64,000 nt of DNA from Lactobacillales bacterium (lineage in GTDB: Bacteria; Bacillota_I; Bacilli_A; RF39; UBA660). How positions within the stretch are numbered: position 1 is the first letter of the stretch; each line of letters begins with the position of its first letter. The notes under the pieces were generated by a model, which was not told the DNA's origin, did not search any database, and saw only the letters and a list, made by a program, of their open reading frames with translations. The stretch spans positions 167,381 to 231,380 of the forward strand of contig SVAG01000001.1 in NCBI GenBank assembly GCA_015059545.1. Reading direction: 5' to 3'. Shown here one piece after another: positions 1 to 64,000 of the stretch. The position numbers and the translations under genes are program-made.

Positions 1-468
1 TTGTTTGCTTTAGGTATTAGACACATAGGTAAAAAAACAGCCAAAATATTAGCTCTTAATTATAAAAATATAGATAATTTAATGAATGCAGAATATGAAG
101 ATTTAATTAAAATACCGGATATAGGAGATATTATTGCGGAATCTGTTTATAGTTTTTTCAAAGAAGAAAAAAATGTTAATCTAATTAATAAATTGAAAGA
201 ACTAGGATTAAATATGAACTATTTAGGTAATGAAACAATAGATGAAAATTTTAATAATAAGACGTTTGTATTAACGGGAACACTAGAAAAATTAACAAGA
301 GATGAAGCAACTATAGAAATTGAAAATAGAGGTGGAAAAGTAACAAGCAGTGTTACTAAAAAAACAGATTATGTAGTAGTAGGAGATAAACCAGGTAGTA
401 AATATGATAAAGCTTTAAAACTAAATATAGAAATATGGACAGAAGAACAATTATTAGAAAAACTATAA
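1..468 (+). CDS. ligA: NAD-dependent DNA ligase LigA, C-terminal fragment (5' end lies outside the window)
   Basis: The frame is open from base 1 to a TAA at 466-468. It has an HhH-like IPDIGDIIAESV and a BRCT-like KTFVLTGTL...GGKVTSSVTKKTDYVVVGDKPGSKYDKA, typical of the LigA C-terminus. Confidence 0.85.
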   Translation: MFALGIRHIGKKTAKILALNYKNIDNLMNAEYEDLIKIPDIGDIIAESVYSFFKEEKNVNLINKLKELGLNMNYLGNETIDENFNNKTFVLTGTLEKLTRDEATIEIENRGGKVTSSVTKKTDYVVVGDKPGSKYDKALKLNIEIWTEEQLLEKL

Positions 469-483
469 TTGTTTTTTTTATTA

Positions 484-514
484 TTGACTCTTACGTCAAC
501 GTAAGTGATATAGT
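484..514 (+). promoter_or_regulatory. Putative sigma-A promoter with a dyad operator in a long spacer (MerR-like geometry)
   Basis: TTGACT at 484-489 and an extended -10 TGATATAGT at 506-514 give a 19-nt spacer. The spacer contains the inverted repeat CTTACGT-CA-ACGTAAG at 490-505. Confidence 0.4.
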
Positions 515-535
515 TTATTTATCAGGAGGGATAAT

Positions 536-724
536 ATGGAAAAAAGAGATAAAATAATGCAATTATATGCTTTGAAAAATCAGATAATTGATTTAAAAAA
601 ACAACATTTAATAGAAGAAAGAGATAAAAAAATAGAAGAAAACTTTGAAAATTTATTAATTGGAACACCTAAAGTTAAGTCTTTAAAACGAAAAGTTTAC
701 ACAAAATGTCAAAAAAATGCTTAA
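536..724 (+). CDS. Hypothetical small basic coiled-coil protein (62 aa)
   Basis: ORF preceded by the RBS CAGGAGGG at 522-529. No recognisable family. Confidence 0.5.
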   Translation: MEKRDKIMQLYALKNQIIDLKKQHLIEERDKKIEENFENLLIGTPKVKSLKRKVYTKCQKNA

Positions 725-789
725 AATTAAAGAAAAAAGTTGGAAATAATGAATTTTATGGTAAAATATAAGATAGGAGGAATATAGTT

Positions 790-2364
<1,575 letters not shown>

Positions 2365-2379
2365 TAAAGGGGAATTAGT

Positions 2380-2619
2380 ATGGATATAAAGAATAAAATA
2401 ATTGAATTAGGTAATGGTGAAAAATATATCGTTGCAGATAGTATAGTTTATGCTGATAGAACATTTTTACTATTAGGAAAAGTGATACTAGAAACAGAAG
2501 ATGTAGAAGATATTCAAATATACGAACTAATTAATAATAGTATTGAGAAAGTTTTAGATGAAGAACTTGTAGAAAATTTAAATAAAATTTTTGCAATGAA
2601 TATTACAGAAATAAACTAG
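2380..2619 (+). CDS. Small acidic protein, possibly DUF1292-like (79 aa)
   Basis: ORF with the RBS AAGGGGA upstream. The pattern GNGEKYIV...RTFLLLGKV...EDIQIYEL resembles small DUF1292-type proteins, but the family call is tentative. Confidence 0.55.
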   Translation: MDIKNKIIELGNGEKYIVADSIVYADRTFLLLGKVILETEDVEDIQIYELINNSIEKVLDEELVENLNKIFAMNITEIN

Positions 2620-2639
2620 AAATAGTTTATTTTTTTTTG
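2611..2639 (+). terminator. Weak AT-rich hairpin plus T-run after the 79-aa ORF
   Basis: ATAAACTA (2611-2618) pairs with TAGTTTAT (2623-2630), followed by a run of 8 T. Confidence 0.35.
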
Positions 2640-2717
2640 TAAACAATTGTAAAATTTAATTTTAAATTAAAATAAAAATAATAATAAATGATATAATAAT
2701 CATAATGGAGGTATTGT

Positions 2718-4934
2718 ATGAAAGAATGGAATAATTTTAAAGAAGGAATTTGGTGTAATGAAATTGATGTTAAAAACTTTATTGATTTAAACTATACATA
2801 TTATGATTTAGATGAATCATTTTTAAGTGCACCTACTAATAAAACAAAAGAAGTATGGAATAAATGCACAGAATTATTAAAAGAAGAATTAAAATTAGGT
2901 GTACTTGATATAGATGTAGATAATGTATCAGGAATTAATAGTTTTGAAGCTGGGTACATTGATAAAGATAATGAAGTAATAGTAGGATTACAAACAGACA
3001 AGCCTTTAAAAAGAATGGTAAATCCATTTGGTGGGATAAGAATGGTTTATAATTCTTTAGAAGCTTATAATTATAAATTAAACGAAAATATAGATAAATA
3101 TTTTAGTAACTTTAGAAAAACACATAATGAAGGTGTATTTGATGCATATACAGACGAAATGAAACTAGCACGTAAAGTAGGATTACTTACTGGACTTCCA
3201 GATGCCTATGGTAGAGGAAGAATAATAGGTGATTATAGAAGAATTGCGTTATATGGTATTGACTATTTAATAGAAGAAAAAATAAAAGATAAAACTAAAA
3301 TAGTAGAAATGAATGAAGATGGTATTAAATTAAGAGAAGAAGTATCTATGCAAATAAAAGCGTTAGATGAAATGAAAAAAATGGCTTTAAAATATGGATA
3401 TGATATATCAAAACCAGCTAGTAATGCTAAAGAAGCAATTCAATGGTTATATTTTGGATATTTATCAGCTGTAAAAGAAAATAATGGAGCTGCTATGTCA
3501 TTAGGTAGAGTAGACTCATTTATTGATATTTATATAAAAAGAGATTTAGATAATGGATTATTAACAGAAGAAGAGGCACAGGAATTAATAGATCAATTTA
3601 TAATTAAATTAAGATTAGTAAGACATTTAAGAACTCCTGAATATGATACATTATTTACAGGAGATCCTACATGGGTAACATGCTCAATAGGAGGAATGGG
3701 TGAAAATAACCCATTAGTAACAAAGACTTCATATAGAATACTTCATACATTAACAAATTTAGATACATCACCAGAACCAAATATGACAGTGTTATGGAGT
3801 GATAAATTGCCTATTAATTTCAAAAAATATTGCGCTAAAATGAGTATTTTAACAGATGCTATTCAATATGAAAATGATGAATTAATGAGACCAATTCATG
3901 GGACTGATTATGCAATTGCATGTTGTGTATCAGCTATGACAGTAGGTAAACAAATGCAATACTTTGGAGCAAGATGTAATTTAGCAAAAGCACTTCTATA
4001 CTCAATAAATGGTGGTATTGATGAAATGAAAAATCTAAAAGTATTAGAAGTAGAAAAAATGGAAGATGAAATACTTGATTATGAAAAGGTTAAAAAGTCA
4101 TATTTTAAAGTACTAGAACATGTTGCAAAACTTTACTCAGACACAATGAATATAATTCATTACATGCATGATAAATATGCATATGAAGCAGGACAAATGG
4201 CTTTACATGATACTTATGTAGAAAGATTAATGGCTTATGGAGTAGCTGGACTTTCAGTTGCTACAGATTCATTATCAGCTATCAAATATGCTAAGGTAAA
4301 ACCAGTTAGAAATGAAGAAGGAATTACTATAGATTTTATAATAGATGGTGATTATCCAAAATATGGAAATGATGATGATAGAGTAGATTCAATTGCAAAA
4401 GAAATATTAGAAAAATTCTACTCTGAACTTTCAAAACATAAACCAATTAGAAATGCTATTCCAACACTTTCAGTACTTACAATAACATCAAATGTAGTAT
4501 ATGGTGAAAAAACAGGAGCAACTCCAGATGGAAGAAAAGCACATGTAGCATTCGCTCCTGGAGCTAATCCAATGCATGGAAGAGATGAAAATGGCGCAAT
4601 CGCATCATTAAATTCAGTTGCTAAATTAGATTATCAAAAATGCTGTAGAGATGGAATTTCAAATACATTTACAGTTATACCAAATGCATTAGGTAAAGAT
4701 TTAGAAAATCAAAAAAATAATTTAGTATCTTTATTAGATGGATACTTCACTAAAAAGGCTCATCATATTAACGTAAATGTTCTAAATAGAGAGATGCTAA
4801 TAGATGCTATGAATAATCCGGATAAATATCCACTACTTACAATAAGAGTATCTGGATATGCAGTAAGATTTAATAGACTTACAAAAACACAACAACAAGA
4901 AGTAATAGATAGGACATTCCATGAAAAATTATAG
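2718..4934 (+). CDS. pflB: Formate C-acetyltransferase (pyruvate formate-lyase), glycyl-radical enzyme
   Basis: 738 aa. Active-site AIACCVSAM Cys-Cys pair, C-terminal glycyl-radical motif [11 protein letters not shown], and full-length PFL-like sequence. Confidence 0.95.
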
Positions 4935-5631
4935 TGCTAGTATAGACTCAATAGAATCATTTTCAACCAAAGATGGACCAGGCGTTAGAACTGTTATCTT
5001 CTTTAATGGGTGCAAATTAAGATGTTTATTTTGTCATAATCCAGAAACATGGACAAGAAAAGAAGATAATACAAAAGTAAAAGAATTATATGAAAAAATA
5101 ATTAAATTTAAACCATATTTTGGAGATAAAGGTGGAGTAACCTTTTCAGGTGGAGAACCACTTTTACATAGTGAATTTATAATAGAATTATCTAAATTAT
5201 TAAAAAAAGATAATATAAATATAGCTTTAGATACAGCTGGAGTAGGTAACTCTAATTATTTAGAATTGCTTGAATATATTGATTTAGTAATTTTAGATAT
5301 AAAAGATTATAGAGAAGATGGTTATAAAAAAATGACTGGTCTTGATATGGAAAAATTTAAAGAATTTTTAAACCTGATTCAAAAATTAAATAAAAAAATA
5401 TGGATAAGACAAGTTATAGTACCAGGAATAAATGATAATAAAGAATATATATTAGGTTTAAAACAATATATAAAAAATATTAAAAATATAGAAAATATAG
5501 AATTACTTCCATATCATACTATGGCAATAGATAAATATAAAAAATTAAATATAGATTATATTTTAAAAGATACTAAAGATATGGATATTAATAAATGTTT
5601 AGAATTAGAAAAAATTCTAAAGGAGGATTAA
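4921..5631 (+). CDS. pflA: Pyruvate formate-lyase activating enzyme (radical SAM)
   Basis: 236 aa with the [14 protein letters not shown] CxxxCxxC cluster motif. It overlaps the pflB 3' end by 14 nt, the classic pflBA arrangement. Confidence 0.93.
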
Positions 5632-5632
5632 T

Positions 5633-6481
5633 GTGGAGAATATTGAAAATCAAAAAATAGAAGAATATTTAGCAAAACTTCAATCAATGAAACAACAGGA
5701 TTTTATTGATGAAACAAAGCAAATAAAAAATAAAATATCTAATAAAATGGCATATTTCATTTGTGATGAAGTTAATAGAGTTTACAATACAAAATCATTT
5801 AATCCAGAAAAATTTAATGAATTAATATCTTTTTCATTAGAAACGTTAATTGATAAATATATAAAAGAACTAACTATTGATTTAGAACAGTTACCTGAAG
5901 ATGATATAAAAAGAAAACGTCAAGTCCAATATGAAAATATAATAACTGAAATAACTAATAAAATAATAACAGATGTAAATACTCATATAAAATTTAAAGA
6001 AGCATTAACAAATTTAAATTATGGTAGAGGTTATCATAATGTGGCTAATGCAAATCAAATCAAAAAATTAGACGATCTTGAGATGTTTATAAGGCAATGT
6101 GTTAAAAAAAATACTATACAATTAAACGAAATGGTTGATGAAATGTATAATACAGTATTAATGGAATATGAAAGAAGAAAACAAGAATTCTTTACTAATA
6201 TTTCAATGACTAAAATGGAAACTATGTCACCAAACGAGGCTGCCTTTATAGAAGGTCCAAGCAGAGCGTTAGATCCAAATGTGATCTTTGGTGAACCAGT
6301 AGTATCACAAAATGAAGCAGCATTTATAGAAGGTCCAAGCAGAACGTTAGATCCAAATGCGATATTTGGTGAACCAACAGTAACACCTCAAGAACATTCA
6401 TCTATTAAAGATTTACCAGCATTAGATCCGAATTGTATATTTGAAGAATATGAGTCAGAAAATGCAAAAAGATTTAAATAA
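5633..6481 (+). CDS. Hypothetical protein with a C-terminal repeated (E)AAFIEGPSRxLDPNxIFGEP motif (282 aa)
   Basis: GTG start 6 nt after the AGGAGG at 5621-5626. No family recognised. The internal peptide repeat occurs twice in full plus a third partial copy. Confidence 0.6.
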   Translation: MENIENQKIEEYLAKLQSMKQQDFIDETKQIKNKISNKMAYFICDEVNRVYNTKSFNPEKFNELISFSLETLIDKYIKELTIDLEQLPEDDIKRKRQVQYENIITEITNKIITDVNTHIKFKEALTNLNYGRGYHNVANANQIKKLDDLEMFIRQCVKKNTIQLNEMVDEMYNTVLMEYERRKQEFFTNISMTKMETMSPNEAAFIEGPSRALDPNVIFGEPVVSQNEAAFIEGPSRTLDPNAIFGEPTVTPQEHSSIKDLPALDPNCIFEEYESENAKRFK

Positions 6482-6509
6482 AAAAAGTACATTTAATAAT
6501 GTACTTTTT
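6482..6509. terminator. Bidirectional intrinsic terminator between convergent genes
   Basis: AAAAAGTACATT (6482-6493) and AATGTACTTTTT (6498-6509) form a perfect 12-bp stem with a 4-nt loop. A/T runs flank both sides. Confidence 0.65.
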
Positions 6510-6510
6510 A

Positions 6511-7326
6511 TTATAGGAATATTAATATTAAAGTTCCAACTACTAAACAATAGTAAACAAAATAAATAAGTTTTCCTTTAGTTACTAAATTTCTAAACCA
6601 TTTAGTACCAATGTAAGTAAATATAAATGCAAATATCATACTAGTTAAATATAAACAAATCATATTTACACTTAAATTAGCATCTATTAAATCTTTAATA
6701 CCTAACATTGTAGTTGCTATACTAATTGGAATATATAATATAAATGAAAAATCAAATGCTGTATCTCTTTTAAATTTTCTAAACATTCCTGCAACTATAG
6801 TAGAACCACTTCTACTAATACCAGGGATTAATGCAACCACTTGGAATAATCCAACAACAATTGCATCTTTAAATGTTATTTTATTACTATCTTTACTACC
6901 TTTAAAATTTCTAATTAAGAATAAGAATAGAGCAGTAATAAGTAAAGTAACACCTACAAATTTAACATTTTCTTCTAAAAAATCAAATATTCCTAATTTA
7001 GTAACAATAAGTCCCATAATACCTGCTGGTATAGTAGCTATAACAACATACCAACAATATTTATAATTATTATAATCCTTTTTATCTTTGTTTTTTAAAT
7101 ATCCAAAGAATGATTTAACAAGTTCAATAATTCTATTTTTGAATATTAAACATATAGCTAAGAAGCTACCTAAATTAGTAATAGTAGCAAGTATACCAAA
7201 ATCAATATTTTCAATACCACCAACTAATTTTTGAAATACTAGTAAATGTCCACTAGAAGATACAGGAATTGGTTCTGTAATACCTTGTATTATTCCTAAA
7301 AATATAAATCTTAATAAATCTAACAT
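6511..7326 (-). CDS. uppP: Undecaprenyl-diphosphate phosphatase (BacA/UppP)
   Basis: 271 aa polytopic membrane protein with the UppP motifs EPIPVSSSGHL and PGISRSGSTI. Confidence 0.9.
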   Translation of the reverse strand: MLDLLRFIFLGIIQGITEPIPVSSSGHLLVFQKLVGGIENIDFGILATITNLGSFLAICLIFKNRIIELVKSFFGYLKNKDKKDYNNYKYCWYVVIATIPAGIMGLIVTKLGIFDFLEENVKFVGVTLLITALFLFLIRNFKGSKDSNKITFKDAIVVGLFQVVALIPGISRSGSTIVAGMFRKFKRDTAFDFSFILYIPISIATTMLGIKDLIDANLSVNMICLYLTSMIFAFIFTYIGTKWFRNLVTKGKLIYFVYYCLVVGTLILIFL

Positions 7327-7407
7327 ATAATCACCTTAATACATTATACACTAAAAAAATATTTTAATAAATAAAAAAGTAATAAATAAAATTAAATAGG
7401 TGATAGA

Positions 7408-7632
7408 ATGTATCAAAAAACATTTTTATTTTTGATAGGATTTGGACTTACAGTAATTGGTCTTATTTATATAATAAGTTATTTAAATTTACTTACAATT
7501 GGGTATAATTTTTTATATTATGTAAATTTTATTATTAGAAGAATTGAATGTTTATATGCACCAATAGGATTAATATTAATTTTTATATCCATTAATATAG
7601 AAAGAGGAGAAAATTATGACTTACATATATGA
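7408..7632 (+). CDS. Small hydrophobic membrane protein (74 aa)
   Basis: RBS AGGTGA upstream and two to three predicted TM segments. Confidence 0.45.
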   Translation: MYQKTFLFLIGFGLTVIGLIYIISYLNLLTIGYNFLYYVNFIIRRIECLYAPIGLILIFISINIERGENYDLHI

Positions 7633-8242
7633 TATACTTTTAAATTTTAAAGATGAATTAATTGAATTTTATGATTGGAATAAGAATGATAATATAATGC
7701 ACATAAGAAAAATACCACTTTTTAAAATAACATCTAAGGATTTATATAATATAAAAAATAACAATATTAAATTTGAATATAATTTTTTAGAAAAGATAAA
7801 AAATAAAACAGAATTATTTACACCTAAATTAATAAAAAAAATAGAATATATGTTTCTCTTAAGTGATGGAAACACTGTATTAGCAATATTAAAACAAGAC
7901 AAAAAAATAAAAAAGAGTTTTTTACTTGTAGATGAAGAATTAGATACAGTAGAAGAAGTGAAATTACTTGATTATATAGATATAGAATATAAAATTATAG
8001 AGAAAGAAAAAATATCTGAATTAAAAACTAGAAAACAAAAAGAAATAGAAAAATTTATAATAAAAGAAATAAATAAAATAAAAAATGAAGAAGAAAAACT
8101 AAAATATATATATTATGAATGTTTTAATAAAAAAGAAACAAATATAGAAAAAATAATATATAAAATAAAAGAAGGAATAAGTGATGTAAATATAAATAAA
8201 AAACTATATAATTTTTTTAAACTAATAGAAGTTCATAAATAA
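7616..8242 (+). CDS. Hypothetical K/E-rich protein (208 aa)
   Basis: ORF overlapping the preceding gene by 17 nt, with the RBS GAGGAG upstream. No family recognised. Confidence 0.5.
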   Translation: MTYIYDILLNFKDELIEFYDWNKNDNIMHIRKIPLFKITSKDLYNIKNNNIKFEYNFLEKIKNKTELFTPKLIKKIEYMFLLSDGNTVLAILKQDKKIKKSFLLVDEELDTVEEVKLLDYIDIEYKIIEKEKISELKTRKQKEIEKFIIKEINKIKNEEEKLKYIYYECFNKKETNIEKIIYKIKEGISDVNINKKLYNFFKLIEVHK

Positions 8243-8289
8243 TGAATAAAAAATAAATTCTTGTTAATAATACTAACAAGGAGGAATTT

Positions 8290-8844
8290 ATGAAAAAAAT
8301 AGGTATATTTTTATTAGGATTATTTTTAATAACAGGATGTTCATGTGGTAATACAAAATTAACAATGGATACACCAACAAAAAAAGTAGAAAATTTCTTT
8401 TCAAATTATCAAACTTTAAATAGTGATGTATTAACTCAATTAGATGATGTGGTTGCTAAAGAAACAGATTTTACAGAAGAGCAAAGAAATGAATATAAAG
8501 AATTAATAAAAGATCATTATAAAAATCTAAAATATGAGATAAAAGATGAGGTAATTGATGGAGATAATGCTACTGTTACAGTTGAAATAGAAGTAACAGA
8601 TTATTCAAAAATAATGACTGATGCAGATGCATATTTAAATGAAAATCCAAATGAATTTAATGATGCACAAGGTGTATATGATGTTACCTTATTTACAAAG
8701 TATAGATTAGAAAAATTAAAAGAAGCAAAAGATAAAGTAAAATATACTCTTAATCTAACACTTACAAAAGTAGATGATGATTGGGCATTAGATGCACTAT
8801 CTGATACAGATGAAAGTAAAATTCATGGTATGTATGTTTATTAA
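8290..8844 (+). CDS. Lipoprotein, unknown function (184 aa)
   Basis: RBS AAGGAGG. Signal peptide with the lipobox LITGC. Confidence 0.65.
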   Translation: MKKIGIFLLGLFLITGCSCGNTKLTMDTPTKKVENFFSNYQTLNSDVLTQLDDVVAKETDFTEEQRNEYKELIKDHYKNLKYEIKDEVIDGDNATVTVEIEVTDYSKIMTDADAYLNENPNEFNDAQGVYDVTLFTKYRLEKLKEAKDKVKYTLNLTLTKVDDDWALDALSDTDESKIHGMYVY

Positions 8845-8868
8845 AAAGATTAATATAATCTTTTTTTT
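8844..8868 (+). terminator. Intrinsic terminator
   Basis: AAAAGATTA (8844-8852) pairs with TAATCTTTT (8856-8864), followed by a T-run. Confidence 0.45.
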
Positions 8869-8912
8869 ATTGTCGAATTATAGTATAATGTATAAGGATA
8901 GTAGGTGATTAT

Positions 8913-10208
8913 ATGAAAAAGAAATTTATATTTTTAATTATTTTAGTAGTATTAATACCTACTCTTTATCTTAATATAAATAAAAATAATATAAACACTA
9001 CTATTAAATCTAAAGATAAATTAATAACAAATAATGAACTTAAAATATTAGAAAAATATGATTATATAAGTGGATACACATGTAAAAAAGTAACAGTTGT
9101 TAATGAACAAGGAGTTTTACAAGGAAAATATAATTTAGAAGATTATGTAGCAGGAGTAGTATCAGGAGAAACACATGTTTTAAATGATGCAACAACATTT
9201 GAGGCTTTATCAGTAGCTGCTAGGACATATGCTTTATATATTACAAGTAATTGTAAATATCCAATAATAAATAGTGAAAAAAATCAAGTTATGGATGATC
9301 CTAAAATAGTATCAAACAAAATAAAAAATGCTGTTTTAAAAACAAAAGGACAAGTACTTACATATAATGGAAAATTAATAAAATCAGAATATGATTCGTT
9401 TTATAGAGGAAATGGATTTTATTGTACTCGTAAATATTGTTATAGTACATATTTAAAAATAGGAAAAAGTAATCCAAAAAAACATAAAATAAAAGTTCCT
9501 GCAACATGGGTAAATGATTTAGCAGGAGGACATGGTAAAGGACTAAGTCAATATGGTGCTAAATATTTATCTAGTAAAGGTTATAATTATAAACAAATAC
9601 TAAATTATTTCTATGCTGATGGTGTAAAAATAAGTACCATAACAAAACCTAATATAAGTGGTTTAGAAATAGATAAAGAAGGATTTATAACAAGAAAAAC
9701 AAGACCACTTAGAAATAATCCATATTATTATATTAATGGAAAGGTAAATACAAACACTAAAGAAGGAGAATCAATTTGGTATGCAACAGGAAGAGCTAAT
9801 GAAATATTAAAATCACTTGGAAGTACAAAGAGATTATCTTATCTAAAAGATTCAAATAGTTATTGTAGTATAAATAATTTTGAAAAATCTACTGATTATA
9901 CATTACCTAAAAAAGGATCTATAATCAGTTGGGGGAAACATTTAGCAATAATAGAAAATGTTTATGAAGATTCAGTAGATATAACAGAATCATATATAGG
10001 ATTAGGTTATTATGGAGTAGAATTTGCTAATGAATATTTAAATGAAACAGGTAAATATTATAATAGTAAAACAAATATAAATGATAGAAAATATAATTGT
10101 GAACAAAATAAATCTGGATGTTTCAAAAGAACAGAAAATATAAGTATAGAAGAATTAAAAAATAGATGGGGATATGAATTTCAATGTTACGTATATTTAA
10201 CAAAATAA
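8913..10208 (+). CDS. Membrane-anchored SpoIID/LytB-family protein with an extra C-terminal CHAP-like domain (431 aa)
   Basis: N-terminal TM segment. SpoIID-family strings LEDYVAGVVSGE...EALSVAARTYALY, KGQVLTYNGKLI and GHGKGLSQYGAKYLSSKGYNYKQILNYFY. The C-terminal roughly 180 aa resemble CHAP (SIWYATGRA...GSIISWGKHLAIIENV), but Ser replaces the usual nucleophile Cys. Confidence 0.7.
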   Translation: MKKKFIFLIILVVLIPTLYLNINKNNINTTIKSKDKLITNNELKILEKYDYISGYTCKKVTVVNEQGVLQGKYNLEDYVAGVVSGETHVLNDATTFEALSVAARTYALYITSNCKYPIINSEKNQVMDDPKIVSNKIKNAVLKTKGQVLTYNGKLIKSEYDSFYRGNGFYCTRKYCYSTYLKIGKSNPKKHKIKVPATWVNDLAGGHGKGLSQYGAKYLSSKGYNYKQILNYFYADGVKISTITKPNISGLEIDKEGFITRKTRPLRNNPYYYINGKVNTNTKEGESIWYATGRANEILKSLGSTKRLSYLKDSNSYCSINNFEKSTDYTLPKKGSIISWGKHLAIIENVYEDSVDITESYIGLGYYGVEFANEYLNETGKYYNSKTNINDRKYNCEQNKSGCFKRTENISIEELKNRWGYEFQCYVYLTK

Positions 10209-10924
10209 AAAAAATATTATTATTGTTTATAATAATATTACTAACAGGTTGTGAAGCTGAATATAATATAGAAATAAATAATAATGTAAATTTAAAAGAA
10301 ATAATAAATGTTGTAGAAACTGATCAAAATTTATTTAATAAAAAGAATTCACAATTATATAATAGAACTCCAGAAGAATATTTAGAAACTAATCTAAAAT
10401 GGCCAACTCCTGTATATAACAGTGGTGAAGTTAATCCATATGAACCAGTAAAATTAGAAAATACATATTATTATACTAAAACAAATATCTCAAATTATAA
10501 GCAATTAGGTTTAAGTTATAGTTTTAATCATAGTCAAAATAAATATAAAGAAACTGATTTAGTTAATAAATGTTATGACATAAAATACATTAAAAATAAT
10601 AATACTATCTCAATAGAAACAATAAGTGGATTTAAATGTTTTGATGACTACAAATTACTAGATAAAGTAACAATTAATTTAAATACAACGTGTAATGTAA
10701 ATATAGAAAATTCAGATAAAAAAGAAAACAATAAATATACTTGGTACATAACAAAAGAAAACTATAATAAACAAATAAAATTTGAAATAGAATGTAAAAA
10801 AGAAACTGAGAGTGAGAAAAAACAAAATATTACATTAACATTAATTGTTTTTGGATATTTGACTATAATAGGTGTAATATTAATTATAGTAAGAATACTT
10901 AATATTAAAAATAATAAATTATAA
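10184..10924 (+). CDS. Lipoprotein with a C-terminal TM anchor, paralog of the two T4SS-locus lipoproteins (246 aa)
   Basis: Lipobox LLTGC followed by EAEYNIEI. The NKYTWYITKEN motif and the C-terminal TM match the ORFs at 45040 and 45760. It overlaps the upstream hydrolase gene by 25 nt. Confidence 0.6.
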   Translation: MLRIFNKIKKILLLFIIILLTGCEAEYNIEINNNVNLKEIINVVETDQNLFNKKNSQLYNRTPEEYLETNLKWPTPVYNSGEVNPYEPVKLENTYYYTKTNISNYKQLGLSYSFNHSQNKYKETDLVNKCYDIKYIKNNNTISIETISGFKCFDDYKLLDKVTINLNTTCNVNIENSDKKENNKYTWYITKENYNKQIKFEIECKKETESEKKQNITLTLIVFGYLTIIGVILIIVRILNIKNNKL

Positions 10925-10947
10925 AAACTTCATTATGAAGTTTTTTT
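10924..10947 (+). terminator. Intrinsic terminator
   Basis: AAAACTTC (10924-10931) pairs with GAAGTTTT (10937-10944), followed by a T-run. Confidence 0.5.
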
Positions 10948-10991
10948 GTTATATTCTTGTCCTATTTTCATAAAATTATATAGGTGATAGA

Positions 10992-12080
10992 GTGAAAAAA
11001 ATATTTTTTTTAATTGTCGGTATTACATTATTTTTACCTATAAAAATAAATGCTGTATCTACTAGTGCAACTAGTTCAATATTAATGGATATAGATACAC
11101 ATAGAATTCTTTATAGTAATAATATTCATAATCAAAGATCAGTTGCTAGTATTTCTAAAGTAATGACAGCTATACTAGCTATTGAATCAGGAAAGTTAGA
11201 TGATAAAGTTATAATTGGAGATGAAATAAATAAAGCTTATGGCTCAGGAATTTATATAAAAAAAGGAGAAGAATTAACATTAAGAGATTTGGTATATGGA
11301 CTTATGCTTAGAAGTGGGAACGATGCAGCACTAGCAATTGCGAATTATGTAAGTAAAGATACAGATTCATTTGTAAAACTTATGAATGAAAAAGCTAAAA
11401 TGATAGGAATGACTAATACAGAATTTAATAATCCAAGTGGATTAGATGAAGAAAAAGGAAATTATTCAACAGCATATGATATGGCTCTTCTTATGAGTTA
11501 TGCATATCAAAATACAGAATTTAAAAAAATAACGGGAACTAAAAAATATACATTAAAAACAAATAAAAATACTTATGTATGGAATAATAAAAACAAATTA
11601 TTAAATTCTTATAAATATACAACAGGTGGAAAAACAGGATTTACTAAAATAGCAAAACGTACTTTAGTCACAACAGCTTCTAAAGATCATATGAATTTAG
11701 TTGTAGTAACACTTAATGATGGAAATGATTGGGAAGATCATAAAAACTTATTTGAATATGGATTTAATAATTATAAGAATTATAAAATATTAGATAAAAA
11801 TAAATTTAAAGTAGAAGAAGATAACTATTATAAAAATAATAAATTATATATAAAAAATGACTATAATTATCCTATACAAAGTGGAGAAGAACAAAACATA
11901 TTAGTTAAAATGGAACTAAAAAAGATTAGAAAATTAAAAAATAATATGAATGTAGGTGAAGCAATTATATATTTAGGTGATAAAAAAATACATGAAGAAA
12001 AAATATATGTAAAAATAAAAGAAGAAAAAAAAGACTCATTTTTTACCAAATTCAAGAAATGGATAGGTAATTTATGGTAA
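10992..12080 (+). CDS. dacB: D-alanyl-D-alanine carboxypeptidase (peptidase S11, DacB-like, sporulation-associated by context)
   Basis: GTG start after AGGTGA. Signal peptide, then the SxxK (SISK), SxN (SGN) and KTG motifs. It lies directly upstream of spmA-spmB, as in the Bacillus dacB operon. Confidence 0.8.
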   Translation: MKKIFFLIVGITLFLPIKINAVSTSATSSILMDIDTHRILYSNNIHNQRSVASISKVMTAILAIESGKLDDKVIIGDEINKAYGSGIYIKKGEELTLRDLVYGLMLRSGNDAALAIANYVSKDTDSFVKLMNEKAKMIGMTNTEFNNPSGLDEEKGNYSTAYDMALLMSYAYQNTEFKKITGTKKYTLKTNKNTYVWNNKNKLLNSYKYTTGGKTGFTKIAKRTLVTTASKDHMNLVVVTLNDGNDWEDHKNLFEYGFNNYKNYKILDKNKFKVEEDNYYKNNKLYIKNDYNYPIQSGEEQNILVKMELKKIRKLKNNMNVGEAIIYLGDKKIHEEKIYVKIKEEKKDSFFTKFKKWIGNLW

Positions 12081-12658
12081 ATAAAATATGGGGATTTTTT
12101 ATAATATCCGGAATTATTACATGTTTATTCAACAATAATATAGAACTTATAAATAATGAGATATTAAATTCTACAAAAGATTCACTTGATATGATAATAA
12201 AAATATTTCCTGTTATGGCATTATGGTTGGGATTAATGAATATAGCAAAACATTCTGGATTATTAGATAAATTATCAAAAAAAATATCACCGATACTTAG
12301 ATTTTTATTTCCAGAAATACCTAAAAATCATGAATCATTAAATTATATATCTTCTAATATAATTGCTAATATGTTTGGACTTGGAAATGCAGCTACTCCA
12401 TTTGGACTTAAAGCCATGAAATCACTTCAAGAATTAAATAAAAAGAAAGATACTGCTACTAGAAGTATGATAACTTTTTTAGTAATAAATACAAGTGGTG
12501 TTACTATAATACCTACAACTATTATTTCGCTTAGAATGATGTATGGAAGTACTAATCCAACTTCTATTGTTTTACCTTGTATTTTAGCAACCTCACTTGC
12601 TACTATATCAGGAATAATAATCGATAGAATTCTAGCAAGAAGGTGTAATTATAAATAA
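12074..12658 (+). CDS. spmA: Spore maturation protein A (nucleoside-recognition/Gate domain membrane protein)
   Basis: 194 aa. The N-terminus MVNKIWGFFIISGII and overall membrane pattern look SpmA-like, and dacB-spmA-spmB synteny supports the call. Confidence 0.8.
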   Translation: MVNKIWGFFIISGIITCLFNNNIELINNEILNSTKDSLDMIIKIFPVMALWLGLMNIAKHSGLLDKLSKKISPILRFLFPEIPKNHESLNYISSNIIANMFGLGNAATPFGLKAMKSLQELNKKKDTATRSMITFLVINTSGVTIIPTTIISLRMMYGSTNPTSIVLPCILATSLATISGIIIDRILARRCNYK

Positions 12659-12680
12659 TTTTTCTAATTTCATTTTACCT

Positions 12681-13169
12681 TTGTTAGTACTTTTTATAAT
12701 ACTTTATGGATTTATAAAAAAAGTAAATTTATATGATACCTTTGTAGAAGGTGCTAAAGAAAGCTTTGATTTAGTATTCACAATGTTTCCATGTATGTTA
12801 GCTATGATATTTGGACTTAATATTTTTATAAAAAGTGGCATATTAAATTATTTGTTTGATATATTAAAACCTATTGTTAATATACTTAAAGTTCCAATAG
12901 AAGTATTTCCTATGATGATTTTAAGACCAATATCAGGAAGTGCATCACTAGCTTTCTTAAATAACATATTTGAATCATATGGACCAGATTCATTAATAGG
13001 ATTATTATCTTCAGTAATACAAGGATCAACAGATACAACTTTTTATGTATTAACTCTTTACTTTGGTTGTATAGGAATAACAAAAATAAAATATGCTTTA
13101 TGGGCTGGATTATTTGCTGATTTAGTAGGAATAACATCTGCAATTTTAATAGTAAATTTCTTTTTTTAA
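12681..13169 (+). CDS. spmB: Spore maturation protein B
   Basis: 162 aa membrane protein following spmA, with an ILRPISGSASLA motif. The TTG start comes from the ORF track and the true start is uncertain. Confidence 0.75.
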   Translation: MLVLFIILYGFIKKVNLYDTFVEGAKESFDLVFTMFPCMLAMIFGLNIFIKSGILNYLFDILKPIVNILKVPIEVFPMMILRPISGSASLAFLNNIFESYGPDSLIGLLSSVIQGSTDTTFYVLTLYFGCIGITKIKYALWAGLFADLVGITSAILIVNFFF

Positions 13170-13195
13170 AACACACAAATATTGTGTGTTTTTTA
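13168..13195 (+). terminator. Intrinsic terminator after spmB
   Basis: AAAACACACAA pairs with TTGTGTGTTTT around a 3-nt loop, followed by a T-run. Confidence 0.65.
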
Positions 13196-13256
13196 TGTAA
13201 TATAAACTTGATAAAAATTCTTAATTATATTATAATGAACTAGCTAAGGTGATAAT

Positions 13257-14459
13257 ATGAAGTTTGATTTTAGAAGAATATTTGTAAGTATAAGCATATT
13301 ATTTTTAAGTTTTATGGTTGGTTTTTATGGATCAAGATTAGTATATTACTATAAAACAGAAAATAAAAAAAATACAAAAGATTATACATTGATAGAATAT
13401 TTAACAACAGGAGAAAACTTAATAAAAAACAATTTAATGGAAGATAATAATAAATATTATTTTTATAAAAATACAAAAAATAATTATATTTATTATAGTG
13501 GTTTAATGTATAGAATTTTATATATAGATAAAGATACATTATATGTTATAACAGATGAATGTATAACTAATTTAAAATATGGTGAAACTGGTACATATAG
13601 TGATTCAGAAATAAAAAAATGGTTAGAAGAAATATATTTAAATAATTTAGATAAAACTTATTTAAAAAATAATGAAGTCAAACTTTTAGATAGAGAAACA
13701 TATGGAAAAATTGGTGAAAAAGAAAGTTTTGTAATAAATAAAGATTTCTGGGTTTTAGATAATAATGAAGCACTTGTTATAACAGAAGATGGTAGTCTTA
13801 CAAAAACAAGTAATTATAAAGATTTTTTAGGAATAAAACCTGTAATAAAATTAAAAGGAACTACAAAATATATAAAAGGAAATGGATCTATAAATAATCC
13901 TTATATTTTAGATAATAAAACTACAAATACTACAAATGATTTATATGTAGGTAATTATTTAAAATATAAGAATATAGATTTGAGAGTTATAGAAAAAAAT
14001 AATGATGGAATAAAAGTAGTAACTACTAATCCTATAGAAGGAAAATATATTTTTTCAAATATTTCAAATTTATATAAAACTAGTTATAAAAAAGATATAG
14101 GTTATTATTTAAATAATGAATATATAAAATTATTAGATAAAAATGATTTAGTTAATACTAAATGGTATATAGGAAACTATGAATTAGAATATAAAAATAC
14201 ATTAAATAAAAATATAAATTCATATGTTGGTTTATTAAAAATAGGAGATTATTTTATAACAAATATAAAAAATACTTATTTAATAACACCAGATATAAAT
14301 AATACAAATAGTATTTATACAATTAACGATAAAAATGCATTATACTTACAAAGTATAAATGAAAAACTCAATATTTATCCATCATTTACATTAAAAAATA
14401 ATTTAAATATAGTAAGTGGAAATGGACTTAAAAATAATCCATATATAATAGGTGATTAG
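13257..14459 (+). CDS. Membrane-anchored extracellular protein, unknown function (400 aa)
   Basis: N-terminal TM segment. Two modules end in GIKPVIKLKG...GSINNPYIL and GNGLKNNPYIIGD. No family is confidently recognised. Confidence 0.55.
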   Translation: MKFDFRRIFVSISILFLSFMVGFYGSRLVYYYKTENKKNTKDYTLIEYLTTGENLIKNNLMEDNNKYYFYKNTKNNYIYYSGLMYRILYIDKDTLYVITDECITNLKYGETGTYSDSEIKKWLEEIYLNNLDKTYLKNNEVKLLDRETYGKIGEKESFVINKDFWVLDNNEALVITEDGSLTKTSNYKDFLGIKPVIKLKGTTKYIKGNGSINNPYILDNKTTNTTNDLYVGNYLKYKNIDLRVIEKNNDGIKVVTTNPIEGKYIFSNISNLYKTSYKKDIGYYLNNEYIKLLDKNDLVNTKWYIGNYELEYKNTLNKNINSYVGLLKIGDYFITNIKNTYLITPDINNTNSIYTINDKNALYLQSINEKLNIYPSFTLKNNLNIVSGNGLKNNPYIIGD

Positions 14460-15482
14460 ATGAAAAGAAGAATTAAAACATGGGTTGTAGTATTATTTGC
14501 AATATTAGATATAATAGCTGCATCTTGCTTAGTACTGGCTTATGGACCAAATAAAAAATTCAAAACATTTTTAGTAACAACAGCTATGTCAACAATGAAT
14601 CATAAGTATTTAGCACGAACTATTTATAGTGAAAATACTATAAATGAAGTATTAAAAGAAAATACAATAGAAGAATTAGATGAAACAACAGATACAAGTG
14701 CGATAACAATAGGAAATTATGAAACTAAAAATTATGAATCAAAATATGAAGAACAAATATTAAAAAAAGATAAAAATAATGAATTATATAAAATAATAAA
14801 ATTTAAAGAAGATGGATGTACTTACTATATTACAGTAATTTATGATCCATCAAGAATTAGTTTGGCAGAAAGTTCTAATCCGGGAGTGATAGGAAACACA
14901 ATAAAAACAATAGCAAAAAATAATAGTGCTAAAATAGCAATAAATGCAAGTGGTTTTGAAGATTCTGGAGGAAATGGAAATGGTTCAAGAGCAACTGGTA
15001 CAGTTATTAAAAATGGTAAAATAGTATGGACTGGTAAACCTAATAAATGGGGTGGAGGATTAATTGGCTTTAATAAAGAACATAAATTAGTTCTTACAAA
15101 AGAAAGTGCAAGTTCTGCAATAAAAAACGGAATGATGGATGCTGTAACATTTGGACCATTCTTAATAGTAAATGGTAAAGAAGCTAAAGTGTTAGGAAAC
15201 GGTGGATCAGGAGTTCATCCTAGAACAGTAATAGCTCAAAGAAAAGATGGAATAGTTCTATTTATGATAATAGATGGAACTGGTAGTAAAACTGGATATC
15301 GTGGGGGAGCAGGATATGCTAAAATGATAGAAGTTTTAAAAAGATATAAAGCTTACAATGCAGCCAATTTGGATGGTGGAGCATCAAGTATTCTTATAGA
15401 AAATGATAAAATAATAAATAATCCTGTAGGATATTCATCTACTGGTGAAAGAAGTCATCCTAATGCATGGATAGTAAAATAA
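14460..15482 (+). CDS. Phosphodiester glycosidase family protein (NAGPA/DUF2233-like), membrane-anchored
   Basis: 340 aa. N-terminal TM segment, INASGF...GG and ANLDGGASS motifs typical of the family. The start codon abuts the previous stop. Confidence 0.7.
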   Translation: MKRRIKTWVVVLFAILDIIAASCLVLAYGPNKKFKTFLVTTAMSTMNHKYLARTIYSENTINEVLKENTIEELDETTDTSAITIGNYETKNYESKYEEQILKKDKNNELYKIIKFKEDGCTYYITVIYDPSRISLAESSNPGVIGNTIKTIAKNNSAKIAINASGFEDSGGNGNGSRATGTVIKNGKIVWTGKPNKWGGGLIGFNKEHKLVLTKESASSAIKNGMMDAVTFGPFLIVNGKEAKVLGNGGSGVHPRTVIAQRKDGIVLFMIIDGTGSKTGYRGGAGYAKMIEVLKRYKAYNAANLDGGASSILIENDKIINNPVGYSSTGERSHPNAWIVK

Positions 15483-15553
15483 AATAAAAAAGAAAAAAAA
15501 CTTTTCTTTTTTTTCTTTTTATTATATACTATATATAATAGGAGGGGATTAGA

Positions 15554-17131
15554 GTGGTACTTAGAAAACCATATAAGTTTCTTATAAAGCATTTTAAAAT
15601 GATTCACTTAATATTAGCAGTAATAAGTGGATACTTACTTATTAAAACAAATGGAATTTTAAATTTTTTTAATGGGTATTTAAATAATAATCAAACATTA
15701 ATTGGATCAGGAACTGTTAATGAGTATTTTAATAATATTATGTCGATATTCGTAATAGTAGTAATAATTGGTACTATTATTATTGGAATAATAATGAAGA
15801 TGAAAGATAAGCCTATAGTTTTCTATATTGTAAATTTAATAGCTTACATAATTATAGGAGTTATATATGTTTATGACAAATCATTAATTGAAACACTTGA
15901 ATTAAAAGTTTTAGATATAAGAACTATTAAATTAGCTAGTGATTTAACTTTAATCTGTTTCTTAGTTCAAACTTTAAATACAATAATTTTATCAATACGT
16001 GCTGTTGGATTTGACTTAAAAAAATTTGATTTTGGTAAAGATATGGAATTCGAAATTGATGAAAAAGATAATGAAGAATTCGAATTTGATGTAAGTATAG
16101 ATAAAAATAAAATTAGAAGAAATGTAAAGAAAAATATAAGAAATATTAAATATGCATATCATGAAAATAAATTTGTTACTAATATTGTGATTGTAGTAGT
16201 AATAGCTGCAATTGGAATAATGTTTTATTTAAATAAAGAAGTATTTAATAAAGTTTACAAAAAAGGTGAAATGATAAATACACCACAATTTAGTTATTCA
16301 TTAGTAGATAGTTATATAACAGATAAAAACTATAGAAATAACAAGATTACTGATAATTATCTTGTAGTAGCTAAATTAAATATTAAAAATAATACAGATG
16401 AAAAAATTAAATTTGAAACTGCAAGAGTATTATTACATATAGGTAAAGTAACTTATAATCCAACTACTAAATATAAAGATGAATTAATAGATTTAGGTGT
16501 GGATATAGCAAATAAAAGTATAAAAAAAGATTTTGAAGAATATGTTGTTACATTTGAAATACCAAAAGAAGACATTTCTGAAAAAATGATATTAAGCTAT
16601 AACGATATAAGTAATAAAACACATGCAATTAAATTAAATAATATTAAATTTGATAATAAAAAAGAAAACATAAAATCATATTTAATGGGGAATATGACTA
16701 TAGAAGATGAAGTATTAAAAAATGTGAAATTTAAAATTAATAAATTTGAAATAAATAATAAAATTAAATCTATCTATAAATTTTGTGAAACAGATACTGT
16801 TTGTTATGAATCATACGAATATATGGTTCCTACATTAACAGATAATTACAACAAAGTTATTATGAAAATAGAAAGTGAAATTGATTTTAATGGTCAAAAA
16901 ATTAAAAACTTTAGTGATTTATCAGATTTTATTGAAAATTATGGAACAATAAAATATAAAATAGGTGATGCAGAAAAAGAAATGAAAACAAAAATTATAG
17001 AAGTATTACCTACAAAAACAAAAACTAAAGGAGTCCATTATTTCGAAATATATGAAGAAATAAAAGATGCTACTGAAATTTCATTAATTTTAAATATTAG
17101 AAATAGAACTTATCAATATAAAATAAAATGA
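15554..17131 (+). CDS. Polytopic membrane protein with a large C-terminal extracytoplasmic domain (525 aa)
   Basis: GTG start after GGAGGGG. About 5 N-terminal TM segments plus one more near residue 210. No family recognised. Confidence 0.55.
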   Translation: MVLRKPYKFLIKHFKMIHLILAVISGYLLIKTNGILNFFNGYLNNNQTLIGSGTVNEYFNNIMSIFVIVVIIGTIIIGIIMKMKDKPIVFYIVNLIAYIIIGVIYVYDKSLIETLELKVLDIRTIKLASDLTLICFLVQTLNTIILSIRAVGFDLKKFDFGKDMEFEIDEKDNEEFEFDVSIDKNKIRRNVKKNIRNIKYAYHENKFVTNIVIVVVIAAIGIMFYLNKEVFNKVYKKGEMINTPQFSYSLVDSYITDKNYRNNKITDNYLVVAKLNIKNNTDEKIKFETARVLLHIGKVTYNPTTKYKDELIDLGVDIANKSIKKDFEEYVVTFEIPKEDISEKMILSYNDISNKTHAIKLNNIKFDNKKENIKSYLMGNMTIEDEVLKNVKFKINKFEINNKIKSIYKFCETDTVCYESYEYMVPTLTDNYNKVIMKIESEIDFNGQKIKNFSDLSDFIENYGTIKYKIGDAEKEMKTKIIEVLPTKTKTKGVHYFEIYEEIKDATEISLILNIRNRTYQYKIK

Positions 17132-17171
17132 CACTTTTTGTCATTTTTTTCTTTTAAAAAAAACAATATAA

Positions 17172-17180
17172 TGTTATAAT
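17172..17180 (+). promoter_or_regulatory. Extended -10 element TGTTATAAT upstream of giant protein 1
   Basis: Exact TGnTATAAT about 40 nt upstream of the ATG at 17222. The -35 is poor (TTTAAA). Confidence 0.4.
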
Positions 17181-17221
17181 AATTATTGATGGTAAACTAT
17201 AGTATAGGAAAGATGATGTGT

Positions 17222-20200
17222 ATGAAAAATTTAAAAAAATATTTAACAATATCATTAATATTTGTAATATTTTTAATTAATATAAATGAAGTATCTGCAG
17301 CAGCCGCAACTTATAGTGCAAATGCTGGGACTGCTTACAATGGTGGTGCAGTGTCTAATAGTTGTGCAGGTAAGACAAACTGTGCAGTTAGTAGTGATAG
17401 CGAAATGATAATTCAAGCTAAAATGTATTATGTAAATAATGGTTCTTTTGATGTGGTGGGAGCAACAGCTTACTTTGTAGATAGTGATGCATATAATATT
17501 TTAAAAGATAAAGGATTAAATTTAATATATGTGCCTATGTTCAATCAATATAGATCACATGAACAGGCTGCTGAATACTTAAAATCATATTTTGGATCAG
17601 GAGCAAGAACAACAACTGATGGAATAAATTTTTTAAAAACTATAACTGGTTTACAAGATTATTCGGAAATGGTTAGTAATCAAAGTCAAGGTGTAGGTGG
17701 AACAAAAGGATATAGAGTAGTTATAGAACCAGCATATAGATATGCTAATCCAACATTTGGTACAAATTATACATATGCATTAATGACTCCTAAAGGGTTA
17801 GCTGCTGAAAAATATGTAGATGGTGTTAATACTACATGTTTAGGAGAAGTTAATAAACAATCTATATGCATTAGACCGGTTTTAGGTTTAAATTCTCAAT
17901 CTCAATATTTACGTGTTAAATCAAATGATGTAGGAATAGAAGCAGCAAGTGTTGATTATTGTTCTAGACAAGCTGCAATCTCAGATATTGCTAATAAACA
18001 AATTGGTTGCGGATATGATATGATTGATATGAGTAAATATGTGATTGTAAAAAAATGTTATTCACAAAAAGTAAATATTAGCAATAAAAATTTTAGTTGT
18101 AAAAATTATGATGAAAATAATGTTATAAAGTTTACTGAAGAATATAAAAATGATTGTAATTCTACAAGTCCTACAGGCTTTAACGAATCAGGAAAATATA
18201 TAGCAGAAAGTGGAACTTGTAAAATTTATTGTAAAGAATCAGCACAGGTTAGTTTACCTGGAAATATTTCAGGATCAATACAAAGAGGATCTTACTTTGC
18301 GTGGCCTACAAGACCGGACGATGCTAGTGGATTGTATAGTATGAATATGAAATCTACATTAGTTTGTACAATAAAAGATACTGCAGCTCTAGCACAAACA
18401 GTAGGTACAGAATTAATTATGGGATGTCAAGAAAATTTTACACCTTATAATAGAGATACTTGCCGTTCTATAACAGATAAAACAGAGAAAATATGCCCAT
18501 TCGGAACGGAAGAAAGAAATGGAAAATGTTATAAATTAGCAAATGCTACTAAAATAACAGATGCATTAACTACTGAACAAGTTAGTAAAGTATGTCCATC
18601 TGATGGAACATATGAATTAATAGATAATAAATGCTATCATCAAGTTAACCCTACATCAAAAGATGAGGCTTCAACTAGTAAAGTATGTCCAGATGGATAT
18701 AAAACTAATTCAGGTGGAACTGGTGATAAAGCTTGTAAAAAAACGGTTGACAATTGGGTATGTCCACAATACTATAGTACTAATCCTGGAGGGTCAGGTG
18801 ATTACGCCTGTAGATTAAAAAAATATAAATACTATGGTGCAGAGTATGGAAGTGTTGATGGTGGGAAAAGTAGTATTTGTGAATCTGTATATGGAGGATG
18901 GTTTGTAAATGGTAAATATTGCAATCCTTACTCTGATCCTTGTTGTAAAATACCAGATGGATATTGGTATAAACCAAAAGTTAATAGTCCAACTACTAAA
19001 TATGCAGCAAAAAAATGCTTAGGTGGAGAAGATTCAAAAGGAAATTGTAAGCCATATTGTGCAAAAGGAACTGCTGTAAAAGTTGATAAAAAATATAGAT
19101 GTATTGTATGTCCAAGTGGGTATAAAGTATCTAGTGTTGCTGGTAAATGTGTTAAAAAGAAAAATACTGCAAAAGTGTGCCCATCAGGATCAAGTTTAAA
19201 TTCTTCAGATAATAAATGCTATAAAATTGTTCCACCATATTGTACAAAAGGTACATTAATGGATGTTAATTTCAAATATAAATGTTTAACATGTCCAAGT
19301 GGATATAGTGTGTCTTATATAAATAAAGGTAGATGTGTTCAAAATTCAGAAACAGCTAAAGTATGCCCATCAGGATATGTAGAAGTAAAATCTACAGGAG
19401 AATGTTATTTAGCAGCTAAGAAAAACAAACCTAAATTTAGTTGTCCATCAGGGTATACTATGAATTCAGATCAAGAAACATGTAACAAAGTATGTAACAA
19501 AGAAGATTTAGTAAATAAATCAAGCTCAGTAATTATTAGTGATGAAACTAATCCTATCAGTGCTTCATTAGTTGCTGGTTCAAATATAGAACTAAAAAAA
19601 ATAGAAGAGCCTGTAAAAACATTTAAAGAAACAAAAGATAATGTTGATATTTATACATTTGAAAGAGTTGCTCATTTTAAAATTGAAGAAAACACAAATA
19701 GATATTATGATAGATTAACAGGCGCTGTATCTAATCAAGGAGAATCGAGTGAAAGAATTTTTGATAGAGGAGAAGGAGTTATATCAGTTTCTAAAACCGC
19801 AAAAACATATGATGATAATGGAAACATATTTAAATATAAACTTCAAATAAAAGATATTAATATAGGTAGTGGGGGTAGATTTGGTAAATTAATAACAAAC
19901 TATTCATGCGAATATATAGTAACTGAAGATGACGATGATTGTGTTTGTCCGAATGGAACAAAAAATGCTGGAATGTCATTAAATGAACTTACTGCAAAGT
20001 ATTGTAATAATGTTAATAAGACTTGTTCAGAATGGCAATACTTATTATGTGATTCACCATATTCAAAAATACTTGAAATCGAAGGATGTACAGATAAATT
20101 ATATTGCAATAATACACAAACAAATGCAAAAATTAATATAACAGATTGTGTAAAAAAAGAAGCTGATACTAAAACTTTAGATAAAGCAATTAATACATGT

Positions 20201-21049
20201 CAAACAAATCAAACAGAATGTACAAATAATTGGTGTTATAATCAAAAAAATAATAAACCTGTACCTATAGCAGATTGTCTAAGTGAAGGAAATTCAAGAG
20301 AAACATGTTATAGAAAAATGGGATGTACTACAGATATTTGTGAAGATGGAAAATGCTGTACAGGTACATGTAAATGGTCATATGGAAAAACAAAGGATAA
20401 TACTGTAACATATGGATATCAAACATGTAACAATAATAGATATTGTGGATTTATAGCATATTGTACAAATGATAGCAGAAAAACATCTATTCATACAAAT
20501 CAATGTATTCAAAGTAAATTAAAAACAACAAGTATCACTGGATATTTAAATACTGAAAGGAATTTTGAAAAATTAAAAGAATCAGTAGAAGCATGTAAAT
20601 CAACAATTTGTGCATCAAGTGAAAAAATTGTTTATAGAGTTGTAGATTTAACAAATCCTTTCCCTGGAAAAGATGGAATTAAAAATGCTTTAACTATAGT
20701 GAATGCTAATAGAGAACCTGGATACAACTGGAATTCAGAAACAGCTATAAAAGAACAAATTTTAAATGGTAGAGGAGCATCAGGATACGAATTATATAAT
20801 AAAGAACCTCTTATAACAATCAAACTTACACCAAGCGATATAAAAGCAATAAAAAAATATAATGAAACAACACCATATAATAATTTTGATATGAATTGTA
20901 TAAGTGGTGATAGTGCATCAGGATGTATAAGTAATTTTTTACATAAAAATGAACTTAATTTAGATATAGATGGGGTTGCAAATTGTACAAATTTAAATGC
21001 ATCTTCTTCTATAGAACAATTTAACAATTGTTATAACAAAGAGAATTAA
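17222..21049 (+). CDS. Giant secreted Cys-rich protein, paralog 1 (about 1275 aa), with a central CPxGY Cys-repeat cassette
   Basis: Sec signal peptide MKNLKKYLTISLIFVIFLININEVSA (ATG at 17222, 9 nt after AGGAAAG; the ORF track starts at a TTG at 17186). It shares long conserved N- and C-terminal blocks with the ORFs at 21781 and 26300. No LPXTG motif or C-terminal TM seen. Confidence 0.8.
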   Translation: MKNLKKYLTISLIFVIFLININEVSAAAATYSANAGTAYNGGAVSNSCAGKTNCAVSSDSEMIIQAKMYYVNNGSFDVVGATAYFVDSDAYNILKDKGLNLIYVPMFNQYRSHEQAAEYLKSYFGSGARTTTDGINFLKTITGLQDYSEMVSNQSQGVGGTKGYRVVIEPAYRYANPTFGTNYTYALMTPKGLAAEKYVDGVNTTCLGEVNKQSICIRPVLGLNSQSQYLRVKSNDVGIEAASVDYCSRQAAISDIANKQIGCGYDMIDMSKYVIVKKCYSQKVNISNKNFSCKNYDENNVIKFTEEYKNDCNSTSPTGFNESGKYIAESGTCKIYCKESAQVSLPGNISGSIQRGSYFAWPTRPDDASGLYSMNMKSTLVCTIKDTAALAQTVGTELIMGCQENFTPYNRDTCRSITDKTEKICPFGTEERNGKCYKLANATKITDALTTEQVSKVCPSDGTYELIDNKCYHQVNPTSKDEASTSKVCPDGYKTNSGGTGDKACKKTVDNWVCPQYYSTNPGGSGDYACRLKKYKYYGAEYGSVDGGKSSICESVYGGWFVNGKYCNPYSDPCCKIPDGYWYKPKVNSPTTKYAAKKCLGGEDSKGNCKPYCAKGTAVKVDKKYRCIVCPSGYKVSSVAGKCVKKKNTAKVCPSGSSLNSSDNKCYKIVPPYCTKGTLMDVNFKYKCLTCPSGYSVSYINKGRCVQNSETAKVCPSGYVEVKSTGECYLAAKKNKPKFSCPSGYTMNSDQETCNKVCNKEDLVNKSSSVIISDETNPISASLVAGSNIELKKIEEPVKTFKETKDNVDIYTFERVAHFKIEENTNRYYDRLTGAVSNQGESSERIFDRGEGVISVSKTAKTYDDNGNIFKYKLQIKDINIGSGGRFGKLITNYSCEYIVTEDDDDCVCPNGTKNAGMSLNELTAKYCNNVNKTCSEWQYLLCDSPYSKILEIEGCTDKLYCNNTQTNAKINITDCVKKEADTKTLDKAINTCQTNQTECTNNWCYNQKNNKPVPIADCLSEGNSRETCYRKMGCTTDICEDGKCCTGTCKWSYGKTKDNTVTYGYQTCNNNRYCGFIAYCTNDSRKTSIHTNQCIQSKLKTTSITGYLNTERNFEKLKESVEACKSTICASSEKIVYRVVDLTNPFPGKDGIKNALTIVNANREPGYNWNSETAIKEQILNGRGASGYELYNKEPLITIKLTPSDIKAIKKYNETTPYNNFDMNCISGDSASGCISNFLHKNELNLDIDGVANCTNLNASSSIEQFNNCYNKEN

Positions 21050-21068
21050 TTTTATTAATTCTTTTTTT
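21042..21068 (+). terminator. AT-rich hairpin plus T-run after giant protein 1
   Basis: AGAATTAAT (21042-21050) pairs with ATTAATTCT (21054-21062), followed by TTTTTT. Confidence 0.45.
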
Positions 21069-21098
21069 ATTAAATAAATGACACAAATATTAAATGTG

Positions 21099-21107
21099 TG
21101 ATATAAT
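21099..21107 (+). promoter_or_regulatory. Extended -10 element TGATATAAT upstream of the small partner 1 / giant protein 2 operon
   Basis: TGnTATAAT lies 27 nt upstream of the ATG at 21134. Confidence 0.4.
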
Positions 21108-21133
21108 CTATAATGAATGATAAGGGTGATTAT

Positions 21134-21766
21134 ATGAAAAAAATATTTTTTGGAGTAGTTAGTTTCTTTATTATGATGATTAATGCTAATGCAGCATGTG
21201 ATGATGAAGAAATGATTAGATTATCAAAACTTGCTAATAATGTAGCAAGTAATTACTATTTTGATCCAGAAACACAAAAATTTGAAATAACATTTACAAA
21301 TGTTACAAAAGAAATTGTTATAACAGATTTAATTAATGGGCAAATGTATAATGAAGATATTGAATTTACAATAAAAAATTTAGAATCAGGTAATTATAGA
21401 TTTAATATTACATCAACTGATGTTAGTTGTACAGGTGAAACATTAGTTACAAAATATATAAATTTACCTTATTATAATAAATTTTATACATCTGAAGAAT
21501 GTAAGGGTATAGAAAATTATTCGTATTGCAAAAAATGGGTAAAAAATGAAATATCAGAAAGTATTTTTCAAAAAAAAGTAACTCAATATAAAGAAAATTT
21601 AAATAAAGAAATAAAACAAGAAGTAATAGAAGAAACAGTTTTGGATAAAATAAAAAAAGTAATTCTTGATATATATGTAAATTATTATTATATAATTTTA
21701 CCTTTATTCATAACTATTTTATGTATAATAATTTATATAAAAGATAAGAGTGATGATATCTTATAA
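21134..21766 (+). CDS. Small signal-peptide plus C-terminal-TM protein, partner family copy 1 (210 aa)
   Basis: The ATG at 21134 follows AAGGGTGA. Signal peptide ...INANA, then CDDEEMIRLSKLANN, CKGIENYSYCKKW and a C-terminal TM (YYYIILPLFITILCIIIYI). It is a paralog of the ORF at 25651. Confidence 0.7.
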   Translation: MKKIFFGVVSFFIMMINANAACDDEEMIRLSKLANNVASNYYFDPETQKFEITFTNVTKEIVITDLINGQMYNEDIEFTIKNLESGNYRFNITSTDVSCTGETLVTKYINLPYYNKFYTSEECKGIENYSYCKKWVKNEISESIFQKKVTQYKENLNKEIKQEVIEETVLDKIKKVILDIYVNYYYIILPLFITILCIIIYIKDKSDDIL

Positions 21767-21780
21767 AAGGCGGTGAAAAT

Positions 21781-24700
21781 ATGAATAAAAGAAAAAACAT
21801 GTTTATAACATTATTGATTATGTTTTTTTCTTTTGTTTGTGTAAATAAAGTGACTGCTTTATATAATGGTAGTGGTGGAACAGGGTATGATGGTGGTTCA
21901 AGAGGTGACTGTGGAAGTATAGTAAACTGTTCATACAACAACTCTAATATGTTAATAATGCAAGCGAGATTATATTACATTAATAATGGTTCGTTTTCTC
22001 ATATTGGGAAAACATATTATTTTGTAAATAAAAATGCTTCGGATTTTTTAGCTGGCAAAGGACTCAATTTAATTTATATAAGTGCTTTTGATGGATATGG
22101 AAAAAATTATCAAAAAGCTAGTAAATATTTAAAAGAAACATATTTTGGAAATACAGCAACTAACCCAAAAAAAGATACAGCAATAACTTTTTTAAATAAT
22201 GTTACAAGTTCAGATAATTATCTGAAGGTTTTAACTAAAAAAAGTGAATTTGCAAATAAAACGACAGCAGCAAAAAAAGGATATAGAATTATCATAGAAC
22301 CTGCTAATAATTATGCTAATCCTTCATTCAGTAATAATACACATGCTTTAATTACAGTAAAAGGTATGGCAGGTGAAGTAAAAGGTGGAGCCCACATATC
22401 ATGTTTAGGTACACCTGGAGCAACTACTACTGTGTGTGGTAATCCTTTATTAGGTAATGGATCACAAGCTCAGTTATTATTCACAAATTTTAAAGATGTA
22501 GGAATTTCAGCTGCATCAAAAGAAATATGTGAAAAAATTACAATAAATGGACTAGCTGATATAAAAAAAGGTTGTGGATATAATATTGTTGATATTAGCC
22601 AATATGTTGATGAACCAGAATGCTATGTTAGCAGTTTAAATGGAGCATTAACCTGTGATAATACAGATGAAAACAATGTTACAGATTTTACTGAAACTTA
22701 TACAAAATTAGAAAAGTGCCCAGCTGATATATCAGAAGACGAACAACAACAAATTAGTAAAGATGGAAAAATAATAGGTACAACTATTGGAACTTGTACT
22801 ATGTATTGTAAAGAATCAGCGATTGCTAGTTTTCCTGGAAATGTAGGTAACTTAATTCAAAGAGGATCTTATTTTGCATGGCCAACAAGACCAGATGATA
22901 CAAAAGGATTATATAGTATGAGCATGCAATCAACATTTACTTGTAAAATACAAGATGAAGGAGCTGCAGATACAGTAGCTGCTACATATACAAGAAAATG
23001 TATTGGAAATACTACAGAATTTGATGAAGATAATTGTAGATCAAAAACAGAAACTAAAACTAGATTGTGTCCAAAAGATTACTATTTAAGCGGAACTACA
23101 TGTTATAGTAATGCAACATATTGTGCTAATGGTGTAAAAGAAAACGGGAAGTGTAAAATAACGACATATTATTGTGCATCAGGATACACACTTTCAGGAA
23201 AAAAGTGTTATACATATGCTTGTCCAAGTGATTCACAAATTTATAGTGGCTCAGGTTCAAATATGCTGTGTACTAAAACTGAAAAAGTGTGTCCATCTGG
23301 ATGGAATCCATATGGAACATCAGGAACAGAATGTGCTAAAAATGCAACTCCTATATATAGCTATAAATGTTCGGAAGGTTCGTTAAATGAATCATCTTGT
23401 TTAAAAAATGCAACAACAACTAGATTTTGTCCGTCTGGGACACAAAATGGTGAATGGTGTTATAGAAGCAAAGCACCTAATGCAAGTTGTCCTCAGGGGT
23501 GGACAAAAGTTACAGAATATAAATGTAAAAAATATACTAGTTCAAAATACACTTGTCCATCAGGTTGGACACCATATGGAACATCAGGATCACAATGTAA
23601 AAAAAATGCTACGAAATATATTAGTTCTTACTCTTGTAAAGAAGGGGACTTAAAAAGTTCGATGTGTGTAACAAAAAAAGAAAATAAAACAACGATATTT
23701 AAAGCTACAAAAGTAGAGGTTAATGCATATACAAAAGTGACATATGAAAATCCATATAGTAAGACAACTGCTTCTACTTGCCCAGAAGGCACTGGTGATT
23801 CAGGAGGAAAATGTTATATCTTATCAGAAAAAGTGACAACTGATTATAGATGCCCAAAAGGATACACTTTAAATGGAAAAACTTGTGTTAATAATTGCGA
23901 TAAAACAAAATTAATAAATAATGTAAAAGAAATATTAAAAAATAATAAATATGAAGCTCATCTAACAGCGGGTACAAATAATCCACTTACAAATATTAAA
24001 TTACAAATTGCAAAAATAGAAGAAAATTATGATGATAATAAACTTGTTTTCACCAAGAAAGTATATTTTAAAATCCCATCAGATGCTACTAGTGGTAAAA
24101 ATAGATATTATAATAAAATAACAGGAATTGTTTCTGATTCATCTTCTTTAAGTAATACAATTTTTGATAGAGGAGAAGGAGTAGTATCAACAAGTTTAAG
24201 AGATAAAATTCTTGTTGGTAATAATATAAAAAAATATGAGCTAAAAATCACAGGAGTTAAATTAGGTACAAATAATCAATTTGGAGAAAAAATAACAAAT
24301 TATACATGTAATTATAGTGTCACTGATAATGGTGATGATTGTGTATGTCCGGATGGAACAACGAATGCAGGTGTATCAATTAAATATTTAAAGAAACAAT
24401 TATGTGAAAGTGAACAAGGAACAGAAAACAAAACATGTGTTGATTGGCAAAATGATCTTTGTAATTATGATGGTACAAACGGAAATGAAATAGAAGAATG
24501 TACAGTAACTAATAAATTTTATTGCATAGATTCTAAAAATAGTAAAAAAGATAATCCTATAAAAATAGATATAACTAGTTGTGTAAGATCATTAATGGCA
24601 AGTACAGGTTCCAATTTAGAAGAATCTATAACAAAATGTACAAATGCTCAATCAAAATGTACAAATGAATATTGTATTAATTCAAAAACAGGAGAACAAA

Positions 24701-25509
24701 TTTTAATTAAAGATTGCTTGGAAAATAATTCTAGAATGGCTTGTTATGAAAAATATGGATGTTTACTTGATATATGTGAACCAGGTAAATGTTGTACTGG
24801 AAAATGTAATTGGACTTATAAAAATCTTGAAAAAATGGTTTATGGTATACAAACTTGTAATAATGACGGAAGAACTAATCAGTATTGTGGGTTTGAAGTA
24901 TATTGTTCCACAGATAAAACAACATCAAAATCAGCAAAACAATGTATAGAACAACAATTAAATACAAATGATGTTTTGAAAAAAATAAGCACAGGTTTAA
25001 ATCAAAGTGAACTTCAAAGAGCTATAACAGCTTGTGAAACTAAAGTTTGTTCAGTTAATTCGAAAATTGTTTATAGAACTATAGATTTAACAAATCCGTT
25101 CCCTGGTAAAAGTGATAAGAGAAATGAAGTAGGATTTTCGTTATTAAATCAAAAAAGTAGAACACCGGGATACAATTGGAATTCTAAAAACACAGTAAAA
25201 GAAAAAATATTAAATGCTAGAGGTGTAGAAGGATATAATTTATATAACAAACAACCACTTATTACAATAACATTAACACCTAATGATATAAAAGAAATCA
25301 GAAAATATAATGAAAAAACAGCATATAATGATTTTAAATTAAAATGTGTTAATAATGATGAATCGTCATCTTGTATTAGTTACTTTTTACATTCAAGTTC
25401 TACAACACTTGGTAAAAACCTTAATATAAAAGGAGTTAGTAATTGTACTAAATTAAATGCTTCATCAAATGTTCAAGATTTTAATAAATGTTATAATTCT
25501 AACAATTAA
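21781..25509 (+). CDS. Giant secreted Cys-rich protein, paralog 2 (1242 aa), with a central CPSGW/CPxGY Cys-repeat cassette
   Basis: It starts 14 nt after the partner gene. Signal peptide ...VNKVTA. The conserved blocks (GYRIIIEPANNYANP, RGSYFAWPTRPDD, DCVCPDGT, KIVYRTIDLTNPFPGK, PGYNWNS) are colinear with paralogs 1 and 3. Confidence 0.85.
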   Translation: MNKRKNMFITLLIMFFSFVCVNKVTALYNGSGGTGYDGGSRGDCGSIVNCSYNNSNMLIMQARLYYINNGSFSHIGKTYYFVNKNASDFLAGKGLNLIYISAFDGYGKNYQKASKYLKETYFGNTATNPKKDTAITFLNNVTSSDNYLKVLTKKSEFANKTTAAKKGYRIIIEPANNYANPSFSNNTHALITVKGMAGEVKGGAHISCLGTPGATTTVCGNPLLGNGSQAQLLFTNFKDVGISAASKEICEKITINGLADIKKGCGYNIVDISQYVDEPECYVSSLNGALTCDNTDENNVTDFTETYTKLEKCPADISEDEQQQISKDGKIIGTTIGTCTMYCKESAIASFPGNVGNLIQRGSYFAWPTRPDDTKGLYSMSMQSTFTCKIQDEGAADTVAATYTRKCIGNTTEFDEDNCRSKTETKTRLCPKDYYLSGTTCYSNATYCANGVKENGKCKITTYYCASGYTLSGKKCYTYACPSDSQIYSGSGSNMLCTKTEKVCPSGWNPYGTSGTECAKNATPIYSYKCSEGSLNESSCLKNATTTRFCPSGTQNGEWCYRSKAPNASCPQGWTKVTEYKCKKYTSSKYTCPSGWTPYGTSGSQCKKNATKYISSYSCKEGDLKSSMCVTKKENKTTIFKATKVEVNAYTKVTYENPYSKTTASTCPEGTGDSGGKCYILSEKVTTDYRCPKGYTLNGKTCVNNCDKTKLINNVKEILKNNKYEAHLTAGTNNPLTNIKLQIAKIEENYDDNKLVFTKKVYFKIPSDATSGKNRYYNKITGIVSDSSSLSNTIFDRGEGVVSTSLRDKILVGNNIKKYELKITGVKLGTNNQFGEKITNYTCNYSVTDNGDDCVCPDGTTNAGVSIKYLKKQLCESEQGTENKTCVDWQNDLCNYDGTNGNEIEECTVTNKFYCIDSKNSKKDNPIKIDITSCVRSLMASTGSNLEESITKCTNAQSKCTNEYCINSKTGEQILIKDCLENNSRMACYEKYGCLLDICEPGKCCTGKCNWTYKNLEKMVYGIQTCNNDGRTNQYCGFEVYCSTDKTTSKSAKQCIEQQLNTNDVLKKISTGLNQSELQRAITACETKVCSVNSKIVYRTIDLTNPFPGKSDKRNEVGFSLLNQKSRTPGYNWNSKNTVKEKILNARGVEGYNLYNKQPLITITLTPNDIKEIRKYNEKTAYNDFKLKCVNNDESSSCISYFLHSSSTTLGKNLNIKGVSNCTKLNASSNVQDFNKCYNSNN

Positions 25510-25540
25510 AATACTATTGAAAAAACAATAGTATTTTTTT
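25508..25540 (+). terminator. Intrinsic terminator after giant protein 2
   Basis: AAAATACTATTG (25508-25519) pairs with CAATAGTATTTT (25526-25537) around a 6-nt loop, followed by a T-run. Confidence 0.65.
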
Positions 25541-25585
25541 GTAATCAAAATGTTTAAAAAATAACCATTTAATACCATTATTTAT

Positions 25586-25613
25586 TTGCAATTGAAAAAA
25601 AATATGTTATAAT
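25586..25613 (+). promoter_or_regulatory. Sigma-A-type promoter for partner 2 / giant protein 3 and downstream Tad genes
   Basis: TTGCAA at 25586-25591, a 16-nt spacer, and the extended -10 TGTTATAAT at 25605-25613. Confidence 0.55.
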
Positions 25614-25650
25614 TAATAATGAGAATAGGAGACTAAAGGAGGCTGGCGTG

Positions 25651-26292
25651 ATGAAAAGAAGATTTTGTTTTTTTCTTTTGCTGTTTCTAATAGTCTTTAT
25701 ACCACATAAAACAAAAGCACTATGTGATGATTCGGAATATATAAGATTATCGAAATTAGCGCAAAATATAAAAACAGCATATGTATATAACTCAAAAAAA
25801 GATAATTTTACAATAACAATAACAAATTTAAAAAAAGATCTTAGAATAGAATATTTAAATGATTCAAAAAAATATATTACTGATAAAGAAATAAATATAT
25901 ATAATTCTTATTCAGGAACACATACTTTTATGATATATGCTAATAGTGGTAGTTGTGCTAATGAACTTATGACAACAAAATATATTAAATTACCTTTCCT
26001 TAATCCATATGCTGATGATGATATGTGCAAAGGTATAGAAAATTATGTATATTGTCAAAAATGGAGTAATGTAAACGATAACAAAGAATTATATTATAAA
26101 AAAATATTTGAATATAGAAAAGAATTGGAAAATAAAAAAGAAAAAAAAGAAATTGTGCAAAATAATGAAAATGCAGTTTTTAAATTTATAAGAGAAAAAT
26201 ATGTTGAATATTATCATATAATTTTACCTTCTGCTATTTCAATATTATGTCTTGCAATTTATATAAAAAATAAAAAAGAAAGTTTAGTGTAG
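25651..26292 (+). CDS. Small signal-peptide plus C-terminal-TM protein, partner family copy 2 (213 aa)
   Basis: AGGAGG at 25637-25642. Signal peptide, then CDDSEYIRLSKLAQN, CKGIENYVYCQKW and a C-terminal TM (YYHIILPSAISILCLAIYI). An alternative GTG start lies at 25648. Confidence 0.7.
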   Translation: MKRRFCFFLLLFLIVFIPHKTKALCDDSEYIRLSKLAQNIKTAYVYNSKKDNFTITITNLKKDLRIEYLNDSKKYITDKEINIYNSYSGTHTFMIYANSGSCANELMTTKYIKLPFLNPYADDDMCKGIENYVYCQKWSNVNDNKELYYKKIFEYRKELENKKEKKEIVQNNENAVFKFIREKYVEYYHIILPSAISILCLAIYIKNKKESLV

Positions 26293-26299
26293 AGGTGAA

Positions 26300-29266
26300 A
26301 TGATGAAAAAAATATTTGTTACACTTTTTGGAATTCTTTGTTGTTTAAATTTCACTAATGTAAAAGCTGCTTACAATGGTGAGGGTGGAGTTTTTGTTCA
26401 TAATGATGGTAATAAAGAATGTGAAGGGTCTAATTGTCAATATGATAACTTTAATAGATTTTATGTAAAATTAACTTTATATTATATTGATAATGGAAAT
26501 TTTGAAACAATAGAAAAAACTAAATCATTTTATGTAACTAGTACAAGTTACAAAAATTATTTAACAACAAGTTTAGGTGTGCCAGAATCAAGCGTATATA
26601 CATTACCTAAAAAATGGCAAGATAAACTTGATAAAATTAGTAATACTGATTCGAAAAGATATGAAAAAACTTCTAATCTGTTAAAAGATTGTTTCGGTGA
26701 TCAAATGGAAAAAATAGATAACATTAGAAGTAAAAATTTAAAAGATTTTTTGAATAAAGCAACTGGTGGAGATTATGAAAGCGTTTTGACAAAAGATACA
26801 GAAAATGCAAACCGTAATGGTTTAATAAGCGAAGGAACTGCAGCAAAAAAAGGATATAGACTTGTAATAGAACCTGCTATTGCATATACAAATGCAACTT
26901 GGGCAAATGGTGGAGGAGGAATCCTTACAGTAAAAGGAACTGCTCAAAAAAGAGTTAGTGGAGTTAGTTTTAGAAGTTATAGTTTACCTCTAATTCCGGG
27001 TGAAGGTGACCCAAAACAATTACCACAATCACAATTTCTACAAACAAGTTTTGATGATGTTGGAATAAAAGCTCAAAGTGAAGGATATTGTGAAAAAAAA
27101 GTTACACTTAATCAACTTGCTGATTTAAAAAATGGTTGTGGATATAATATTATTGATATTGGTAGATTTATAAAACATTATTGTTATTATAAGAATGTAG
27201 AAGATGGAAAATTAAAATGTGTTAATAAAGATCAAAATAATAATGGTGATTTTAAAGAAACATATACCAAAAAAGAATGCTCTACAGAAGAATATAAAAC
27301 AAATACAAATACAAAATATGGAAGATTGATTAAAAAAATAGATAATTGTTCAGTTTATTGTATTGAATCAGCAACTGCGAGTTTTCCAGGACATATATCA
27401 AAAACTTTACAATTAGAAAGTTTTTCTCAAAAAGGTAATTATTTTACATGGCCATCTAGAATAGGTACTAATGGTATGAAAATGTATATGAAAACAAAAT
27501 TAACATGCCATATAAGAAATAATGATGGAAAAACATGTAGTGAAAAGAATATAGAAAGCTTACAAAAAGCTGTTAAATCAGAATTGGATAGTTTAGAAAT
27601 GAAAGCTTCACTAAAAGCTGGGACAAATAAAGAAATAGATGGAAGTTTAGTTTCATACATTGTTAAAGGTCAAGATATAGAATATAAAAATAAAGAAACA
27701 ACTACATATACAGATGGTTATAGAAATGAAAATTGGAATAATGTAAAAGTCAATAAAAAAGAAGATGGGGAAGTATGGAGTAACAAATTCTCTATTGAAA
27801 AGAAAATTTATTTTAAAATTCCTAATGATAAAAATAGATTATATAATAAAGAAAGTGGAAATGTATTTGATGGTATAGCTTCCACTGGAAAAAATATATA
27901 TGATAGAAAAGAGGGAGTTGTCTCTTTGTTATCTGATCAAGATACGAAACCAATATATAATTTAGAAATAAAAAATGTACAATTAGGTGCAGGTAATCAA
28001 TTTGGAACATTAATTGATGAATATAAATGTAATTATAGAATAACAACTCAACCACCATGTGCTTGTCCGGAAGGAACAGTAATGGAAGGGACATCTTTAT
28101 ATGACAAATTGACAGAAGGAAAAACATGTGCTGAATTACAAGAAACATTGTGTAATGTTTGTACATGTCCTCCAAATGCAGCAAATCAATATGAAAAAGA
28201 ATTAGTAGGAGAAGAAGCTACAACAGCAGCATGTAAAAAATTACAAGACGAAAAATGTTATAATTATGACTATTGTACTTTTAATGGTAAACAAATAAAT
28301 CTTACATCTTGTATTGATACGAAAATGAAAGAAAATGGACTGACTAAAGTAGAAGCTTCTACTTATTGTGAACAAATGTTATGTCCAGAATGTACAGATT
28401 CATATGGAATTAAACATGATTTATCTGCTTGCCTAGAAACTGGGAGACCATATATTCTGTGTGAACAAAAATATTGTCCAGGTCAAGTATGTATAGATGA
28501 AGATTGCTATGAATGTAGTCAGAATTGTAAATGGACTTTAAAAGAAAAAACAAAAACAACAGTTGCATATAAAAAACGTTGTGATGATGGAGAAAATTGT
28601 GGATACATTAAAATGTCATGCCCAGCAGGAAATGAAAATATGCTTAATGCAGACAGTTGTATTAAGACACAATTGAAAGATGATTTAAAAGGAAATAGTG
28701 TTGCAGATGGTCTTACTAAAGGATTAATAACGGATGCAGATGTTAGAAGTGCATTTGCTGCTTGTGAAGAAAAAGTTTGTCCATATTCAGGTAGTAAGAT
28801 AATTTATAGACAAATAGATTTAAATGATCCATTCCCAGGTAAAAATCATAAAGGAACTGGAGAAACAAAATATTCAAATAATAATCAAAATGTTAAAAGT
28901 AGAAAACCAGGTGAAAACTGGAATTCAGATGATGTAATAAAAACAAGAATTTTGGAAGCAAGGGGAGTAAAAGGATATGAGTTATATAATAAAGATCCTT
29001 TATATATAATTGTTCTTACTCCAGATACTATGAAAAAAATACGTGAGTATAATTCAAAAAATAAATATGATGATTTTGAATTAACTTGTACAAATATAAA
29101 CAAAACATCTCATTGTATAAGTGATTTCTTGCATAAAGGAATTGGTAATTTAAATCCAAGTGATTTTATTAAACCATCATATGGAAATAAAAATAGTGTT
29201 AATGCTTGTTATAATATGGATTATAGTGAAGGTTCATTTAATAACTGTTATAACGAGAATAATTAA
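26300..29266 (+). CDS. Giant secreted Cys-rich protein, paralog 3 (988 aa), lacking the central Cys-repeat cassette
   Basis: It starts 7 nt after the partner gene. Signal peptide ...FTNVKA. It shares the N-terminal (GYRLVIEPAIAYTNA) and C-terminal (CACPEGT, KIIYRQIDLNDPFPGK, PGENWNS) scaffolds, and the cassette is replaced by a short linker. An alternative ATG lies at 26303. Confidence 0.85.
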   Translation: MMKKIFVTLFGILCCLNFTNVKAAYNGEGGVFVHNDGNKECEGSNCQYDNFNRFYVKLTLYYIDNGNFETIEKTKSFYVTSTSYKNYLTTSLGVPESSVYTLPKKWQDKLDKISNTDSKRYEKTSNLLKDCFGDQMEKIDNIRSKNLKDFLNKATGGDYESVLTKDTENANRNGLISEGTAAKKGYRLVIEPAIAYTNATWANGGGGILTVKGTAQKRVSGVSFRSYSLPLIPGEGDPKQLPQSQFLQTSFDDVGIKAQSEGYCEKKVTLNQLADLKNGCGYNIIDIGRFIKHYCYYKNVEDGKLKCVNKDQNNNGDFKETYTKKECSTEEYKTNTNTKYGRLIKKIDNCSVYCIESATASFPGHISKTLQLESFSQKGNYFTWPSRIGTNGMKMYMKTKLTCHIRNNDGKTCSEKNIESLQKAVKSELDSLEMKASLKAGTNKEIDGSLVSYIVKGQDIEYKNKETTTYTDGYRNENWNNVKVNKKEDGEVWSNKFSIEKKIYFKIPNDKNRLYNKESGNVFDGIASTGKNIYDRKEGVVSLLSDQDTKPIYNLEIKNVQLGAGNQFGTLIDEYKCNYRITTQPPCACPEGTVMEGTSLYDKLTEGKTCAELQETLCNVCTCPPNAANQYEKELVGEEATTAACKKLQDEKCYNYDYCTFNGKQINLTSCIDTKMKENGLTKVEASTYCEQMLCPECTDSYGIKHDLSACLETGRPYILCEQKYCPGQVCIDEDCYECSQNCKWTLKEKTKTTVAYKKRCDDGENCGYIKMSCPAGNENMLNADSCIKTQLKDDLKGNSVADGLTKGLITDADVRSAFAACEEKVCPYSGSKIIYRQIDLNDPFPGKNHKGTGETKYSNNNQNVKSRKPGENWNSDDVIKTRILEARGVKGYELYNKDPLYIIVLTPDTMKKIREYNSKNKYDDFELTCTNINKTSHCISDFLHKGIGNLNPSDFIKPSYGNKNSVNACYNMDYSEGSFNNCYNENN

Positions 29267-29278
29267 GGAGGTATATAA

Positions 29279-29680
29279 ATGAAAGAGTCTTTTTGGGGAA
29301 CAATGATATTATCATTTGGAGTAATAGCTATAGTTTTTATATACTTTTTCCAAAATATTACTAATACAGATCAACAAAATTACAACTTACTAAAAGAAAC
29401 AACAGAAGCAGCAATGTATGATTCGATTGATCAAGTAGAATATCAAAAAAATGGTAATATAAAAATAAATGCAGAAAAATTTATTGAAAACTTCATAAGA
29501 AGATATGCAGAAAATGCAAGTTTATCAAATACATATGTTATTGAAATTTACCATATTAGTGAATATCCTCCGAAGGTTAGTTTACTAGTTAAATCTTCTG
29601 AATCAACAAATGCGACAGGAGAAATAATGGAATTTGATATAACAAATAGAATAGATGCTATTCTAGAAACACCATATTAG
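29279..29680 (+). CDS. Pilin-like/TadE-like protein with a short G-terminated leader (133 aa)
   Basis: MKESFWG followed directly by a hydrophobic helix, TMILSFGVIAIVFIYFF. The RBS is AAGGAGG. Confidence 0.5.
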   Translation: MKESFWGTMILSFGVIAIVFIYFFQNITNTDQQNYNLLKETTEAAMYDSIDQVEYQKNGNIKINAEKFIENFIRRYAENASLSNTYVIEIYHISEYPPKVSLLVKSSESTNATGEIMEFDITNRIDAILETPY

Positions 29681-29744
29681 TTCTAAATTTTGAAATTCAA
29701 AATTAGATATAAATACGAAATTAAGGAAGAAAGGGAGATAAGAA

Positions 29745-30572
29745 ATGAATAATTTTATGATTTCGTTACAAAAGTTTTTTAAAAACAAAAACACAGTTAC
29801 TATCATTGGAGTAGTAGCAATAATCTTAATCTTGTTTTTTGGATATCGTTACCAAATCAATAAACAAGTAAGTCCTGTAACAGGTATTCCAGTTGCAGCA
29901 ACAACAATTCAACCAAGAACAAAAATCACAGACGATATGTTAGAATATATCGATGTAGCACCAATCGTATTACAAAAAGGAGAAGTAATAACTAATAAAA
30001 ATGCTATAGTAGGAAAATATAGTAATTATAATACAGTTATTCCAAAAGGTAGTATGTTCTATAATGCTACAGTTATTAATGAAGAAGAATTACCAGATTC
30101 AGCTTTCATAGAAGTTGAAGATGGACAAGTTCCATATAACTTCCCAGTTACAATGGATACAACATATGGAAACTCAATTTTCCCAGGTAATTATGTAGAT
30201 ATCTACATGAAAGCTGTAAGAAAAGATGGAAAATTAATGGTAGGAAAATTACTTGAAAATGTTAAAGTATTAGCTGTTAAAGATTCAGCAGGTAGACATG
30301 TTTTTGAAAACAGTCAAGAAGCTAGAACACCAGCATTCTTAATCTTCGGTGTATCACCAGAAGTAAATATATTACTTAGAAAAGCAAGTTATATGAGTAG
30401 TTATTCTACAGTATTATTCCCAGTTCCACATGGAGCAACAATTGAAGAAGAAGGAGCAACTGCTGTTACTTCACAAACATTAAAAGATTTCATAAATGCC
30501 AATACAGTAGCTAATGATGAAATTGAAGACAAAAAACAAACTACTGAAACAACTACAACTGTTACAGAATAG
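29745..30572 (+). CDS. cpaB: Flp pilus assembly protein CpaB/RcpC-like (SAF domain), membrane-anchored
   Basis: 275 aa. N-terminal TM segment, then a SAF-like segment IPVAATTIQPRTKITDDML...ITNKNAIVGKYSNYNTVIPKGSMF. It lies directly upstream of the CpaF-like ATPase. Confidence 0.6.
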   Translation: MNNFMISLQKFFKNKNTVTIIGVVAIILILFFGYRYQINKQVSPVTGIPVAATTIQPRTKITDDMLEYIDVAPIVLQKGEVITNKNAIVGKYSNYNTVIPKGSMFYNATVINEEELPDSAFIEVEDGQVPYNFPVTMDTTYGNSIFPGNYVDIYMKAVRKDGKLMVGKLLENVKVLAVKDSAGRHVFENSQEARTPAFLIFGVSPEVNILLRKASYMSSYSTVLFPVPHGATIEEEGATAVTSQTLKDFINANTVANDEIEDKKQTTETTTTVTE

Positions 30573-30582
30573 AGATAGATAA

Positions 30583-31983
30583 ATGAACGATTCAATGTTT
30601 TCCCAAATTGATTTTGGGGAACTAAATAAATATTTGAACGATGATGATGTAACCGATATTTCATATAGTAATAATGGTCAACTTTGGTTAAAAACTTTAT
30701 CAAAAGGTATTTATAGAGTTGATAATGAAACTGTTAACAATGCATTTATGGAAAAGTTAGCCTTTCAATGTGCTAACGTTATGGGAAAAACCTTTAACAT
30801 GGCTCATCCATTCCTGGATGCTGAAGGAGCAGAGCTACGTTTAAACTTTGTTCATGATTCAATCGCAAAAAATGGTATAGCTGTGTTAATGCGTAAGACA
30901 CCAGCAAAAATAAGATTAGAAAAAGACAAATTATTAAAAGATGATTATGTAGCGTTAGATATACATGATTTCTTAATAAAATGTGTCAGGGGGCATTGTA
31001 ACATCATTGTATGTGGAGAAACAGGTTCAGGTAAAACCGAATTTGTTAAATATTTAGCTTCACATACAAAAGAAGATGAAAAATTAATTACAATAGAAGA
31101 TACATTGGAATTACACTTAGATCGTATATTCCCACATAGGGATATAGTAGCAATGAAAACAAATAATATAGCTTCATATAGTGAAGTGTTAGTGACATGT
31201 ATGAGACAGAACCCAAAATGGATATTACTATCCGAAGTTCGTAGTGCTGAAGCAGTACTTGCTGTAAGAAACTCAATTTCTTCAGGTCACTATATTTTAT
31301 CTACAATACATGCTGATAAAGCAGCAAGTATTCCAAACCGTATGTACAGTTTGCTTGAAACAAATCAAGATATTGAACAATTCTTAAAATCAATATATAG
31401 ATATATTCAAATAGGTGTATATATAAGAGGATATCAAGATAAAAAAACAAGAAAATTTCATCGTGAAATAGCAGAAGTAACAGAATTTTATGTTACAGAA
31501 GATAATGAAGCTGAATATAATACAATTTATAGAAAAACTACAACTGGTAAAGTTGTAAGAAAAAGTCCATCTAAATATTTAATAGATTACTTAGATGCAC
31601 AAGGTGTAATTTTATCAAAAGACGAAATAGAAGAAGGAGAAATTGAACCTCCGGAAGATTTTGAAACACCTAATATTAGTGAAGTTCCTACAAATAATTT
31701 AAATGTTCAACAAAATGTTCAACCAAATATTCAAAATAATGGAAATGTTAATAATACAATAAGACCACAAATGAATAATATGAATGGTCAAAATATGGTA
31801 AGATCAAATCCAATACCAAATATTTCAAACAATGTTGGACAAACTATTAATAATGGAACAAATTATCAAAATACACAAGTAATTAATAATTCATCAAATA
31901 GACAAATGAATCCAAATGTTGGTTATAATCAAGTTAATTATAATGTAAATCCTTATGCAAACCAAGGAAATAAAACAGAATAA
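30583..31983 (+). CDS. cpaF: CpaF/TadA-family secretion ATPase (T2SS-E/VirB11 superfamily) with an N/Q-rich C-terminal tail
   Basis: 466 aa. Walker A GETGSGKTE, Asp/His-box-like regions (LITIEDTLEL, SEVRSAEA, STIHAD), and a roughly 110-aa Asn/Gln-rich low-complexity tail. Confidence 0.8.
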   Translation: MNDSMFSQIDFGELNKYLNDDDVTDISYSNNGQLWLKTLSKGIYRVDNETVNNAFMEKLAFQCANVMGKTFNMAHPFLDAEGAELRLNFVHDSIAKNGIAVLMRKTPAKIRLEKDKLLKDDYVALDIHDFLIKCVRGHCNIIVCGETGSGKTEFVKYLASHTKEDEKLITIEDTLELHLDRIFPHRDIVAMKTNNIASYSEVLVTCMRQNPKWILLSEVRSAEAVLAVRNSISSGHYILSTIHADKAASIPNRMYSLLETNQDIEQFLKSIYRYIQIGVYIRGYQDKKTRKFHREIAEVTEFYVTEDNEAEYNTIYRKTTTGKVVRKSPSKYLIDYLDAQGVILSKDEIEEGEIEPPEDFETPNISEVPTNNLNVQQNVQPNIQNNGNVNNTIRPQMNNMNGQNMVRSNPIPNISNNVGQTINNGTNYQNTQVINNSSNRQMNPNVGYNQVNYNVNPYANQGNKTE

Positions 31984-31995
31984 AGGAGGTAAAGA

Positions 31996-32901
31996 ATGGA
32001 ATATGTAATTTTTCTACTTATTGCATTAGTAGCAGTATTCGTAATTTCTTATCGAAATAGTAGTGGGGAAAAAGTATATAAATATATTTCAACAAATGCT
32101 GAAAGTATTTATGGTAAATACGCTCCTTATTCATATAAAGAAGTTAGAAAAAAAGTAAAGGAATTAGGTCAAGATTATACAAAAAAACAATATTTAATAC
32201 AAGCATCAGTATTTGCTGCAGGAGCTGCAGTAGTTACATACTTGTATTTCTATAGTTTAATTGTTTCAATCATATACGCAGCTATAGCTGTATCAGTAAT
32301 TCCATATTTACAATATCTTAGATGTAAAAGAATATATAGCGAATTTATATTTGAACAAATTCAAGTTTATACAACAAACGTAATTATGGAATTTGCTACT
32401 ACTCAAGCGTTCGTAAAAGCCTTAGAAGGTGTATATGAATCAGGAGTATTAGAAGACCCAGTAAGAAGCGATGTAAAACTTATGATAGATATGGCTTATG
32501 ATAATGGTACAGTTGATGAATCAATTAAATTCTTTAATAAAAAATATGATTTCTATATTGTTAAGAATACACATCAATTATTCTTACAAATAACAAATGA
32601 AGGTTCTAAAAACTCAAGTGATGCACTTGAAAATATGAGTCAGGATATAGACATGCTTGTAGAAGCTGTTTATAGAGATAGAATAGATAGAGCAACATTC
32701 CATAAGAAATTCCTTACATTCGGTGTAATATTATATCTTATGGTTATGTTAGTTCAATTCTTACTTAGTCCAGAAAGTTATATCCAATTAGTAAATAGTA
32801 ATATTTTAGTTAAACTTTTACTTCATTTAATAATAATAATAAATACTTATTTCTTATTAAATGGTGAAAAATTTTATAATGAGAATGTAGGTGCTGAATA
32901 A
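31996..32901 (+). CDS. tadB: TadB-like platform protein (T2SS-F family, tentative)
   Basis: 301 aa. N-terminal TM, a central TM pair and C-terminal TMs. Position directly after the ATPase supports the call, which rests on topology and synteny. Confidence 0.5.
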   Translation: MEYVIFLLIALVAVFVISYRNSSGEKVYKYISTNAESIYGKYAPYSYKEVRKKVKELGQDYTKKQYLIQASVFAAGAAVVTYLYFYSLIVSIIYAAIAVSVIPYLQYLRCKRIYSEFIFEQIQVYTTNVIMEFATTQAFVKALEGVYESGVLEDPVRSDVKLMIDMAYDNGTVDESIKFFNKKYDFYIVKNTHQLFLQITNEGSKNSSDALENMSQDIDMLVEAVYRDRIDRATFHKKFLTFGVILYLMVMLVQFLLSPESYIQLVNSNILVKLLLHLIIIINTYFLLNGEKFYNENVGAE

Positions 32902-33689
32902 TGGAATTTTTAGCTATAGCAGGTATCATGATATTTGTACTTATATATACAAATAGAATTGATGCAAAGAAATTTATAGGTGATGTAGAACCATATTTTA
33001 AAATGTTAATGGAAGATGATTATGTTTTCTTACTTAACGTTAGATATGGTGGAGAAGACTTAGATGTAAATAAATTATTTAATGATAGAATCAAAAATGC
33101 TGTATTAGTATTTGTAGCAGCATTAGCATATTTCTTATTTACAAATATGTCATTCATAAACTTACTAATTGCATTTATATTAGCAGCAGTAACATTTAAA
33201 TCACCTTATACAAAACTACAAAATTACTATAAAGCAAATTTATCAAAGATAAATCAAATGTTACCATATTACTTAAAAAGTTTGGAAATCTTAGTGCAAC
33301 ATTATACAGTACCAGTAGCACTTGCTAGAAGTATTGAAACTGCACCAGAAATATTTAAATCAGGACTAAAAAAATTAATAGATAAAATCGAATCTGGGGA
33401 TTCTAGTATAGATCCATATATGGATTTTGCTAAAGAATATCCAGTTAAGGACTCAATGAGAATGATGAGACTTCTATATCGTTTAAGTTTAGGAGCTCAA
33501 GAAAGTAAACAAGAACAATTAGTTATGTTTTCTAAAAACGTATCTTCACTTCAAAATAAAATGCGTGAAGATAAATATAAAGCTCGTCTAGAATCAATGG
33601 AAAAGAAAACAATGATGATGTTATTTGCAACAGGTGGAGGAATATTAGTTCTTTTACTATTTGCAATGATGAATATGATGAGTATGTAA
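32901..33689 (+). CDS. tadC: TadC-like platform protein (T2SS-F family, tentative)
   Basis: 262 aa with similar topology. Its start overlaps the tadB-like stop (ATAATGG). Confidence 0.5.
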   Translation: MEFLAIAGIMIFVLIYTNRIDAKKFIGDVEPYFKMLMEDDYVFLLNVRYGGEDLDVNKLFNDRIKNAVLVFVAALAYFLFTNMSFINLLIAFILAAVTFKSPYTKLQNYYKANLSKINQMLPYYLKSLEILVQHYTVPVALARSIETAPEIFKSGLKKLIDKIESGDSSIDPYMDFAKEYPVKDSMRMMRLLYRLSLGAQESKQEQLVMFSKNVSSLQNKMREDKYKARLESMEKKTMMMLFATGGGILVLLLFAMMNMMSM

Positions 33690-33707
33690 AATACTTTACA
33701 CAAAATA

Positions 33708-33736
33708 TTGATAAAATAAATAAAAAGAGTTATAAT
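33708..33736 (+). promoter_or_regulatory. Near-consensus sigma-A promoter directly upstream of the Flp-like pilin gene
   Basis: TTGATA at 33708-33713, a 17-nt spacer, and TATAAT at 33731-33736. The pilin ATG is at 33774. Confidence 0.6.
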
Positions 33737-33773
33737 AAAAATGTATAGATATTAAAATAAGGGTGGTGAGAAA

Positions 33774-33980
33774 ATGAAAGAAGCAGCAGGAGAAGCAAAT
33801 ATGACAGTAATTACAATAGTTTTAATAGCAATCGTTTTAGGTGTTGGGACTATTATTGTTAATAATTTAATGGATAGCGTAAAAAATAATAGTGAATCGA
33901 TGAACCATGGATGTGCAAGCGATGAATATTGGACAGGATCTGCTTGTGCTAAAAGAACTGGAACAACATCAGGAACATAA
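33774..33980 (+). CDS. flp: Flp-like small pilin (68 aa)
   Basis: Leader MKEAAG, then the hydrophobic helix EANMTVITIVLIAIVLGVGTIIV and a short C-terminal domain with 2 Cys. RBS GGGTGGTGA. The size and position fit a Tad major pilin, but it lacks the canonical G/xxxxEY motif. Confidence 0.6.
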   Translation: MKEAAGEANMTVITIVLIAIVLGVGTIIVNNLMDSVKNNSESMNHGCASDEYWTGSACAKRTGTTSGT

Positions 33981-34003
33981 TAAAATATTAGGAGGTAAAC
34001 TAA

Positions 34004-34447
34004 ATGAAGCAAGGGGTAGGAATGTCATTTACAATTAATTTGATTGTTATATTTATAGTGGTTACCTTTGCTTTTTTAGTGGCCACTTTAAATTATTATA
34101 AAGCTTATAAAGTTAATAATGCTATATCAGATAGTATTGAAAAATATGAAGGTTATAATGATTTAGCAATCACAGAAATAAATAGAAAATTAACAACTTT
34201 AGGATATGTTAATAACAAAAAAGGTTGTGACAAAAATAGTAAATATGGAACTTTAGTTAAAACTGATGTTACTAGTGAACAATCAAATTTTAGTTACTGT
34301 GTCTATGAACAAGATACTAATGATGATACAGGAAAATTTAAATATGTAATAATAACATATTTAAATATGAATATACCAATTATTAATGCAACTTTAAATC
34401 TTCCTGTAAAAACAACCACTGAACCAATTTATTATTTTAGTGAGTAG
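34004..34447 (+). CDS. TadE-like pseudopilin 1 (147 aa)
   Basis: Leader MKQGVG, then the hydrophobic helix MSFTINLIVIFIVVTFAFLVA. RBS AGGAGG. Confidence 0.5.
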   Translation: MKQGVGMSFTINLIVIFIVVTFAFLVATLNYYKAYKVNNAISDSIEKYEGYNDLAITEINRKLTTLGYVNNKKGCDKNSKYGTLVKTDVTSEQSNFSYCVYEQDTNDDTGKFKYVIITYLNMNIPIINATLNLPVKTTTEPIYYFSE

Positions 34448-34459
34448 GAGGGATAAATT

Positions 34460-34924
34460 ATGAGAGAAGCAACAGGTAATGCGCTTGTAATGACAATGAT
34501 GACTTCCATTATCGCTATAATAATGATTTTTTTTGTAGGTTCAATTAGTTATTCTAAATCTTATAGATTGAAAAATTATGTAATTAATCAATTAGAAGAA
34601 TATGGAAATTTAAAACCAATTGAAGAAAATGGGAGTTTAAATAATGAATTACAAAATAACTTAGATGCTTATTTTAAAGACGTAGGTTATAATGTTAGAA
34701 GAACAGATATTAATGAAGCCTGTCCAAATATTAATACTGGTGGTAATAGCTGTGGTAATAATATATATAAAGGAAGTTATGAAGCTTGTATATATGGATG
34801 TGGTAGTTCAACAAAACCATATTATAAAGTTATAACTTATATGAAATTTGATTTTCCTATTATAGGGAACTCATTAAAGTTTAAGGTAGAAGGGGAAACA
34901 AGAACTTTTAATGATTTTAATTAA
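34460..34924 (+). CDS. TadE-like pseudopilin 2 (154 aa)
   Basis: Leader MREATG, then the hydrophobic helix NALVMTMMTSIIAIIMIFFVG. RBS AGGAGGG. Confidence 0.5.
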   Translation: MREATGNALVMTMMTSIIAIIMIFFVGSISYSKSYRLKNYVINQLEEYGNLKPIEENGSLNNELQNNLDAYFKDVGYNVRRTDINEACPNINTGGNSCGNNIYKGSYEACIYGCGSSTKPYYKVITYMKFDFPIIGNSLKFKVEGETRTFNDFN

Positions 34925-34933
34925 AGTTAAGGG

Positions 34934-35929
34934 GTGAATAGTGTGAACGTAATTGTTTCAAATAAAAAACAACAATTATTATCAAGTTTAAATGTTGAAA
35001 TAATAAAAGAATTAAATGGAGAATTTAATGTTGATGATTTAGTTGAAAATTTTAGAAATTTCTTTTTTCAAAAAATGATATTAGATATAACAGCATTAAA
35101 AGATTATAAAGATATAAGAACTGTTCAAAAACTTTCTTTATCTTTAGATATGAATAAAGTAATATTAGTTCTTGATGAAGATTCAAATACTATTTCTCCT
35201 GAATTTATGTCAAAATTAATATCACTTGGAATTTATAACTTTACTACTAATTTAGAAGGAATAATGTATTTATATAACAGTCCAAACACATATAGAGATG
35301 TTGCACATTTACATATAATTGAAACACCTTTAGTTACAGCAGTAGCTCCTGAAGGACAAACTAATACAGTTTATGTTGATAGATATGTAGAAGTAGCACA
35401 ACCTGTTAAAACAAATAGAGTAATAGGAATAAAAAATGTTACTAAACAAACAGGTGCGACAACATTAACTTATATGATGAAAAAAATGTTAGAAAAATAT
35501 TATTCTGTAGCTGCTATAGAAGTAGAAAAATCAGATTTTAGATTTTTTAATGATAGAGAACTTTTATCAGCAACTAATAGTGGTATAGGTAATTTAATTA
35601 ATAAAAACAAAGAAAAAGATATCATATTACTTGATATAAATAATAGTGAAAATGCTTTAGGATTATGTGATGAGATTATTTATTTAATAGAACCATCAAT
35701 GGTTAAATTAAATAGATTAATGATTGTTAATCCTCAAATATTAAGTAATATAAAAGGAAAAAAAGTTATTTTAAACCAAAGCTTATTACAACAAAAAGAT
35801 GTTACAGATTTTGAATATGAATCTGGATTAAAAATTTTCTATAACATGCCACCTTTAGATGAAAGGGCAGAATATAGTAAAGAATTAGCAGAGTTTTTGA
35901 ATAAGTTAGGTTTTCCAAAGATAAACTAA
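34934..35929 (+). CDS. TadZ/CpaE-like protein with a degenerate ParA/MinD P-loop (331 aa)
   Basis: The C-terminal half resembles ParA/MinD (VIGIKNVTKQTGATTLTYMMKKML, then ILLDIN), but the KGGxGK[ST] Walker A is not intact. The N-terminal half could be receiver-like. The position fits TadZ. Confidence 0.45.
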   Translation: MNSVNVIVSNKKQQLLSSLNVEIIKELNGEFNVDDLVENFRNFFFQKMILDITALKDYKDIRTVQKLSLSLDMNKVILVLDEDSNTISPEFMSKLISLGIYNFTTNLEGIMYLYNSPNTYRDVAHLHIIETPLVTAVAPEGQTNTVYVDRYVEVAQPVKTNRVIGIKNVTKQTGATTLTYMMKKMLEKYYSVAAIEVEKSDFRFFNDRELLSATNSGIGNLINKNKEKDIILLDINNSENALGLCDEIIYLIEPSMVKLNRLMIVNPQILSNIKGKKVILNQSLLQQKDVTDFEYESGLKIFYNMPPLDERAEYSKELAEFLNKLGFPKIN

Positions 35930-35951
35930 TGTCAAATATTGACACAATACA

Positions 35952-35980
35952 TTGACAAATAACGAAAAATAATGTATTAT
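35952..35980 (+). promoter_or_regulatory. Sigma-A-type promoter of the T4SS module
   Basis: TTGACA at 35952-35957, a 17-nt spacer, and TATTAT at 35975-35980. A second TTGACA at 35939-35944 forms a palindrome with TGTCAA at 35930-35935. Confidence 0.5.
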
Positions 35981-36029
35981 TATGTTGTTAGATGCAAGAC
36001 ATCTATTAATCTAAGAGGAGGGTTAGAAT

Positions 36030-36395
36030 ATGGATATGTTAAATTTATTAGCAGCAGCAAAATGTTCAATTGATATCGATCCTATAGTACCTGGAACAAT
36101 TCGTGCATTTGTAACAATTTTAAAAGTTGTTGTGCCTATAATTTTAGTTGTATTAGGTATGTTAGATATGGCGAAAGCTGTTATGGCAAATGAAGAAAAA
36201 GAAATGAAAGAAGCTCAAAAGAGACTTATCAAAAGACTTATTTATGCAGTTGTTATATTCTTCGTAGTAGCATTAGTTCAATTCCTATTTGGTCAATTAG
36301 CAAAAGCTGATAATGGCGGAGGAAATGTTGATAAAAACGATACCGCAGCATGTATATCTTGTTTTATTAGTAGTAAAGATTCATGTGCTAAATAA
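36030..36395 (+). CDS. VirB2/TrbC-like two-TM pilin-like T4SS protein (121 aa)
   Basis: RBS GAGGAGGG. Two TM helices flank a charged loop: VVPIILVVLGMLDMAKAVMANEEKEMKEAQKRLIKRLIYAVVIFFVV. Confidence 0.6.
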   Translation: MDMLNLLAAAKCSIDIDPIVPGTIRAFVTILKVVVPIILVVLGMLDMAKAVMANEEKEMKEAQKRLIKRLIYAVVIFFVVALVQFLFGQLAKADNGGGNVDKNDTAACISCFISSKDSCAK

Positions 36396-36401
36396 AAAAA
36401 T

Positions 36402-36438
36402 AAAAACAATAGAAAAATCTTTTCTATTGTTTTTTTTT
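36402..36438 (+). terminator. Strong intrinsic terminator directly after the VirB2-like gene
   Basis: AAAAACAATAGAAAA (36402-36416) pairs with TTTTCTATTGTTTTT (36420-36434) to give a 15-bp stem with a 3-nt loop, then a T-run. An extended -10 TGTTATAAT follows at 36440-36448. Confidence 0.7.
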
Positions 36439-36482
36439 ATGTTATAATGTATGTGGTATATTTTAAATAAATGAGGTGCACT

Positions 36483-37574
36483 ATGAAAAAAATATTTAGT
36501 ATAAAAAAAATAAGTTTAATAGTTTTAATGGCTTTATGTATGTTTTTTGCTACAAAAAACGTAGAAGCAGCAGAAAAATATGTATGTTATTATTACAATA
36601 GTAACTATGAATCTCCAGTGTATATTCAACTAAAATATGAAAATGGAGTCGCTAACTTTTCATATTATAACTATGCTACAAATCAAGAAGTAAGTGAATA
36701 TATTCCAGGAAATGGAGATTGGAGAGTATATAGAATAGAAGCAAGTAGTGGACAATATATAACAGCATCTGATTTTGCTAATGGTTGTCCTCCTGAAATA
36801 CATGAAATTGATAATCAAACAAACGATGATCCAAATTATACATATGATATTTATAAAGGACAACAATTAGAACAATGGAAAGAACGTGTTAAAGATGTCG
36901 TTTGTGGAGATAATTATTGTGGGCATTTAATTAGACATTATTATTTTGAAGGACATACTATTGAACAAGGCGGAGATGGTAAAGATTTAGGAAATAAAAT
37001 ATGTAGTTATTCACATGATAATATACAACCAGCAGCAAACCATGTTACATTAAAATATAATAAAAATACTAATTATATTGAGTTAACTATGTCTGCATCT
37101 ATGGGGCCAGGAACACCAAAAATGAATTTTACAATAAATGATTTAGGTGATGAATGCCCAAAAAATATATATTCTAAAGGTGTAAATAATGAAAATTTTT
37201 ATTTAACAAAACAAAGTGGTAATAATAGTTATTCATTCTCATTATTAGTGACTGCATCATTTGAACCAGAAATAAAAGAAATGACAGCCTGCGAAAGATT
37301 AGGTGGTCTTACTAAATATTTAACTATGATTTTTAATGTTTTAAGATATATTGTACCTTTAATTATAGTAGTTTTTTCAATAATTGATTTTACCGGGGTA
37401 GTTCTTTCAGGTGAAGATGAAAAAATGGGAAAAGCTAAAAAGAAATTTGCTATGAGACTTGTTATTGGTATATTAGTGTTATTTATACCATTCTTACTAG
37501 AATTAGTGTTTAAATTAGCAGGTATCATAAATAGTAAAGAAACATTAGCTGATGTTGTTTGTAATATATTTTAA
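36483..37574 (+). CDS. Secreted Cys-containing N-terminal domain fused to a C-terminal VirB2/TrbC-like two-TM module (363 aa)
   Basis: The ATG at 36483 follows GAGGTG. Signal peptide ...TKNVEA. The C-terminal segment IVPLIIVVFSIIDFTGVVLSGEDEKMGKAKKKFAMRLVIGILVLFIPF aligns with the 121-aa VirB2-like protein. Confidence 0.65.
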   Translation: MKKIFSIKKISLIVLMALCMFFATKNVEAAEKYVCYYYNSNYESPVYIQLKYENGVANFSYYNYATNQEVSEYIPGNGDWRVYRIEASSGQYITASDFANGCPPEIHEIDNQTNDDPNYTYDIYKGQQLEQWKERVKDVVCGDNYCGHLIRHYYFEGHTIEQGGDGKDLGNKICSYSHDNIQPAANHVTLKYNKNTNYIELTMSASMGPGTPKMNFTINDLGDECPKNIYSKGVNNENFYLTKQSGNNSYSFSLLVTASFEPEIKEMTACERLGGLTKYLTMIFNVLRYIVPLIIVVFSIIDFTGVVLSGEDEKMGKAKKKFAMRLVIGILVLFIPFLLELVFKLAGIINSKETLADVVCNIF

Positions 37575-37595
37575 ATTTAGGGAGGAGGTATTATT

Positions 37596-39950
37596 TTGGA
37601 ACAAAATTTAATATTTACTTTGAATTCATTAAAGTTCCAAGAAGCAATTCGTGATTTATTTGGAGCTGTTAATAAATTCTTATACTATTGTATAGCAAAA
37701 TTTATTGATGGAATGTATAAATTAGCTAACTTAGATTTTGGTCTAGGAGAACAAATAGATGATTTTACATCAAGAATTTTTGTTATAATGATTATATTTA
37801 TGATTTTTAAATTAACTTTATCTGTCATGAATTATCTTATAGATCCAGATTCTTTTACTGATAAAAGTAAAGGTGGAGGAAAATTAATTAGTAGAGTTAT
37901 AATTTCAGTAGCTTTATTAATTTCAATAAATCCAATATTTAATTTTTTAAAGGATGTACAATCTACAATTATTAATGATGATGTTGTTACCAATTTTATA
38001 TTAGGATCAAATACAAGTATTAATCTTTCGTTTGAATATGAAGATAATGGCGAAAAGAAACAGATTTATTCAACGAGAATGAGTGATAAATGTGATGATG
38101 AATATTTTGTTTTAAGTTTTTCAAAAGGTGATAATTTTTCAGTAATGGCATTAAGACCATTTTATCAAATAGCAACTGGTGTAGATGATGCAAAAGAACA
38201 AATGCCAAATCTTTATGAAGTTGGTTATTGTGGAACATCTACTAGTTCATTAGCAACAACAGGAACAGATAAAGGTAAATTAACATCAGAAATTATTACT
38301 AATATAAAGAAAGATCCTAATAATGCTTCTGAATTATTAAAACATAAAATTTATAACTCTGTAAGTGGAGATTGGGATGCGCTTCATGAAGAAGATTTTG
38401 ATATTGAATTCAACTATATATGGGCATTAGTTGTTGGAATTGTTATAGTTTTAATGATAATATCTTTCTGTTTTGATATTGTTATAAGAGCTTTAACATT
38501 ATTCTTCTATCAATTAATTGCACCTATTCCAATCATTTCATATGTTAGTCCTAAAGGAAAAGATTCTGAAATGTTAGGAAATTGGTTTAAAAAATTATTC
38601 TCTGTTTGGGGAAGTCTATTTATAAGAATTGGAATTTTAGATTTTGTAATTTATTTTACAGGTATTGCATGTAATGAAATTATTAATAATGATAATAATA
38701 CAGGTACAGTTATGCAAATAATTGTAATAATAGGAACACTTATGTTTGCTAAAAAATTACCTAAATTATTAGAAGAATTAATACCAGGAATGAAATTAGA
38801 CGGTGGATTTGAACTTAATCCATTTAAAAGAATAAGAAAAGATGCAGTAGGCGGAGATTTACTAATGAATGGAATAGGTAGAGGATTAGGAACTATAACA
38901 GGAGCAGCAGGAGGAGCTCTAGCCGGTGCAAAAGCTGGAAGAGAAATTGGTGCTGTAGGTAAAGGTGTTGCACTAGGTGCTTTAAGCGGTGCAGGGACAG
39001 GATTTAGAAATAAAAAAGCATCATTTGGAAAAGGAATGGGAGAATCATATAAAAATTTAACCGGAAATGAATTTAGAAGAATGACACCGGTTTCATTATT
39101 AATGCCTAAAATGGGAAAACAACCTGTTCAAGAAACAAAAGATTATATTAAAAAAGGATATGAACAATTAAATGCAAAAAATTCAGATTTAAATATTTCA
39201 GAAAGCTTTTCTTCACAATTAGCAACTGATTTAATGGCAAAAGGATACGACATAAAAGATATTAATGGCATGAAAAGTACTGCTCAATCAAGAATAGATG
39301 CAAAAAAAACATCTATTGATGAATTAAAAGCAAAAACATCTGGTATCGAAGCTGAAAGTAATGCTGCAAAACAATTATATGATGATTATCAAACACAATA
39401 TAGTAATGCAATACAAAATCAAAAGTCAATTCAAACAAACTATGATAAATGTAAAAATAATATGACAAATTTAGATGCTGAAATTTTAAAACAAGAACAA
39501 TTGGTTGGTAAAGGAATTGGAAGTTTTGATATGGCAGCACGTGATAGATTAGAAAAATTAAAAAATCAAAGAAAAACGTTTGAAAATGAGTTAAATGGAT
39601 ATACAACACAGTTAAATAATGCAACTTCTACTATTCAATCTATAAAAGATAATATGGATAAAGCGGAACTTGATATGAACAATAAGATTGAAGCATACAA
39701 TACTCATATTCAAAAAATAGAATCTGCTGAATCTGAAATAGAATCATATAAAGTGGATATTGAAAATATTAAACGTTATGAAGAACATAGAAAAAATGAA
39801 GCAGAAATACGTAATGATATTTCATCTATTAATAAAGATATTGATACATTTAAGAAGGAAAAAGCACAAAGAGAAAGATTCTACAGAATTGATCCAGCAC
39901 CTCAACAAGATTATGGTTCTGCAAAATCAAATGTAGATGAAAGAGGTTAA
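37596..39950 (+). CDS. VirB6/TrbL-like polytopic T4SS channel protein with a long C-terminal coiled coil (784 aa)
   Basis: TTG start after GGAGGAGG. Multiple TM segments, a Gly/Ala-rich stretch (GAAGGALAGAKAG), and a C-terminal roughly 240-aa coiled coil. The architecture resembles ConG/TcpH/PrgH. Confidence 0.6.
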   Translation: MEQNLIFTLNSLKFQEAIRDLFGAVNKFLYYCIAKFIDGMYKLANLDFGLGEQIDDFTSRIFVIMIIFMIFKLTLSVMNYLIDPDSFTDKSKGGGKLISRVIISVALLISINPIFNFLKDVQSTIINDDVVTNFILGSNTSINLSFEYEDNGEKKQIYSTRMSDKCDDEYFVLSFSKGDNFSVMALRPFYQIATGVDDAKEQMPNLYEVGYCGTSTSSLATTGTDKGKLTSEIITNIKKDPNNASELLKHKIYNSVSGDWDALHEEDFDIEFNYIWALVVGIVIVLMIISFCFDIVIRALTLFFYQLIAPIPIISYVSPKGKDSEMLGNWFKKLFSVWGSLFIRIGILDFVIYFTGIACNEIINNDNNTGTVMQIIVIIGTLMFAKKLPKLLEELIPGMKLDGGFELNPFKRIRKDAVGGDLLMNGIGRGLGTITGAAGGALAGAKAGREIGAVGKGVALGALSGAGTGFRNKKASFGKGMGESYKNLTGNEFRRMTPVSLLMPKMGKQPVQETKDYIKKGYEQLNAKNSDLNISESFSSQLATDLMAKGYDIKDINGMKSTAQSRIDAKKTSIDELKAKTSGIEAESNAAKQLYDDYQTQYSNAIQNQKSIQTNYDKCKNNMTNLDAEILKQEQLVGKGIGSFDMAARDRLEKLKNQRKTFENELNGYTTQLNNATSTIQSIKDNMDKAELDMNNKIEAYNTHIQKIESAESEIESYKVDIENIKRYEEHRKNEAEIRNDISSINKDIDTFKKEKAQRERFYRIDPAPQQDYGSAKSNVDERG

Positions 39951-39975
39951 TAAAATAAAAAGTGGGTGAAAATAA

Positions 39976-40302
39976 ATGAATAATAATTTTTTAATACCGG
40001 CCAATTCAAAAAAATCACAATTATATTTTGGATTGTTCAATAAATTTGATTTAATTTTATTTGGTAGTGGAGTAGGTTTTTCATTATTAATGATGGCAAT
40101 TATACCACCAGGAAATTATATTATTTCTATATTAATATGTTTACCTGCTGTAGTAACTGGGTTTCTAGTATTCCCAGTTCCTAACTATCATAATGTATTA
40201 ACTTTATTAATATCGGTATGGAATTTCTTTACAACAAGACAAAGATTCATTTGGAAAGGTTGGTGTGTGAAAGATGAGTTCAAAGAAGACGATAAAAAGT
40301 AA
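39976..40302 (+). CDS. PrgI/VirB3-like small membrane protein (108 aa)
   Basis: IPANSKKSQLYFGLFNKFDLILFGSGVGFSLLMM followed by a second TM segment. It lies immediately upstream of VirB4. Confidence 0.55.
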   Translation: MNNNFLIPANSKKSQLYFGLFNKFDLILFGSGVGFSLLMMAIIPPGNYIISILICLPAVVTGFLVFPVPNYHNVLTLLISVWNFFTTRQRFIWKGWCVKDEFKEDDKK

Positions 40303-40825
40303 ATATACTGAACAATATGTTCCAATAAAAAGTATTACTAATGGAATGATAACTCTTGAAAATAATGAAAAATTAACAGGATTAAAGATAATGCCAAGAA
40401 ATATATTTATATCTGATGCAAACACTCAATTCGCTGTAATTGATAACTTAAAAAATGTTTATAATGTTATTGATTATGAATTTTGGGTAATAGCAGCAGA
40501 TAGACCTGTAGATATAAATGTATTCTTATCACAATTACAATTGTTATATGCTAAAACAAATGATCAAGTAACAAGAAAATTGATAATGGAAGATATAGAA
40601 AAAGCAAATACTTTTACAAATAATAATGTTGTTGATACAGAATATTTCTTACTATTTAGACATAAAGATACAGAAGTTATTAATAAAAGATTAAGACAAT
40701 TAATAACAATGTTTGCTAATGCTGGATTAAATTCGCACCAAGTAACAAACGATGATTTAAGAGTTATATTAGATAATTTCTTAAATGGTGGACAAACTGT
40801 TAACTTTGGGGGTGTATTTGCATGA
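40274..40825 (+). CDS. Free-standing homolog of the N-terminal domain of Tn916-ORF16/CD1110-type VirB4 (183 aa)
   Basis: The pattern YTEQYVPIKSITNGMITLENNEKLTGLKIMPRNIF...DYEFWVIAADRPVDIN resembles the N-terminal region of Gram-positive VirB4 proteins. Its stop overlaps the next start (ATGA at 40822-40825). Confidence 0.5.
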   Translation: MSSKKTIKSKYTEQYVPIKSITNGMITLENNEKLTGLKIMPRNIFISDANTQFAVIDNLKNVYNVIDYEFWVIAADRPVDINVFLSQLQLLYAKTNDQVTRKLIMEDIEKANTFTNNNVVDTEYFLLFRHKDTEVINKRLRQLITMFANAGLNSHQVTNDDLRVILDNFLNGGQTVNFGGVFA

Positions 40826-42609
40826 TGAATTTAAAAGCACAATTAGCACCTAAAGGTTTAGAATTTAAACCAAGCAGTTTTATAATAAGTGATAAATATG
40901 CAACAATATTAACAGTTATATCTTATCCAAGAATGATAACTCCAGGATACTTATCAAATTTAACAAGTATGTCTGGTATAAAAGTAGTTATCAAACATAT
41001 TCCTGTAGATTTTTCAATTTTAAGAAAAATGTTAAATAAAGAAGTTGCTTCTTTAAAAGAAAGATATCAAAATGAAAAAGATTTAACTTATCAAGAAAGA
41101 ATAAGACAAGATTATGAATCATTAGAAGTATTCATAACTCAACTTGCAGCATCACAAGCAAAAATATTTGATTTTCAAATGCACATTATGATAACTGCAA
41201 ATTCAGAAGAAGAGTTAAATAATAAAAAAATGCAAGTAAGAAATTACTTAGAAGCTATGCAAATGAAAGCATATCCTCTACGTTTTGAACAAGAAAATAT
41301 ATTTAAATCAATGTTACCTATATATGAAGATCAAGAAATAGAAAATAGAATAGGAATTCCTATTCCTTCTCCTACAATCGCAGCTATGTATCCTTTTATA
41401 TTTGATAGTATAAAAGATCCAGGTTTATCAACATTATTAGGAGTAGACTTCTCAGGAGGAGTAATTCTATTTAATCAATTTTTATATAAAATCAAAAAAG
41501 AACACAATAGAAATAATGCAAATTTAATTATATTAGGTACATCAGGTAGTGGTAAATCAACTGCTGCTAAAATAATGTTTAGAACACATATTAGAAATGG
41601 TTGTCAGTTAGTAGCAATTGACCCTGAAGGTGAATTAGAAGGAATGGCAAGAAGATATAAAGGAGACTTTATAGATCTTGGAAAAGGTGGAGAATTCGGT
41701 ATGATAAATCCACTTGAAGTAGTAATAGATGCCGATGAAGATGAAATACAAGGTGGACTAGGATATACAGTTCTTACAAGAACTCTTCAAAGTATAAAAG
41801 CATTTATGAAATACTATGATCCTTCAATAACAGAAGATGTATTAAATATGTTTACTGAAATAGTAACAGAAACATATAGAAGATTTGGAATGAATTTTGA
41901 AACTGATTTTACAAAATTCAAATCAAAAGATTATCCAACATTTAAAGATGTTTATGCAACTATAAGAGGAAGACTTGCATCAATGACTGAAAAAACACAT
42001 GAAAAAGATGTGATGGAAATTCTTGAAATGAAAATAAGACCTCTTGTTAAAGAATTAAAATACTATTTTGATGGTCATACAACAATAGAACCTAAAAGTA
42101 GATTTATAGTATTTAATATCAGAGAATTAATGAATGCAGATGCTAATATTAGAAATGCATTATTCTTCAATATATTAAAATATGCATGGGGACTTACATT
42201 AGATAAAAGAATAGATACTGTTTTATCAGTAGATGAAGCTCACGTATTATTATCAGGTAATAATACACTAGGAGCAGATTTCTTAGCGCAAATTCAAAGA
42301 CGTGCTAGAAAATACAACACAGGTACAATCATAATAACTCAACAACCAAGTGACTTTAGTGATCCTAATGTTATTACACAAGGTAAAGCAATATTTGATA
42401 ATGCTTCATATTATCTTGTTATGGGACTAAAAAAACAAGCTGTTGAAGATTTATCTAAATTAATAGATTTAAATGATAATGAAAAAGAAAATATTAAACA
42501 TTATAATCAAGGTGAAGCTTTATTTGTATGTGGTAGTAGAAGAATGCAAATTGAAGTTATCGCAACTGAACAAGAATTAGATTCATTTGGTTCAGGAGGA
42601 GGATTATAA
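40822..42609 (+). CDS. virB4: VirB4-family T4SS ATPase (ConE/TcpF/PrgJ-like) core (595 aa)
   Basis: Walker A GTSGSGKST and Walker B VLSVDEAH. The N-terminal part, APKGLEFKPSSFIISDKYATILTVISYPRMITPGYLSNL, is typical of Gram-positive VirB4. Confidence 0.85.
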   Translation: MMNLKAQLAPKGLEFKPSSFIISDKYATILTVISYPRMITPGYLSNLTSMSGIKVVIKHIPVDFSILRKMLNKEVASLKERYQNEKDLTYQERIRQDYESLEVFITQLAASQAKIFDFQMHIMITANSEEELNNKKMQVRNYLEAMQMKAYPLRFEQENIFKSMLPIYEDQEIENRIGIPIPSPTIAAMYPFIFDSIKDPGLSTLLGVDFSGGVILFNQFLYKIKKEHNRNNANLIILGTSGSGKSTAAKIMFRTHIRNGCQLVAIDPEGELEGMARRYKGDFIDLGKGGEFGMINPLEVVIDADEDEIQGGLGYTVLTRTLQSIKAFMKYYDPSITEDVLNMFTEIVTETYRRFGMNFETDFTKFKSKDYPTFKDVYATIRGRLASMTEKTHEKDVMEILEMKIRPLVKELKYYFDGHTTIEPKSRFIVFNIRELMNADANIRNALFFNILKYAWGLTLDKRIDTVLSVDEAHVLLSGNNTLGADFLAQIQRRARKYNTGTIIITQQPSDFSDPNVITQGKAIFDNASYYLVMGLKKQAVEDLSKLIDLNDNEKENIKHYNQGEALFVCGSRRMQIEVIATEQELDSFGSGGGL

Positions 42610-42632
42610 TAAAATAGTCTGGTGGTGGTATT

Positions 42633-45053
42633 TTGGATAATAAAGATTACGAAGAGTTAGAAGAAGAATTAGAACAACAATCAGATGAAGAAAATATAGA
42701 TGATGAAGAATCAGAAGAATACGATGATTCTGAAGAAACATTTGATTATGATGAGTCTGATGAAGAAAGTTTTTATGATGATTCTGAAGAAGATTCGTAT
42801 AATGAATCACAATATGATTTTAATAATCAAAATGTAAAGAATAAATTACGTGACCTAAGAAATCAAAATAAGCAAAACCAAAATACAGCCAATAGATTAA
42901 ATCAAAGAAAAGCAAATACGATGAGTAAAGGAGTTGAAGCACCAAAATCAACTCCTTCACCTTCAAATGCTATTCAAAATGGACAATCAACAAACCTTTT
43001 AAATAAAGGCATTAATTCAGCAAAAAGTGCAGGTAAAGGCCTTGGTCAAAAAGCTGGACAAGCAATTGCATCAGCAGGAAAAGCAGCAGGAACTGCAATA
43101 GCTCAAGGGGTAAAATCTTTAGTTGCGGCTTTAGTTGCAAATCCATATTTTTGGGTTATTGTTGGGGTTATTGTATTATTGATTTTAATTCCAATATTAT
43201 GGAAAGCATATGAAGGTGATGATGGATCAGGAAAAGATTTAAGTGGTGGATATTTTGATGAAACTTGTGATTTTAACTTAACAAAAGTTAATTTAACACT
43301 TGATGATGGAAAAAGCGTTGATACTGGAATAAGTTTTGAAGATTATATTATAGGAGTAGCATATGCCGAAATAGGTGAATATATTTATCTAGAAGGTTAT
43401 GAAGAATATGCAAAAGTTGCTATGATAACAGCGAAAACATATACATTAGCAACAGCTGGATATAATAATACAAATAAAGAAATAACTTTAAAAGCATCAA
43501 CATATGCACATGCATGGTGTGATATATATGAAGGTTGTATGTGGTATAATCGCGGTAGCGGGACTTATTGGTATTATTCAGCAAAACATAAACTTGATAT
43601 AAGTGGAGCAAGTCTTTATAAATCAGCACTTAATGAAACAAATTTACAAAAAGCAAAGACGACATATTCTGAAATAGCAAATTATTTATATGCACCTACT
43701 TCTTTGAAAGGCCCATTAACTAGTAGTTCTCAATTAACAGCAACACAATATAGAGATCACGCACAAAACTTTTGGAAAAAACTTGCTTCAGAAGGTAAAA
43801 CATTTAAAGAAATTTTATCAGCAACAGGAACAGATGCATATCCACAATATGTTAGTTCGGCTAGACCTGGTAAGACAAGTGATTATAATACGGCAGTTAT
43901 GATAAGAGATATTTATAAAAATTTAACATTATATAATTTATCTTCGTATTGTGATTATACAGCTGTAGAAGGAAGCTGTAATACAAGTACACCTATAAAG
44001 ATTGCAGCAGGAGAAAAATTTATTATAACATCTCCATTTGGAATGAGAAATCACCCATTAGGTGGTGGACAAAGAATGCATAATGGGATCGATTTAGGGT
44101 ATGCAAGTGGGACACCTATTTATAGTATCGCTGATGGTACTGTAGTAGCTGCTGGATATGGAGCAAGTGCAGGAAACTATGTTAATATTGGACATGATAT
44201 AGATGGAGACGGAACATACGACTATACGACATATAATTATCATATGGTAGAACCAACCCCATTATCAGTTGGAGATGATGTTGTTGGTGGACAACAAGTA
44301 GGAAAAGTTGGAACAACTGGAGGTAGTACAGGACCACACTTACATTTTGGTATTTCAGATAAAAATGGTAATTATATAGATCCTGAACCTATAATTGAAG
44401 CAATAAGAAACAAAACATCAGTATTTGATAGTGCTTCCGTATGTAAAAGTGCAGGAGGAGCGATTGGGGATTATCCATATTACAATCAATGTGATGGAGT
44501 ATGGTCATCTAAAGTAATATGCGATACTGCGGATTATAGTAACGGAGTATGTTATGCAAATAATACAATTTGTACTTCTGGATGTGGATATACATCATTC
44601 TCTATGATTGCTTCAGGATTAAATGGAGATGGGGGGATTAAACCAGATAATGTTGTTTCAATATTATCAAAATATTCATATAATCCAGGAGGCGGAGCAA
44701 TAACAGATGCTGCATTAATAGATAAAAAAGCACTTAATCATTATAATATGCAAGCAGAAGTATTATTTCCAAGAGGTTCTTCACTTAGTTTAAAAGAAAA
44801 AAAATCAAAAATAGTTGCGGCTTTAAAATCTGGAAGACCTGTTGAATTATTAGTTCCGGGACATTTCGTAGCTTTAGTTGGAATAAATGGTGATAAAGTA
44901 AAACTTAATGATCCTGGTAAAAGAAGTAATGTAGGTGAATATACAATAGATGAATTAAATAGCTTATTTGGTTCTCAAAGAAGTTGTAGTGATTGCTTTG
45001 TTTACGCAATTGCATATTCTAGAACAAGTGGTGGTAATAATGAAAAAGCATAG
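42633..45053 (+). CDS. PrgK/CwlT-like three-domain cell-wall hydrolase: acidic cytoplasmic tail, TM, SpoIID-like domain, M23 peptidase, C39-like/CHAP-like Cys peptidase domain (806 aa)
   Basis: D/E-rich N-terminus and the TM NPYFWVIVGVIVLLILIPILW. SpoIID-like FEDYIIGVAYAEIG...AKVAMITAKTYTLA. M23 motifs HNGIDLG...GTGGSTGPHLHFGI. The C-terminal YPYYNQCDGVWS...TSGCGYTSFSMIASGL resembles C39-like peptidases. Confidence 0.8.
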   Translation: MDNKDYEELEEELEQQSDEENIDDEESEEYDDSEETFDYDESDEESFYDDSEEDSYNESQYDFNNQNVKNKLRDLRNQNKQNQNTANRLNQRKANTMSKGVEAPKSTPSPSNAIQNGQSTNLLNKGINSAKSAGKGLGQKAGQAIASAGKAAGTAIAQGVKSLVAALVANPYFWVIVGVIVLLILIPILWKAYEGDDGSGKDLSGGYFDETCDFNLTKVNLTLDDGKSVDTGISFEDYIIGVAYAEIGEYIYLEGYEEYAKVAMITAKTYTLATAGYNNTNKEITLKASTYAHAWCDIYEGCMWYNRGSGTYWYYSAKHKLDISGASLYKSALNETNLQKAKTTYSEIANYLYAPTSLKGPLTSSSQLTATQYRDHAQNFWKKLASEGKTFKEILSATGTDAYPQYVSSARPGKTSDYNTAVMIRDIYKNLTLYNLSSYCDYTAVEGSCNTSTPIKIAAGEKFIITSPFGMRNHPLGGGQRMHNGIDLGYASGTPIYSIADGTVVAAGYGASAGNYVNIGHDIDGDGTYDYTTYNYHMVEPTPLSVGDDVVGGQQVGKVGTTGGSTGPHLHFGISDKNGNYIDPEPIIEAIRNKTSVFDSASVCKSAGGAIGDYPYYNQCDGVWSSKVICDTADYSNGVCYANNTICTSGCGYTSFSMIASGLNGDGGIKPDNVVSILSKYSYNPGGGAITDAALIDKKALNHYNMQAEVLFPRGSSLSLKEKKSKIVAALKSGRPVELLVPGHFVALVGINGDKVKLNDPGKRSNVGEYTIDELNSLFGSQRSCSDCFVYAIAYSRTSGGNNEKA

Positions 45054-45747
45054 ATTATTAGCATTAATTATATCTTGTTTATTATTAACAGGGTGTACAG
45101 TTGATTATAACGTTGAAATAAAAAATGATAATACTGTCAATGAAAATATCATGTTAAATGGTCAAAAAGTTAATAGTAATAAAGAGTTCCAAAAAATAAA
45201 AAAAGAAATAAAAAATCAAATTTCTAATACATTAAATAAATATGAATATCAATACAATATAAAAAATGAAAACAATAGTGTAGTAGTAGAAATAAATAAA
45301 AATAGTAATTTTGAAATTTTATTAAGTAATTCTTTATATAATGAATTTTTTGAAGATTATGAATTATTTGTTAATAAAGGAATAAAAACTTTCAAAAATA
45401 CAGGTACAAATTATTTAGCAGAACTCTTTGTTACTAAAAATTATGAACAAGATTTAAAAGTAGAAAAAGAAGTAGATGTATTAAATGTAAATATAAAATT
45501 TGAAAATATAGTAACTGAGCACAATGCTGATAAGTATGATGAAAAAACTAATACATATACTTGGATATTTACAGAAAATGATATTCAAAAAACAATAAAT
45601 TTTTCTTATGATACTGATCAATTATTTGAAAAAGAAAAAAAATTTAGTTTCGATAATATAGGAATAATAATAGGTATAATTTTACTAATTATTGTTATAT
45701 TTATAACATCATTTATATTTATATATAGAAAAAAAGATGAATTATAG
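45040..45747 (+). CDS. T4SS-associated lipoprotein with a C-terminal TM anchor, copy A (235 aa)
   Basis: The ATG at 45040 overlaps the hydrolase 3' end. Lipobox LLTGC followed by TVDYNVEI, a NADKYDEKTNTYTWIFTEND motif, and a C-terminal TM. Confidence 0.65.
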   Translation: MKKHRLLALIISCLLLTGCTVDYNVEIKNDNTVNENIMLNGQKVNSNKEFQKIKKEIKNQISNTLNKYEYQYNIKNENNSVVVEINKNSNFEILLSNSLYNEFFEDYELFVNKGIKTFKNTGTNYLAELFVTKNYEQDLKVEKEVDVLNVNIKFENIVTEHNADKYDEKTNTYTWIFTENDIQKTINFSYDTDQLFEKEKKFSFDNIGIIIGIILLIIVIFITSFIFIYRKKDEL

Positions 45748-45759
45748 GGCGTGATATTA

Positions 45760-46476
45760 ATGTTGAAAAAAAGAGTATTATTTTTGATTATATTATGTTT
45801 ATTACTAACAGGGTGTACAGTTGATTATAATATTATTGTAACTTCTGATAAAAAGATTATAGAAGATGTGACTGTAAGTAAACTAATTTCAAAAATAAAA
45901 GAAGAAGGTTATAATGCAGAAGAAATAAAAAATGCACAAGAAACTTCATATAAAGAATTTTTAAGAAAAAATAATATAGATTATGAATTTGTTATTACTT
46001 CAGATGAACTTCAAGGTATTTTTTCTAGAAAAAGTTCTAATTTTGAATCAATTGAAAATCTTCCCTATTTTCAACAATTATATAATAGTATAAGTATAGA
46101 AAAAGATAAAAAAACATATTCATTTAAAACTGATGGAATATATAATGGTAAGCAGATGTTTGATATTACAGATTTCACTGAGGTTCCTATGTTATCTGAA
46201 TTAAGAGTCAATATACAATTTCATAATGTAGTTATCGATTCTAACGCAGATAAATATGATAGTGCAACTAATACATATACATGGATATTTAATCGTGAAA
46301 CAGAAAATAAAACTATTGAATTTAACTTATCAAATAAAAAAAGATATGATATAATATCAAAATATATATTTGATACCTACAAATATAGAATTATAATAAC
46401 TATAATTTTATTAGTAATAATAACATTATTAGTAACAATTTATTTTACTAAATTAAAGAAGAATAATACATTTTAG
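45760..46476 (+). CDS. T4SS-associated lipoprotein with a C-terminal TM anchor, copy B (238 aa)
   Basis: Lipobox LLTGC followed by TVDYNIIV, a NADKYDSATNTYTWIFNRET motif, and a C-terminal TM. It is a paralog of copy A. The ORF track starts at a GTG at 45751. Confidence 0.65.
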   Translation: MLKKRVLFLIILCLLLTGCTVDYNIIVTSDKKIIEDVTVSKLISKIKEEGYNAEEIKNAQETSYKEFLRKNNIDYEFVITSDELQGIFSRKSSNFESIENLPYFQQLYNSISIEKDKKTYSFKTDGIYNGKQMFDITDFTEVPMLSELRVNIQFHNVVIDSNADKYDSATNTYTWIFNRETENKTIEFNLSNKKRYDIISKYIFDTYKYRIIITIILLVIITLLVTIYFTKLKKNNTF

Positions 46477-46487
46477 GAGTGATTCTT

Positions 46488-48704
46488 ATGAAATTAAAAT
46501 TTAGAGCAGATGCTAAAGATATAATAATATTTGTAATATTTATAATATTTTGTTTTTATATCATATCTATAGGAGTGTTAAATGCATTTTCAATACTTGA
46601 AGATGGTACAATACATGGTATGAATCCTTTTCCTATTTTTACATCTGATAAACTTATTATAGCTTTAATACTTTTTACAGCAGTTTTAATATTTGCAGTA
46701 GCAAGTGTTTCATCTTACTTTTTTGAAAGAGAAAAAGGTGTAGGAGTAGCTGTAGGTAAAAAAGATGAAAAAGGATATTCTAGATGGTGTAAAGATAAAG
46801 AAATGAAAAAATCAACTGGTATAACTGTCATTAAACCAACTGATGATAATATCGAAAAAGGTGGTATACCAATTTATAATAATGGTAAAGAAATATGGCT
46901 AGATACTGGTGGATATCACAATATGATTATAGGATCTACAGGTAGTGGTAAATCAGCAGGTTTTTCATTTCCATATATATATGCTATGGCAAAAGCTGGA
47001 GAATCAATGATTGTAACCGATCCAAAAGGTGAATTATATGTTGGTACAGCAAAAGAATTAGAAAAAAGAGGATATAATATAATATTACTTAACTTCCGTG
47101 ATCCAGAAAAAGGTAATTGTTGGAATCCATTTTCAATACCTTATAAATTATATCAACAAGGTAATAAAGATAAAGCAATAGAGTTGCTAGAAGACTTAGC
47201 TAAAAATATCCTTTATGATGAAAATAATAAAGGAAATGATCCTTTCTGGGAAAATACATCAGCGGATTACTTTGCAGGTCTTGCATTTGCATTATTCCAA
47301 GATGCTAAAGAAGAAGAAGTAAATATAAATAGTATTAACTATATGGCAACCGTAGGAGAAAATAAATTAGGTGGAACAAATTACATTAAAGAATATTTTA
47401 GTGGTAAACCAACAACTTCTACAGAAAGTATAAAAGTTAATGCAACTATAACAGCCCCAAATGATACAAAAGGAAGTATCTTATCTGTATTTAATCAAAA
47501 AATACAATTATTCTCATCACGTGAAACATTATCTGAAATGTTAGCTCACAATGATTTTGATATGGAAGATATTGGTAGAAAGAAAACAGCCGTATTTATA
47601 GTAATACAAGATGAAAAGAAAACATATCACTCATTAGTTACAATATTCTTAAAACAATGTTATGAAACTCTTGTTAGAGTTGCTCAAGAAAATCCAGGTG
47701 GAAAATTAAAATATAGAACAAACTTCTTACTAGATGAATTTGCAAACATGCCACCTTTAAGTGATGTTGATGCAATGGTATCAGCAGCTCGTTCAAGAAA
47801 TATTAAATTATCATTTATTATCCAAAACTTTTCACAATTAAATGATGTTTATGGTAAAGAAAAAGCTGAAACTATAAGAGGTAACTGTGGTAATACAATA
47901 TATATTTTAAGTACAGAACTTGCTGCACTTGAAGAAATAAGTAAAATGTGTGGAGAAGAAAAATCTAAAAAAGATGATAAGACTGATTCTAGACCACTTA
48001 TAACAGTAACTGATTTACAAAATTTTAAAGAAGAAGAAGCTCTTATTTTAAGATCTAGAATGCGTCCATTTAAAACTAAATTAAAATATCATTTTAAAAT
48101 GGATTGGGGAATGGATAAACAAGAAGCTGAATATCCAATAAGAAAACAACAACCAGTTCAAATATTTGATTTAAAATCTTTTGTTGAAAAACAAAGAGAA
48201 CAAAAAATTAATGATATGTTAAATGGAAATTCTAGTGATAAAAAGATGTCATCTCCAATGGGAATGCCAGGTGGATTTCCGCCACCAGGATTATTTGGTC
48301 CAAAAGAGAATAAGAAACCATCAGGTGGATTCAATGTTGATGATTTAGTAGCAAGAATAGATGCTAAAATAGCAGAATTAGAAGAAGAAGAAAGAAAAGA
48401 AAAAGAAGCTCAAGAAAAGAAAAAGAATGAACTTAAAAATAAAAAAGCTCCTGAACCAATTAAAGAAAATATTGAATCTAAGAAAGAGCAAGAAGAAATA
48501 AAAGAAGAAAAATTAGAGGAAAAACCGGTAATTGAAAAAGTTATTGAACAACCAAAAGAAATAATAGAAGAAGAAATAGAATTTATTGATAATAAAGAAG
48601 AAATTCCAAATCAAGTAGAAGAAAAAGTAATAGAAGAAGAAATAGATGATGAAATTACTGATGACCAATTCTTTGATGATTTCTTCTATGATGAAGATGA
48701 ATAG
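46488..48704 (+). CDS. virD4: VirD4/TraG-family type IV coupling protein with a K/E-rich and acidic C-terminal tail (738 aa)
   Basis: The ATG at 46488 follows AGGAGTGA. Two N-terminal TM segments, Walker A GSTGSGKSAG, Walker B FLLDEFANMPP, and a roughly 150-aa low-complexity tail ending DDQFFDDFFYDEDE. Confidence 0.85.
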   Translation: MKLKFRADAKDIIIFVIFIIFCFYIISIGVLNAFSILEDGTIHGMNPFPIFTSDKLIIALILFTAVLIFAVASVSSYFFEREKGVGVAVGKKDEKGYSRWCKDKEMKKSTGITVIKPTDDNIEKGGIPIYNNGKEIWLDTGGYHNMIIGSTGSGKSAGFSFPYIYAMAKAGESMIVTDPKGELYVGTAKELEKRGYNIILLNFRDPEKGNCWNPFSIPYKLYQQGNKDKAIELLEDLAKNILYDENNKGNDPFWENTSADYFAGLAFALFQDAKEEEVNINSINYMATVGENKLGGTNYIKEYFSGKPTTSTESIKVNATITAPNDTKGSILSVFNQKIQLFSSRETLSEMLAHNDFDMEDIGRKKTAVFIVIQDEKKTYHSLVTIFLKQCYETLVRVAQENPGGKLKYRTNFLLDEFANMPPLSDVDAMVSAARSRNIKLSFIIQNFSQLNDVYGKEKAETIRGNCGNTIYILSTELAALEEISKMCGEEKSKKDDKTDSRPLITVTDLQNFKEEEALILRSRMRPFKTKLKYHFKMDWGMDKQEAEYPIRKQQPVQIFDLKSFVEKQREQKINDMLNGNSSDKKMSSPMGMPGGFPPPGLFGPKENKKPSGGFNVDDLVARIDAKIAELEEEERKEKEAQEKKKNELKNKKAPEPIKENIESKKEQEEIKEEKLEEKPVIEKVIEQPKEIIEEEIEFIDNKEEIPNQVEEKVIEEEIDDEITDDQFFDDFFYDEDE

Positions 48705-48747
48705 TTTTGTGTATTTTAATACTTTTGAAATTATGTAAAAGAATAAG

Positions 48748-48772
48748 CAACAGATATTTATCTGTTGTTTTT
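48748..48772 (+). terminator. Intrinsic terminator closing the T4SS operon
   Basis: CAACAGAT (48748-48755) pairs with ATCTGTTG (48760-48767), followed by TTTTT. Confidence 0.6.
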
Positions 48773-48875
48773 ATATTGATAATAATTAAGAAAAATATGT
48801 AAAAGTTAAAATAATAATAAACTAAATCACTTATTATAGGAATAATTAAGTCATATAATATAATGGGTGGTTAAT

Positions 48876-49169
48876 ATGATACCGAGTATATCAATAAGAG
48901 AATTATTAAAATATTCAAATGCTAATATTATAGATATAAGAAGTATAGAGAGTTATAATAACAATCATATTCCAAATGCAATAAATATTCCGTTTGAAAA
49001 ATTGATAATAGAACCTAACAAATATTTAAATAGAATAAATAGATATTATTTATATTGTAGAAGTGGATTAACAAGTAAAAAAGCATGTGAAATATTATTA
49101 AAACAAGGATATTTAGTTACTAATATATATGGTGGTTATGAAGAATGGTTACTTACTAAGGAAGATTAA
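48876..49169 (+). CDS. Single-domain rhodanese-like sulfurtransferase
   Basis: The ATG at 48876 follows GGGTGG. Active-site loop YCRSGLTSKKA. About 97 aa. Confidence 0.8.
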   Translation: MIPSISIRELLKYSNANIIDIRSIESYNNNHIPNAINIPFEKLIIEPNKYLNRINRYYLYCRSGLTSKKACEILLKQGYLVTNIYGGYEEWLLTKED

Positions 49170-49182
49170 CTTCCTTTTTTTT
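49158..49182 (+). terminator. Intrinsic terminator
   Basis: AAGGAAG (49158-49164) pairs with CTTCCTT (49170-49176), followed by a T-run. It overlaps the stop codon. Confidence 0.55.
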
Positions 49183-49242
49183 ATAATTACTTTTAAAAAT
49201 AATTAATTTGTATTATAATAATAATAGAACGGAGAACATAAA

Positions 49243-49830
49243 ATGCAAGATATAATACAAGATATAATAATATTCTTAAAAGACTTAGTATTAAATAATA
49301 ATATATTTGTAAGTTTATTGGTTGGTTTTTCAGTAATAATTTTAGAATCAATAATACCTATATTACCACTTGCTGTATTTATAGCTTTAAATATGATAGT
49401 ATTTGGTAATTTTACAGGATTTATATTATCATGGATAGCTACCATAGTAGGATGTCAAGTTAGTTTTTTAATATTTAGAAAAGGATTTAGTCAAAAACTT
49501 TATCATAGTATTGATGATAAACCTAGAACTAAAAAACTTATGAATATTGTAAGTAATATAAGTTTTTCTAAATTGGTAGTAATAATGGCAATACCATTTA
49601 CACCAGCATTTTCAATAAATATTGGAGCTGGATTATCAAAAATAGAACATAAAAAGTTTTTATTAGCAACTTTAATAGCTAAAATATCAGTAGTATATTT
49701 CTGGGGATTTATAGGAACAACACTTGTAGAAAGTCTAACAGATATAACAGTAATTATAAAATTATTAATTATATTATTTATAGCTTTCTTTTTATCAAAA
49801 ATAGTTATAAATAAATTTGATATAGATTAG
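49243..49830 (+). CDS. TVP38/TMEM64 (DedA-related, SNARE-associated) family membrane protein
   Basis: 195 aa polytopic protein with family-like pattern in PILPLAVFIALNMIVFG and FTPAFSINIGAGLS. Confidence 0.7.
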   Translation: MQDIIQDIIIFLKDLVLNNNIFVSLLVGFSVIILESIIPILPLAVFIALNMIVFGNFTGFILSWIATIVGCQVSFLIFRKGFSQKLYHSIDDKPRTKKLMNIVSNISFSKLVVIMAIPFTPAFSINIGAGLSKIEHKKFLLATLIAKISVVYFWGFIGTTLVESLTDITVIIKLLIILFIAFFLSKIVINKFDID

Positions 49831-49838
49831 GAGGATGT

Positions 49839-50909
49839 ATGGAATACGTAATAATTGGAATATTAATAGTAATAATAGTACTTATTGTGATACTATTATT
49901 TAAAGGAATAAATGAATCACATATTATAGAAAAAATAGGAAAAATAGAAACAAACGTAGTAAAAGAATTAGGTGAATTTAAAGGTAGTTTAGAAAAAGAT
50001 ATAAATGAAGAATTCACTAAACAAAATGAAAAATTAGAAATTAGATTAAGACTTATTAATGATACAGTAAATGAAAGATTAGATAAAAACTTTGAAAAAA
50101 CAAATAAAACATTTACATCAGTACTTGAAAGACTATCAAAAATAGATGAAGCACAAAAGAAAATAGATACATTATCAAAAGATATAGTATCACTTCAAAG
50201 TGTATTAACTGATAAAAAAACAAGAGGAATATTTGGAGAAGTAAATCTAAAACACTTAATGGAAAATGTATTTGGAGTAAATGATAAAGTGTTTAAAATG
50301 CAACATACATTATCAAATGGAACAATAGTAGACTGTGCATTATTTGCTCCAGAACCATTAGGATTAGTTGGAATAGATTCAAAATTTCCACTTGAAAATT
50401 ATAGAAATATGATAGATAAAAATAATAGTCAAGATTTAAGAGCAAGTTATGAAAAATTATTTAAATCAGATATGAAAAAACATATAGATGCGATTAGTAG
50501 TAAATATATAATAAATGGTGAAACAAGTGATCAAGCAATATTATTTTTACCAGCAGAAGCTATATTCGCAGAAGTTAATGCATATCATAGTGATATAATA
50601 GAATATGCTTATAAAAAAAGAGTATGGATAACAAGTCCTACTACATTAATAAGCACACTAACAACAATTCAAGTAATAATTAAAAATCTAGAAAGAGATA
50701 AATATGCTAAAGTAATTCATAAAGAATTAAGATTACTAGATGAAGAATTTAAAAGATATAAAGATAGATGGGATAAACTATCAAGAAGTATAGAAACAGT
50801 AGGAAAAGATGTTAAAGAAATTCATACAACAACAGAAAAAATAACAAAAAGATTTAATTCTATTAATGAAGTTGAAATGGAGAATTTGACATATGAGGAA
50901 ACTGAATAA
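49839..50909 (+). CDS. rmuC: DNA recombination protein RmuC
   Basis: 356 aa. N-terminal TM, a coiled coil, then RGIFGEVNLKHLMENVFG and DCALFAPEPLGLVGIDSKFPLENY, both typical of RmuC. Confidence 0.88.
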   Translation: MEYVIIGILIVIIVLIVILLFKGINESHIIEKIGKIETNVVKELGEFKGSLEKDINEEFTKQNEKLEIRLRLINDTVNERLDKNFEKTNKTFTSVLERLSKIDEAQKKIDTLSKDIVSLQSVLTDKKTRGIFGEVNLKHLMENVFGVNDKVFKMQHTLSNGTIVDCALFAPEPLGLVGIDSKFPLENYRNMIDKNNSQDLRASYEKLFKSDMKKHIDAISSKYIINGETSDQAILFLPAEAIFAEVNAYHSDIIEYAYKKRVWITSPTTLISTLTTIQVIIKNLERDKYAKVIHKELRLLDEEFKRYKDRWDKLSRSIETVGKDVKEIHTTTEKITKRFNSINEVEMENLTYEETE

Positions 50910-51420
50910 TTTATTAATTATTGTAGTAACGTTTATAAGTTATATAATAGCTATAACTTATTTAAAAGATAAGCTGTATTTAGATTTATTAAAAACAATA
51001 ATGATATTACCAGTAATGTTAATACCTAAATTGTTGAAAAAAATAAAAATTGATTTAGATATAAAATTAGAATTTACTTATCTATTATTTATTGTATTGG
51101 CATATTTTTTTGGAGTAATAATAAACTTATATGATAAGATAGATTCATATGATACAATAATGCATTTTATATCAGGACTTTTTACTGGTTATATAGCGAT
51201 TAACTTTATAAAAGAAAAGAAAAAAACAATATTTAATACATTATTTATATTAGGATTTGTATCATTAATAGCTTTAAGTTGGGAAGTATTTGAATATGCT
51301 GCAAGTATACTATTTAATGTCGATCCACAAAAAGTAGAATTAACAGGAATAAATGATACAATGAAAGACATTATAGTCGCATTATTAGGTGGGATAATAA
51401 TAGCAATAAAAAGAAGGTAA
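50893..51420 (+). CDS. Polytopic membrane protein (possibly YjdF/DUF2238-like)
   Basis: 175 aa with 5 or more TM segments and the string DSYDTIMHFISGLFTGY. The family call is tentative. Confidence 0.5.
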   Translation: MRKLNNLLIIVVTFISYIIAITYLKDKLYLDLLKTIMILPVMLIPKLLKKIKIDLDIKLEFTYLLFIVLAYFFGVIINLYDKIDSYDTIMHFISGLFTGYIAINFIKEKKKTIFNTLFILGFVSLIALSWEVFEYAASILFNVDPQKVELTGINDTMKDIIVALLGGIIIAIKRR

Positions 51421-51424
51421 TAAT

Positions 51425-51709
51425 ATGGATGATAACGAAAGAATAGTAAGAATAGAAGATTTAAAAAAATTTAGAGAAGAAATACTTAAAGAAGTTGTAC
51501 AAACTGTTAATACAGAAGAAACATCTAATCAAGAAAATATAACTTCTAAAACAAAAAAAATGGGTGTTGGAAATGTTACAGGTGGGCTTAACATGTATCC
51601 AGAACATGAAGAAAAAAAGACCGGTATGATAAATGTAATAACCCTTTCAATATTATCATTTATATTTGAAGTATTATTTATCTATTTATCAATAATAATA
51701 TTTAAATAA
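51425..51709 (+). CDS. Hypothetical tail-anchored small protein (94 aa)
   Basis: ORF with a single C-terminal TM segment. Confidence 0.45.
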   Translation: MDDNERIVRIEDLKKFREEILKEVVQTVNTEETSNQENITSKTKKMGVGNVTGGLNMYPEHEEKKTGMINVITLSILSFIFEVLFIYLSIIIFK

Positions 51710-51780
51710 AAAGTCAAAAAAACATAGACTTTTTTTTTTATTGTGATATAATAAAAAACAATTTTAAAGGAGGCAAAATT

Positions 51781-54099
51781 ATGATTAAAACAGAATTACC
51801 AGTAATCATACTAAGAGGAATTGTACTTTTGCCAAATAATGATATAAAACTAGAATTTGATAATGATTTAAGTAAAAGTATTATAGATGTAGCAGAACTA
51901 TTTCATGATAATAAAATACTAATTGTAAGTAATGAAAATCCATTAGAAGAAAATGTAAATTTAAATGAATTACCTAAAATAGGAGTAATATCTAAAATAA
52001 GTCACAAAATAGAATTACCTAATGGAAAAACAAGATTAATAATTACGGGGCTTAAAAGAGCAAATGTTATAGATTATTTAAACATGAATAATAAAGATGA
52101 CATTTTAGAAGCAATAGTTTCACAAGTAGAAGAAGAAAAATTAGAAAAACAAGAAGAAAATGCGTTAATAAAAAAACTATATAGAGAAATTGAATATCAT
52201 ACAAAAAAAATACCATATGTTTCAAATAGTGTTTTATCACTAATATCAAATATTACATCACTAGATAAAATGACAGATATAGTAATTTCTTATTTACAAC
52301 CAGATCCAGCAAGACTAATCGAATACTTAAATGAACCAAGTTCAAAAGAAAGATTAAAATTAATTTTAGAAGATATATATAGTGAACAAGAAATGTTCGA
52401 AATAGAAAAAAGAATAGATAGTAATGTAAGACAAACAATAGATGAAAATCAAAGACAATATATATTAAAAGAAAAAATCAAAGAAATTAAAAGAGAATTA
52501 AACGATGTAAGTTTAAAAGAAAATGAAATAATTAAAATAAAAAATGAAATAGAAAAATTAAAAATTAACGATAAAATAAAACAAAGATTAGAAGAAGAAA
52601 TAAATAGATATGAAAATACACCTGAAACATCACCAGAATCAAGCGTAATTAGAAATTATATAGATTGGTTAATAAATATACCATGGTCTACTTATACAGA
52701 AGATAATGATGATTTAGATGATATATTAAATAATTTAGATAAATCACATAGTGGATTAAAAGAAATAAAAGAAAGATTTATAGAATATATAGCAGTAAGA
52801 AAAAAATCAAAGAATGTAAATAGTCCAATAATATGTTTAGTAGGTCCTCCAGGAGTAGGGAAAACATCATTTGTATATTCATTAGCTAATGCTTTAAAAA
52901 GAAATTTTGTTAAAATGTCAGTAGGTGGAGTAAATGATGAAGCAGAAATAATTGGACATAGAAGAACATACTTAGGATCAAGTCCAGGTAGAATAATAAA
53001 AGGACTAAAAAAAGCTAAATCAATGAATCCAATTTTCTTAATAGATGAAATAGATAAAATGACAAAAGATCAAAAAGGAGATCCTGCAAGTGTACTATTA
53101 GAGGTACTAGATAAGGAACAAAATAAATACTTTAGTGATAATTTTATAGAAGAAGAAGTTGATTTAAGTGATGTAATGTTTATTACAACTGCAAACTATA
53201 TAGAAAATATACCAGAAGCACTAAGAGATAGATTAGAAATAATTGAAATAAGTGGATATACAGAATTTGAAAAATTAGAAATAGCTAAAAACTATTTAAT
53301 AAAAAAGATATGTATAGAACATGGTATAGAAAGTATGAAAATAGAAATAGAAGATAAAATAATTTTAAAAATAATTAGAAATTATACAAAAGAATCAGGA
53401 GTAAGAGAATTAGAAAGAGTAATATCTAAAATTATTAGAAAAATAGTAACGGAATTATTAAAAAAGAAAATAGCAATTAATAAATTTGTGATAGATGAAA
53501 AAGCACTAGAAAAATATTTAGGACAACCAGATTACGAATATGATGAAAAAATAACAAATGATATAGGCGTAGTAACTGGTTTATCATATACAAAATATGG
53601 TGGAGATGCTCTACCTATAGAAGTAAATTGTTTTAAAGGAAATGGTAATTTAATTCTTACAGGATCACTTGGTGATGTTATGAAAGAAAGTGCTAAAATA
53701 GCACTTAGTTATATAAAGGCAAATTATAAAAAATTTAAAATAGATTATAAAGCTTTCAAAGAATACGATATTCATATACATGTTCCAGAAGGAGCAATTA
53801 AAAAAGATGGACCTAGTGCAGGAATTACACTTACAACCGCAATTATAAGTTTATTTACCAATAAAAAAATAGCTAATAATATTGCTTTTACAGGAGAAAT
53901 TACTTTAAGAGGTAACGTTTTAAAAATTGGTGGATTAAAAGAAAAAAGTATAGGAGCTTTAAGAAGAGGAATAAATAAAATTATAATTCCAAAAGATAAT
54001 TTAAAAGAAACAATTGAATTTGATGATGAAATAAAAAAACAAATAGAATATATACCAGTATCTAATTACATGGAAATATTTGAATTATTATGGAGGTAA
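51781..54099 (+). CDS. lon: ATP-dependent Lon protease (LonA)
   Basis: 772 aa. LON N-terminal domain, Walker A GPPGVGKTS, and the protease Ser site DGPSAGIT. RBS AAGGAGG. Confidence 0.95.
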   Translation: MIKTELPVIILRGIVLLPNNDIKLEFDNDLSKSIIDVAELFHDNKILIVSNENPLEENVNLNELPKIGVISKISHKIELPNGKTRLIITGLKRANVIDYLNMNNKDDILEAIVSQVEEEKLEKQEENALIKKLYREIEYHTKKIPYVSNSVLSLISNITSLDKMTDIVISYLQPDPARLIEYLNEPSSKERLKLILEDIYSEQEMFEIEKRIDSNVRQTIDENQRQYILKEKIKEIKRELNDVSLKENEIIKIKNEIEKLKINDKIKQRLEEEINRYENTPETSPESSVIRNYIDWLINIPWSTYTEDNDDLDDILNNLDKSHSGLKEIKERFIEYIAVRKKSKNVNSPIICLVGPPGVGKTSFVYSLANALKRNFVKMSVGGVNDEAEIIGHRRTYLGSSPGRIIKGLKKAKSMNPIFLIDEIDKMTKDQKGDPASVLLEVLDKEQNKYFSDNFIEEEVDLSDVMFITTANYIENIPEALRDRLEIIEISGYTEFEKLEIAKNYLIKKICIEHGIESMKIEIEDKIILKIIRNYTKESGVRELERVISKIIRKIVTELLKKKIAINKFVIDEKALEKYLGQPDYEYDEKITNDIGVVTGLSYTKYGGDALPIEVNCFKGNGNLILTGSLGDVMKESAKIALSYIKANYKKFKIDYKAFKEYDIHIHVPEGAIKKDGPSAGITLTTAIISLFTNKKIANNIAFTGEITLRGNVLKIGGLKEKSIGALRRGINKIIIPKDNLKETIEFDDEIKKQIEYIPVSNYMEIFELLWR

Positions 54100-54101
54100 T
54101 T

Positions 54102-55367
54102 ATGACTGATGAAGAATTAAAATTTGTAAAATATTTTAATAAAATAAATATTGATGCAATGATATTTGAACAAGATTTTATAAAAGAATTGGATGATTGT
54201 GATGTAAAAGAATTAAGTAGTGATATAAATTTAGATTGTATATCAGATTTATTAGAAGAAATAAGTTATGGTCATTATCCAAAATTTGCTACTGATAATT
54301 TAGGAATTTTGATTAAATTTTTAAATAAAAATAGTGAGGAAAATAAAGAAAAAATAGAAGAATTGCTTAAATATTATGAAGAAATAAAAAATATAAAAAC
54401 AGATAATAAAATATATTTGTTTGAAGCATTCTATAAAGTGATTGATTCAAGTTATTTAAAAAACTTAGATTATGTTACTGTAGATGAAGAATCAATGATA
54501 GCTTCCATAAGATTTGATAGTGTAACAATAAATACATTAATAAATAAAAATATAGAAATATTAGATACAATTTTCTATGTATTTTCAATAAAAAAATTTC
54601 TAATAGAATTTCCTGAACTATTTTTAGATAAAGATATTAACAAAAGAGCAATAGAAATATTAGAAAAAAATATAAACTATGATGGCGCTTCAAGATTAAT
54701 ATATAAATTAAAACGTATAGAAAGATTTGTAGAAAATAATTTCAGTATGGTATATTATAAAACATTATACGATTATATTGTTTTACAAAATATGCTTAAT
54801 AATAGTACAATCTTAAGAAGAAATACTGAACATATAAGTGAAGATATTATGGTAAATTTATATTATTTAATAGATGAAAATCTAATAAAAGATGAAAAAA
54901 ATAAAAAAGCAGCTTATGAGATAATGAACGCATATAAAGATAACAAGTATGATAATCTTACCCCAGAACAAAAAAGAGAATTCTTAAAAAAACATAATGA
55001 ATATATCGGAAAATTAAATAGTATGACTGAATATAGTAATATTATAATAACATCAGAATATACTACTAGATTAGATGGAATAATTAAAGGGAAATTGATA
55101 ATTAAACCATTAGATTTAGATACACTTATCAATAAAGATTTACAACTAATTAATTTATATATGTTTGATGAAAAAAAATATGAAGAAGAATCTAAAAATA
55201 TAGATCATGATGATTTATACTTATGCGTTAATAAATTTACAAAATTAGCTCCATCAATATTTGATGATGACATAATATATAGAAGAACTATGGAATTGTT
55301 AGATTCTAAAAATACCCCAACAAAAAAAGTAAGAGAAAAAGTAAAAAGAATATATCAAGGAAGATAA
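54102..55367 (+). CDS. Hypothetical protein (421 aa), start immediately after the lon stop
   Basis: The ATG at 54102 lies 2 nt after the lon stop codon (54097-54099). Its RBS GGAGG lies in the lon 3' end. No family recognised. Confidence 0.55.
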   Translation: MTDEELKFVKYFNKINIDAMIFEQDFIKELDDCDVKELSSDINLDCISDLLEEISYGHYPKFATDNLGILIKFLNKNSEENKEKIEELLKYYEEIKNIKTDNKIYLFEAFYKVIDSSYLKNLDYVTVDEESMIASIRFDSVTINTLINKNIEILDTIFYVFSIKKFLIEFPELFLDKDINKRAIEILEKNINYDGASRLIYKLKRIERFVENNFSMVYYKTLYDYIVLQNMLNNSTILRRNTEHISEDIMVNLYYLIDENLIKDEKNKKAAYEIMNAYKDNKYDNLTPEQKREFLKKHNEYIGKLNSMTEYSNIIITSEYTTRLDGIIKGKLIIKPLDLDTLINKDLQLINLYMFDEKKYEEESKNIDHDDLYLCVNKFTKLAPSIFDDDIIYRRTMELLDSKNTPTKKVREKVKRIYQGR

Positions 55368-55417
55368 GGAATAAATTATCTTCCTTTTTCATATGTTTTA
55401 ATGATTGGAGGAAAAAA

Positions 55418-56056
55418 ATGAAAAAAACAATCCCATTTAAAAAAGATATTATATTTAAAACTAACTTATCAGAAGTAACTAGTATATCACTTGAACATAC
55501 TTTAAAAATAGAAGAAAATATATTATCAGGAGACTTTATAATAAGTGGTGAATATAAAATGACAGACGAAAGTAGAGATACGGAAAACTTTTTATATGAA
55601 ATCCCATTTGAAGTAGCATTTGATCCTAAATATAAATTGGATAATGCAGATATTGATATAGAAGACTTTTATTATGAAATAGTAAATAATAGTGTTTTAA
55701 GAATCAATATAGAATCATCAGTGGATAAAATAGAAGAAATTTTAATAGAAAAGGAGCAACCTATAATGGATATGAATGAATTATTAATAGAAGATGAGGT
55801 ACCAATAGTGGAATTTGAAGAAAGATGTATTGAAGAAGAAACAGAAGATAATAGAATACCAAATTTATTTGATAATATAAATATAGATGAAACATATAAT
55901 ACATATAAAATATGTATTGTAAGAGAAAACGATACATTAGAAAGTATTATAGAAAAATATAGTGTAACAAAAGAAACATTAGAATTATATAACGATATAT
56001 CAGAAATAAAACTAGGTGATAAAATTATAATCCCAGTTACTTATGAAGAAAATTAA
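55418..56056 (+). CDS. SpoVID/SipL-like spore morphogenetic protein with a C-terminal LysM domain
   Basis: The N-terminus FKKDIIFKTNLSEVTSISLEH...GDFIISGEYKM resembles the SpoVID N-domain. C-terminal LysM: YKICIVRENDTLESIIEKYSV...LGDKIIIP. Confidence 0.6.
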   Translation: MKKTIPFKKDIIFKTNLSEVTSISLEHTLKIEENILSGDFIISGEYKMTDESRDTENFLYEIPFEVAFDPKYKLDNADIDIEDFYYEIVNNSVLRINIESSVDKIEEILIEKEQPIMDMNELLIEDEVPIVEFEERCIEEETEDNRIPNLFDNINIDETYNTYKICIVRENDTLESIIEKYSVTKETLELYNDISEIKLGDKIIIPVTYEEN

Positions 56057-56939
56057 TGATTTAATAAGAGAATATAAACCAAATGGATATAAAAAAATTA
56101 AAGATGTAATACTAGTTAATACAAAAAATAATAAATTAATTATAAAGAAAAAAAGAAATGAGAATAATATATATGAATATTTAAATTCAAGAAGTTTTAG
56201 ATATTATCCTAAAATAATAAGAGAAGACGATGAATATAGAATAACTGAATATGTAAGAGAAATAGATTATCCAGAAGAACAAAAAATAATAGACATGATT
56301 AACTTAGTAAGTTTACTTCATAGTAAAACAACATTTTATAAAGAGGTTGATGAAGATGACTATAAAAAAATATATGAAGATATAAGCGGCAATATAGAAT
56401 ATTTAAAAAGTTATTATATAGACTTAATAACTATAATAGAAAATAAAGTATATATGTCGCCAAGCGAATATTTATTAGCACGTAATATATCAAAGATATT
56501 CGCTTCTTTAAATTATTGTGAAAATGAATTAAATAAATGGTTAGAAATTGTAGAAAATAAAAAAAAACAACGATTCGTTGTTTTACATAATAATTTAGAA
56601 TTAGACCATTTTATAAGAAATAATGATTCTTATTTAATAAGCTGGGATAAATCAAAAATAGATATTCCAATATTTGATTTATATAAGTTATATAAAAAAT
56701 ATGCACTAGTATTTGATTTTGAATCAATATTAAAGGAATATGAAAAAAATTATCCTTTATTAAATGAAGAAATATTATTATTTTTTATATTAGTTACACT
56801 TCCAGATAAAATAGAATTCATAGATAATGAATATGAAAATACAAAGATAGTTAGTAAAAAAGTAGATATAATATATAAAACTGAAAAACTAATAGAAGAA
56901 TATTTTAAAACAAAAAAAGAATATACTAATAACAAATAA
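56043..56939 (+). CDS. YsxE/CotS-family (kinase-fold) spore coat protein, tentative
   Basis: 298 aa directly following and overlapping the SpoVID-like gene, matching spoVID-ysxE synteny in Bacillus. It has a VLHNNLELDHFI...ISWDKSKIDIPIFDLYKL kinase-like core. Confidence 0.5.
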   Translation: MKKINDLIREYKPNGYKKIKDVILVNTKNNKLIIKKKRNENNIYEYLNSRSFRYYPKIIREDDEYRITEYVREIDYPEEQKIIDMINLVSLLHSKTTFYKEVDEDDYKKIYEDISGNIEYLKSYYIDLITIIENKVYMSPSEYLLARNISKIFASLNYCENELNKWLEIVENKKKQRFVVLHNNLELDHFIRNNDSYLISWDKSKIDIPIFDLYKLYKKYALVFDFESILKEYEKNYPLLNEEILLFFILVTLPDKIEFIDNEYENTKIVSKKVDIIYKTEKLIEEYFKTKKEYTNNK

Positions 56940-57077
56940 ATACAATAAAAATAAATTAAAACGAGTTACAAAAATAAAAGTTAATACAATTTGATAAAAT
57001 AATAAAATTCCGAATACTAATAATAAAGTAAACCATTTATTTCTACCACAAAAACAATTTTTCCATCCATTTGGCAT
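56889..57077 (-). CDS. Possible small hydrophobic protein (62 aa)
   Basis: The ATG at 57077 lies 5 nt after AGGTGA. It encodes MPNGWKNCFCGRNKW followed by two hydrophobic segments. Its 3' end overlaps the convergent gene by about 50 nt. Confidence 0.3.
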   Translation of the reverse strand: MPNGWKNCFCGRNKWFTLLLVFGILLFYQIVLTFIFVTRFNLFLLYLFVISIFFFCFKIFFY

Positions 57078-57146
57078 AACAATCACCTAATTTATAATAT
57101 GAACAAAAATATAAATAGAATGTATGAATGACTATAAGGAGATAAA

Positions 57147-57461
57147 ATGGATATATATGATAAAAAAATAGATAATTTAATAAAGAATATGGATGATTTA
57201 AATATAAGTGATGCAGATAAAATTAAATATTTAAAACTATATTCAAAAATTTTAAAAGAAAAACAATCAGAAATAGAAAATAATTTTATAATAGGGACAT
57301 TTATATCAAGTTTAGGATTAGGAACAATGTTAGATATATCAAATATATATTTATCAATATTGTTATTTGGAACTGGAATTGCTATAAGTTTATATAAAGC
57401 AAAGGAATTTGATAATGATATAACATTAAAGGATTTAAATGAGTATAAAAGATCAAGATAA
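57147..57461 (+). CDS. Hypothetical small membrane protein (104 aa)
   Basis: RBS AAGGAGA and two central TM segments. Confidence 0.5.
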   Translation: MDIYDKKIDNLIKNMDDLNISDADKIKYLKLYSKILKEKQSEIENNFIIGTFISSLGLGTMLDISNIYLSILLFGTGIAISLYKAKEFDNDITLKDLNEYKRSR

Positions 57462-57508
57462 TATGGTCTTTTTATTTTTTTTTTGATACAATATTAAAAG
57501 GTGATAAA

Positions 57509-58816
57509 ATGTTTGAAAATTTAGGAGATAGATTACAAAATGCCTTAGATAAAATAAGAGGATATGGAAAAATAACAGAAGATAATATTGGTGATATGAC
57601 AAGGGAAATAAGATTAGCGCTTTTAGAAGCCGATGTTAACTATAAAGTAGTAAAAGAATTTATAAATAATGTTAAAGAAAAAGCGCTTGGAGAAGAAGTT
57701 AAAAAAAGTTTAAAACCAGGTGAAATGTTTGTAAAAATAGTAAAAGATGAATTAGTAGAATTATTAGGTGGAGAACAAAAAGAATTAAATACAAAAGGTA
57801 ATCCAGCAACACTAATGTTAGTAGGATTACAAGGAAGTGGTAAAACTACAACAATTGCTAAAATAGCTAATTATTTAAGAAAAAATCATAAAAAGAAACC
57901 ACTTTTAGTAGCATGTGATATTTATAGACCAGCAGCTATAGATCAATTAAAACAATTAGGTAGAGAACTTAATATAGAAGTATATGAAGAGGGAAAAAAT
58001 AATCCAGTAGAAATATCTAATAATGCTATTAAATATGCTAAAGAAAATAATTATGATTATGTACTTATAGATACAGCAGGACGACTTCATATAGATGAAG
58101 AATTAATGGATGAACTTGATAATATAAGTAATAATATTAATCCAGATGAAATATTACTTGTAGTAGATAGTATGACAGGACAAGATGCTATAAATGTAAT
58201 CGAAGGATTTAATAATAAATTAAAATTAACAGGAGCAGTTCTTACCAAATTAGATGGAGATACTAGAGGTGGGGCAGCACTTTCTATTAGACATTTAACA
58301 AATGTACCAATTAAATTTATAGGTGTTAGTGAAAAAATGGATGGTTTAGAAGAATTTCATCCAGAGAGAATGGCATCAAGAATTCTTGGTATGGGAGATC
58401 TTATGTCTATTGTTGAAAAAGCAGAATCAGTAATAGATCAAGATGAAGCTTATGATGTAGCTAAAAAAATGCAAAATGGTAAATTTGATTTAGAAGATTT
58501 CTTAAAAACATTTAAACAAATAAAGAAATTGGGACCACTAGAAAATTTGATTAAATTGATACCAGGTGCTAAAAAAGCAGGACTTACTAATGTAAAAATA
58601 GATCCAAAAGAAGTAGCACATATAGAAGCAATAATCCTTTCTATGACACCATATGAAAGACGTCACCCAGAAGTTCTTAAAGCTTCAAGAAAACAAAGAA
58701 TTGCTAAAGGTAGCGGAAGAAATGTTGAAGAAGTAAATAGATTATTAAAACAATTTGAAGAAATGAAAAAAATGATGAAAATGATGAAAAATGGAAATAT
58801 GAAAATGCCATTCTAG
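57509..58816 (+). CDS. ffh: Signal recognition particle protein Ffh
   Basis: 435 aa. GTPase motifs GLQGSGKTTT, DTAGR and TKLDGD, and a Met-rich M domain ending MKKMMKMMKNGNMKMPF. Confidence 0.95.
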   Translation: MFENLGDRLQNALDKIRGYGKITEDNIGDMTREIRLALLEADVNYKVVKEFINNVKEKALGEEVKKSLKPGEMFVKIVKDELVELLGGEQKELNTKGNPATLMLVGLQGSGKTTTIAKIANYLRKNHKKKPLLVACDIYRPAAIDQLKQLGRELNIEVYEEGKNNPVEISNNAIKYAKENNYDYVLIDTAGRLHIDEELMDELDNISNNINPDEILLVVDSMTGQDAINVIEGFNNKLKLTGAVLTKLDGDTRGGAALSIRHLTNVPIKFIGVSEKMDGLEEFHPERMASRILGMGDLMSIVEKAESVIDQDEAYDVAKKMQNGKFDLEDFLKTFKQIKKLGPLENLIKLIPGAKKAGLTNVKIDPKEVAHIEAIILSMTPYERRHPEVLKASRKQRIAKGSGRNVEEVNRLLKQFEEMKKMMKMMKNGNMKMPF

Positions 58817-58840
58817 GAGTTTACACACTCCTTTTTTTTT
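58815..58840 (+). terminator. Intrinsic terminator after ffh
   Basis: AGGAGT (58815-58820) pairs with ACTCCT (58827-58832), followed by a run of 9 T. Confidence 0.6.
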
Positions 58841-58878
58841 ATACTTCATACTATAAACTAGATAAGGGGGAAAATGCT

Positions 58879-59145
58879 ATGTTTGGTAAAAAATGTTGTC
58901 AAGATAGACAAATGGGATTTGGTATGAACAGCATGGATTCTTGTTGTATGGAACAACCAATAATTGAACCAACAATAAATAAATGTATTGAAAGAGAATT
59001 CTATCATGAAGTACCACATGTATGTCCAATACATACTCATACTATAAATAAACATATTTATAAACATACATATACACCACAATATACATGTTCAGAAGAA
59101 GAACAAGTATGTAATATGGATTGTGGTAAATGTTCTGGATTTTAA
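58879..59145 (+). CDS. Cys/His-rich small protein, CotD-family spore coat protein-like (88 aa)
   Basis: RBS AAGGGGGA. The HEVPHVCPIHTHTINKHIYKHTYTPQY pattern resembles CotD-type proteins. The call is tentative. Confidence 0.45.
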   Translation: MFGKKCCQDRQMGFGMNSMDSCCMEQPIIEPTINKCIEREFYHEVPHVCPIHTHTINKHIYKHTYTPQYTCSEEEQVCNMDCGKCSGF

Positions 59146-59213
59146 AACAGCTTTAAGCTGTTTTATTTTAATAAATTTAAATAAAATAAGTATAATAAAT
59201 AATAAAAAAACAA

Positions 59214-59242
59214 TTGACAAAAGTATAAACAATGTATATACT
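59214..59242 (+). promoter_or_regulatory. Sigma-A-type promoter of the mazEF-like operon
   Basis: TTGACA at 59214-59219, a 17-nt spacer, and TATACT at 59237-59242. Confidence 0.5.
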
Positions 59243-59263
59243 ATATTAAATGGAGATGATAAG

Positions 59264-59506
59264 ATGGAAATAAGAATTCAAAAATGGGGAAATTCAGATG
59301 GAATAAGAATACCTAGTAATATTTTAAAATCATTAAATATAAAAACAAATGATATATTAAATATTGAACAAGAAGATGATAAGATAATTATTAGTATTCC
59401 AAAGAAAAAAAAGATATCATTAGCTGATAAATTTAAAGAATATAATGGGAAAAATTTAGCTAAAGATTTTTCTTGGGACGAAAGTGTAGGTAAAGAAATA
59501 TGGTAA
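59264..59506 (+). CDS. mazE: MazE/PemI-type antitoxin (AbrB/SpoVT-like domain)
   Basis: The internal ATG at 59264 follows GGAGATGA. MEIRIQKWGNSDGIRIPSNILKSLNIKTNDIL is the classic MazE/PemI N-terminus. About 80 aa. Confidence 0.8.
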   Translation: MEIRIQKWGNSDGIRIPSNILKSLNIKTNDILNIEQEDDKIIISIPKKKKISLADKFKEYNGKNLAKDFSWDESVGKEIW

Positions 59507-59841
59507 AAAAATATATACCTGAACAAGGAGATGTTGTTTTATTAGATTTTAATCCTACAAAAGGACATGAACAATCAGGATTTAGGCCAGCAGTTGTAAT
59601 TAGTAACAACATTTTTAATGAAAATACTAAAATGGTCATTGTATGTCCTATTACATCTAATGATAAAGAATTCCCAACACATTATCGTCTAGAAGATACT
59701 AAAAATATAAAAGGATCTGTTTTATGTGAACATATAAGAAGTATAGATTACGAAACAAGAAAATTAAAATTTATAGAAAAAACAAGTGATAATGATTTTA
59801 TAAGTATAATTACATTATTAAATGCATGTATTGAAGAATAA
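59500..59841 (+). CDS. mazF: MazF/PemK-family endoribonuclease toxin
   Basis: 113 aa. YIPEQGDVVLLDFNPTKGHEQSGFRPAVVISN...VCPITS is typical of the family. It overlaps the antitoxin gene by 7 nt. Confidence 0.85.
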   Translation: MVKKYIPEQGDVVLLDFNPTKGHEQSGFRPAVVISNNIFNENTKMVIVCPITSNDKEFPTHYRLEDTKNIKGSVLCEHIRSIDYETRKLKFIEKTSDNDFISIITLLNACIEE

Positions 59842-59846
59842 ATAAA

Positions 59847-59876
59847 AAAATAAAGTATTATTTAATACTTTATTTT
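59847..59876. terminator. Bidirectional AT-rich terminator hairpin between convergent genes
   Basis: AAAATAAAGTATTA (59847-59860) pairs with TAATACTTTATTTT (59863-59876). Confidence 0.5.
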
Positions 59877-60574
59877 TTAGTTTTAACTTTATCATATTCT
59901 TCATTTAAATCAATTTTATTAGCTTCTTCTAAATCATCTTTATATAATAGTTTAAATTTTTGTTCTATTTTTTCTATAAATTGTTCATCATTTGATAAAT
60001 ATTTTTCACAATAATCTTCAATTCTATCACTTAAAAAAGTTGTTTTATCATCTCCAAAAATACAATCATGATCATATTCTGGATATATTACACCTTCATC
60101 AGTTTGTTCATTACAAGTATGAATTCTTAATTCTCTATCTAATTGTTCAATTGCATAATCTTCGTCTTTTTCTATTTTATTTAATTTAATATCTTTTCTT
60201 AATTGATCAATACTAAAATCTCTTTTTGCTAATTCCCAAGTACCAATAGCTAATACAGAAGAAATTAATGCAATATTAGCATAAGTAATTTTTCTTTTTG
60301 TTTGTTTTTTTGCTAAATTATTAAAGAATGTAAAATATTTATCATTTTCTTCAATATATCTTTTCGGAAAAATTGCTACTATATCAAAATCATTTGAATT
60401 TATTCTATAAGTAATCATCGTTTTTTTATTTGATTTTTTAATTTTAAATATACTAGAATAATGATTAATTTTTAATATATCATCTATAATATCTTCTTTA
60501 TCTACTTCATAAAATTGTTTATCAGATTCATAAGATGCGCAATCATCATAAAAACATAGTTTTATCTCATGCAT
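59870..60574 (-). CDS. Hypothetical protein with one central TM segment (234 aa)
   Basis: ORF with the RBS AAAGGGGAA upstream on the minus strand. No family recognised. Confidence 0.5.
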   Translation of the reverse strand: MHEIKLCFYDDCASYESDKQFYEVDKEDIIDDILKINHYSSIFKIKKSNKKTMITYRINSNDFDIVAIFPKRYIEENDKYFTFFNNLAKKQTKRKITYANIALISSVLAIGTWELAKRDFSIDQLRKDIKLNKIEKDEDYAIEQLDRELRIHTCNEQTDEGVIYPEYDHDCIFGDDKTTFLSDRIEDYCEKYLSNDEQFIEKIEQKFKLLYKDDLEEANKIDLNEEYDKVKTKK

Positions 60575-60702
60575 ATGTTAATTCCCCTTTCGAACGTTAT
60601 ATATAATAGCATAAAATAAATAAAAGTCAAATTTTTCCTAAAAAATATTGCAAAAATAATCAAATTTTGGTATTCTGTTATATAGAGGATAGGAGTGGTA
60701 TA

Positions 60703-61224
60703 GTGAATAAAGGAAAAGAAAAAATACTTTATGTGGTAATAATAGTAGTGATAATAGCAGTATTTATAGGAGCTTATTTTTTATTAGATAATATGCTATT
60801 TGGAAAAGAAGAAAATAAAAAAACAGGATATAAACAAGAAATAACAACTTTAGAAGTAGAAGAAAAAATGACACAAAATGGTTTATCAAAACATGATTTA
60901 TCATCAGTTTTAAAAGATACAAAACAAAATGCAAGTTATATTTACTTTAATACTAATAGAAATTATGAAATTATATATAGTAATTTCAATGATGTAGCAG
61001 CAGCAACAAGTAATTATAATACAAATTTAAGTTTAGTAGATGGTAAATATGATAATTTAACAGAATTAACAAAAGTTGAAAATGAAAATTATGCTAAATA
61101 TGAAGCAGAAAATACAGATAATTATGTTGTTATATTAAAAATAGGAACAGCTTATTTCCAAGTAGAAACATCAAAAAATAATAAAAGTAGCGTACAAAAT
61201 ATAATCTCAGGATTAGAAAGTTAG
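60703..61224 (+). CDS. Membrane-anchored hypothetical protein (173 aa)
   Basis: The GTG at 60703 lies 7 nt after AGGAG. N-terminal TM segment. It sits 17 nt upstream of the 816-aa Cys-repeat protein gene. Confidence 0.5.
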   Translation: MNKGKEKILYVVIIVVIIAVFIGAYFLLDNMLFGKEENKKTGYKQEITTLEVEEKMTQNGLSKHDLSSVLKDTKQNASYIYFNTNRNYEIIYSNFNDVAAATSNYNTNLSLVDGKYDNLTELTKVENENYAKYEAENTDNYVVILKIGTAYFQVETSKNNKSSVQNIISGLES

Positions 61225-61241
61225 TTTGGAGGGTTTACAAA

Positions 61242-63692
61242 ATGTCGAAATTTTTTGAAAACAAAAGAAATCAAATAATATTAGGTGCAGTTGCAGGTAT
61301 TATTTTAGTAGGTGCAATTGTATTAATATTAACTGGTAAAATAAATTTAAGAAGTATAATGGGAAATACAGCTCAAGGAAACTATACTTGTCCATCGGGA
61401 TATAAATTAAATGGTACAAAATGTACTAGAACTGTAACATTAGGAGCGGCAACTAGAGAAACCTCTTGTTCAGGAGGAAATTTAACAAATGGTACATGTG
61501 TGATGAACGCCACAAGAAAAAGTAATTATGTATGTTCATCAGGAGGAACATTATCAGGAACAAGCTGTAAAACAACAGCAACACCAAAATATGAATATAG
61601 TAGTATGTGTTATGCAGGATCAACTCCAAGTGGGAATAACTGTATAAAAAATGCAACAAAAACAATTTCTAGTTATTCATGTCCATCAGGGGGATCAGTA
61701 TCAGGAACAAATTGTAAAAAAGCAGCAACAAGAAAAGTTTCTAGTTATTCATGTCCATCAGGAGGATCAGTATCAGGAACAAATTGTAAAAAAGCAGCAA
61801 CAAGAACAATTTCTAGTTATTCATGTCCATCAGGAGGAACATTATCAGGGTCAAGCTGTAAAAAACCAACAACAAATAATTCATGCCCAAGTGGATGGAA
61901 TAGATATGGACAATATGATTGTATAAAAGCAGCAACACCAAAATATAGTTATAGTTGTCCAAGTGGATGGACAAAATATGGTTCATCAGGGTCAGAATGT
62001 ATAAAAGCAGCAACACCAAAATATAGTTATAGTTGTCCAAGTGGATGGACAAAATATGGTTCATCAGGGTCAGAATGTATAAAAGCAGCAACACCAAAAT
62101 ATAATTACAGTTGTCCAGATGGATGGACAAAATATGGTTCAAGTGGAATGCAATGTATAACTGAAAAGAAAAAGAATTTAGTAGGATATACATGTCCAAC
62201 AGGATGGAATAAATATGGTACATCAGGGTCAGAATGTATAAAAGCAGCTACTATAGAATATAGTTATAGTTGCCCAAGTGGATGGACAAAATATGGTTCG
62301 AGTGGAATGCAATGTGCAACTGCTCCAAAAACAGAATATAAATGTTCATCTGGAACATTATCAGGAACAAGTTGTGTTAAAACTGAAACAATAAACGCTA
62401 CAAAAGTAGAAGATGAAGCGGAAATTGGTATAGTATGTGAAAGTTCACATATTGAAAAAGATGGAAAATGTGTTTGTCCAGAAGGTAAATCAGAAGTAAA
62501 TGGAAAATGTGTTGAACAAGTTCTAGAACCTGAAATAACTGATGAATTAAAACCTGTAGGACCTATATGTAAATCAGGATATGAATTAGTAAATGGAAAA
62601 TGTGTTGAAATTGAAGATTTTATAATAGATGAATTAGAACCAACAATTTGTGGATTAGGTTATAAAAGAGATGAAAAAGGAAATTGTACATTATGTGCAG
62701 ATGGATATACTAAAGACGCAAATGGAAAATGTGTTCAAAAGACTATAGATGATACAGACAACAATCTAATTGAAGAAATAGAAAAAATCTGTGGAAAAGG
62801 TTACAAGAAAGATGCAAATGGACAATGTACATTATGTGCAGATGGATATACCAAAGACGCAAATGGAAAATGTGTTGTAAATGAAGTAATTAAAGATTTT
62901 GTTGTAGATATAAATTGTCCAACAGGTTATACGTTAAGCGGAGATGTTTGTGTCAAGAAAGAAACTATTAAAGCAACTGTTAAATATAGTTGTGCAAATG
63001 GATACACTTTAAATAAAAACAAATGTCAAAAAGTTGAAACAAAAGAACCAACTTCAACATTTAAATGTCCAACAGGATATTCAAAATCAGGAAATTCATG
63101 TTATAGAACAGATAAGAAAAATGCAACAGTCACATACAAATGTGAAAGTGGATATACTTTAAATAAAACAACAAGAAGATGTGAAAAAGTATCTACAGTA
63201 CCATTTGTACAAAATGGATATACTTGTCCAGAAAGTTATACTTTAATTGAAGGTTATAATGGTACAAGAATTTGCTTTAGAGCAGTATTAGTTACAGATC
63301 AAGCTTCATGTCCATATGTAAGTTCAGGTGGATTCTGTATGAAATATGATATATTTGATGCATCAATTAAAAATTCATGTCCAGCAGGATATGCATTAAG
63401 TGGTAACATATGTACAGGTAAAACAACTGTATCTGCAACTACAAAATATAGTTGTCCAACAGGATATAATTTAAAAGGTAAAAAATGTACTAAGAAAATT
63501 ACAAAAACTGTTAATACAAATAAATATTGTCCAAACGGATATAGTTTAAAAAATAATAAATGTCAAAAAACAGTTACAGTAGCAGCAAAAGCAACATACA
63601 GCTGTAAAACTGGATATACATTAGCTGGTACAAATTGTACAAGAACAATAACTTCAGCTTTAGTAACTAACAATGTAAATAGAGTTGGTTAA
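61242..63692 (+). CDS. Membrane-anchored Cys-repeat protein built almost entirely of CPSG[GWY]...C units (816 aa)
   Basis: RBS GGAGGG. N-terminal signal-anchor ILGAVAGIILVGAIVLILTG. It then carries more than 30 repeats such as YSCPSGWTKYGSSGSECIKAATPK and CPTGYTLSGDVCVKK. The repeat type matches the central cassettes of giant proteins 1 and 2. Confidence 0.85.
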   Translation: MSKFFENKRNQIILGAVAGIILVGAIVLILTGKINLRSIMGNTAQGNYTCPSGYKLNGTKCTRTVTLGAATRETSCSGGNLTNGTCVMNATRKSNYVCSSGGTLSGTSCKTTATPKYEYSSMCYAGSTPSGNNCIKNATKTISSYSCPSGGSVSGTNCKKAATRKVSSYSCPSGGSVSGTNCKKAATRTISSYSCPSGGTLSGSSCKKPTTNNSCPSGWNRYGQYDCIKAATPKYSYSCPSGWTKYGSSGSECIKAATPKYSYSCPSGWTKYGSSGSECIKAATPKYNYSCPDGWTKYGSSGMQCITEKKKNLVGYTCPTGWNKYGTSGSECIKAATIEYSYSCPSGWTKYGSSGMQCATAPKTEYKCSSGTLSGTSCVKTETINATKVEDEAEIGIVCESSHIEKDGKCVCPEGKSEVNGKCVEQVLEPEITDELKPVGPICKSGYELVNGKCVEIEDFIIDELEPTICGLGYKRDEKGNCTLCADGYTKDANGKCVQKTIDDTDNNLIEEIEKICGKGYKKDANGQCTLCADGYTKDANGKCVVNEVIKDFVVDINCPTGYTLSGDVCVKKETIKATVKYSCANGYTLNKNKCQKVETKEPTSTFKCPTGYSKSGNSCYRTDKKNATVTYKCESGYTLNKTTRRCEKVSTVPFVQNGYTCPESYTLIEGYNGTRICFRAVLVTDQASCPYVSSGGFCMKYDIFDASIKNSCPAGYALSGNICTGKTTVSATTKYSCPTGYNLKGKKCTKKITKTVNTNKYCPNGYSLKNNKCQKTVTVAAKATYSCKTGYTLAGTNCTRTITSALVTNNVNRVG
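61668..61883 (+). repeat. 72-nt in-frame tandem repeat (two near-identical copies plus a third diverged copy)
   Basis: Units start at 61668, 61740 and 61812. Units 1 and 2 differ at 3 positions by eye. They encode SSYSCPSGGSVSGTNCKKAATR(K/T)(V/I). Confidence 0.9.
61920..62153 (+). repeat. 78-nt in-frame tandem repeat (two identical copies plus a third diverged copy)
   Basis: 61920-61997 and 61998-62075 are identical on direct reading. They encode CIKAATPKYSYSCPSGWTKYGSSGSE. The third unit is diverged. Confidence 0.92.
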
Positions 63693-63697
63693 TAAGT

Positions 63698-63733
63698 AAA
63701 TTAAAGTAACTTCAAAAGTTACTTTAATTTTTA
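63698..63733 (+). terminator. Intrinsic terminator after the 816-aa gene
   Basis: AAATTAAAGTAACTT (63698-63712) pairs with AAGTTACTTTAATTT (63716-63730) to give a 15-bp stem with a 3-nt loop, followed by TT. Confidence 0.6.
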
Positions 63734-63748
63734 TAGAAAGGGGATTCT

Positions 63749-64000
63749 ATGAATATAATACTTGTATTTTTATCTTTGATTCCAGTATATTTAATTTTAA
63801 ATATTATATACGCTAAAGATAAAATAGAAAAAGAACCTGTAAAGCTATTAATGCTAACATTTATTGGTGGTGTAATATCTTTATTCTTAACTAAATTTTT
63901 AGCAGCTAAATATCAATATTATTTACCATTTTTAATAGAAGAAAATCCAGGATTAGAAGCATATAAAATATTCTTAATTAGTTTTGGAGAAATAGGATTA
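63749..64000 (+). CDS. prsW: PrsW-family intramembrane protease, N-terminal fragment (3' end lies outside the window)
   Basis: The ATG at 63749 follows AAGGGGA and the frame stays open to the window end. LIPVYLILNIIYAKDKIEKEPVKLLMLTFIGGVIS matches the PrsW N-terminal D+xEKEP pattern. Confidence 0.55.
   Translation, partial: MNIILVFLSLIPVYLILNIIYAKDKIEKEPVKLLMLTFIGGVISLFLTKFLAAKYQYYLPFLIEENPGLEAYKIFLISFGEIGL

Follow-up and report, generated by a model that had tools for sequence, protein, structure and literature searches.

The conjugation operons of pLS20- and pXO2-type Firmicutes plasmids carry an ATPase that the literature names 'VirB11', and the genes next to it have been left unnamed (PMC8557374, PMC1196294). 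In Clostridia, the DUF5411 domain has been reported alongside CpaF and PilC-like genes (PMC9523054). Patescibacteria carry a chromosomal T4SS that has no relaxase and has a VirB2-like pilin array (PMC12102498, PMC12857230).

The 64,000-nucleotide stretch of DNA that we analysed (the window) holds 24 consecutive forward (+) strand ORFs, listed from 17186 to 48704, with junctions of -86 to +138 nt. A first-pass annotation of the sequence had described such a co-directional run with mostly short or overlapping junctions, and it was right. The block has three parts: adhesin-like surface proteins, a Tad-like pilus module and a T4SS. The nearest plasmid homologues are on Bacillus thuringiensis pBMB67 (a conjugative plasmid of the pXO2/pAW63 type), plasmids of the pLS20 family and a Mycoplasmatota plasmid. 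We consider it probable that the block derives from a Firmicutes pLS20/pXO2-type conjugation (mating-pair-formation) operon, has become fixed in the chromosome and is inherited vertically.

Surface proteins and the upstream boundary

The block was first placed from 17172. Its start is probably 13257 or 14460 instead, because homologues of a 400-aa and a 525-aa ORF accompany the system in relatives. The first of these (u400, 13257–14459) is a membrane-anchored exoprotein with an N-terminal transmembrane segment and a probable member of the system; in related loci L019, L053, L056 and L082 its homologue immediately precedes the T4SS pilin genes. The second (u525, 15554–17131) spans the membrane with four segments and has a domain outside. 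It travels with the giant-protein genes described below: in L092 and L093, homologues of 52–71% identity lie immediately before the partner and giant genes. Neither protein has a family match in Pfam or NCBIfam. Between them, a NAGPA (phosphodiester glycosidase) domain protein (14460–15482; Pfam NAGPA 1e-34) is a conserved neighbour of uncertain membership, found in the same position in L093 at 92% identity. At the other end a terminator-like hairpin (48745–48770), recognised by pattern scan alone, would close the block. The extent is then about 13.3/17.2 to 48.8 kb.

Three giant Cys-rich proteins with signal peptides follow: giant 1 (17186–21049; 1287 aa, 73 Cys), giant 2 (21781–25509; 1242 aa, 69 Cys) and giant 3 (26300–29266; 988 aa, 45 Cys). 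They are paralogues of 37–43% identity (43% for giants 1 and 2) with a Cys content of 4.6–5.7%. Interleaved with them are two small partners (21113–21766, 217 aa; 25648–26292, 214 aa), 41% identical to each other, each with a signal peptide and a C-terminal transmembrane anchor; the first is kept beside the giants in L092 and L093. The first-pass description of three secreted paralogues with two partners is thus accurate. Giant 1 has no Pfam or NCBIfam match. For giant 3, a word-based search returned 14 homologues only, and no PDB fold matches its AlphaFold2 model (pLDDT 72) at E < 0.1.

The Tad-like pilus module and the T4SS

After the giants comes a DUF5411 protein with a pilin-like N-terminus (29279–29680; PF17424, E = 6e-49), an assignment that corrects the earlier description of this ORF. 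Profile comparison links it weakly to the ORF that precedes CpaB on pBMB67 and, on a pLS20-type plasmid, to gene 36. The CpaB/RcpC-like protein (29745–30572; PF16976, 33.4 bits against a cutoff of 28.8; TIGR03177 below cutoff) aligns with the pBMB67 SAF protein (hhalign 99.7%). The CpaF/TadA/VirB11-family ATPase (30583–31983; T2SSE 90 bits) has GETGSGKT at residue 145 and an N/Q-rich tail. It matches three NCBIfam models (VirB11, TadA, TrbB), each below cutoff, and aligns with the pLS20-type 'VirB11' (hhalign 99.9%). Next come a TadB-like protein (31996–32901; five transmembrane segments, 61–89% identity in relatives) and a TadC-like protein (32901–33689; four segments). These had been called T2SS-F-like platform proteins. 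Neither has a T2SSF Pfam match, and what stands is the profile link to the first and second pBMB67 ORFs after CpaF (hhalign 88.6% and 95.5%, respectively).

Three small proteins come next. A 68-aa candidate Flp-like pilin (33774–33980), named by its N-terminal hydrophobic helix and size only, has no Flp_Fap match and no E5/Y6 motif. Two pseudopilin-like proteins (34004–34447, 147 aa; 34460–34924, 154 aa) are paralogues (26% identity) with no Pfam or NCBIfam family match. Of the Flp-like pilin and TadE-like pseudopilins first proposed, the pilin-like N-termini are there and the family matches are not; the assignments are putative and reflect N-terminal shape. No prepilin peptidase is present within the window. 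The last protein of the module (34934–35929; 331 aa) is modelled by AlphaFold2 (pLDDT 77) as a receiver-like and a ParA/MinD-like domain, and Foldseek matches the model to ParA 3ea0 (E = 2e-4), MinD and FlhG. The motif GxxxxGK[ST] is absent and Walker A is lost. The predicted architecture is that of TadZ, as had been suggested. The protein has 3808 homologue clusters; none among the matches listed carries a functional name.

The T4SS begins with a VirB2-like pilin (36030–36395; 121 aa, two transmembrane segments; PF18895 22 bits, below cutoff) that weakly matches the pilin-like Mbov_0395 family of Mycoplasma ICEs. A 367-aa protein (36471–37574) follows, in which an exposed domain is fused to a VirB2-like C-terminus (PF18895 24.6 bits, residues 284–345). 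The earlier call of two VirB2-like proteins therefore holds through T4SS_pilin matches that are weak; 20 of 74 relatives of the pilin family match PF18895. An extended VirB6-like channel protein (37596–39950; TrbL_4, 32.4 bits against 27) ends in a coiled-coil tail and weakly matches the MMCAP2_0566 and Mbov_0396 families. The PrgI/VirB3-like gene (39976–40302; two transmembrane segments, weak TcpE match) occupies the position of the annotated PrgI-family gene in pBMB67. The ORF at 40274–40825, described otherwise at first, encodes the N-terminal VirB4 domain separately: it aligns with positions 96–276 of a Mycoplasma ICE VirB4 model and with the equivalent pBMB67 ORF (hhalign 97.4%). The VirB4 ATPase itself (40822–42609; AAA_10, P-loop_TraG) carries GTSGSGKS and scores 351 bits against the Mbov_0397 family (cutoff 590).

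Downstream lie a cell-wall hydrolase with an M23/LytM domain and one transmembrane segment (42633–45053; Peptidase_M23 81.5 bits), whose position in relatives is taken by SpoIID-type or Amidase_5-type hydrolases, and two paralogous lipoproteins (45040–45747, with a C-terminal transmembrane anchor, and 45751–46476; 35% identity), both with the lipobox LLLTGC. A metagenome copy of the first lipoprotein is called at 235 aa; the mechanical ORF start in the window is 44968. The VirD4 coupling protein (46479–48704; T4SS-DNA_transf 196 bits, TraG-D_C, TrwB_AAD_bind) carries GSTGSGKS and belongs to the NCBIfam CD1115 family (317 bits against 250). The first-pass annotation had named the VirB6-like protein, VirB4, hydrolase, lipoproteins and VirD4 correctly, and its three ATPase motifs are all present. 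The T4SS is of the Gram-positive, Mycoplasma-ICE-like kind, its class probably MPF-FATA.

Mobility genes, linkage and inheritance

Pfam and NCBIfam searches of the main window ORFs found no relaxase, integrase, transposase or replication family in any ORF scanned, and domain searches of the flanking ORFs found core genes, both as first reported. The same holds beyond the window: roughly 10 kb on its upstream side and 7.5 kb on its downstream side contain housekeeping and spore-coat genes, with no relaxase, integrase or replication gene. The att-like repeats that the first-pass annotation proposed to look for do not exceed chance; no att repeat was found in about 160 related loci, and neither the window nor 54 of the loci examined contain a tRNA. 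A relaxase could be encoded at another site in the genome, or come from a family not yet recognised. Against the families covered, phmmer with MobP3 and pLS20-type queries found none in six-frame translations of the window and 160 loci; for the related loci the check comprised these two query families and a Pfam summary of the matches listed. We rejected identity as an ICE: the relaxase/oriT-processing, replication, integration and regulatory modules are all missing.

The approximately 160 related loci (eighty from species-representative genomes, eighty from metagenomes) share the window's gene order and come from uncultured low-GC gut Bacillota. The contigs of at least 21 loci in the species-genome set exceed 100 kb, the longest reaching 663 kb, and the block is chromosomal, as had been claimed. 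Many share the right junction rhodanese-VTT-RmuC, with the rhodanese found in 28/64 and 28/40 loci whose sequence extends that far. The clade is distinct: in a set of 1.84 billion representatives it forms a single full-length cluster (72% identity), and its next relatives are at 45%, 42%, then 34% or less.

The two halves belong together, a linkage that the first-pass annotation had left to be checked. TadB and TadC are directly upstream in 58 of 77 related loci (those whose VirB4 shares 72% identity or more with that of the window), and 72 of 77 close loci have the TadZ-like gene next to the T4SS. VirB4 distances correlate with those of TadB (Mantel r = 0.75), the TadZ-like protein (0.84) and, as the one small flanking gene through which congruence with the species tree was tested, the rhodanese (0.77; p = 0.001 each). 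In a more distant sister sub-clade the T4SS stands alone at the same site, abutted by FemAB-type genes: TadB/TadC are adjacent in only 4/29 loci, and the Tad module is absent from the 9–10 kb upstream of VirB4 in 25/29. The Tad and T4SS modules can thus be separated. Across the whole uncultured lineage the locus is passed on vertically and maintained by selection.

Motor proteins are under strong purifying selection, and exposed parts diverge very fast. VirB4 is 68–96% identical across about 155 loci. Values of dN/dS, approximate because dS is partly saturated, are 0.04–0.2 for VirB4, its N-domain (0.04), the DUF5411 protein (0.05), TadB, the TadZ-like protein, CpaF and VirD4, and 0.4–0.87 for VirB6, the pilin-fusion protein (0.71) and giant 3. 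VirB4 has a mean pairwise distance of 0.18, RmuC of 0.31 and rhodanese of 0.44. Among relatives, identity is 30–57% for VirB6, the pilin-fusion protein and the giants, a range that giant 3 occupies where TadB is 80–94% identical. The VirB6-like protein is 38% identical to the L011 copy, though VirB4 there is 96% identical.

Proposed working and comparison with known systems

The locus is best read as a domesticated conjugation-type contact and transfer machine. It has no DNA-mobilising genes and is vertically inherited, and so looks like a conjugation machine that the cell kept for its own use. We propose that the giants would leave the cell through Sec and be retained by the membrane-anchored partners, forming with the variable pilin-fusion protein and VirB6 loops a lineage-specific contact surface. 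CpaF, TadB/C, CpaB and the TadZ-like protein could build a short Flp-like filament that crosses the wall and pulls a target cell close, where the hydrolase would open the peptidoglycan. VirB4, VirB6, the VirB3-like protein, pilins and lipoproteins would form the channel, to which VirD4 would supply substrate.

What that substrate is divides the possibilities. By analogy with Mycoplasma chromosomal transfer, the machine might exchange chromosomal DNA without a canonical relaxase, a reading to which we give tentative credence. We hold with equal reserve that protein or something else may pass to and from partner cells, as proposed for Patescibacteria. The remaining probability falls to adhesion only, or to another role.

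The domesticated machine would descend from a recognisable source. The nearest plasmid relatives of its VirB4 and CpaF sit on plasmids with the same module order, and pBMB67, the pLS20-family plasmids and the Mycoplasmatota plasmid share the window's layout of adhesin, Tad-like (VirB11/CpaF) and T4SS parts. CpaB, CpaF, TadB, TadC and the VirB4 N-domain give 88–99.9% profile matches (hhalign) to pBMB67 or pLS20-type proteins, and the split VirB4 is common to the window, pBMB67 and the Mycoplasmatota plasmid. The first-pass interpretation was sound in seeing a chromosomal locus of linked halves without relaxase, integrase or att sites. It was mistaken that characterised Gram-positive conjugation systems have no Tad module and that the pairing is unprecedented: these plasmids carry a homologous CpaB/CpaF/TadB/TadC-like module beside a T4SS of the same kind. 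One class of Firmicutes conjugation operon thus ordinarily has this composite layout. The locus is unusual in its status, chromosomal and vertically kept, not in its gene combination, and its closest precedent is the T4SS of Patescibacteria.

Composition of the block

The block consists of 24 consecutive + strand ORFs, from 17186 to 48704, with junctions of -86 to +138 nt; the window has a G+C content of ~25% and nearly all of its genes lie on the + strand. Family searches upheld most of the labels that the first-pass annotation had given to these ORFs (RcpC/CpaB, T2SSE, TrbL_4, VirB4, M23 and VirD4), and all the Walker A motifs that it quoted are present. It missed the identity of two ORFs: that at 29279, which encodes a DUF5411 protein, and that at 40274-40825, which encodes the VirB4 N-terminal domain separately. 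Of the families it proposed to search for, T2SSE, M23 and the VirB4/VirD4 families are matched and T2SSF, Flp_Fap and TadE are not.

The three secreted, cysteine-rich giants (1287, 1242 and 988 aa; 4.6-5.7% Cys) have signal peptides and are 37-43% identical to one another. Each of their small partners (217 and 214 aa) has a signal peptide and a C-terminal anchor. Few homologues of the giants are detectable. Their model has a pLDDT of 72, with a poorly modelled but conserved C-terminal stretch of 160 residues, and their fold has no sequence match in the PDB and no Foldseek match to a solved fold.

On the Tad side, RcpC/CpaB (33.4 bits) and the T2SSE ATPase (90 bits) score above their Pfam cutoffs; this same CpaF-like ATPase (30583-31983) scores under the cutoffs of all NCBIfam equivalogs. 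It carries an N/Q-rich low-complexity tail of ~120 aa (residues ~345-466) whose length differs between relatives (proteins of 369-474 aa). The T2SSF Pfam model does not match the TadB/TadC-like proteins, which have the topology and position of platform proteins and profile matches only to unnamed plasmid neighbours of CpaF. Neither Flp_Fap nor TadE matches the block's pilin and pseudopilin candidates, whose N-termini lack E5/Y6, and the window contains no A24 (TadV-type) prepilin peptidase. The VirB2-like pilins of the T4SS module, by comparison, have two hydrophobic helices; there are 1-5 such ORFs per related locus (mean 2.7), with PF18895 found in 20/74 relatives and TrbC/VirB2 in one. The TadZ-like protein (331 aa, 34934-35929) is modelled (pLDDT 77) as a receiver-like domain and a ParA/MinD-like domain, in keeping with the TadZ architecture. 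Foldseek matches this model to ParA, MinD, FlhG and BcsQ (E = 2e-4 to 1e-2, TM ~0.35-0.5), the solved TadZ structure is not among the top matches, and the protein has no PDB sequence match and no Walker A motif. Its family comprises 3808 clusters, with no functional name among the matches listed.

On the T4SS side, two ORFs match T4SS_pilin weakly and the VirB6-like protein matches TrbL_4 above the cutoff. VirB4 has a Walker A motif and matches AAA_10, P-loop_TraG and CagE_TrbE_VirB; its best NCBIfam match is Mbov_0397, at 351 bits against an equivalog cutoff of 590. The best curated matches of the pilin, VirB6 and VirB4 are all Mycoplasma ICE families, and all fall below cutoff. VirD4 scores 317 bits against the CD1115 family of NCBIfam (cutoff 250) and 196 bits against T4SS-DNA_transf of Pfam, and the wall hydrolase of the module has a Peptidase_M23 domain. 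The VirB3/PrgI-like label of one ORF derives solely from a weak TcpE match and from position. No family match within the block points to a VirB8-like (PrgL/TcpC) scaffold, for which two lipoproteins with C-terminal anchors are candidates. The T4SS is of the Gram-positive pLS20/pXO2/Mycoplasma-ICE kind and probably belongs to the MPF-FATA class.

The two VirB4 ORFs of the window, N-domain (40274-40825) and ATPase (40822-42609), overlap by 4 nt. The same split recurs in pBMB67, the Mycoplasmatota plasmid and pLS20-type plasmids (L001, 19245-21824; L002, 19062-21764); the VirB4 model of Mycoplasma ICEs has the two domains fused. VirD4 (46479-48704) has a strongly acidic C-terminal tail (EEEIDDEITDDQFFDDFFYDEDE), and the hydrolase (42633-45053) has an acidic cytoplasmic N-terminal segment of ~160 aa; both could be docking sites. 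The type of wall hydrolase varies among relatives (M23, SpoIID-type or Amidase_5-type). Upstream of dacB, the window encodes a SpoIID-domain protein of 431 aa (8913-10208) and a 246-aa protein (10184-10924), the best window matches to the hydrolase and next ORF that sit just 3' of VirB4 in many relatives. The two could represent a T4SS hydrolase pair that was displaced or duplicated, and not a sporulation SpoIID. A link to the SpoIIIA-like sporulation channel was dropped: there was no SpoIIIA-type family match, and the neighbouring genes vary among related loci.

A pattern scan found one terminator-like hairpin, downstream of VirD4. Promoter counts did not exceed those in shuffles, the intergenic gaps holding single sites only, and no riboswitch or other RNA control element matched Rfam at the gathering score. 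The block probably starts at 13257 (the 400-aa ORF, 13257-14459) or 14460 (the NAGPA ORF, 14460-15482), because homologues of NAGPA, the 525-aa protein (15554-17131) and the 400-aa protein adjoin genes of the system in relatives. Two relatives' contigs that reach further left carry NAGPA, the 525-aa protein, partner and giant genes and then DUF5411, and a homologue of the 400-aa ORF adjoins pilin genes in four related loci.

Related loci, flanks and inheritance

A VirB6-anchored scan of species-representative genomes returned 80 loci, all from uncultured gut MAGs (rabbit, deer, mouse, human) labelled Bacilli, Tenericutes, Mycoplasmatota or Firmicutes. At least 21 of them lie on contigs of more than 100 kb, up to 663 kb, beside housekeeping genes. 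The order of their genes matches that of the window. Identity to the window's proteins is 68-96% for VirB4 (median 79), 61-86% for CpaF, 61-89% for TadB, 44-83% for the TadZ-like protein, 29-90% for VirD4, 26-41% for VirB6 and 27-56% for the giants. Where the sequence reaches far enough, VirB4 is present in 74/74 loci, VirD4 in 62/64 and CpaF with TadB and TadC in 46/55; insertions between the modules explain most of the loci without the last arrangement. A rhodanese gene lies 3' of VirD4 in 28 loci. Several JGI and ENA metagenomes contain identical copies of the window's locus, and the right junction of these copies is the same too. In two metagenome copies from the same species (L004, 4122-5108; L007, 10409-11125), the gene for the TadZ-like protein or the second lipoprotein is split into two ORFs, through either strain-level frameshifts or assembly errors.

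A second, VirB4-anchored sample of metagenome contigs comprised 80 loci from at least 488 matches, many from human gut. Their order is pilins, VirB6, VirB3-like, VirB4 N-domain, VirB4, hydrolase and VirD4, then rhodanese-VTT, and no relaxase match was found among them. A clade whose VirB4 is 45% identical was not located in the two scans; the second returned only the window's clade, and thus serves as an independent sample of it.

The first-pass annotation had asked whether the Tad and T4SS halves occur together in related genomes, and the answer differs between near and distant relatives. When VirB4 is at least 72% identical to that of the window (n=77), TadB and TadC lie within ~10 kb upstream in 58/77 loci and a TadZ-like gene is adjacent in 72/77. 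At 68-72% identity (n=29) the counts are 4/29 and 6/29, and in this distant sub-clade FemAB-type peptidoglycan genes adjoin the T4SS. What stays constant is the T4SS, as the core; the segment with the Tad genes and giants can be separated from it. Five loci of the T4SS-only sub-clade (L112, L113, L118, L123 and L103, at ~3.8-6.3 kb) have two tandem FemAB-type bridge-transferase genes just 5' of the pilin gene.

Family searches also agree with two statements of the earlier annotation, that the flanks are core genes and that mobility genes are absent. Upstream lie the end of ligA, pfl, bacA, dacB and spmAB; downstream lie rhodanese, VTT, rmuC, lon, ysxE-like, ffh and mazEF. Beyond the window, ~10 kb upstream and ~7.5 kb downstream hold housekeeping and spore-coat genes. 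Pfam and NCBIfam searches found no relaxase, integrase, transposase or replication family in any main window ORF, and no relaxase in the outside flanks. phmmer with two relaxase queries (MobP3 and pLS20-type Rel) found none in the 160 related loci, and Aux2 and primase queries gave no match either. Relatives' ORFs without a window counterpart include RecA, ScpAB, RNase Y, UvrC, S9, LDH and YfhO; in a Pfam summary of 93 unmatched ORF clusters, housekeeping families are among the best 25 of 87, and the families listed for these extra ORFs include one transposase and no relaxase. The block edges, where the earlier annotation had suggested looking for att sites, share no repeat above chance: the longest word common to the left (12.6-17.3 kb) and right (48.65-48.9 kb) edges is 11 nt, against a shuffle mean of 12.5. 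There are no tRNA genes in the window or in 54 related loci. The GC content of the block (~0.24-0.33) is only slightly higher than that of the flanks (0.20-0.26).

Outside the block, the window encodes a MazE/MazF (PemK) toxin-antitoxin pair downstream of ffh (59123-59841), a Pro-rich, extensin-like protein of 524 aa (790-2364) and two proteins without a family (54090-55367, 425 aa; 61242-63692, 816 aa). In one relative (L168, 17.6-21 kb), homologues of window bacA and of the ORFs at 7408, 7616 and 8290 (window 6.5-8.8 kb) directly follow RmuC, which points to a rearrangement of the chromosome around the locus between lineages.

Distances between VirB4 proteins correlate with those of TadB (Mantel r 0.75), TadC (0.71), the TadZ-like protein (0.84), VirD4 (0.61) and the flanking rhodanese (0.77), each with p = 0.001. 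VirB4 has diverged less than the genes beside it, with a mean pairwise distance of 0.18 as compared with 0.31 for RmuC and 0.44 for rhodanese. In a comparison with the closest species (L011), dN/dS is 0.04 for both VirB4 and its N-domain, 0.05 for DUF5411, 0.11 for TadB, 0.12 for the TadZ-like protein, 0.15 for VirD4 and 0.20 for CpaF, and it is 0.16 for the flanking VTT and 0.31 for the flanking rhodanese. It rises to 0.42 for giant 3, 0.67 for VirB6 (38% amino-acid identity), 0.68 for the 147-aa pseudopilin and 0.71 for the pilin-fusion protein (367 aa, 36471-37574). That the motors are frozen while the exposed parts are hypervariable offers a concrete handle on partner recognition. The VirB4 clade forms one full-length cluster (72% identity) among 1.84 billion 50%-identity representatives; its next relatives are 45% and 42% identical, then at most 34%, and PLSDB contains nothing closer than ~30%. 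A chromosomal system that is long resident and maintained by selection fits this pattern; a recent or decaying mobile element does not.

Function and alternative explanations

The data show the block's composition, homology, synteny and selection; its function we infer. Most plausibly, variable exported proteins and a short Tad-like filament would make the contact; the wall would then be opened, and a substrate selected by VirD4 would move through the VirB4/VirB6 channel. This could be relaxase-independent DNA exchange: the nearest relatives are all DNA-transfer systems, and Mycoplasma ICEs mediate chromosomal transfer too. It could equally be exchange with partner cells, as suggested by conservation at housekeeping grade, by the hypervariability of the exposed parts and by the precedent of Patescibacteria (PMC12102498, PMC12857230). 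We also put forward, as a tentative and rather unlikely proposal, that these uncultured, small-genome, low-GC gut Bacillota depend on contact with other cells and use the T4SS, conserved like a housekeeping system, to take up or exchange macromolecules, with the Tad-like pilus and the hypervariable Cys-rich surface proteins serving as docking gear specific to the partner. If true, the lineage would join Patescibacteria as a second case, arisen independently, of a 'T4SS for a living', which could be one of the reasons why it resists cultivation.

Could the block be two independent neighbours, a Tad-type adhesion pilus that displays the giants for gut colonisation and a separate T4SS? In the sister sub-clade the T4SS occupies the same rhodanese-VTT site by itself, preceded by FemAB-type genes, and some loci have insertions of unrelated genes between the modules. 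Other gut Firmicutes, too, have Tad-like clusters that lack a T4SS, order-wide in TANB77 (PMC11680825) and as DUF5411/CpaF in Roseburia and Ruminococcus (PMC9523054). However, homologous Tad-like modules sit inside the conjugation operons of three unrelated plasmid groups, the module divergences are correlated, and most close loci keep TadB/TadC (58/77) and the TadZ-like gene (72/77) adjacent. Moreover, in at least one locus whose sequence extends far enough upstream (L048), and probably in several more, the 10 kb upstream contain neither CpaF nor TadB/C, yet the pseudopilin and TadZ-like genes remain attached to the T4SS. We consider two separate systems unlikely.

It is very unlikely that the block is an ordinary ICE or integrated plasmid, still mobile, whose relaxase and recombinase are distant or escape recognition. 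Its right junction is constant across dozens of species, its divergence co-varies with that of the flanking rhodanese, its edges lack att repeats, tRNA genes and transposases, and its GC content is only slightly above that of the flanks. Mobility functions might be sought in the conserved family-less ORFs (the 400-aa, 525-aa and 331-aa proteins and the lipoproteins), but these are membrane or exported proteins, and the 331-aa protein models as a ParA-like fold. What speaks for a mobile element is that Mycoplasma ICEs, which provide the best NCBIfam match of VirB4, use a DDE transposase and have no identified relaxase (PMC6030558). A decaying, functionless remnant of an integrated conjugative element is scarcely credible: the window and the mapped relatives carry all ~24 genes intact, the motors have dN/dS values of 0.04-0.2, VirB4 is more conserved than the adjoining housekeeping genes, and the family of the 331-aa protein counts thousands of clusters. 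Decay would account for the missing relaxase and other mobility modules and for the split ORFs of two metagenome copies (the TadZ-like protein; a lipoprotein).

Comparison with known systems

The first-pass annotation knew of no characterised system that combines Tad and T4SS modules. Such systems exist: pBMB67, pLS20-family and Mycoplasmatota plasmids carry homologous modules. The closest plasmid VirB4 proteins (~29% identity) belong to B. thuringiensis pBMB67, which we take to have a pXO2/pAW63 backbone, with near-identical plasmids, and to a Mycoplasmatota plasmid. Both have SAF/CpaB, a ParA-like ATPase, CpaF, two polytopic proteins and small ORFs beside the T4SS. The Mycoplasmatota plasmid (L002, CP074574.1; 98 kb) combines T4SS and Tad-like module with a topoisomerase and a protein of 1650 aa; it is classed as non-mobilizable by MOB-suite, which recognised no relaxase in it, and so is another such T4SS without a known relaxase. 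The closest plasmid CpaF proteins are those of the pLS20 family and related Bacillus, Enterococcus and Paraclostridium plasmids, the best Bacillus matches being ~32% identical. As annotated, pLS20-family operons start with an adhesin (Tie/thioester), a small protein, a 'VirB11-like ATPase', two hypotheticals, DUF4320 and small ORFs, followed by VirD4, an extended VirB6, a small protein, a ~190-aa protein, VirB4, VirB8, VirB1, Aux1/2 and the relaxase.

We compared plasmid proteins by hhalign with profiles built from relatives of the window proteins. CpaB matched the pBMB67 SAF protein (probability 99.7%), CpaF the pLS20-type VirB11 (99.9%), and the VirB4 N-domain the equivalent pBMB67 ORF (97.4%). 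The first and second pBMB67 ORFs after CpaF matched the TadB-like (88.6%) and TadC-like (95.5%) proteins, and DUF5411 matched the pBMB67 ORF before CpaB (75%) and pLS20-type gene 36 (66%). In gene order, the likeness to the pLS20 family (for example pBatNRS213, OK210094) covers an adhesin, a one-TM small protein, a CpaF ATPase, two polytopic proteins and pilin-like ORFs, then VirD4, an extended VirB6, a VirB3-like protein, a separate VirB4 N-domain, VirB4 and a wall hydrolase. By contrast, pLS20 has a thioester adhesin (Tie) in place of the Cys-rich giants, VirD4 comes first, and it possesses a relaxase, Aux1/2, a primase, Rco/Rap-Phr control, surface exclusion and a replicon, all of which the block lacks. 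With pBMB67 the block shares DUF5411-like, SAF/CpaB, CpaF, TadB-like and TadC-like proteins, together with a T4SS in which VirB4 is split and a PrgI-family protein is encoded; unlike the block, pBMB67 is a plasmid with a MobP3 relaxase, ParM, IS elements and a ParA-type ATPase between CpaB and CpaF. Given the module order and profile matches that it shares with these plasmid operons, the window shows the usual arrangement found in one class of Firmicutes conjugation operons but lacks the genes for DNA processing, replication, integration and regulation.

On this sequence comparison, the 'VirB11 plus unknown genes' segment of pLS20/pXO2-type operons would be a Tad-like pilus module, which bears on whether Gram-positive conjugation uses a filament. 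The literature on these operons names only the ATPase ('VirB11') and lists its neighbours as unknown (PMC8557374, PMC1196294): in pAW63 the 'VirB11' gene is flanked by conserved hypothetical proteins (PMC1196294), and the pLS20 family paper states that the operons encode no pilus homologues (PMC8557374). An older survey recorded a B. anthracis operon with tad homology (PMC3244431). With the Tad/Flp pilus of Aggregatibacter and Caulobacter the block shares CpaB/RcpC and a CpaF-family ATPase, and it has candidates for the two platform proteins, the small pilin, the pseudopilins and the TadZ positioning protein; unlike that system, the window has no TadV peptidase and no Flp motif, and the T2SSF model misses the platforms. 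The TANB77 pilus cluster was rejected as a counterpart, having a different architecture and no T4SS.

The Mycoplasma ICE (CDS5 VirD4, CDS16, CDS17 VirB4) likewise has consecutive genes for pilin-like, VirB6-like and VirB4 proteins, but it is mobile, with a DDE transposase and inverted repeats, has a fused VirB4 and lacks a Tad module and wall hydrolase. Only VirD4 and VirB4 homologues are recognised in it by sequence, the relaxase of its model is assigned to no gene, and it mediates chromosomal transfer too (PMC6030558, PMC12857230). In the Ups pili and Ced DNA import of Sulfolobales, and in ComB of H. pylori, chromosomally encoded T4SS parts serve to exchange or take up DNA without a relaxase, and in Ups/Ced a type IV-like pilus is paired with them for cell contact (PMC11868833, PMC13395361); their likeness to the block is analogy only, with one weak CedD match (E = 1e-9). 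Closer in status is the T4SS of Patescibacteria, reduced-genome uncultured monoderms, which is described as chromosomal, lineage-wide, MPF-FATA-derived and mostly without a relaxase (PMC12102498; Wang et al. 2023, as summarised in PMC12857230). It shares with the block its chromosomal, lineage-wide, relaxase-less state, VirB2-like pilin paralogues and hosts that are uncultured monoderms with reduced genomes, but it belongs to a different phylum, and these accounts report no embedded Tad module or Cys-rich giants.

We found no description of this locus in the literature. Its architecture matches the known pLS20/pXO2-type conjugation machinery, and in status it is probably a domesticated chromosomal T4SS, likewise a known kind. 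According to a December 2025 review, nearly all known functions of Gram-positive T4SSs are mobile-element DNA transfer, the only named exceptions being the S. suis 89K island and Patescibacteria (PMC12857230). To these the locus would add a large gut lineage with a conjugation-type T4SS that is fixed in the chromosome, has lost its mobility genes and varies less than the housekeeping genes beside it; the 331-aa family alone numbers thousands of clusters.

Follow-up and report, generated by a model that had tools for sequence, protein, structure and literature searches.

PilY1 and PilC, the pilus tip-associated adhesins of Pseudomonas and Neisseria, are Sec-exported non-pilins of ~1000 aa that vary in their N-terminal region, possess a conserved C-terminal domain, and are encoded beside minor pilin or pseudopilin genes; we know of no co-varying small partner gene for PilY1. 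TraN, which functions in F-type mating-pair stabilization, is a Cys-rich, exported T4SS accessory whose variable region decides the recipient surface protein that is bound. It is an outer-membrane protein of diderms, and its receptor is a porin of the recipient, not a co-encoded partner. T4SS loci can also encode an adhesin or channel component along with a small exclusion protein of co-varying specificity, i.e., PrgB/PrgA (pCF10), ConG/YddJ (ICEBs1), and TraG/Eex (SXT). The TraA/TraB system of Myxococcus kin recognition features a polymorphic N-terminal domain, Cys-rich repeats, and a conserved C-terminal sorting/anchoring element, with alleles corresponding to recognition groups; TraA recognition is homotypic, and TraA is unlinked to pili or T4SS. 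Polymorphic toxins (CDI, Rhs, LXG) have a conserved N-terminal delivery region and a variable C-terminal toxin, with the immunity gene immediately downstream. RF39-type Bacilli are common in the gut, have small genomes, and have not been cultured. In the 64,000-nt stretch of DNA from such a bacterium analyzed here (the window), three large exported proteins (G1, G2, and G3) are encoded at the head of a Tad-like pilus/T4SS locus, in the order U525, G1, S1, G2, S2, G3, DUF5411, all on the same strand:

15554..17131 (+): U525, a 525-aa membrane protein with several TM passes, its C-terminal part being large and extracytoplasmic
17222..21049 (+): G1, a 1275-aa exported protein with 72 Cys (long form)
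18434..19501 (+): central insert of G1 (about residues 405-760), ~11 two-Cys, hairpin-like repeats of the form C-P-x-G-[YW]-...-C
21113..21766 (+): S1, 217 aa
21781..25509 (+): G2, a 1242-aa exported protein with 69 Cys (long form)
22993..23895 (+): CPxG-repeat insert of G2 (about residues 405-705)
25648..26292 (+): S2, 214 aa, 8 nt upstream of G3
26300..29266 (+): G3, a 988-aa exported protein with 45 Cys (short, canonical form)
26369..27169 (+): head of G3 (codons 24-290), the family's least conserved part
27170..28054 (+): body of G3 (codons 291-585), beta-rich, with conserved Cys
28055..28789 (+): stalk of G3 (codons 586-830), Cys-rich, with CxCPxGT and many conserved Cys
28790..29263 (+): C-terminal domain of G3 (codons 831-988), the family's most conserved segment
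29279..29680 (+): DUF5411 protein, 133 aa, starting 13 nt past G3 (Pfam PF17424, E = 6e-49)

The likeness of G to PilY1/PilC, as a large Sec-exported non-pilin with a conserved C-terminus and a variable N-terminus that is encoded near minor pilins, is an architectural analogy only. G showed no Pfam match (E <= 0.1) to the C-terminal beta-propeller domain of PilY1/Neisseria_PilC and no match to a PDB fold (E <= 1e-3), is Cys-rich, and belongs to a Tad-like, T4SS-linked system in a monoderm. Like TraN, it is Cys-rich, exported, T4SS-linked, and partly variable, but shows no sequence or HMM similarity to it (Pfam, NCBIfam). Together, G and S resemble PrgB/PrgA, ConG/YddJ, and TraG/Eex in being a surface protein and a small membrane partner that co-vary in a T4SS locus; however, G is not homologous to these proteins and lacks an LPXTG anchor or C-terminal TM, and its locus does not look mobile. 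Sortase-anchored adhesins (MSCRAMM, PrgB type) likewise differ from G, which has no LPXTG-type signal and no hydrophobic window beyond its leader. The succession of a polymorphic N-terminus, a Cys-rich part, and a conserved C-terminal element is as in TraA, although homology is absent and no PA14 or MYXO-CTERM-type match was found (Pfam). Relative to CDI, Rhs, and LXG toxins the polarity is inverted, as the N-terminus of G varies, its C-terminus is conserved, the co-varying small gene lies upstream, and no toxin domain was detected (Pfam, NCBIfam).

DUF5411 has been linked to CpaF/PilC operons in Clostridia (Roseburia, Ruminococcus, Eubacterium) in which one gene specifies a large, putatively surface-located protein ("cell invasion domain, remote InlB homology" in the original description); this system is known from computation alone, and T4SS genes were not reported in it (PMC9523054). 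The locus in the window likewise encodes a DUF5411 protein, a CpaF-type ATPase, PilC/TadB-like proteins, and a large surface protein, but here the large protein is G-like rather than InlB-like, and T4SS genes are present. In the literature on RFN20 pili, RF39 T4SS, and Tad plus VirB4 in Firmicutes, we found no description of this locus.

Modular, Cys-rich G proteins

An earlier note on this DNA, prepared from the sequence alone, had presented G1-G3 as colinear paralogs with Sec leaders, and all three ORFs are present as it described. Over the full length, G1 and G2 share 38% identity, and G1 is ~30% identical to G3 in both its N-terminal (residues 1-400; E = 3e-60) and C-terminal (residues 810-1275; E = 2e-38) parts. 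The G1 reading frame is open from 17186, and the gene caller used for the public collection puts the start two codons before 17222. Every motif block that had been listed was found, colinear, in the three proteins, with GKCCTG confined to G1 and G2 as claimed. The sequence A(A/L)YNG(G/S/E)GG, said to follow each leader, does not hold for G1, which reads TAYNGGAV at residues 37-44; there, the YNGG motif lies ~12 residues past the predicted cleavage site. "Giant", the note's term for these proteins, is relative, given lengths of 988-1275 aa.

The leader of the G proteins is of the classical long Sec type with an AxA-type site and is their sole hydrophobic stretch; an LPXTG-like motif and a C-terminal TM are absent, as had been noted. 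Pfam searches at E <= 0.1 returned no anchor or repeat domain for G1-G3, and SLH, CWB2, choline-binding, LysM, and SH3b wall-binding repeats were found in none of them (Pfam, NCBIfam). The "dozens" of Cys proved to be 72, 69, and 45 in G1, G2, and G3, respectively (5.65%, 5.56%, and 4.55% of residues, vs. 1.27% in 38 other ORFs of the window), and their positions are indeed fixed, with 23 positions at least 80% conserved over 129 family members. This pattern of conserved Cys with few CxxC motifs or His would fit an extracytoplasmic disulfide scaffold. A role of the Cys as metal-cluster ligands was rejected considering the few CxxC motifs and only 5-8 His.

Within G, a hypervariable N-terminal head (about residues 24-300) is followed by a Cys-scaffolded body and stalk and a conserved C-terminal domain. 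In the G3 models, the head has pLDDT values mostly of 72-90 with no fold match, the body (motifs YCxESA..PG, G.YF.WP.R, NR.YNK, and DR.EGV) mostly of 80-95, and the stalk of 60-96 in the second model. The CPxG-hairpin repeat insert of G1 and G2 (roughly 350 aa) is missing from G3. Another 28 repeats of this type are present in a Cys-rich, 816-aa repeat protein encoded at 61242-63692; neither this protein nor G1 or G2 has a Pfam match to a curated Cys-rich repeat family. We take the CPxG[YW]..G..C units to resemble the last hairpin of EGF domains. The S1/S2 partner genes, the hypervariable, recombining head, the conserved C-terminal domain, and the absence of the insert from G3 go beyond what the earlier note had described.

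The C-terminal domain (about 130-180 aa; consensus ..IIYR.IDL.NPFPGK..R.PG.NWNS..ARG..GY.LY.K.PLY.I.LTP..IK.IR.YN..Y.DF.L.C..C.S.FLH..F..CY.) is complete in 148 of 159 family proteins, in which it ends 0-7 residues from the C-terminus, and no other ORF in the window carries it. A word-indexed search with the alignment of this domain returned only 5 short proteins. A first AF2 run (16 sequences) modeled it with a pLDDT of 30-45, and a run on G3 residues 690-988 with a 95-sequence alignment reached a pLDDT of 84. Once the core machine is accounted for, distances among C-terminal domains still co-vary with those of DUF5411, U525, and CpaB (partial r = 0.50-0.63), which is a hint of docking, although exposed proteins that evolve faster in parallel, without any contact, may produce the same correlations. 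The conserved C-terminal domain is the likely explanation of how the G proteins stay attached.

The claim that these proteins belong to no recognizable family was borne out: Pfam, NCBIfam, PHROGs, PDB sequence, and Foldseek searches gave no match. Specifically, G1-G3, S1/S2, and U525 yielded nothing above noise in Pfam, NCBIfam, and PHROGs, and PDB sequence searches with profiles of 16, 24, and 148 sequences found none. The Foldseek comparison that had been suggested produced no match at E <= 1e-3, either for the full G3 model (pLDDT 70) against PDB and BFVD or for the C-terminal model (pLDDT 84) against PDB (best E 0.33). The top matches (HIV RT, phage tail terminators) were rejected as noise; their TM-scores were at most 0.17 on the query and at most 0.35 on the much shorter targets. 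Searches by tblastn of 50,697 phage records and of a plasmid collection found no match. Adhesin, lectin, and Ig-like domains were not detected in G (Pfam, NCBIfam, Foldseek), nor was likeness to phage receptor-binding or tail proteins (PHROGs; BFVD Foldseek, E <= 1e-3; tblastn), and no confident HMM or structural match to an adhesin or toxin family was obtained. G also gave no TadE or VWA match (Pfam) and lacks the prepilin-type (class III) leader of a TadG/TadE-like pseudopilin.

A conserved slot in a Tad/T4SS locus

Downstream of DUF5411, the window encodes the following machine genes:

29745..35929 (+): Tad-like pilus genes
29745-30572 (+): CpaB/RcpC
30583-31983 (+): VirB11/TadA-type ATPase
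31996-32901 and 32901-33689 (+): two TadB/C-like membrane proteins
33774-33980 (+): Flp-like, 68-aa prepilin
34004-34447 and 34460-34924 (+): two TadE/F-like proteins
34934-35929 (+): TadZ-like protein
36030..48704 (+): T4SS genes, including two T4SS_pilin-domain proteins
37596-39950 (+): TrbL/VirB6-like protein
40822-42609 (+): VirB4-like protein
42633-45053 (+): M23 peptidase
46479-48704 (+): VirD4/CD1115-family coupling protein

The TadB/C-like, Flp-like, TadE/F-like, and TadZ-like proteins had no match in HMM searches and are assigned by topology and leader motifs. The leader of the DUF5411 protein is prepilin-like (MKESFWG, then a hydrophobic stretch; kept in 31 loci), and the general form, M[KR]E..G followed by a hydrophobic stretch, is common to Flp68, p147, p154, and DUF5411 and kept in 27-31 loci.

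The G family comprises 1085 clusters at 50% identity (E <= 1e-3), all found in MAGs of gut Bacilli (RF39/CAG-822 among them). The linkage of G to Tad/T4SS genes, proposed from this one stretch, extends to its relatives: in 30 of 39 genome loci, G again lies immediately ahead of DUF5411-CpaB-ATPase, so that homologs are not mostly located away from Tad/T4SS genes, and the arrangement also holds in all four metagenome contigs of close orthologs. The conserved order in these 30 loci is U525, S, G, DUF5411, CpaB, ATPase, TadB/C-like, Flp/TadE-like, VirB6 (TrbL), and onward, with a median gap of 13 nt between G and DUF5411, and the Tad and T4SS halves were always together in the loci sampled. Loci usually contain one G, and the three G genes in the window are an expansion; the neighbor of DUF5411 in all related loci is the short form, as is G3. 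One locus (L004) carries a duplication of the entire U525-S-G-DUF5411 module. In eight loci (orphan copies are found in L006, L007, L009, L011, L013, and L017, among others), G lies among housekeeping genes, and seven of these eight copies are without an adjoining S; S and the machine genes therefore need not adjoin G.

U525, the first gene of the module, has no family in Pfam or NCBIfam and varies between loci (31-67% identity). In 31 loci, the next gene downstream of U525 is S (or G), and the median distance to S is 36 nt. S in turn was directly upstream of G in 33 cases (median gap 9 nt); G1 has no S gene directly upstream, and two loci (L001 and L043) have two tandem S genes beside a single G. 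S1, a paralog of S2 (40% identity), begins with a signal peptide, continues with a ~130-aa ectodomain in which Cys are conserved and with a charged helix, and ends in a TM anchor at the C-terminus, and S1/S2 gave only weak, sub-threshold beta-sandwich matches in Pfam and NCBIfam (DUF3244, Y_Y_Y, BapA-like). S was also considered as a lipoprotein, which was rejected since a lipobox is absent.

Neither a relaxase nor an integrase is in view at the locus, the flanks are housekeeping genes, and inheritance looks vertical rather than mobile. A search for signs of cassette inversion or gene conversion among the paralogs found neither long direct or inverted DNA repeats nor genes for a recombinase. 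A promoter/terminator scan was uninformative in this 25% GC DNA (136 sites vs. 143 expected). A 163-aa gene upstream of U525 in CAG-822 loci was rejected as a prepilin peptidase; by eye, its sequence looks like that of a uracil-DNA-glycosylase-type housekeeping protein.

Head variability and co-variation with S

The G3 head is 52% identical to that of its nearest ortholog (80-88% in the rest of the protein) and 18-24% identical to that of a second relative, P0007 (58-82% in the rest). At the DNA level, head identity is 48-68% where the neighboring DUF5411 and CpaB reach 91-98%. Between the window and near-identical relatives, dS was 0.42-0.59 over S2 and G3 and 0.09-0.11 in DUF5411 and CpaB, i.e., four- to five-fold higher in the former, and S2 diverges jointly with the G3 head in close relatives. 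The dN/dS of the head was 0.66 (vs. L041) and 0.88 (vs. L044), as compared to 0.04-0.22 elsewhere; since these values are below 1, relaxed constraint plus recombination could also account for them. Relative to L001, identity was low for G (48%), S (47-49%), pilin367 (30%), and TrbL (41%) and high for DUF5411 (93%), CpaB (89%), and the TadB/C-like proteins (88-89%), a pattern that, as judged from the sequences, is surface-type evolution.

Distances among heads and among S ectodomains were correlated (Mantel r = 0.69; partial r given the core machine = 0.69; p = 0.0002), in contrast to partial correlations of the head with U525 (0.08), DUF5411 (-0.13), and the C-terminal domain of G (-0.02). Similarly, the adjusted Rand index (ARI) of head types was 0.73 with S types vs. 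0.18 with C-terminal domain types and 0.22 with ATPase types, and one ATPase type contains five head types. Heads of differing types are essentially unalignable (median BLAST identity ~3%). These comparisons indicate that head type follows S type, not the phylogeny of the machine. Physical adjacency could be a partial cause of the co-variation; this is weakened by the sharp stop of head co-variation at the U525/S junction, ~36 nt away. Two loci from different species (L028 and L031) have a common tract of 1,487 nt with 7 mismatches (99.5% identity) between flanks of 75-85%, spanning S codon ~70 to G codon ~343. The reverse pattern, i.e., 41-55% identity in that segment between flanks of 80-90%, is seen in L016/L025 and L018/L020. 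Head and S thus appear to form a cassette that is exchanged between species, as would be expected of a cell-recognition device.

Candidate roles of G and S

Our preferred reading, which we hold tentatively and to which we assign a probability of roughly 0.45, is that G is a recognition or adhesion subunit docked to the machine and that S is its cognate partner; docking, binding, the role of S, and the disulfides are what we infer. It draws on the family and its linkage, the architecture, surface-type evolution, the head-S cassette, elevated dS and dN/dS, the docking hint, and the prepilin-like leaders; what was computed directly is the export signal, the modular layout of G, the synteny, the co-variation of head and S, the recombined tract, and the elevated dS and dN/dS. 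The earlier note fared well as to the lack of a family and the Tad/T4SS linkage, the latter being strongly supported, and the roles that it proposed, tip adhesin or substrate, are still a matter of interpretation. The Sec leader and the disulfide-type Cys scaffold speak against a substrate that VirD4 would recruit from the cytoplasm. Under the preferred reading, G1-G3 would be surface subunits, exported by Sec and scaffolded by disulfides, of a Tad-pilus/T4SS apparatus that is a fixed part of the chromosome in RF39-type gut Bacilli. The C-terminal domain (~160-180 aa) would keep G attached to the cell through docking onto some conserved component of the machine or wall, with the adjoining pseudopilin-like DUF5411 protein, U525, and CpaB as candidate partners. 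The Cys-rich body and stalk would project the N-terminal head (~270-340 aa), with the CPxG hairpin repeats lengthening G1 and G2. The head would be the specificity determinant, binding a structure on another cell in a PilY1/PilC-like or TraN-like manner. S, small, membrane-anchored, and encoded just upstream, would be the cognate partner of the head; it might serve to mask heads of the cell's own type or to exclude them (as in surface exclusion), or else to present or hold the head. Head and S would then be a polymorphic cassette swapped by recombination among strains and species, and three G genes would provide this organism with three heads.

The movement of head and S between species as a co-varying cassette, along with high synonymous divergence as in long-lived alleles, would also be consistent with a toxin-immunity pair, in which the head is an extracellularly acting antibacterial toxin (released, or delivered on contact), S its immunity protein anchored on the outer face of the membrane, and the rest of G a scaffold for delivery or presentation. 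The topology of S is as expected for immunity to an envelope-acting toxin, the tandem S genes beside one G resemble orphan immunity genes, and the T4SS encoded at the locus is of the VirD4 type, a relaxase not being in view. However, no toxin or enzyme family or fold was found in any head (Pfam, NCBIfam, Foldseek), the head has no family-wide, invariant catalytic-type residue, and the conserved end of G is the C-terminus, the reverse of known polymorphic toxins. Furthermore, G1 and seven orphan G genes lack an S gene beside them, and G has a fixed, single slot in the machine operon beside a pseudopilin-like gene in 30 species. We consider this explanation unlikely.

That same slot, universal, single-copy, and fixed, would suit a structural or wall-spanning accessory of the pilus/T4SS that has no specific ligand, with G as a scaffold or sheath that aids the apparatus in crossing or sitting in the cell wall and whose exposed N-terminus varies under host antibody or phage pressure, and S as a membrane tether or assembly chaperone. 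A scaffold conserved over its whole length (including 23 conserved Cys), the co-variation of the C-terminal domain with DUF5411, U525, and CpaB, and the fast divergence of other exposed proteins of the locus (pilin367, TrbL) argue for it. Yet evasion of immunity or phages needs no co-variation of head and S, such as that reflected in the ARI of 0.73, and the exposed ectodomain of U525 does not share it (partial r = 0.08); unalignable heads also exceed the usual antigenic drift of a scaffold. The structural explanation seems to us improbable to a similar degree as a toxin.

It is very unlikely that the G proteins are general cell-coat or S-layer-like proteins that adjoin Tad/T4SS genes fortuitously. 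Orphan copies among housekeeping genes in some genomes and the second Cys-rich repeat protein in the window (61242-63692) would be compatible with such a role, but about 30 species share an identical gene order in which G lies 9-13 nt from its neighbors, the four-gene module was duplicated whole in L004, and SLH, CWB2, and other wall-binding domains were not detected. A role as T4SS-translocated effectors, with the C-terminal domain as a VirD4 recognition signal like that of the XVIPCD-type X-Tfe effectors of Xanthomonas (cytoplasmic proteins that have no Sec leader) and S as cognate immunity protein, is brought to mind by the variable N-terminus, conserved C-terminal domain, adjoining small exported protein, and the VirD4 and VirB4 of the locus, but is extremely improbable, since G1-G3 and sampled family members have a classical Sec-type leader, 4-6% Cys at conserved (disulfide-type) positions is unlike a protein kept unfolded or reduced in the cytoplasm for VirD4, and a Pfam match of any kind is absent.

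Returning to recognition by a machine-docked G, a more far-reaching form of this reading can be put forward as speculation, which we rate as quite improbable: the U525-S-G-DUF5411 module would be the partner-recognition organelle of a vertically inherited Tad-pilus/T4SS hybrid, with which the genome-reduced RF39 bacteria would attach to specific partner cells and exchange DNA or material with them, and G would be a disulfide-built "lock" of new fold whose S-matched head defines mating, exclusion, or kin groups across species.

This work defines a protein family of ~1000 clusters that lacks annotation or a fold match, a conserved four-gene module that heads a hybrid Tad/T4SS locus, and a swappable head-plus-partner cassette with a recognition-type population-genetic signature. 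If the head mediates cell-cell specificity, the cassette would show how RF39-type Bacilli choose partners or exclude kin and would supply markers for strain typing, and G would add an extracellular, disulfide-rich scaffold of a new kind, made by a strict anaerobe, as well as a candidate monoderm functional analogue of PilY1 or TraN. Should the recognition-organelle reading hold true, these bacteria would possess a monoderm cell-cell code unrelated to known adhesin, exclusion, or toxin families.

Layout of the locus and its three Cys-rich proteins

The window has a GC content of ~25% and carries nearly all of its genes on the + strand. Preceding the genes for three large, exported, Cys-rich proteins (G1, G2, and G3) on the 5' side are pflB/pflA, bacA, a NAGPA-domain gene, and several sporulation-type genes, namely one with a SpoIID domain, a pair with the nucleoside-recognition ("Gate") domain of the SpmA/SpmB type, and one for an S11 D-Ala-D-Ala carboxypeptidase. 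Including a LysM protein that weakly matched SpoVID-N, the sporulation-type set occupies 8913-13169 and 55418-56056 and would be unexpected should the organism belong to the small-genome, RF39-like group. Also present, at 790-2364 (+), is a 524-aa protein with a long Pro-rich, extensin-like, low-complexity region, whose Pfam Extensin_1 score fell far under the family cut-off. The G genes are arranged as follows:

~15.5 kb (start), U525, 525-aa multi-pass membrane protein, first in the gene order
17222-21049, G1, after U525
21113-21766, S1, small anchored partner protein, between G1 and G2
21781-25509, G2, between S1 and S2
25648-26292, S2, small anchored partner protein, between G2 and G3
26300-29266, G3, between S2 and the DUF5411 gene

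These are followed, in order, by genes for the DUF5411 protein, CpaB/RcpC, a VirB11/TadA-type ATPase, two TadB/C-like membrane proteins, a 68-aa Flp-like ORF, two TadE/F-like proteins, a TadZ-like protein, two T4SS_pilin-domain proteins, TrbL/VirB6, VirB4, an M23 peptidase, and a VirD4/CD1115-family coupling protein. The 3' flank of the T4SS genes is housekeeping (rhodanese, DedA/VTT, RmuC, Lon, Ffh), and no relaxase or integrase was visible in the 64-kb window.

Comparison of the G proteins bore out the paralogy claimed in an earlier note: G1 and G2 shared 38% identity along their full length, G1 and G3 shared ~30% over their N- and C-terminal thirds, and each of the motif blocks that it listed was found, in colinear order. 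A central segment of ~350 aa present in G1 is missing from G3, and in G1 and G2 the central insert is built from 10-11 two-Cys units (C-P-x-G-[YW]-...-C). Long repeats or inversions joining the three paralogs were not found. An unrelated 816-aa ORF (61242-63692, +), anchored by an N-terminal TM segment and containing 62 Cys, is made of 28 copies of this two-Cys unit (C-P-x-G-[YW]..G..C, ~24-26 aa each) and has no family in Pfam, NCBIfam, or PHROGs. The reported Cys richness was likewise evident, as Cys made up 4.6-5.7% of G residues vs. 1.27% in 38 other ORFs of the window. Since both CxxC motifs and His are scarce in G, a disulfide scaffold would fit better than metal sites. Cys-richness seems to be general among the organism's extracytoplasmic proteins, e.g., there are 10 Cys in the 367-aa T4SS_pilin-domain protein (pilin367) and 13 in the M23 protein. 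As previously noted, the G proteins have no LPXTG. Their N-terminal leader is the sole hydrophobic segment. S1 and S2, which had escaped mention, share 40% identity; in each, a signal peptide precedes an ectodomain of ~130 aa, which is followed by a charged helix and then the C-terminal TM anchor.

The description of G as having no recognisable family was upheld, with no match in Pfam (E <= 0.1), NCBIfam, or PHROGs, in PDB sequence searches with profiles of 16, 24, and 148 sequences, or in tblastn searches of 50,697 phage and 72,556 plasmid records. The AF2 model of full-length G3 had a mean pLDDT of 70 (mostly 80-95 for residues 40-510) and Foldseek returned nothing at E <= 1e-3 from PDB and BFVD, while a model of residues 690-988 from a 95-sequence alignment (pLDDT 84) had a best PDB match of only E = 0.33. 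No known adhesin or toxin fold was matched by the G3 models.

The G family and its operon slot

G proteins have Sec-type leaders, a Cys scaffold, a fixed operon slot, and a conserved terminal domain. A word-indexed search recovered just 14 relatives; scanning 1.84 billion representatives exhaustively with an HMM gave 1085 clusters at E <= 1e-3 (733 of them at E <= 1e-10, 202 at E <= 1e-30), mostly of 900-1100 aa. Sampled members had the leader, a terminal F..C[Y] motif, and ~3-5% Cys when full-length (up to ~8% in fragments). Among 129 full-length members (G3 numbering), conservation was lowest in residues 1-280 and highest in 841-920, and the Cys, Gly, and aromatic scaffold was retained in 281-620. 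In the same 129 members, 23 Cys positions are >=80% conserved. The C-terminal domain was complete in 148 of 159 family proteins, where it stops 0-7 residues short of the C-terminus.

GTDB contigs (one genome per species) yielded 39 G loci, almost all from gut MAGs whose labels read uncultured Bacilli, Firmicutes, or Tenericutes. Among them are Firmicutes bacterium CAG:822, closed chromosomes of 1.3-1.5 Mb, and Ca. Coprosoma, which corresponds to genus CAG-822, order RF39, in GTDB (PMC8035907). The proposed linkage of G to Tad/T4SS genes was recovered as a single order in 30 of the 39 loci, U525-S-G-DUF5411-CpaB-ATPase-TM301-TM262-p147-p154-p331-pilin(s)-TrbL, in which TM301/TM262 are TadB/C-like, p147/p154 TadE/F-like, and p331 TadZ-like. 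Median intergenic gaps were 36 nt (U525-S), 9 nt (S-G), and 13 nt (G-DUF5411), and the four contigs with the closest G3 orthologs read S-G-DUF5411-RcpC. Normally there is one G per locus, and the three in the window are the most seen. In L004, a rabbit-gut MAG, the entire U525-S-G-DUF5411 module is in tandem duplicate (5201-18730), which supports these four genes forming one functional unit. Two loci (L001, L043) read G-S-S-G, i.e., G1-like, S1-like, S2-like, and G3-like, with the S genes in tandem and G2 absent; the S1-like gene either serves the upstream G1 or is an orphan partner, reminiscent in that case of orphan immunity genes. In eight loci G lies amid housekeeping genes, e.g., murG/ftsA/ftsZ-like or recA-like genes (judged by eye from sequence), with S accompanying it in one; at least two MAGs combine a canonical copy with an orphan one. 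The upstream flank of CAG-822-type loci, read from the sequences, is apparently conserved housekeeping DNA (ScpB-, flavodoxin-, and UDG-like), which favours vertical inheritance over a mobile element.

Co-variation and exchange of the head with S

The polymorphic N-terminal part of G (the head) co-segregates with S and crosses species boundaries. Across 28 single-copy loci, head distances barely tracked the machine (Mantel r 0.34-0.39 with DUF5411 and U525; 0.29-0.42 with individual machine proteins). The correlation of head with S ectodomain was r = 0.69, and remained 0.69 given core-machine distance (partial r, p = 0.0002); the head's partial r was nil with the U525 ectodomain (0.08), DUF5411 (-0.13), and its own C-terminal domain (-0.02). 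Clustering sorted the heads into 13 types and the S proteins into 12, and the adjusted Rand index (ARI) between the two groupings was 0.73, vs. 0.18 for head and C-terminal domain types and 0.22 for head and ATPase types, and a single ATPase type spans five head types.

Two loci from different species representatives, L028 and L031, have 1,487 nt in common with 7 mismatches, from S codon ~70 through G codon ~343 (L028 ~7064-8550), between flanks that are 75-85% identical, which points to recent inter-species exchange. Two other pairs (L016/L025, L018/L020) are 41-55% identical across the S-head segment and 80-90% in the flanks. The head of G3 (24-280) is ~52% identical to that of its nearest ortholog, P0002 (remainder 80-88%), and 18-24% to that of P0007 (remainder 58-82%). 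Within the window's own lineage (L041-L044), DNA identity to the window was 91-98% in DUF5411 and CpaB, 67-90% in S2, and 48-68% in the G3 head. Relative to L041, dS (Nei-Gojobori) was 0.09-0.11 in DUF5411/CpaB and 0.42-0.59 throughout S2 and G3; this elevation indicates that the S and G alleles are older or imported. Since dN/dS of the head was 0.66 (vs. L041) and 0.88 (vs. L044), compared with 0.04-0.22 elsewhere, replacements gather fastest in the head.

A putative recognition subunit of a pilus/T4SS machine

The 68-aa ORF (33774-33980, +; MKEAAGEANMTVITIVLIAIVLG...), conserved in 29 related loci, looks like a Flp-type major pilin. It has a leader, M[KR]E..G followed by a hydrophobic stretch, in common with p147, p154, and the DUF5411 protein, and because of this match to Flp/TadE-like proteins DUF5411 may be a pseudopilin. 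No prepilin peptidase was identified in the window. The ATPase (30583-31983, +) carries a long Asn/Gln-rich, low-complexity C-terminal tail (residues ~370-466, NNLNVQQNVQPNIQNNGNVNN...) that is missing from the conserved part of its orthologs. The best-scoring families were Mbov_0397 for VirB4, Mbov_0396/MMCAP2_0566 for the TrbL-like protein, and clostridial CD1115 for VirD4; the top VirB4 and TrbL scores, to Mycoplasma ICE families, were under the family cut-offs. The T4SS (36030-48704, +), in a locus with housekeeping genes on either side, looks domesticated or core and fused to a Tad-like pilus cluster. Pilin367 (36471-37574) and the TrbL-like protein (37596-39950, +) were 30% and 41% identical to those of L001, compared with 80-90% for neighbouring genes, indicating that further exposed machine parts are also fast-evolving.

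Based on these sequence features, we rate G as a putative pilus/T4SS-associated recognition subunit, known in kind but belonging to an unannotated family. By docking to a conserved partner, the C-terminal domain would hold G at the cell. Beyond what the core machine accounts for, this domain diverges in step with DUF5411, U525, and CpaB (partial r 0.50-0.63), which may be a shared rate effect. A structure on another cell would be the target of the head, which sits distally on a Cys-rich stalk, and S, whose type matches that of the head, would serve to mask, exclude, or present the head. The strongest competing explanation is a toxin-immunity pair with the head as toxin and S as immunity protein, and both the cassette behaviour of head and S and the topology of S are consistent with it. 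However, it is somewhat less likely, as the polarity is reversed (variable N-terminus, conserved C-terminus), no toxin signature was found, some G genes have no adjoining S, and G holds a fixed, single slot in a machine operon. That G is a VirD4-recruited effector is unlikely, as its Sec leader and Cys scaffold oppose this.

Every membership test that we ran came out negative, and G was assigned to no known system. Its nearest working analogues may be PilY1/PilC, TraN, and the adhesin/exclusion pairs of Gram-positive conjugation. PilY1/PilC adjoin minor pilins, and the adjacency of G to the pseudopilin-like DUF5411 gene recalls this because of the Flp/TadE-like leader of DUF5411. The only related published description that we found is a note on DUF5411-CpaF-PilC operons of Clostridia, a computationally predicted, uncharacterised, secretion-related system (PMC9523054). 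The G system combines a family that lacks annotation, predicted folds that matched nothing, and a new arrangement of partners.

Follow-up and report, generated by a model that had tools for sequence, protein, structure and literature searches.

The 64,000-nucleotide stretch of DNA analysed here (the window) encodes three giant secreted proteins, G1, G2 and G3, upstream of a Tad-like pilus module and a type IV secretion module (Table 1). G1 and G2 carry a cassette of short units with two cysteines each, which G3 lacks, and units of the same type make up a distant protein, R4. The question raised by this locus is what the cassette is, how it came to be present in some giants and not in others, and what it does for the proteins that contain it.

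Table 1. Coordinates of the features of the window discussed in the text (positions in nucleotides of the window)
Feature	Position	Strand	Remarks
525-aa multi-TM protein	15554..17131	+	always before the giants in related loci
G1	17186..21049	+	long-form giant secreted protein; 1287 aa from listed TTG start
G1 cassette	18377..19513	+	aa ~398-776; 31 Cys, ~12-14 two-Cys units
S1	21113..21766	+	217 aa; signal peptide and C-terminal TM anchor; paralogue of S2
G2	21781..25509	+	long-form giant secreted protein; 1242 aa
G2 cassette	22957..23940	+	aa ~393-720; 27 Cys, ~12-13 units
G2 block	23068..23670	+	aa 430-630; collinear with R5 and R4 ectodomains
S2	25648..26292	+	214 aa; S1 paralogue
G3	26300..29266	+	short-form giant without cassette; 988 aa
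G3 non-repeat linker	~27520-27790	+	~90 aa, between the same flanking blocks; from three-way alignment
Tad-like pilus module	29279..35929	+	directly downstream of G3
Type IV secretion module	36030..48704	+	
R4	61242..63692	+	816 aa; N-terminal signal-anchor and ~28-31 Cys-hairpin units
R4 internal DNA tandem arrays	61653..62340	+	72 nt x3.1 (90%) and 78 nt x4.8 (78%)

Alignment of G1, G2 and G3 showed conserved N- and C-terminal blocks with many invariant cysteines. The cassettes of G1 and G2 occupy one site, where a conserved N-terminal globular domain meets a Cys-rich C-terminal region that is likewise conserved. The motif CxxG[YWFGST]x3-13C was counted, using 1000 shuffles as control: there are 9 occurrences in the cassette of G1, 8 in that of G2 and 26 in R4 (shuffle means 0.5, 0.5 and 1.5, respectively; maximum 3-5), and none in G3 or in the flanks of G1 and G2. 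A profile built from the C-terminal units of R4 and 19 homologues from other taxa (profile A4) was run against the 188 ORFs of the window that are 60 aa or longer. It matched only R4 (1.9e-137; R4 is in the seed), G2 (5.5e-16) and G1 (2.1e-5), with no match to G3 or to the remaining ORFs. A 25-position unit HMM made from R4 alone detected G2 and missed G1 altogether, which required the longer, multi-taxon profile. Alignment, motif counts and profile agree with the initial annotation, which had described the cassette as present in the first two giants and absent from the third, and had placed it at 18420-19500 and 22998-23900, off by only a few tens of bases.

The units are 22-28 aa long, are arranged in tandem and follow the consensus [Y-x]-C-P-x-G-[Y/W/G]-x-L-x-G-x-x-C-x-K-x-x-T. 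Their cysteines form regular pairs, 10-14 residues apart, and the length and residues of the loops vary between unit subtypes. The G1 and G2 cassettes are 25% identical to each other (BLASTP, E=2e-9). The conserved feature after the second cysteine is x-K-x-x-T; the suggestion that NAT at this position might be a glycosylation sequon was not borne out, as N-x-S/T was not above the level of shuffled sequences (within ~1.5 sd).

The proteins that carry the cassette are themselves members of a rare, lineage-specific family of secreted proteins without a Pfam model. The family is defined by an N-terminal domain and a Cys-rich C-terminal region ending in a PFPG...NWNS domain, encoded upstream of DUF5411-RcpC-TadA (alignment A2); the window giants show this organization, and the synteny is kept in the related loci L002-L004 and L007-L045. 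Only the C-terminal ~130 aa can be recognized across all species. G1, whose database copy (P0267) starts 10 codons further in than the listed TTG, carries a signal peptide and lacks both an LPXTG motif and a C-terminal anchor; neither an LPx[TSA]G motif nor a C-terminal hydrophobic segment was found in G1, G2, G3 or R4. Scans of these four proteins against Pfam, NCBIfam and PHROGs gave nothing significant, and no relevant NCBIfam family, including the Myxococcus-type cysteine-rich repeat, appeared at E<=1. Searches of the PDB with single sequences, and with a profile of the giant scaffold, gave no match.

Genes of the S1 type lie alongside the giants in every related locus, so S1 is a candidate membrane partner or anchor. 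The Tad-like module encodes DUF5411, an RcpC/CpaB-like protein, a T2SSE (TadA/CpaF-like) ATPase, two polytopic TadB/C-like proteins, small pilin-like proteins and a 331-aa protein; its components are 55-92% identical across 39 species. The secretion module encodes T4SS_pilin proteins, VirB6/TrbL_4, a TcpE-like protein, a VirB4-like ATPase, an M23 cell-wall hydrolase, two lipoproteins and a VirD4 coupling protein. The scanned ORFs of the window contained no relaxase or integrase domain and the window no tRNA, and the housekeeping genes of the upstream flank are syntenic in locus L007, discarding the hypothesis that the cluster is a mobile ICE. The locus is chromosomal and vertically inherited in gut Bacilli with reduced genomes, and its secretion system is of the monoderm type.

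The history of the cassette could be read from the distribution of short and long giants. Among 39 species-level genomes, most loci encode one giant only, of the short kind (850-1050 aa), which the repeat profile does not match. The repeat was matched in 12 of the 17 long forms in the database and in no short form, and a tree built on scaffold columns placed the long forms in one clade. Because the long forms are a single clade and most species have only a short, cassette-free giant, the cassette entered the family a single time, at a fixed site, and changed in size afterwards: giants were at first short, and it was one paralogue lineage that acquired the array. Most long forms have a cassette of 300-415 aa; in two others (P0279 and P0274) it measures 1,080 aa and 1,217 aa, at the same site. 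Between homologues the cassettes are 30-46% identical and the flanks 39-59%, while in a close orthologue (P0263) the cassette is 76% identical against 73% for the C-terminal flank. Since its gain the array has been lengthened and shortened, and has diverged faster than its flanks. The cassette does behave as a module, as had been proposed, although it is not a currently mobile element.

R4 was confirmed as a membrane-anchored protein composed nearly entirely of the same unit type (about 30 units). The gene is chromosomal, and relatives keep the genes around it (Ffh ... 173-aa gene - R4 - PrsW protease); a paralogue of 316 aa, R5, lies ~0.56 kb past the end of the window. The kinship with the giants that the initial annotation had claimed was strong for the G2 cassette (BLASTP, E=1e-30, 36-38% identity to R4) and weak for that of G1 (E=2e-10, 26% identity). 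In G2, the block listed in Table 1 is 43% identical to the R5 ectodomain over 217 aa (E=3e-42) and 42% identical to R4; these two are nearer to it than the cassettes of all other giants, a pattern that suggests an old transfer between loci. The age follows from the DNA: the best match of R4 to the giants reached 77% identity over <=79 nt, and that of R5 66% over 343 nt. Such values are too low for R4 and the giants to have undergone gene conversion recently, which is thereby excluded. As judged from these sequences, the block of ~200 aa came from the membrane-anchored R4/R5 surface proteins, or is common with them, through an old inter-locus transfer. The units of G1 are of the giant type, with the units of other giants as nearest neighbours in 14 of 14 cases; the exchange between R4 and the giants, for which a phylogeny of the units had been proposed as a test, concerns the G2 block and does not extend to G1.

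Outside the locus, the repeat was matched by 2,859 proteins at E<=1e-3, 438 of them at E<=1e-30, among 1.84 billion representative proteins. They come from Proteobacteria, Bacilli and Saccharibacteria and include extended TraN mating adhesins, Ser/Thr kinase ectodomains, RHS toxins and Ig-like adhesins. The partner domains are all extracellular or contact-related: TraN, kinase ectodomains, RHS/YD, Big_2, cadherin-like, fn3 and PKD. The unit is therefore a widespread bacterial extracellular repeat, Bacilli included, and not a rarity in Firmicutes as had been supposed. It is also uncurated: commonness among bacteria was established, but neither Pfam nor NCBIfam holds a model for it, and literature searches returned no description of the repeat in TraN or in gut Bacilli.

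The likeness to small disulfide repeats of eukaryotes, which the units had been said to recall, stays at the level of the local motif C-P-x-G-Y-x-L-x-G-x-x-C, which recurs in cEGF, in the C-terminal hairpin of EGF-like modules and in the YxCxxGYxLxG motif of Sushi/CCP. The cEGF model (PF12662) gave G1 10.8 bits, the cut-off being 26.6, and did not match G2, G3 or R4. Among family members at E<=1e-3, cEGF matched 13 of 65 and Sushi 2 of 65, with EGF_3 also found in a minority. A PDB profile search with the repeat returned weak Sushi/CCP matches, to beta2-glycoprotein and factor H (E=0.012-0.1). With two cysteines per unit, the repeat has neither the six of an EGF module nor the four, in ~60 aa, of Sushi/CCP.

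The structure of the array was modelled with AlphaFold2. For R4 aa 555-812 the model (pLDDT 79, with stretches >90) was all-beta: the strands come in pairs at regular spacing, and a globular core is lacking. In the Foldseek search that had been suggested, neither the R4 repeat model nor the G2 model had a match in the PDB at E<=1e-3.

The cassette is probably a stiff stalk. Following the model, each unit would be a beta-hairpin closed by its own two cysteines (a pairing which is assumed), and the units would pile into a stiff, extended rod with a length set by their number. Such a rod may act as a spacer that fixes the distance at which a terminal domain stands off the cell surface or the pilus, so that the long giants (G1, G2) and the short one (G3) would reach different distances at cell-cell contact; in R4 and R5 it would keep the tip of the protein off its membrane anchor, across the wall. 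Taken as a whole, as an array of a widespread bacterial repeat gained once by the long giants and serving as a disulfide-stapled, length-setting stalk, this reading is given a probability of about 55%. Some observations count against it: the G2 model was poor in the cassette (pLDDT 35-50) and at the C-terminus, no recognizable anchor was found in the giants, and the organism lives in the anaerobic gut, with no sign in the window of a thiol oxidase acting outside the cytoplasm.

A stalk of this kind has been proposed for TraA of Myxococcus xanthus, a contact receptor in which a stiff Cys-rich beta-hairpin region presents a variable recognition domain (PMC12045341). TraA differs from the proteins described here in having a MYXO-CTERM anchor, an outer-membrane location and more cysteines per repeat; sequence kinship was not detectable, and no NCBIfam/TIGRFAM-type model matched the four window proteins.

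Kinship of the repeat itself is found in TraN, a Cys-rich adhesin of mating-pair stabilisation whose base is conserved and whose tip varies (PMC9246713, PMC13104618). Repeat-extended TraN proteins (PF06986) of F-type secretion systems on sphingomonad plasmids contain repeats of this family, for example YSCPSGYTLSGxxC...PAT, and TraN-annotated proteins were the commonest strong matches of R4. Like the giants, TraN is a Cys-rich surface protein encoded beside a type IV secretion system, with a role in cell-cell contact that is presumed for the giants (PMC9246713). There are also differences: the PF06986 domain is absent from G1, G2, G3 and R4 by Pfam; TraN belongs to the outer membrane of diderms, and the present host is monoderm; and the TraN repeats precede a conserved C-terminal domain, while those of the giants lie between two conserved regions. 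Alignment of the giant scaffold with the TraN domain by hhalign gave a probability of 0.2%, excluding the possibility that the giants are Gram-positive TraN homologues.

The variability of the cassette could also mean that the array is itself the determinant of specificity, with variable hairpin loops binding a partner bacterium, host mucus or glycans, and block swaps between R4/R5 and G2 retargeting adhesion. This is possible, if doubtful. It would account for the faster divergence of the cassette and for the different loops of the unit subtypes, and the block common to G2 and R5 suggests selection for a shared property. There is a precedent in the tip of TraN, where a beta-hairpin between two cysteines inserts into the recipient porin OmpK36 (PMC9246713). 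On the other hand, the repeats of TraN homologues, in long regular arrays of up to 900 aa upstream of PF06986, look more like spacers than pockets, the array varies four-fold in length at the same site, the cassette of the close orthologue P0263 is no more diverged than its C-terminal flank, and no ligand is known.

Gram-positive type IV secretion systems depend on surface adhesins, and type IV pili can aid the formation of mating pairs (PMC12102498). PrgB (aggregation substance) and PilV of R64/TP114 are likewise large surface proteins or pili encoded with such systems, in which they serve donor-recipient contact (PMC12102498). The giants lack sequence or domain similarity to them and an LPXTG anchor, and the present locus belongs to the chromosome and is vertically inherited, unlike those of plasmids or ICEs. 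As the window contains no relaxase, mating may be the wrong kind of contact to consider. A wider proposal, which we regard as unlikely, is that the locus is a domesticated contact machine with which gut Bacilli attach to partner cells and exchange material with them, as proposed for the relaxase-less secretion systems of Patescibacteria; the cassette would then be a tunable element of reach and recognition, retargeted by swapping repeat blocks with R4/R5.

It is improbable that the array is a contingency device without a specific structural role, in which recombination between tandem copies changes the number of units, antigenicity, or recognition by phage or the immune system. The tandem arrays in the R4 DNA (78-90% identity) do indicate recent duplication of units; the R4 orthologues differ in length (630, 816 and 863 aa) and in their middle regions, and the cassettes of the giants differ in length as well. 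Against this, the R4 protein sequence was identical on 7 contigs and the G2 cassette DNA was intact in six independent faecal metagenome runs (word share 0.98-1.00). No clear copy-number variants appeared when metagenome contigs were mapped onto R4, but this carries no weight, as short-read contigs break within the array and cross-map to R5. Since no DNA-level tandem arrays were found in the G1 and G2 cassettes, rapid slippage is unlikely there.

Coordination of Zn or Fe by the cysteine pairs in the reducing gut, within one unit or between adjacent units and in place of disulfides, is highly improbable. It would suit the anaerobic habitat (faecal metagenomes), the regular spacing of the pairs and the window without a visible thiol oxidase. 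However, each unit offers two cysteines and not four, with no CxxC knuckle or His partner, the repeat also occurs in TraN proteins of aerobic sphingomonads and in exported parts of proteins, and its motif matches the C5-C6 hairpin of EGF-type modules. That hairpin is closed by a disulfide.

Finally, it is hardly credible that the units are EGF, Sushi or ephrin-receptor-like modules of the eukaryotic type, which a host or a protist passed on by horizontal transfer, for the sub-threshold cEGF score, the minority of cEGF, EGF_3 and Sushi matches in the family and the weak Sushi/CCP profile matches are set against the cysteine count, no window protein at the Pfam gathering score, no EGF or CCP structure by Foldseek, and a family spread over three bacterial groups with bacterial partner domains.

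The analysis defines an extracellular repeat, present in ~2,900 protein clusters, for which there is no Pfam or NCBIfam model and no solved structure. The giants offer a natural experiment, in which one scaffold occurs with the array, without it, and with an array expanded four-fold, and they draw attention to an uncharacterised, conserved pilus and secretion locus of uncultured, genome-reduced gut Bacilli. As fast-evolving proteins, they are the obvious candidates for a role in recognition between cells. Should the stalk idea be true, the number of units would predict the surface reach of many bacterial adhesins.

Three giant secreted proteins, G1, G2 and G3, were found to be paralogues (G1 shares 43% identity with G2 and 33% with G3), all with signal peptides and many invariant cysteines. 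In G1 and G2 an array of two-Cys CPxG[YW]...C units, the cassette, sits between the conserved N- and C-terminal parts. The motif CxxG[YWFGST]x3-13C occurs 9 times in the G1 cassette, 8 times in the G2 cassette and 26 times in R4, a membrane-anchored repeat protein of 816 aa, against means of 0.5, 0.5 and 1.5 in 1000 shuffles (maximum 3-5); it was found neither in G3 nor in the flanks of G1 and G2. A repeat profile, A4, was built from the last ten R4 units and 19 homologous fragments from other organisms. Searching the 188 ORFs of the window with A4 yielded exactly three matches: R4, G2 (5.5e-16) and G1 (2.1e-5). Alignment, motif counts and profile thus bear out the initial annotation, which described the cassette as present in G1 and G2, absent from G3 and built of the unit type found in R4. 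The BLASTP link to R4 is strong for the G2 cassette (1e-30) but much weaker for the G1 cassette (2e-10).

Giant proteins, neighbouring small proteins and repeat proteins in and next to the window
Feature	Coordinates	Description
G1	17186-21049	Giant protein with cassette at aa ~398-776
S1	21113-21766	Paralogue of S2; ~215 aa, signal peptide, 5-6 Cys, C-terminal TM anchor
G2	21781-25509	Giant protein with cassette at aa ~393-720
S2	25648-26292	Paralogue of S1; ~215 aa, signal peptide, 5-6 Cys, C-terminal TM anchor
G3	26300-29266	Giant protein without cassette; non-repeat linker of ~90 aa in its place
R4	61242-63692	N-terminal signal-anchor followed by ~28-31 units
R5	L047:7172-8122, ~0.56 kb beyond position 64000	316-aa R4 paralogue, on contigs overlapping the window end

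The mechanically assigned TTG start of G1 (window 17186-17216) probably lies too far upstream; in the database, G1 (P0267, 1277 aa) starts 10 codons further on, followed by the signal peptide. The giant scaffold is rare: in a search of 5.8 billion proteins, 14 were retrieved with G3 and 24 with G2 as the query, none of them carrying a Pfam domain. No PDB relative of the scaffold was found by sequence or profile. The structure model of G2 was confident for the N-terminal domain and poor for the cassette and C-terminus, and gave no PDB match. Homology of the scaffold to TraN was ruled out (hhalign probability 0.2%).

None of G1, G2, G3 and R4 matched a family in Pfam, NCBIfam or PHROGs; the best curated-library match among the four, to cEGF, scored 10.8 bits, below the cut-off of 26.6. 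R4 has abundant homologues. TraN proteins, from sphingomonads and others, make up many of them and carry up to ~900 aa of the same units upstream of the PF06986 domain; the set also includes RHS/YD proteins (some from Saccharibacteria), Ser/Thr kinases of Bacilli, in which the repeat is the ectodomain, and unannotated surface proteins. With A4, 1.84 billion cluster representatives were scanned exhaustively in HMMER; 2,859 proteins matched at E<=1e-3, of which 1,393 passed E<=1e-10 and 438 passed E<=1e-30, and some are longer than 4,000 aa. A Pfam census of 65 matching proteins recorded cEGF in 13, TraN in 6, protein kinase in 5, EGF_3 in 3, Sushi in 2, and RHS, Big_2, cadherin-like, fn3 and PKD domains in one each. 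The company of the repeat is exclusively extracellular and contact-related. These homologues, the scan and the census identify the unit as a bacterial extracellular repeat for which neither Pfam nor NCBIfam has a dedicated model.

The eukaryote-like, EGF-type nature previously suggested for the units was therefore not confirmed, and a eukaryotic origin is a minor alternative. The unit's CPxGYxLxGxxC does resemble the final hairpin of an EGF-type module and the motif at the centre of Sushi domains, but only at the level of the motif: the unit has two cysteines, as against six and four, respectively. Matches of the repeat profile to the PDB were all at E>=0.012. An AlphaFold2 model of R4 aa 555-812, computed with the A4 alignment (pLDDT 79, with stretches above 90), predicts a purely beta structure with strand pairs in a regularly repeating pattern; Foldseek found nothing similar to it among solved structures. 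The reading of NAT after many of the units as a possible glycosylation signal was likewise not upheld: N-x-S/T counts lie within ~1.5 sd of shuffles, and the pattern conserved after the second cysteine is x-K-x-x-T, which reads P-A-T or S-A-T in proteobacterial homologues.

Among 39 genomes of uncultured gut Bacilli, nearly all loci hold one short giant (850-1050 aa) without a repeat-profile match, and the cassette-bearing long form occurs only in loci L007 and L010 and the close relatives of the window. No short form from the database (941-1038 aa) matches the profile; 12 of the 17 long forms do, and the remaining five have more divergent Cys units. The long forms group as one clade in a neighbour-joining tree built from the shared scaffold columns. 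Given this clade and the cassette-free short forms, the simplest reading is that the cassette was gained once, at one site, after the giant gene had duplicated, and then diversified.

The position of the cassette is fixed and its length varies, from 300-415 aa in most long forms to 1,217 aa in P0274 and 1,080 aa in P0279, at the same junction. These two long-form homologues of G2 (2044 and 1866 aa) contain, over their full lengths, 135 and 125 Cys, and the unit types of P0274 are too divergent for detection by the repeat profile. Identity of long forms to G2 is 30-46% in the cassettes and 39-59% in the flanks. That the array is a variation device is a minor alternative. The cassette is not hypervariable over short time scales: in P0263, an orthologue 77% identical to G2, it has the same length and 76% identity.

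R4 lies 12.5 kb past the end of the secretion cluster (VirD4 end, 48704), in a context kept in relatives: Ffh, further genes, a 173-aa gene, R4, a PrsW protease and an ABC transporter. A single-TM protein of 173-185 aa without a family match (window 60667-61224) always precedes R4 and its orthologues, and a MazE-antitoxin/PemK-toxin gene pair (window ~59123-59841, from the L047 annotation) lies between Ffh and the R4 region. Tandem arrays are visible in the R4 DNA: a 72-nt repeat in 3.1 copies (90% identity) and a 78-nt repeat in 4.8 copies. Two orthologues, P0001 and P0002, share with R4 the N-terminal anchor and the final ten units and have different middle regions, partly owing to Big_2 domains. 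R5, encoded directly after the PrsW-protease gene, has the same anchor and Cys-hairpin units as R4.

The units of G2 aa 430-630 align collinearly, one by one, with those of the R5 ectodomain (43% identity over 217 aa, 20 gaps, E=3e-42). For this block P0263 (72%) is followed by R5 (134 bits) and R4 (94 bits), both ahead of all other giants, the best of which is P0264 (87 bits, 34% identity, 58 gaps); G1 reaches 46 bits. R5 is 43.3% identical to G2, 44.5% to its paralogue R4 and 32-35% to R4 orthologues of other genomes. Among all sequences collected, the long-loop subtype CPxGWxxYG[ST]SGxxC was seen only in G2, R4, R5 and one other giant. The exchange between the R4 gene and the giants that had been suggested is supported for the central units of G2, whose nearest neighbours are in R4/R5, the edge units pairing with giants; it is not supported for G1, all 14 of whose units pair with other giants. 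Collinearity, scores, subtype and unit neighbours together argue for an old transfer of a ~0.6-kb block between the R4/R5 family and the G2 lineage, later than the split of G1 from G2 but earlier than that of G2 from P0263, the direction from R to G being more parsimonious. Recent gene conversion is excluded by the DNA identity of 66-77%.

The gene neighbourhood of the giants is strikingly constant. A polytopic protein of ~525 aa comes first, then one to three giants, each usually paired with a protein of ~210 aa that has a signal peptide and, at its C-terminus, a TM segment (S1 and S2 in the window); such proteins occur with the giants in all related loci. The giants lack both an LPXTG motif and a C-terminal anchor, and S1 and S2 may anchor or chaperone them. 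Downstream lies a Tad-like part (DUF5411, RcpC/CpaB-like, a TadA/CpaF-type ATPase, two TadB/C-like and small pilin-like proteins), followed by a secretion part (T4SS_pilin proteins, VirB6/TrbL, VirB4, an M23 hydrolase and VirD4). The cassette thus co-occurs with a Tad-like pilus module and a monoderm-type T4SS spanning window 15554-48704, with gene order kept across the 39 species. Tad components are 55-92% identical to those of the window in the 39 species-level genomes, and in L007 synteny extends to the housekeeping genes upstream; the locus is therefore a vertically inherited chromosomal system and not a recently acquired element. The giants are its fastest-evolving parts.

The window is chromosomal. 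Its G+C content is ~25%, nearly all genes are on the + strand, and the genes present include pyruvate formate-lyase and its activase, UppP, SpoIID, D-Ala-D-Ala carboxypeptidase, Lon and Ffh; no tRNA was found in the window, and no relaxase or integrase among the ORFs scanned. An ORF at 790-2364 contains a 30-nt tandem repeat (x10.6, 95% identity, at 1525-1841) encoding a decapeptide, with a sub-threshold match to Extensin_1. Relatives of the giants come only from MAGs of uncultured gut 'Bacilli', 'Firmicutes' and 'Tenericutes', e.g. CAG:822 and Candidatus Coprosoma, and intact G2 cassette DNA is present in several faecal metagenomes, which identifies the host as a genome-reduced, RF39-like gut bacillus. 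Closed chromosomes among genomes with giant relatives measure 1.3-1.5 Mb. The lineage, with a genome of this size, has sporulation-associated genes: a SpoIID domain (window 8913-10208) and a SASP (related contig L046:11804-12007).

We propose that the two cysteines of a unit close it and that the units stack as a stiff rod, so that unit number would set the distance between the domains flanking the cassette. One secreted protein would then exist in long-reach (G1, G2) and short-reach (G3) versions, and the same rod would hold R4 and R5 out from the membrane. In the giants, the C-terminal ~130 aa (the PFPG...NWNS domain, with motifs DLxxPFPGK, PGxNWNS and LTP...YN; G3 aa ~820-948, window ~28760-29140) are the sole part recognisable in all 39 species, and for this reason may be a docking domain for conserved machinery. 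Speculatively, they would dock on S1/S2, DUF5411 or the pilus, with the N-terminal domain and cassette facing outward.

The main alternative to a spacer rod is a binding surface formed by the hairpin loops themselves; engagement of the cysteines in metal rather than disulfide chemistry is a minor one. Stalks made of Cys-rich repeats are already known from bacterial contact proteins, and published parallels support the stalk principle by analogy. In Myxococcus TraA, a Cys-rich hairpin region is viewed as a presentation stalk (PMC12045341), and the Cys-rich adhesin TraN, which stabilises mating pairs, combines a conserved base with a variable tip (PMC9246713, PMC13104618). Monoderm T4SSs depend on surface adhesins, and type IV pili can help; the relaxase-less chromosomal T4SSs of Patescibacteria are considered to have roles outside conjugation (PMC12102498).

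The giants form a previously undescribed family, and the repeat family has neither a Pfam/NCBIfam model nor a solved structure. Also new are the insertion of the cassette into the giant-protein family, with later resizing, and the block transfer supported here between two unrelated surface-protein families within one genome. The conserved Tad/T4SS locus of these uncultured, genome-reduced gut Bacilli may merit more attention than the cassette.
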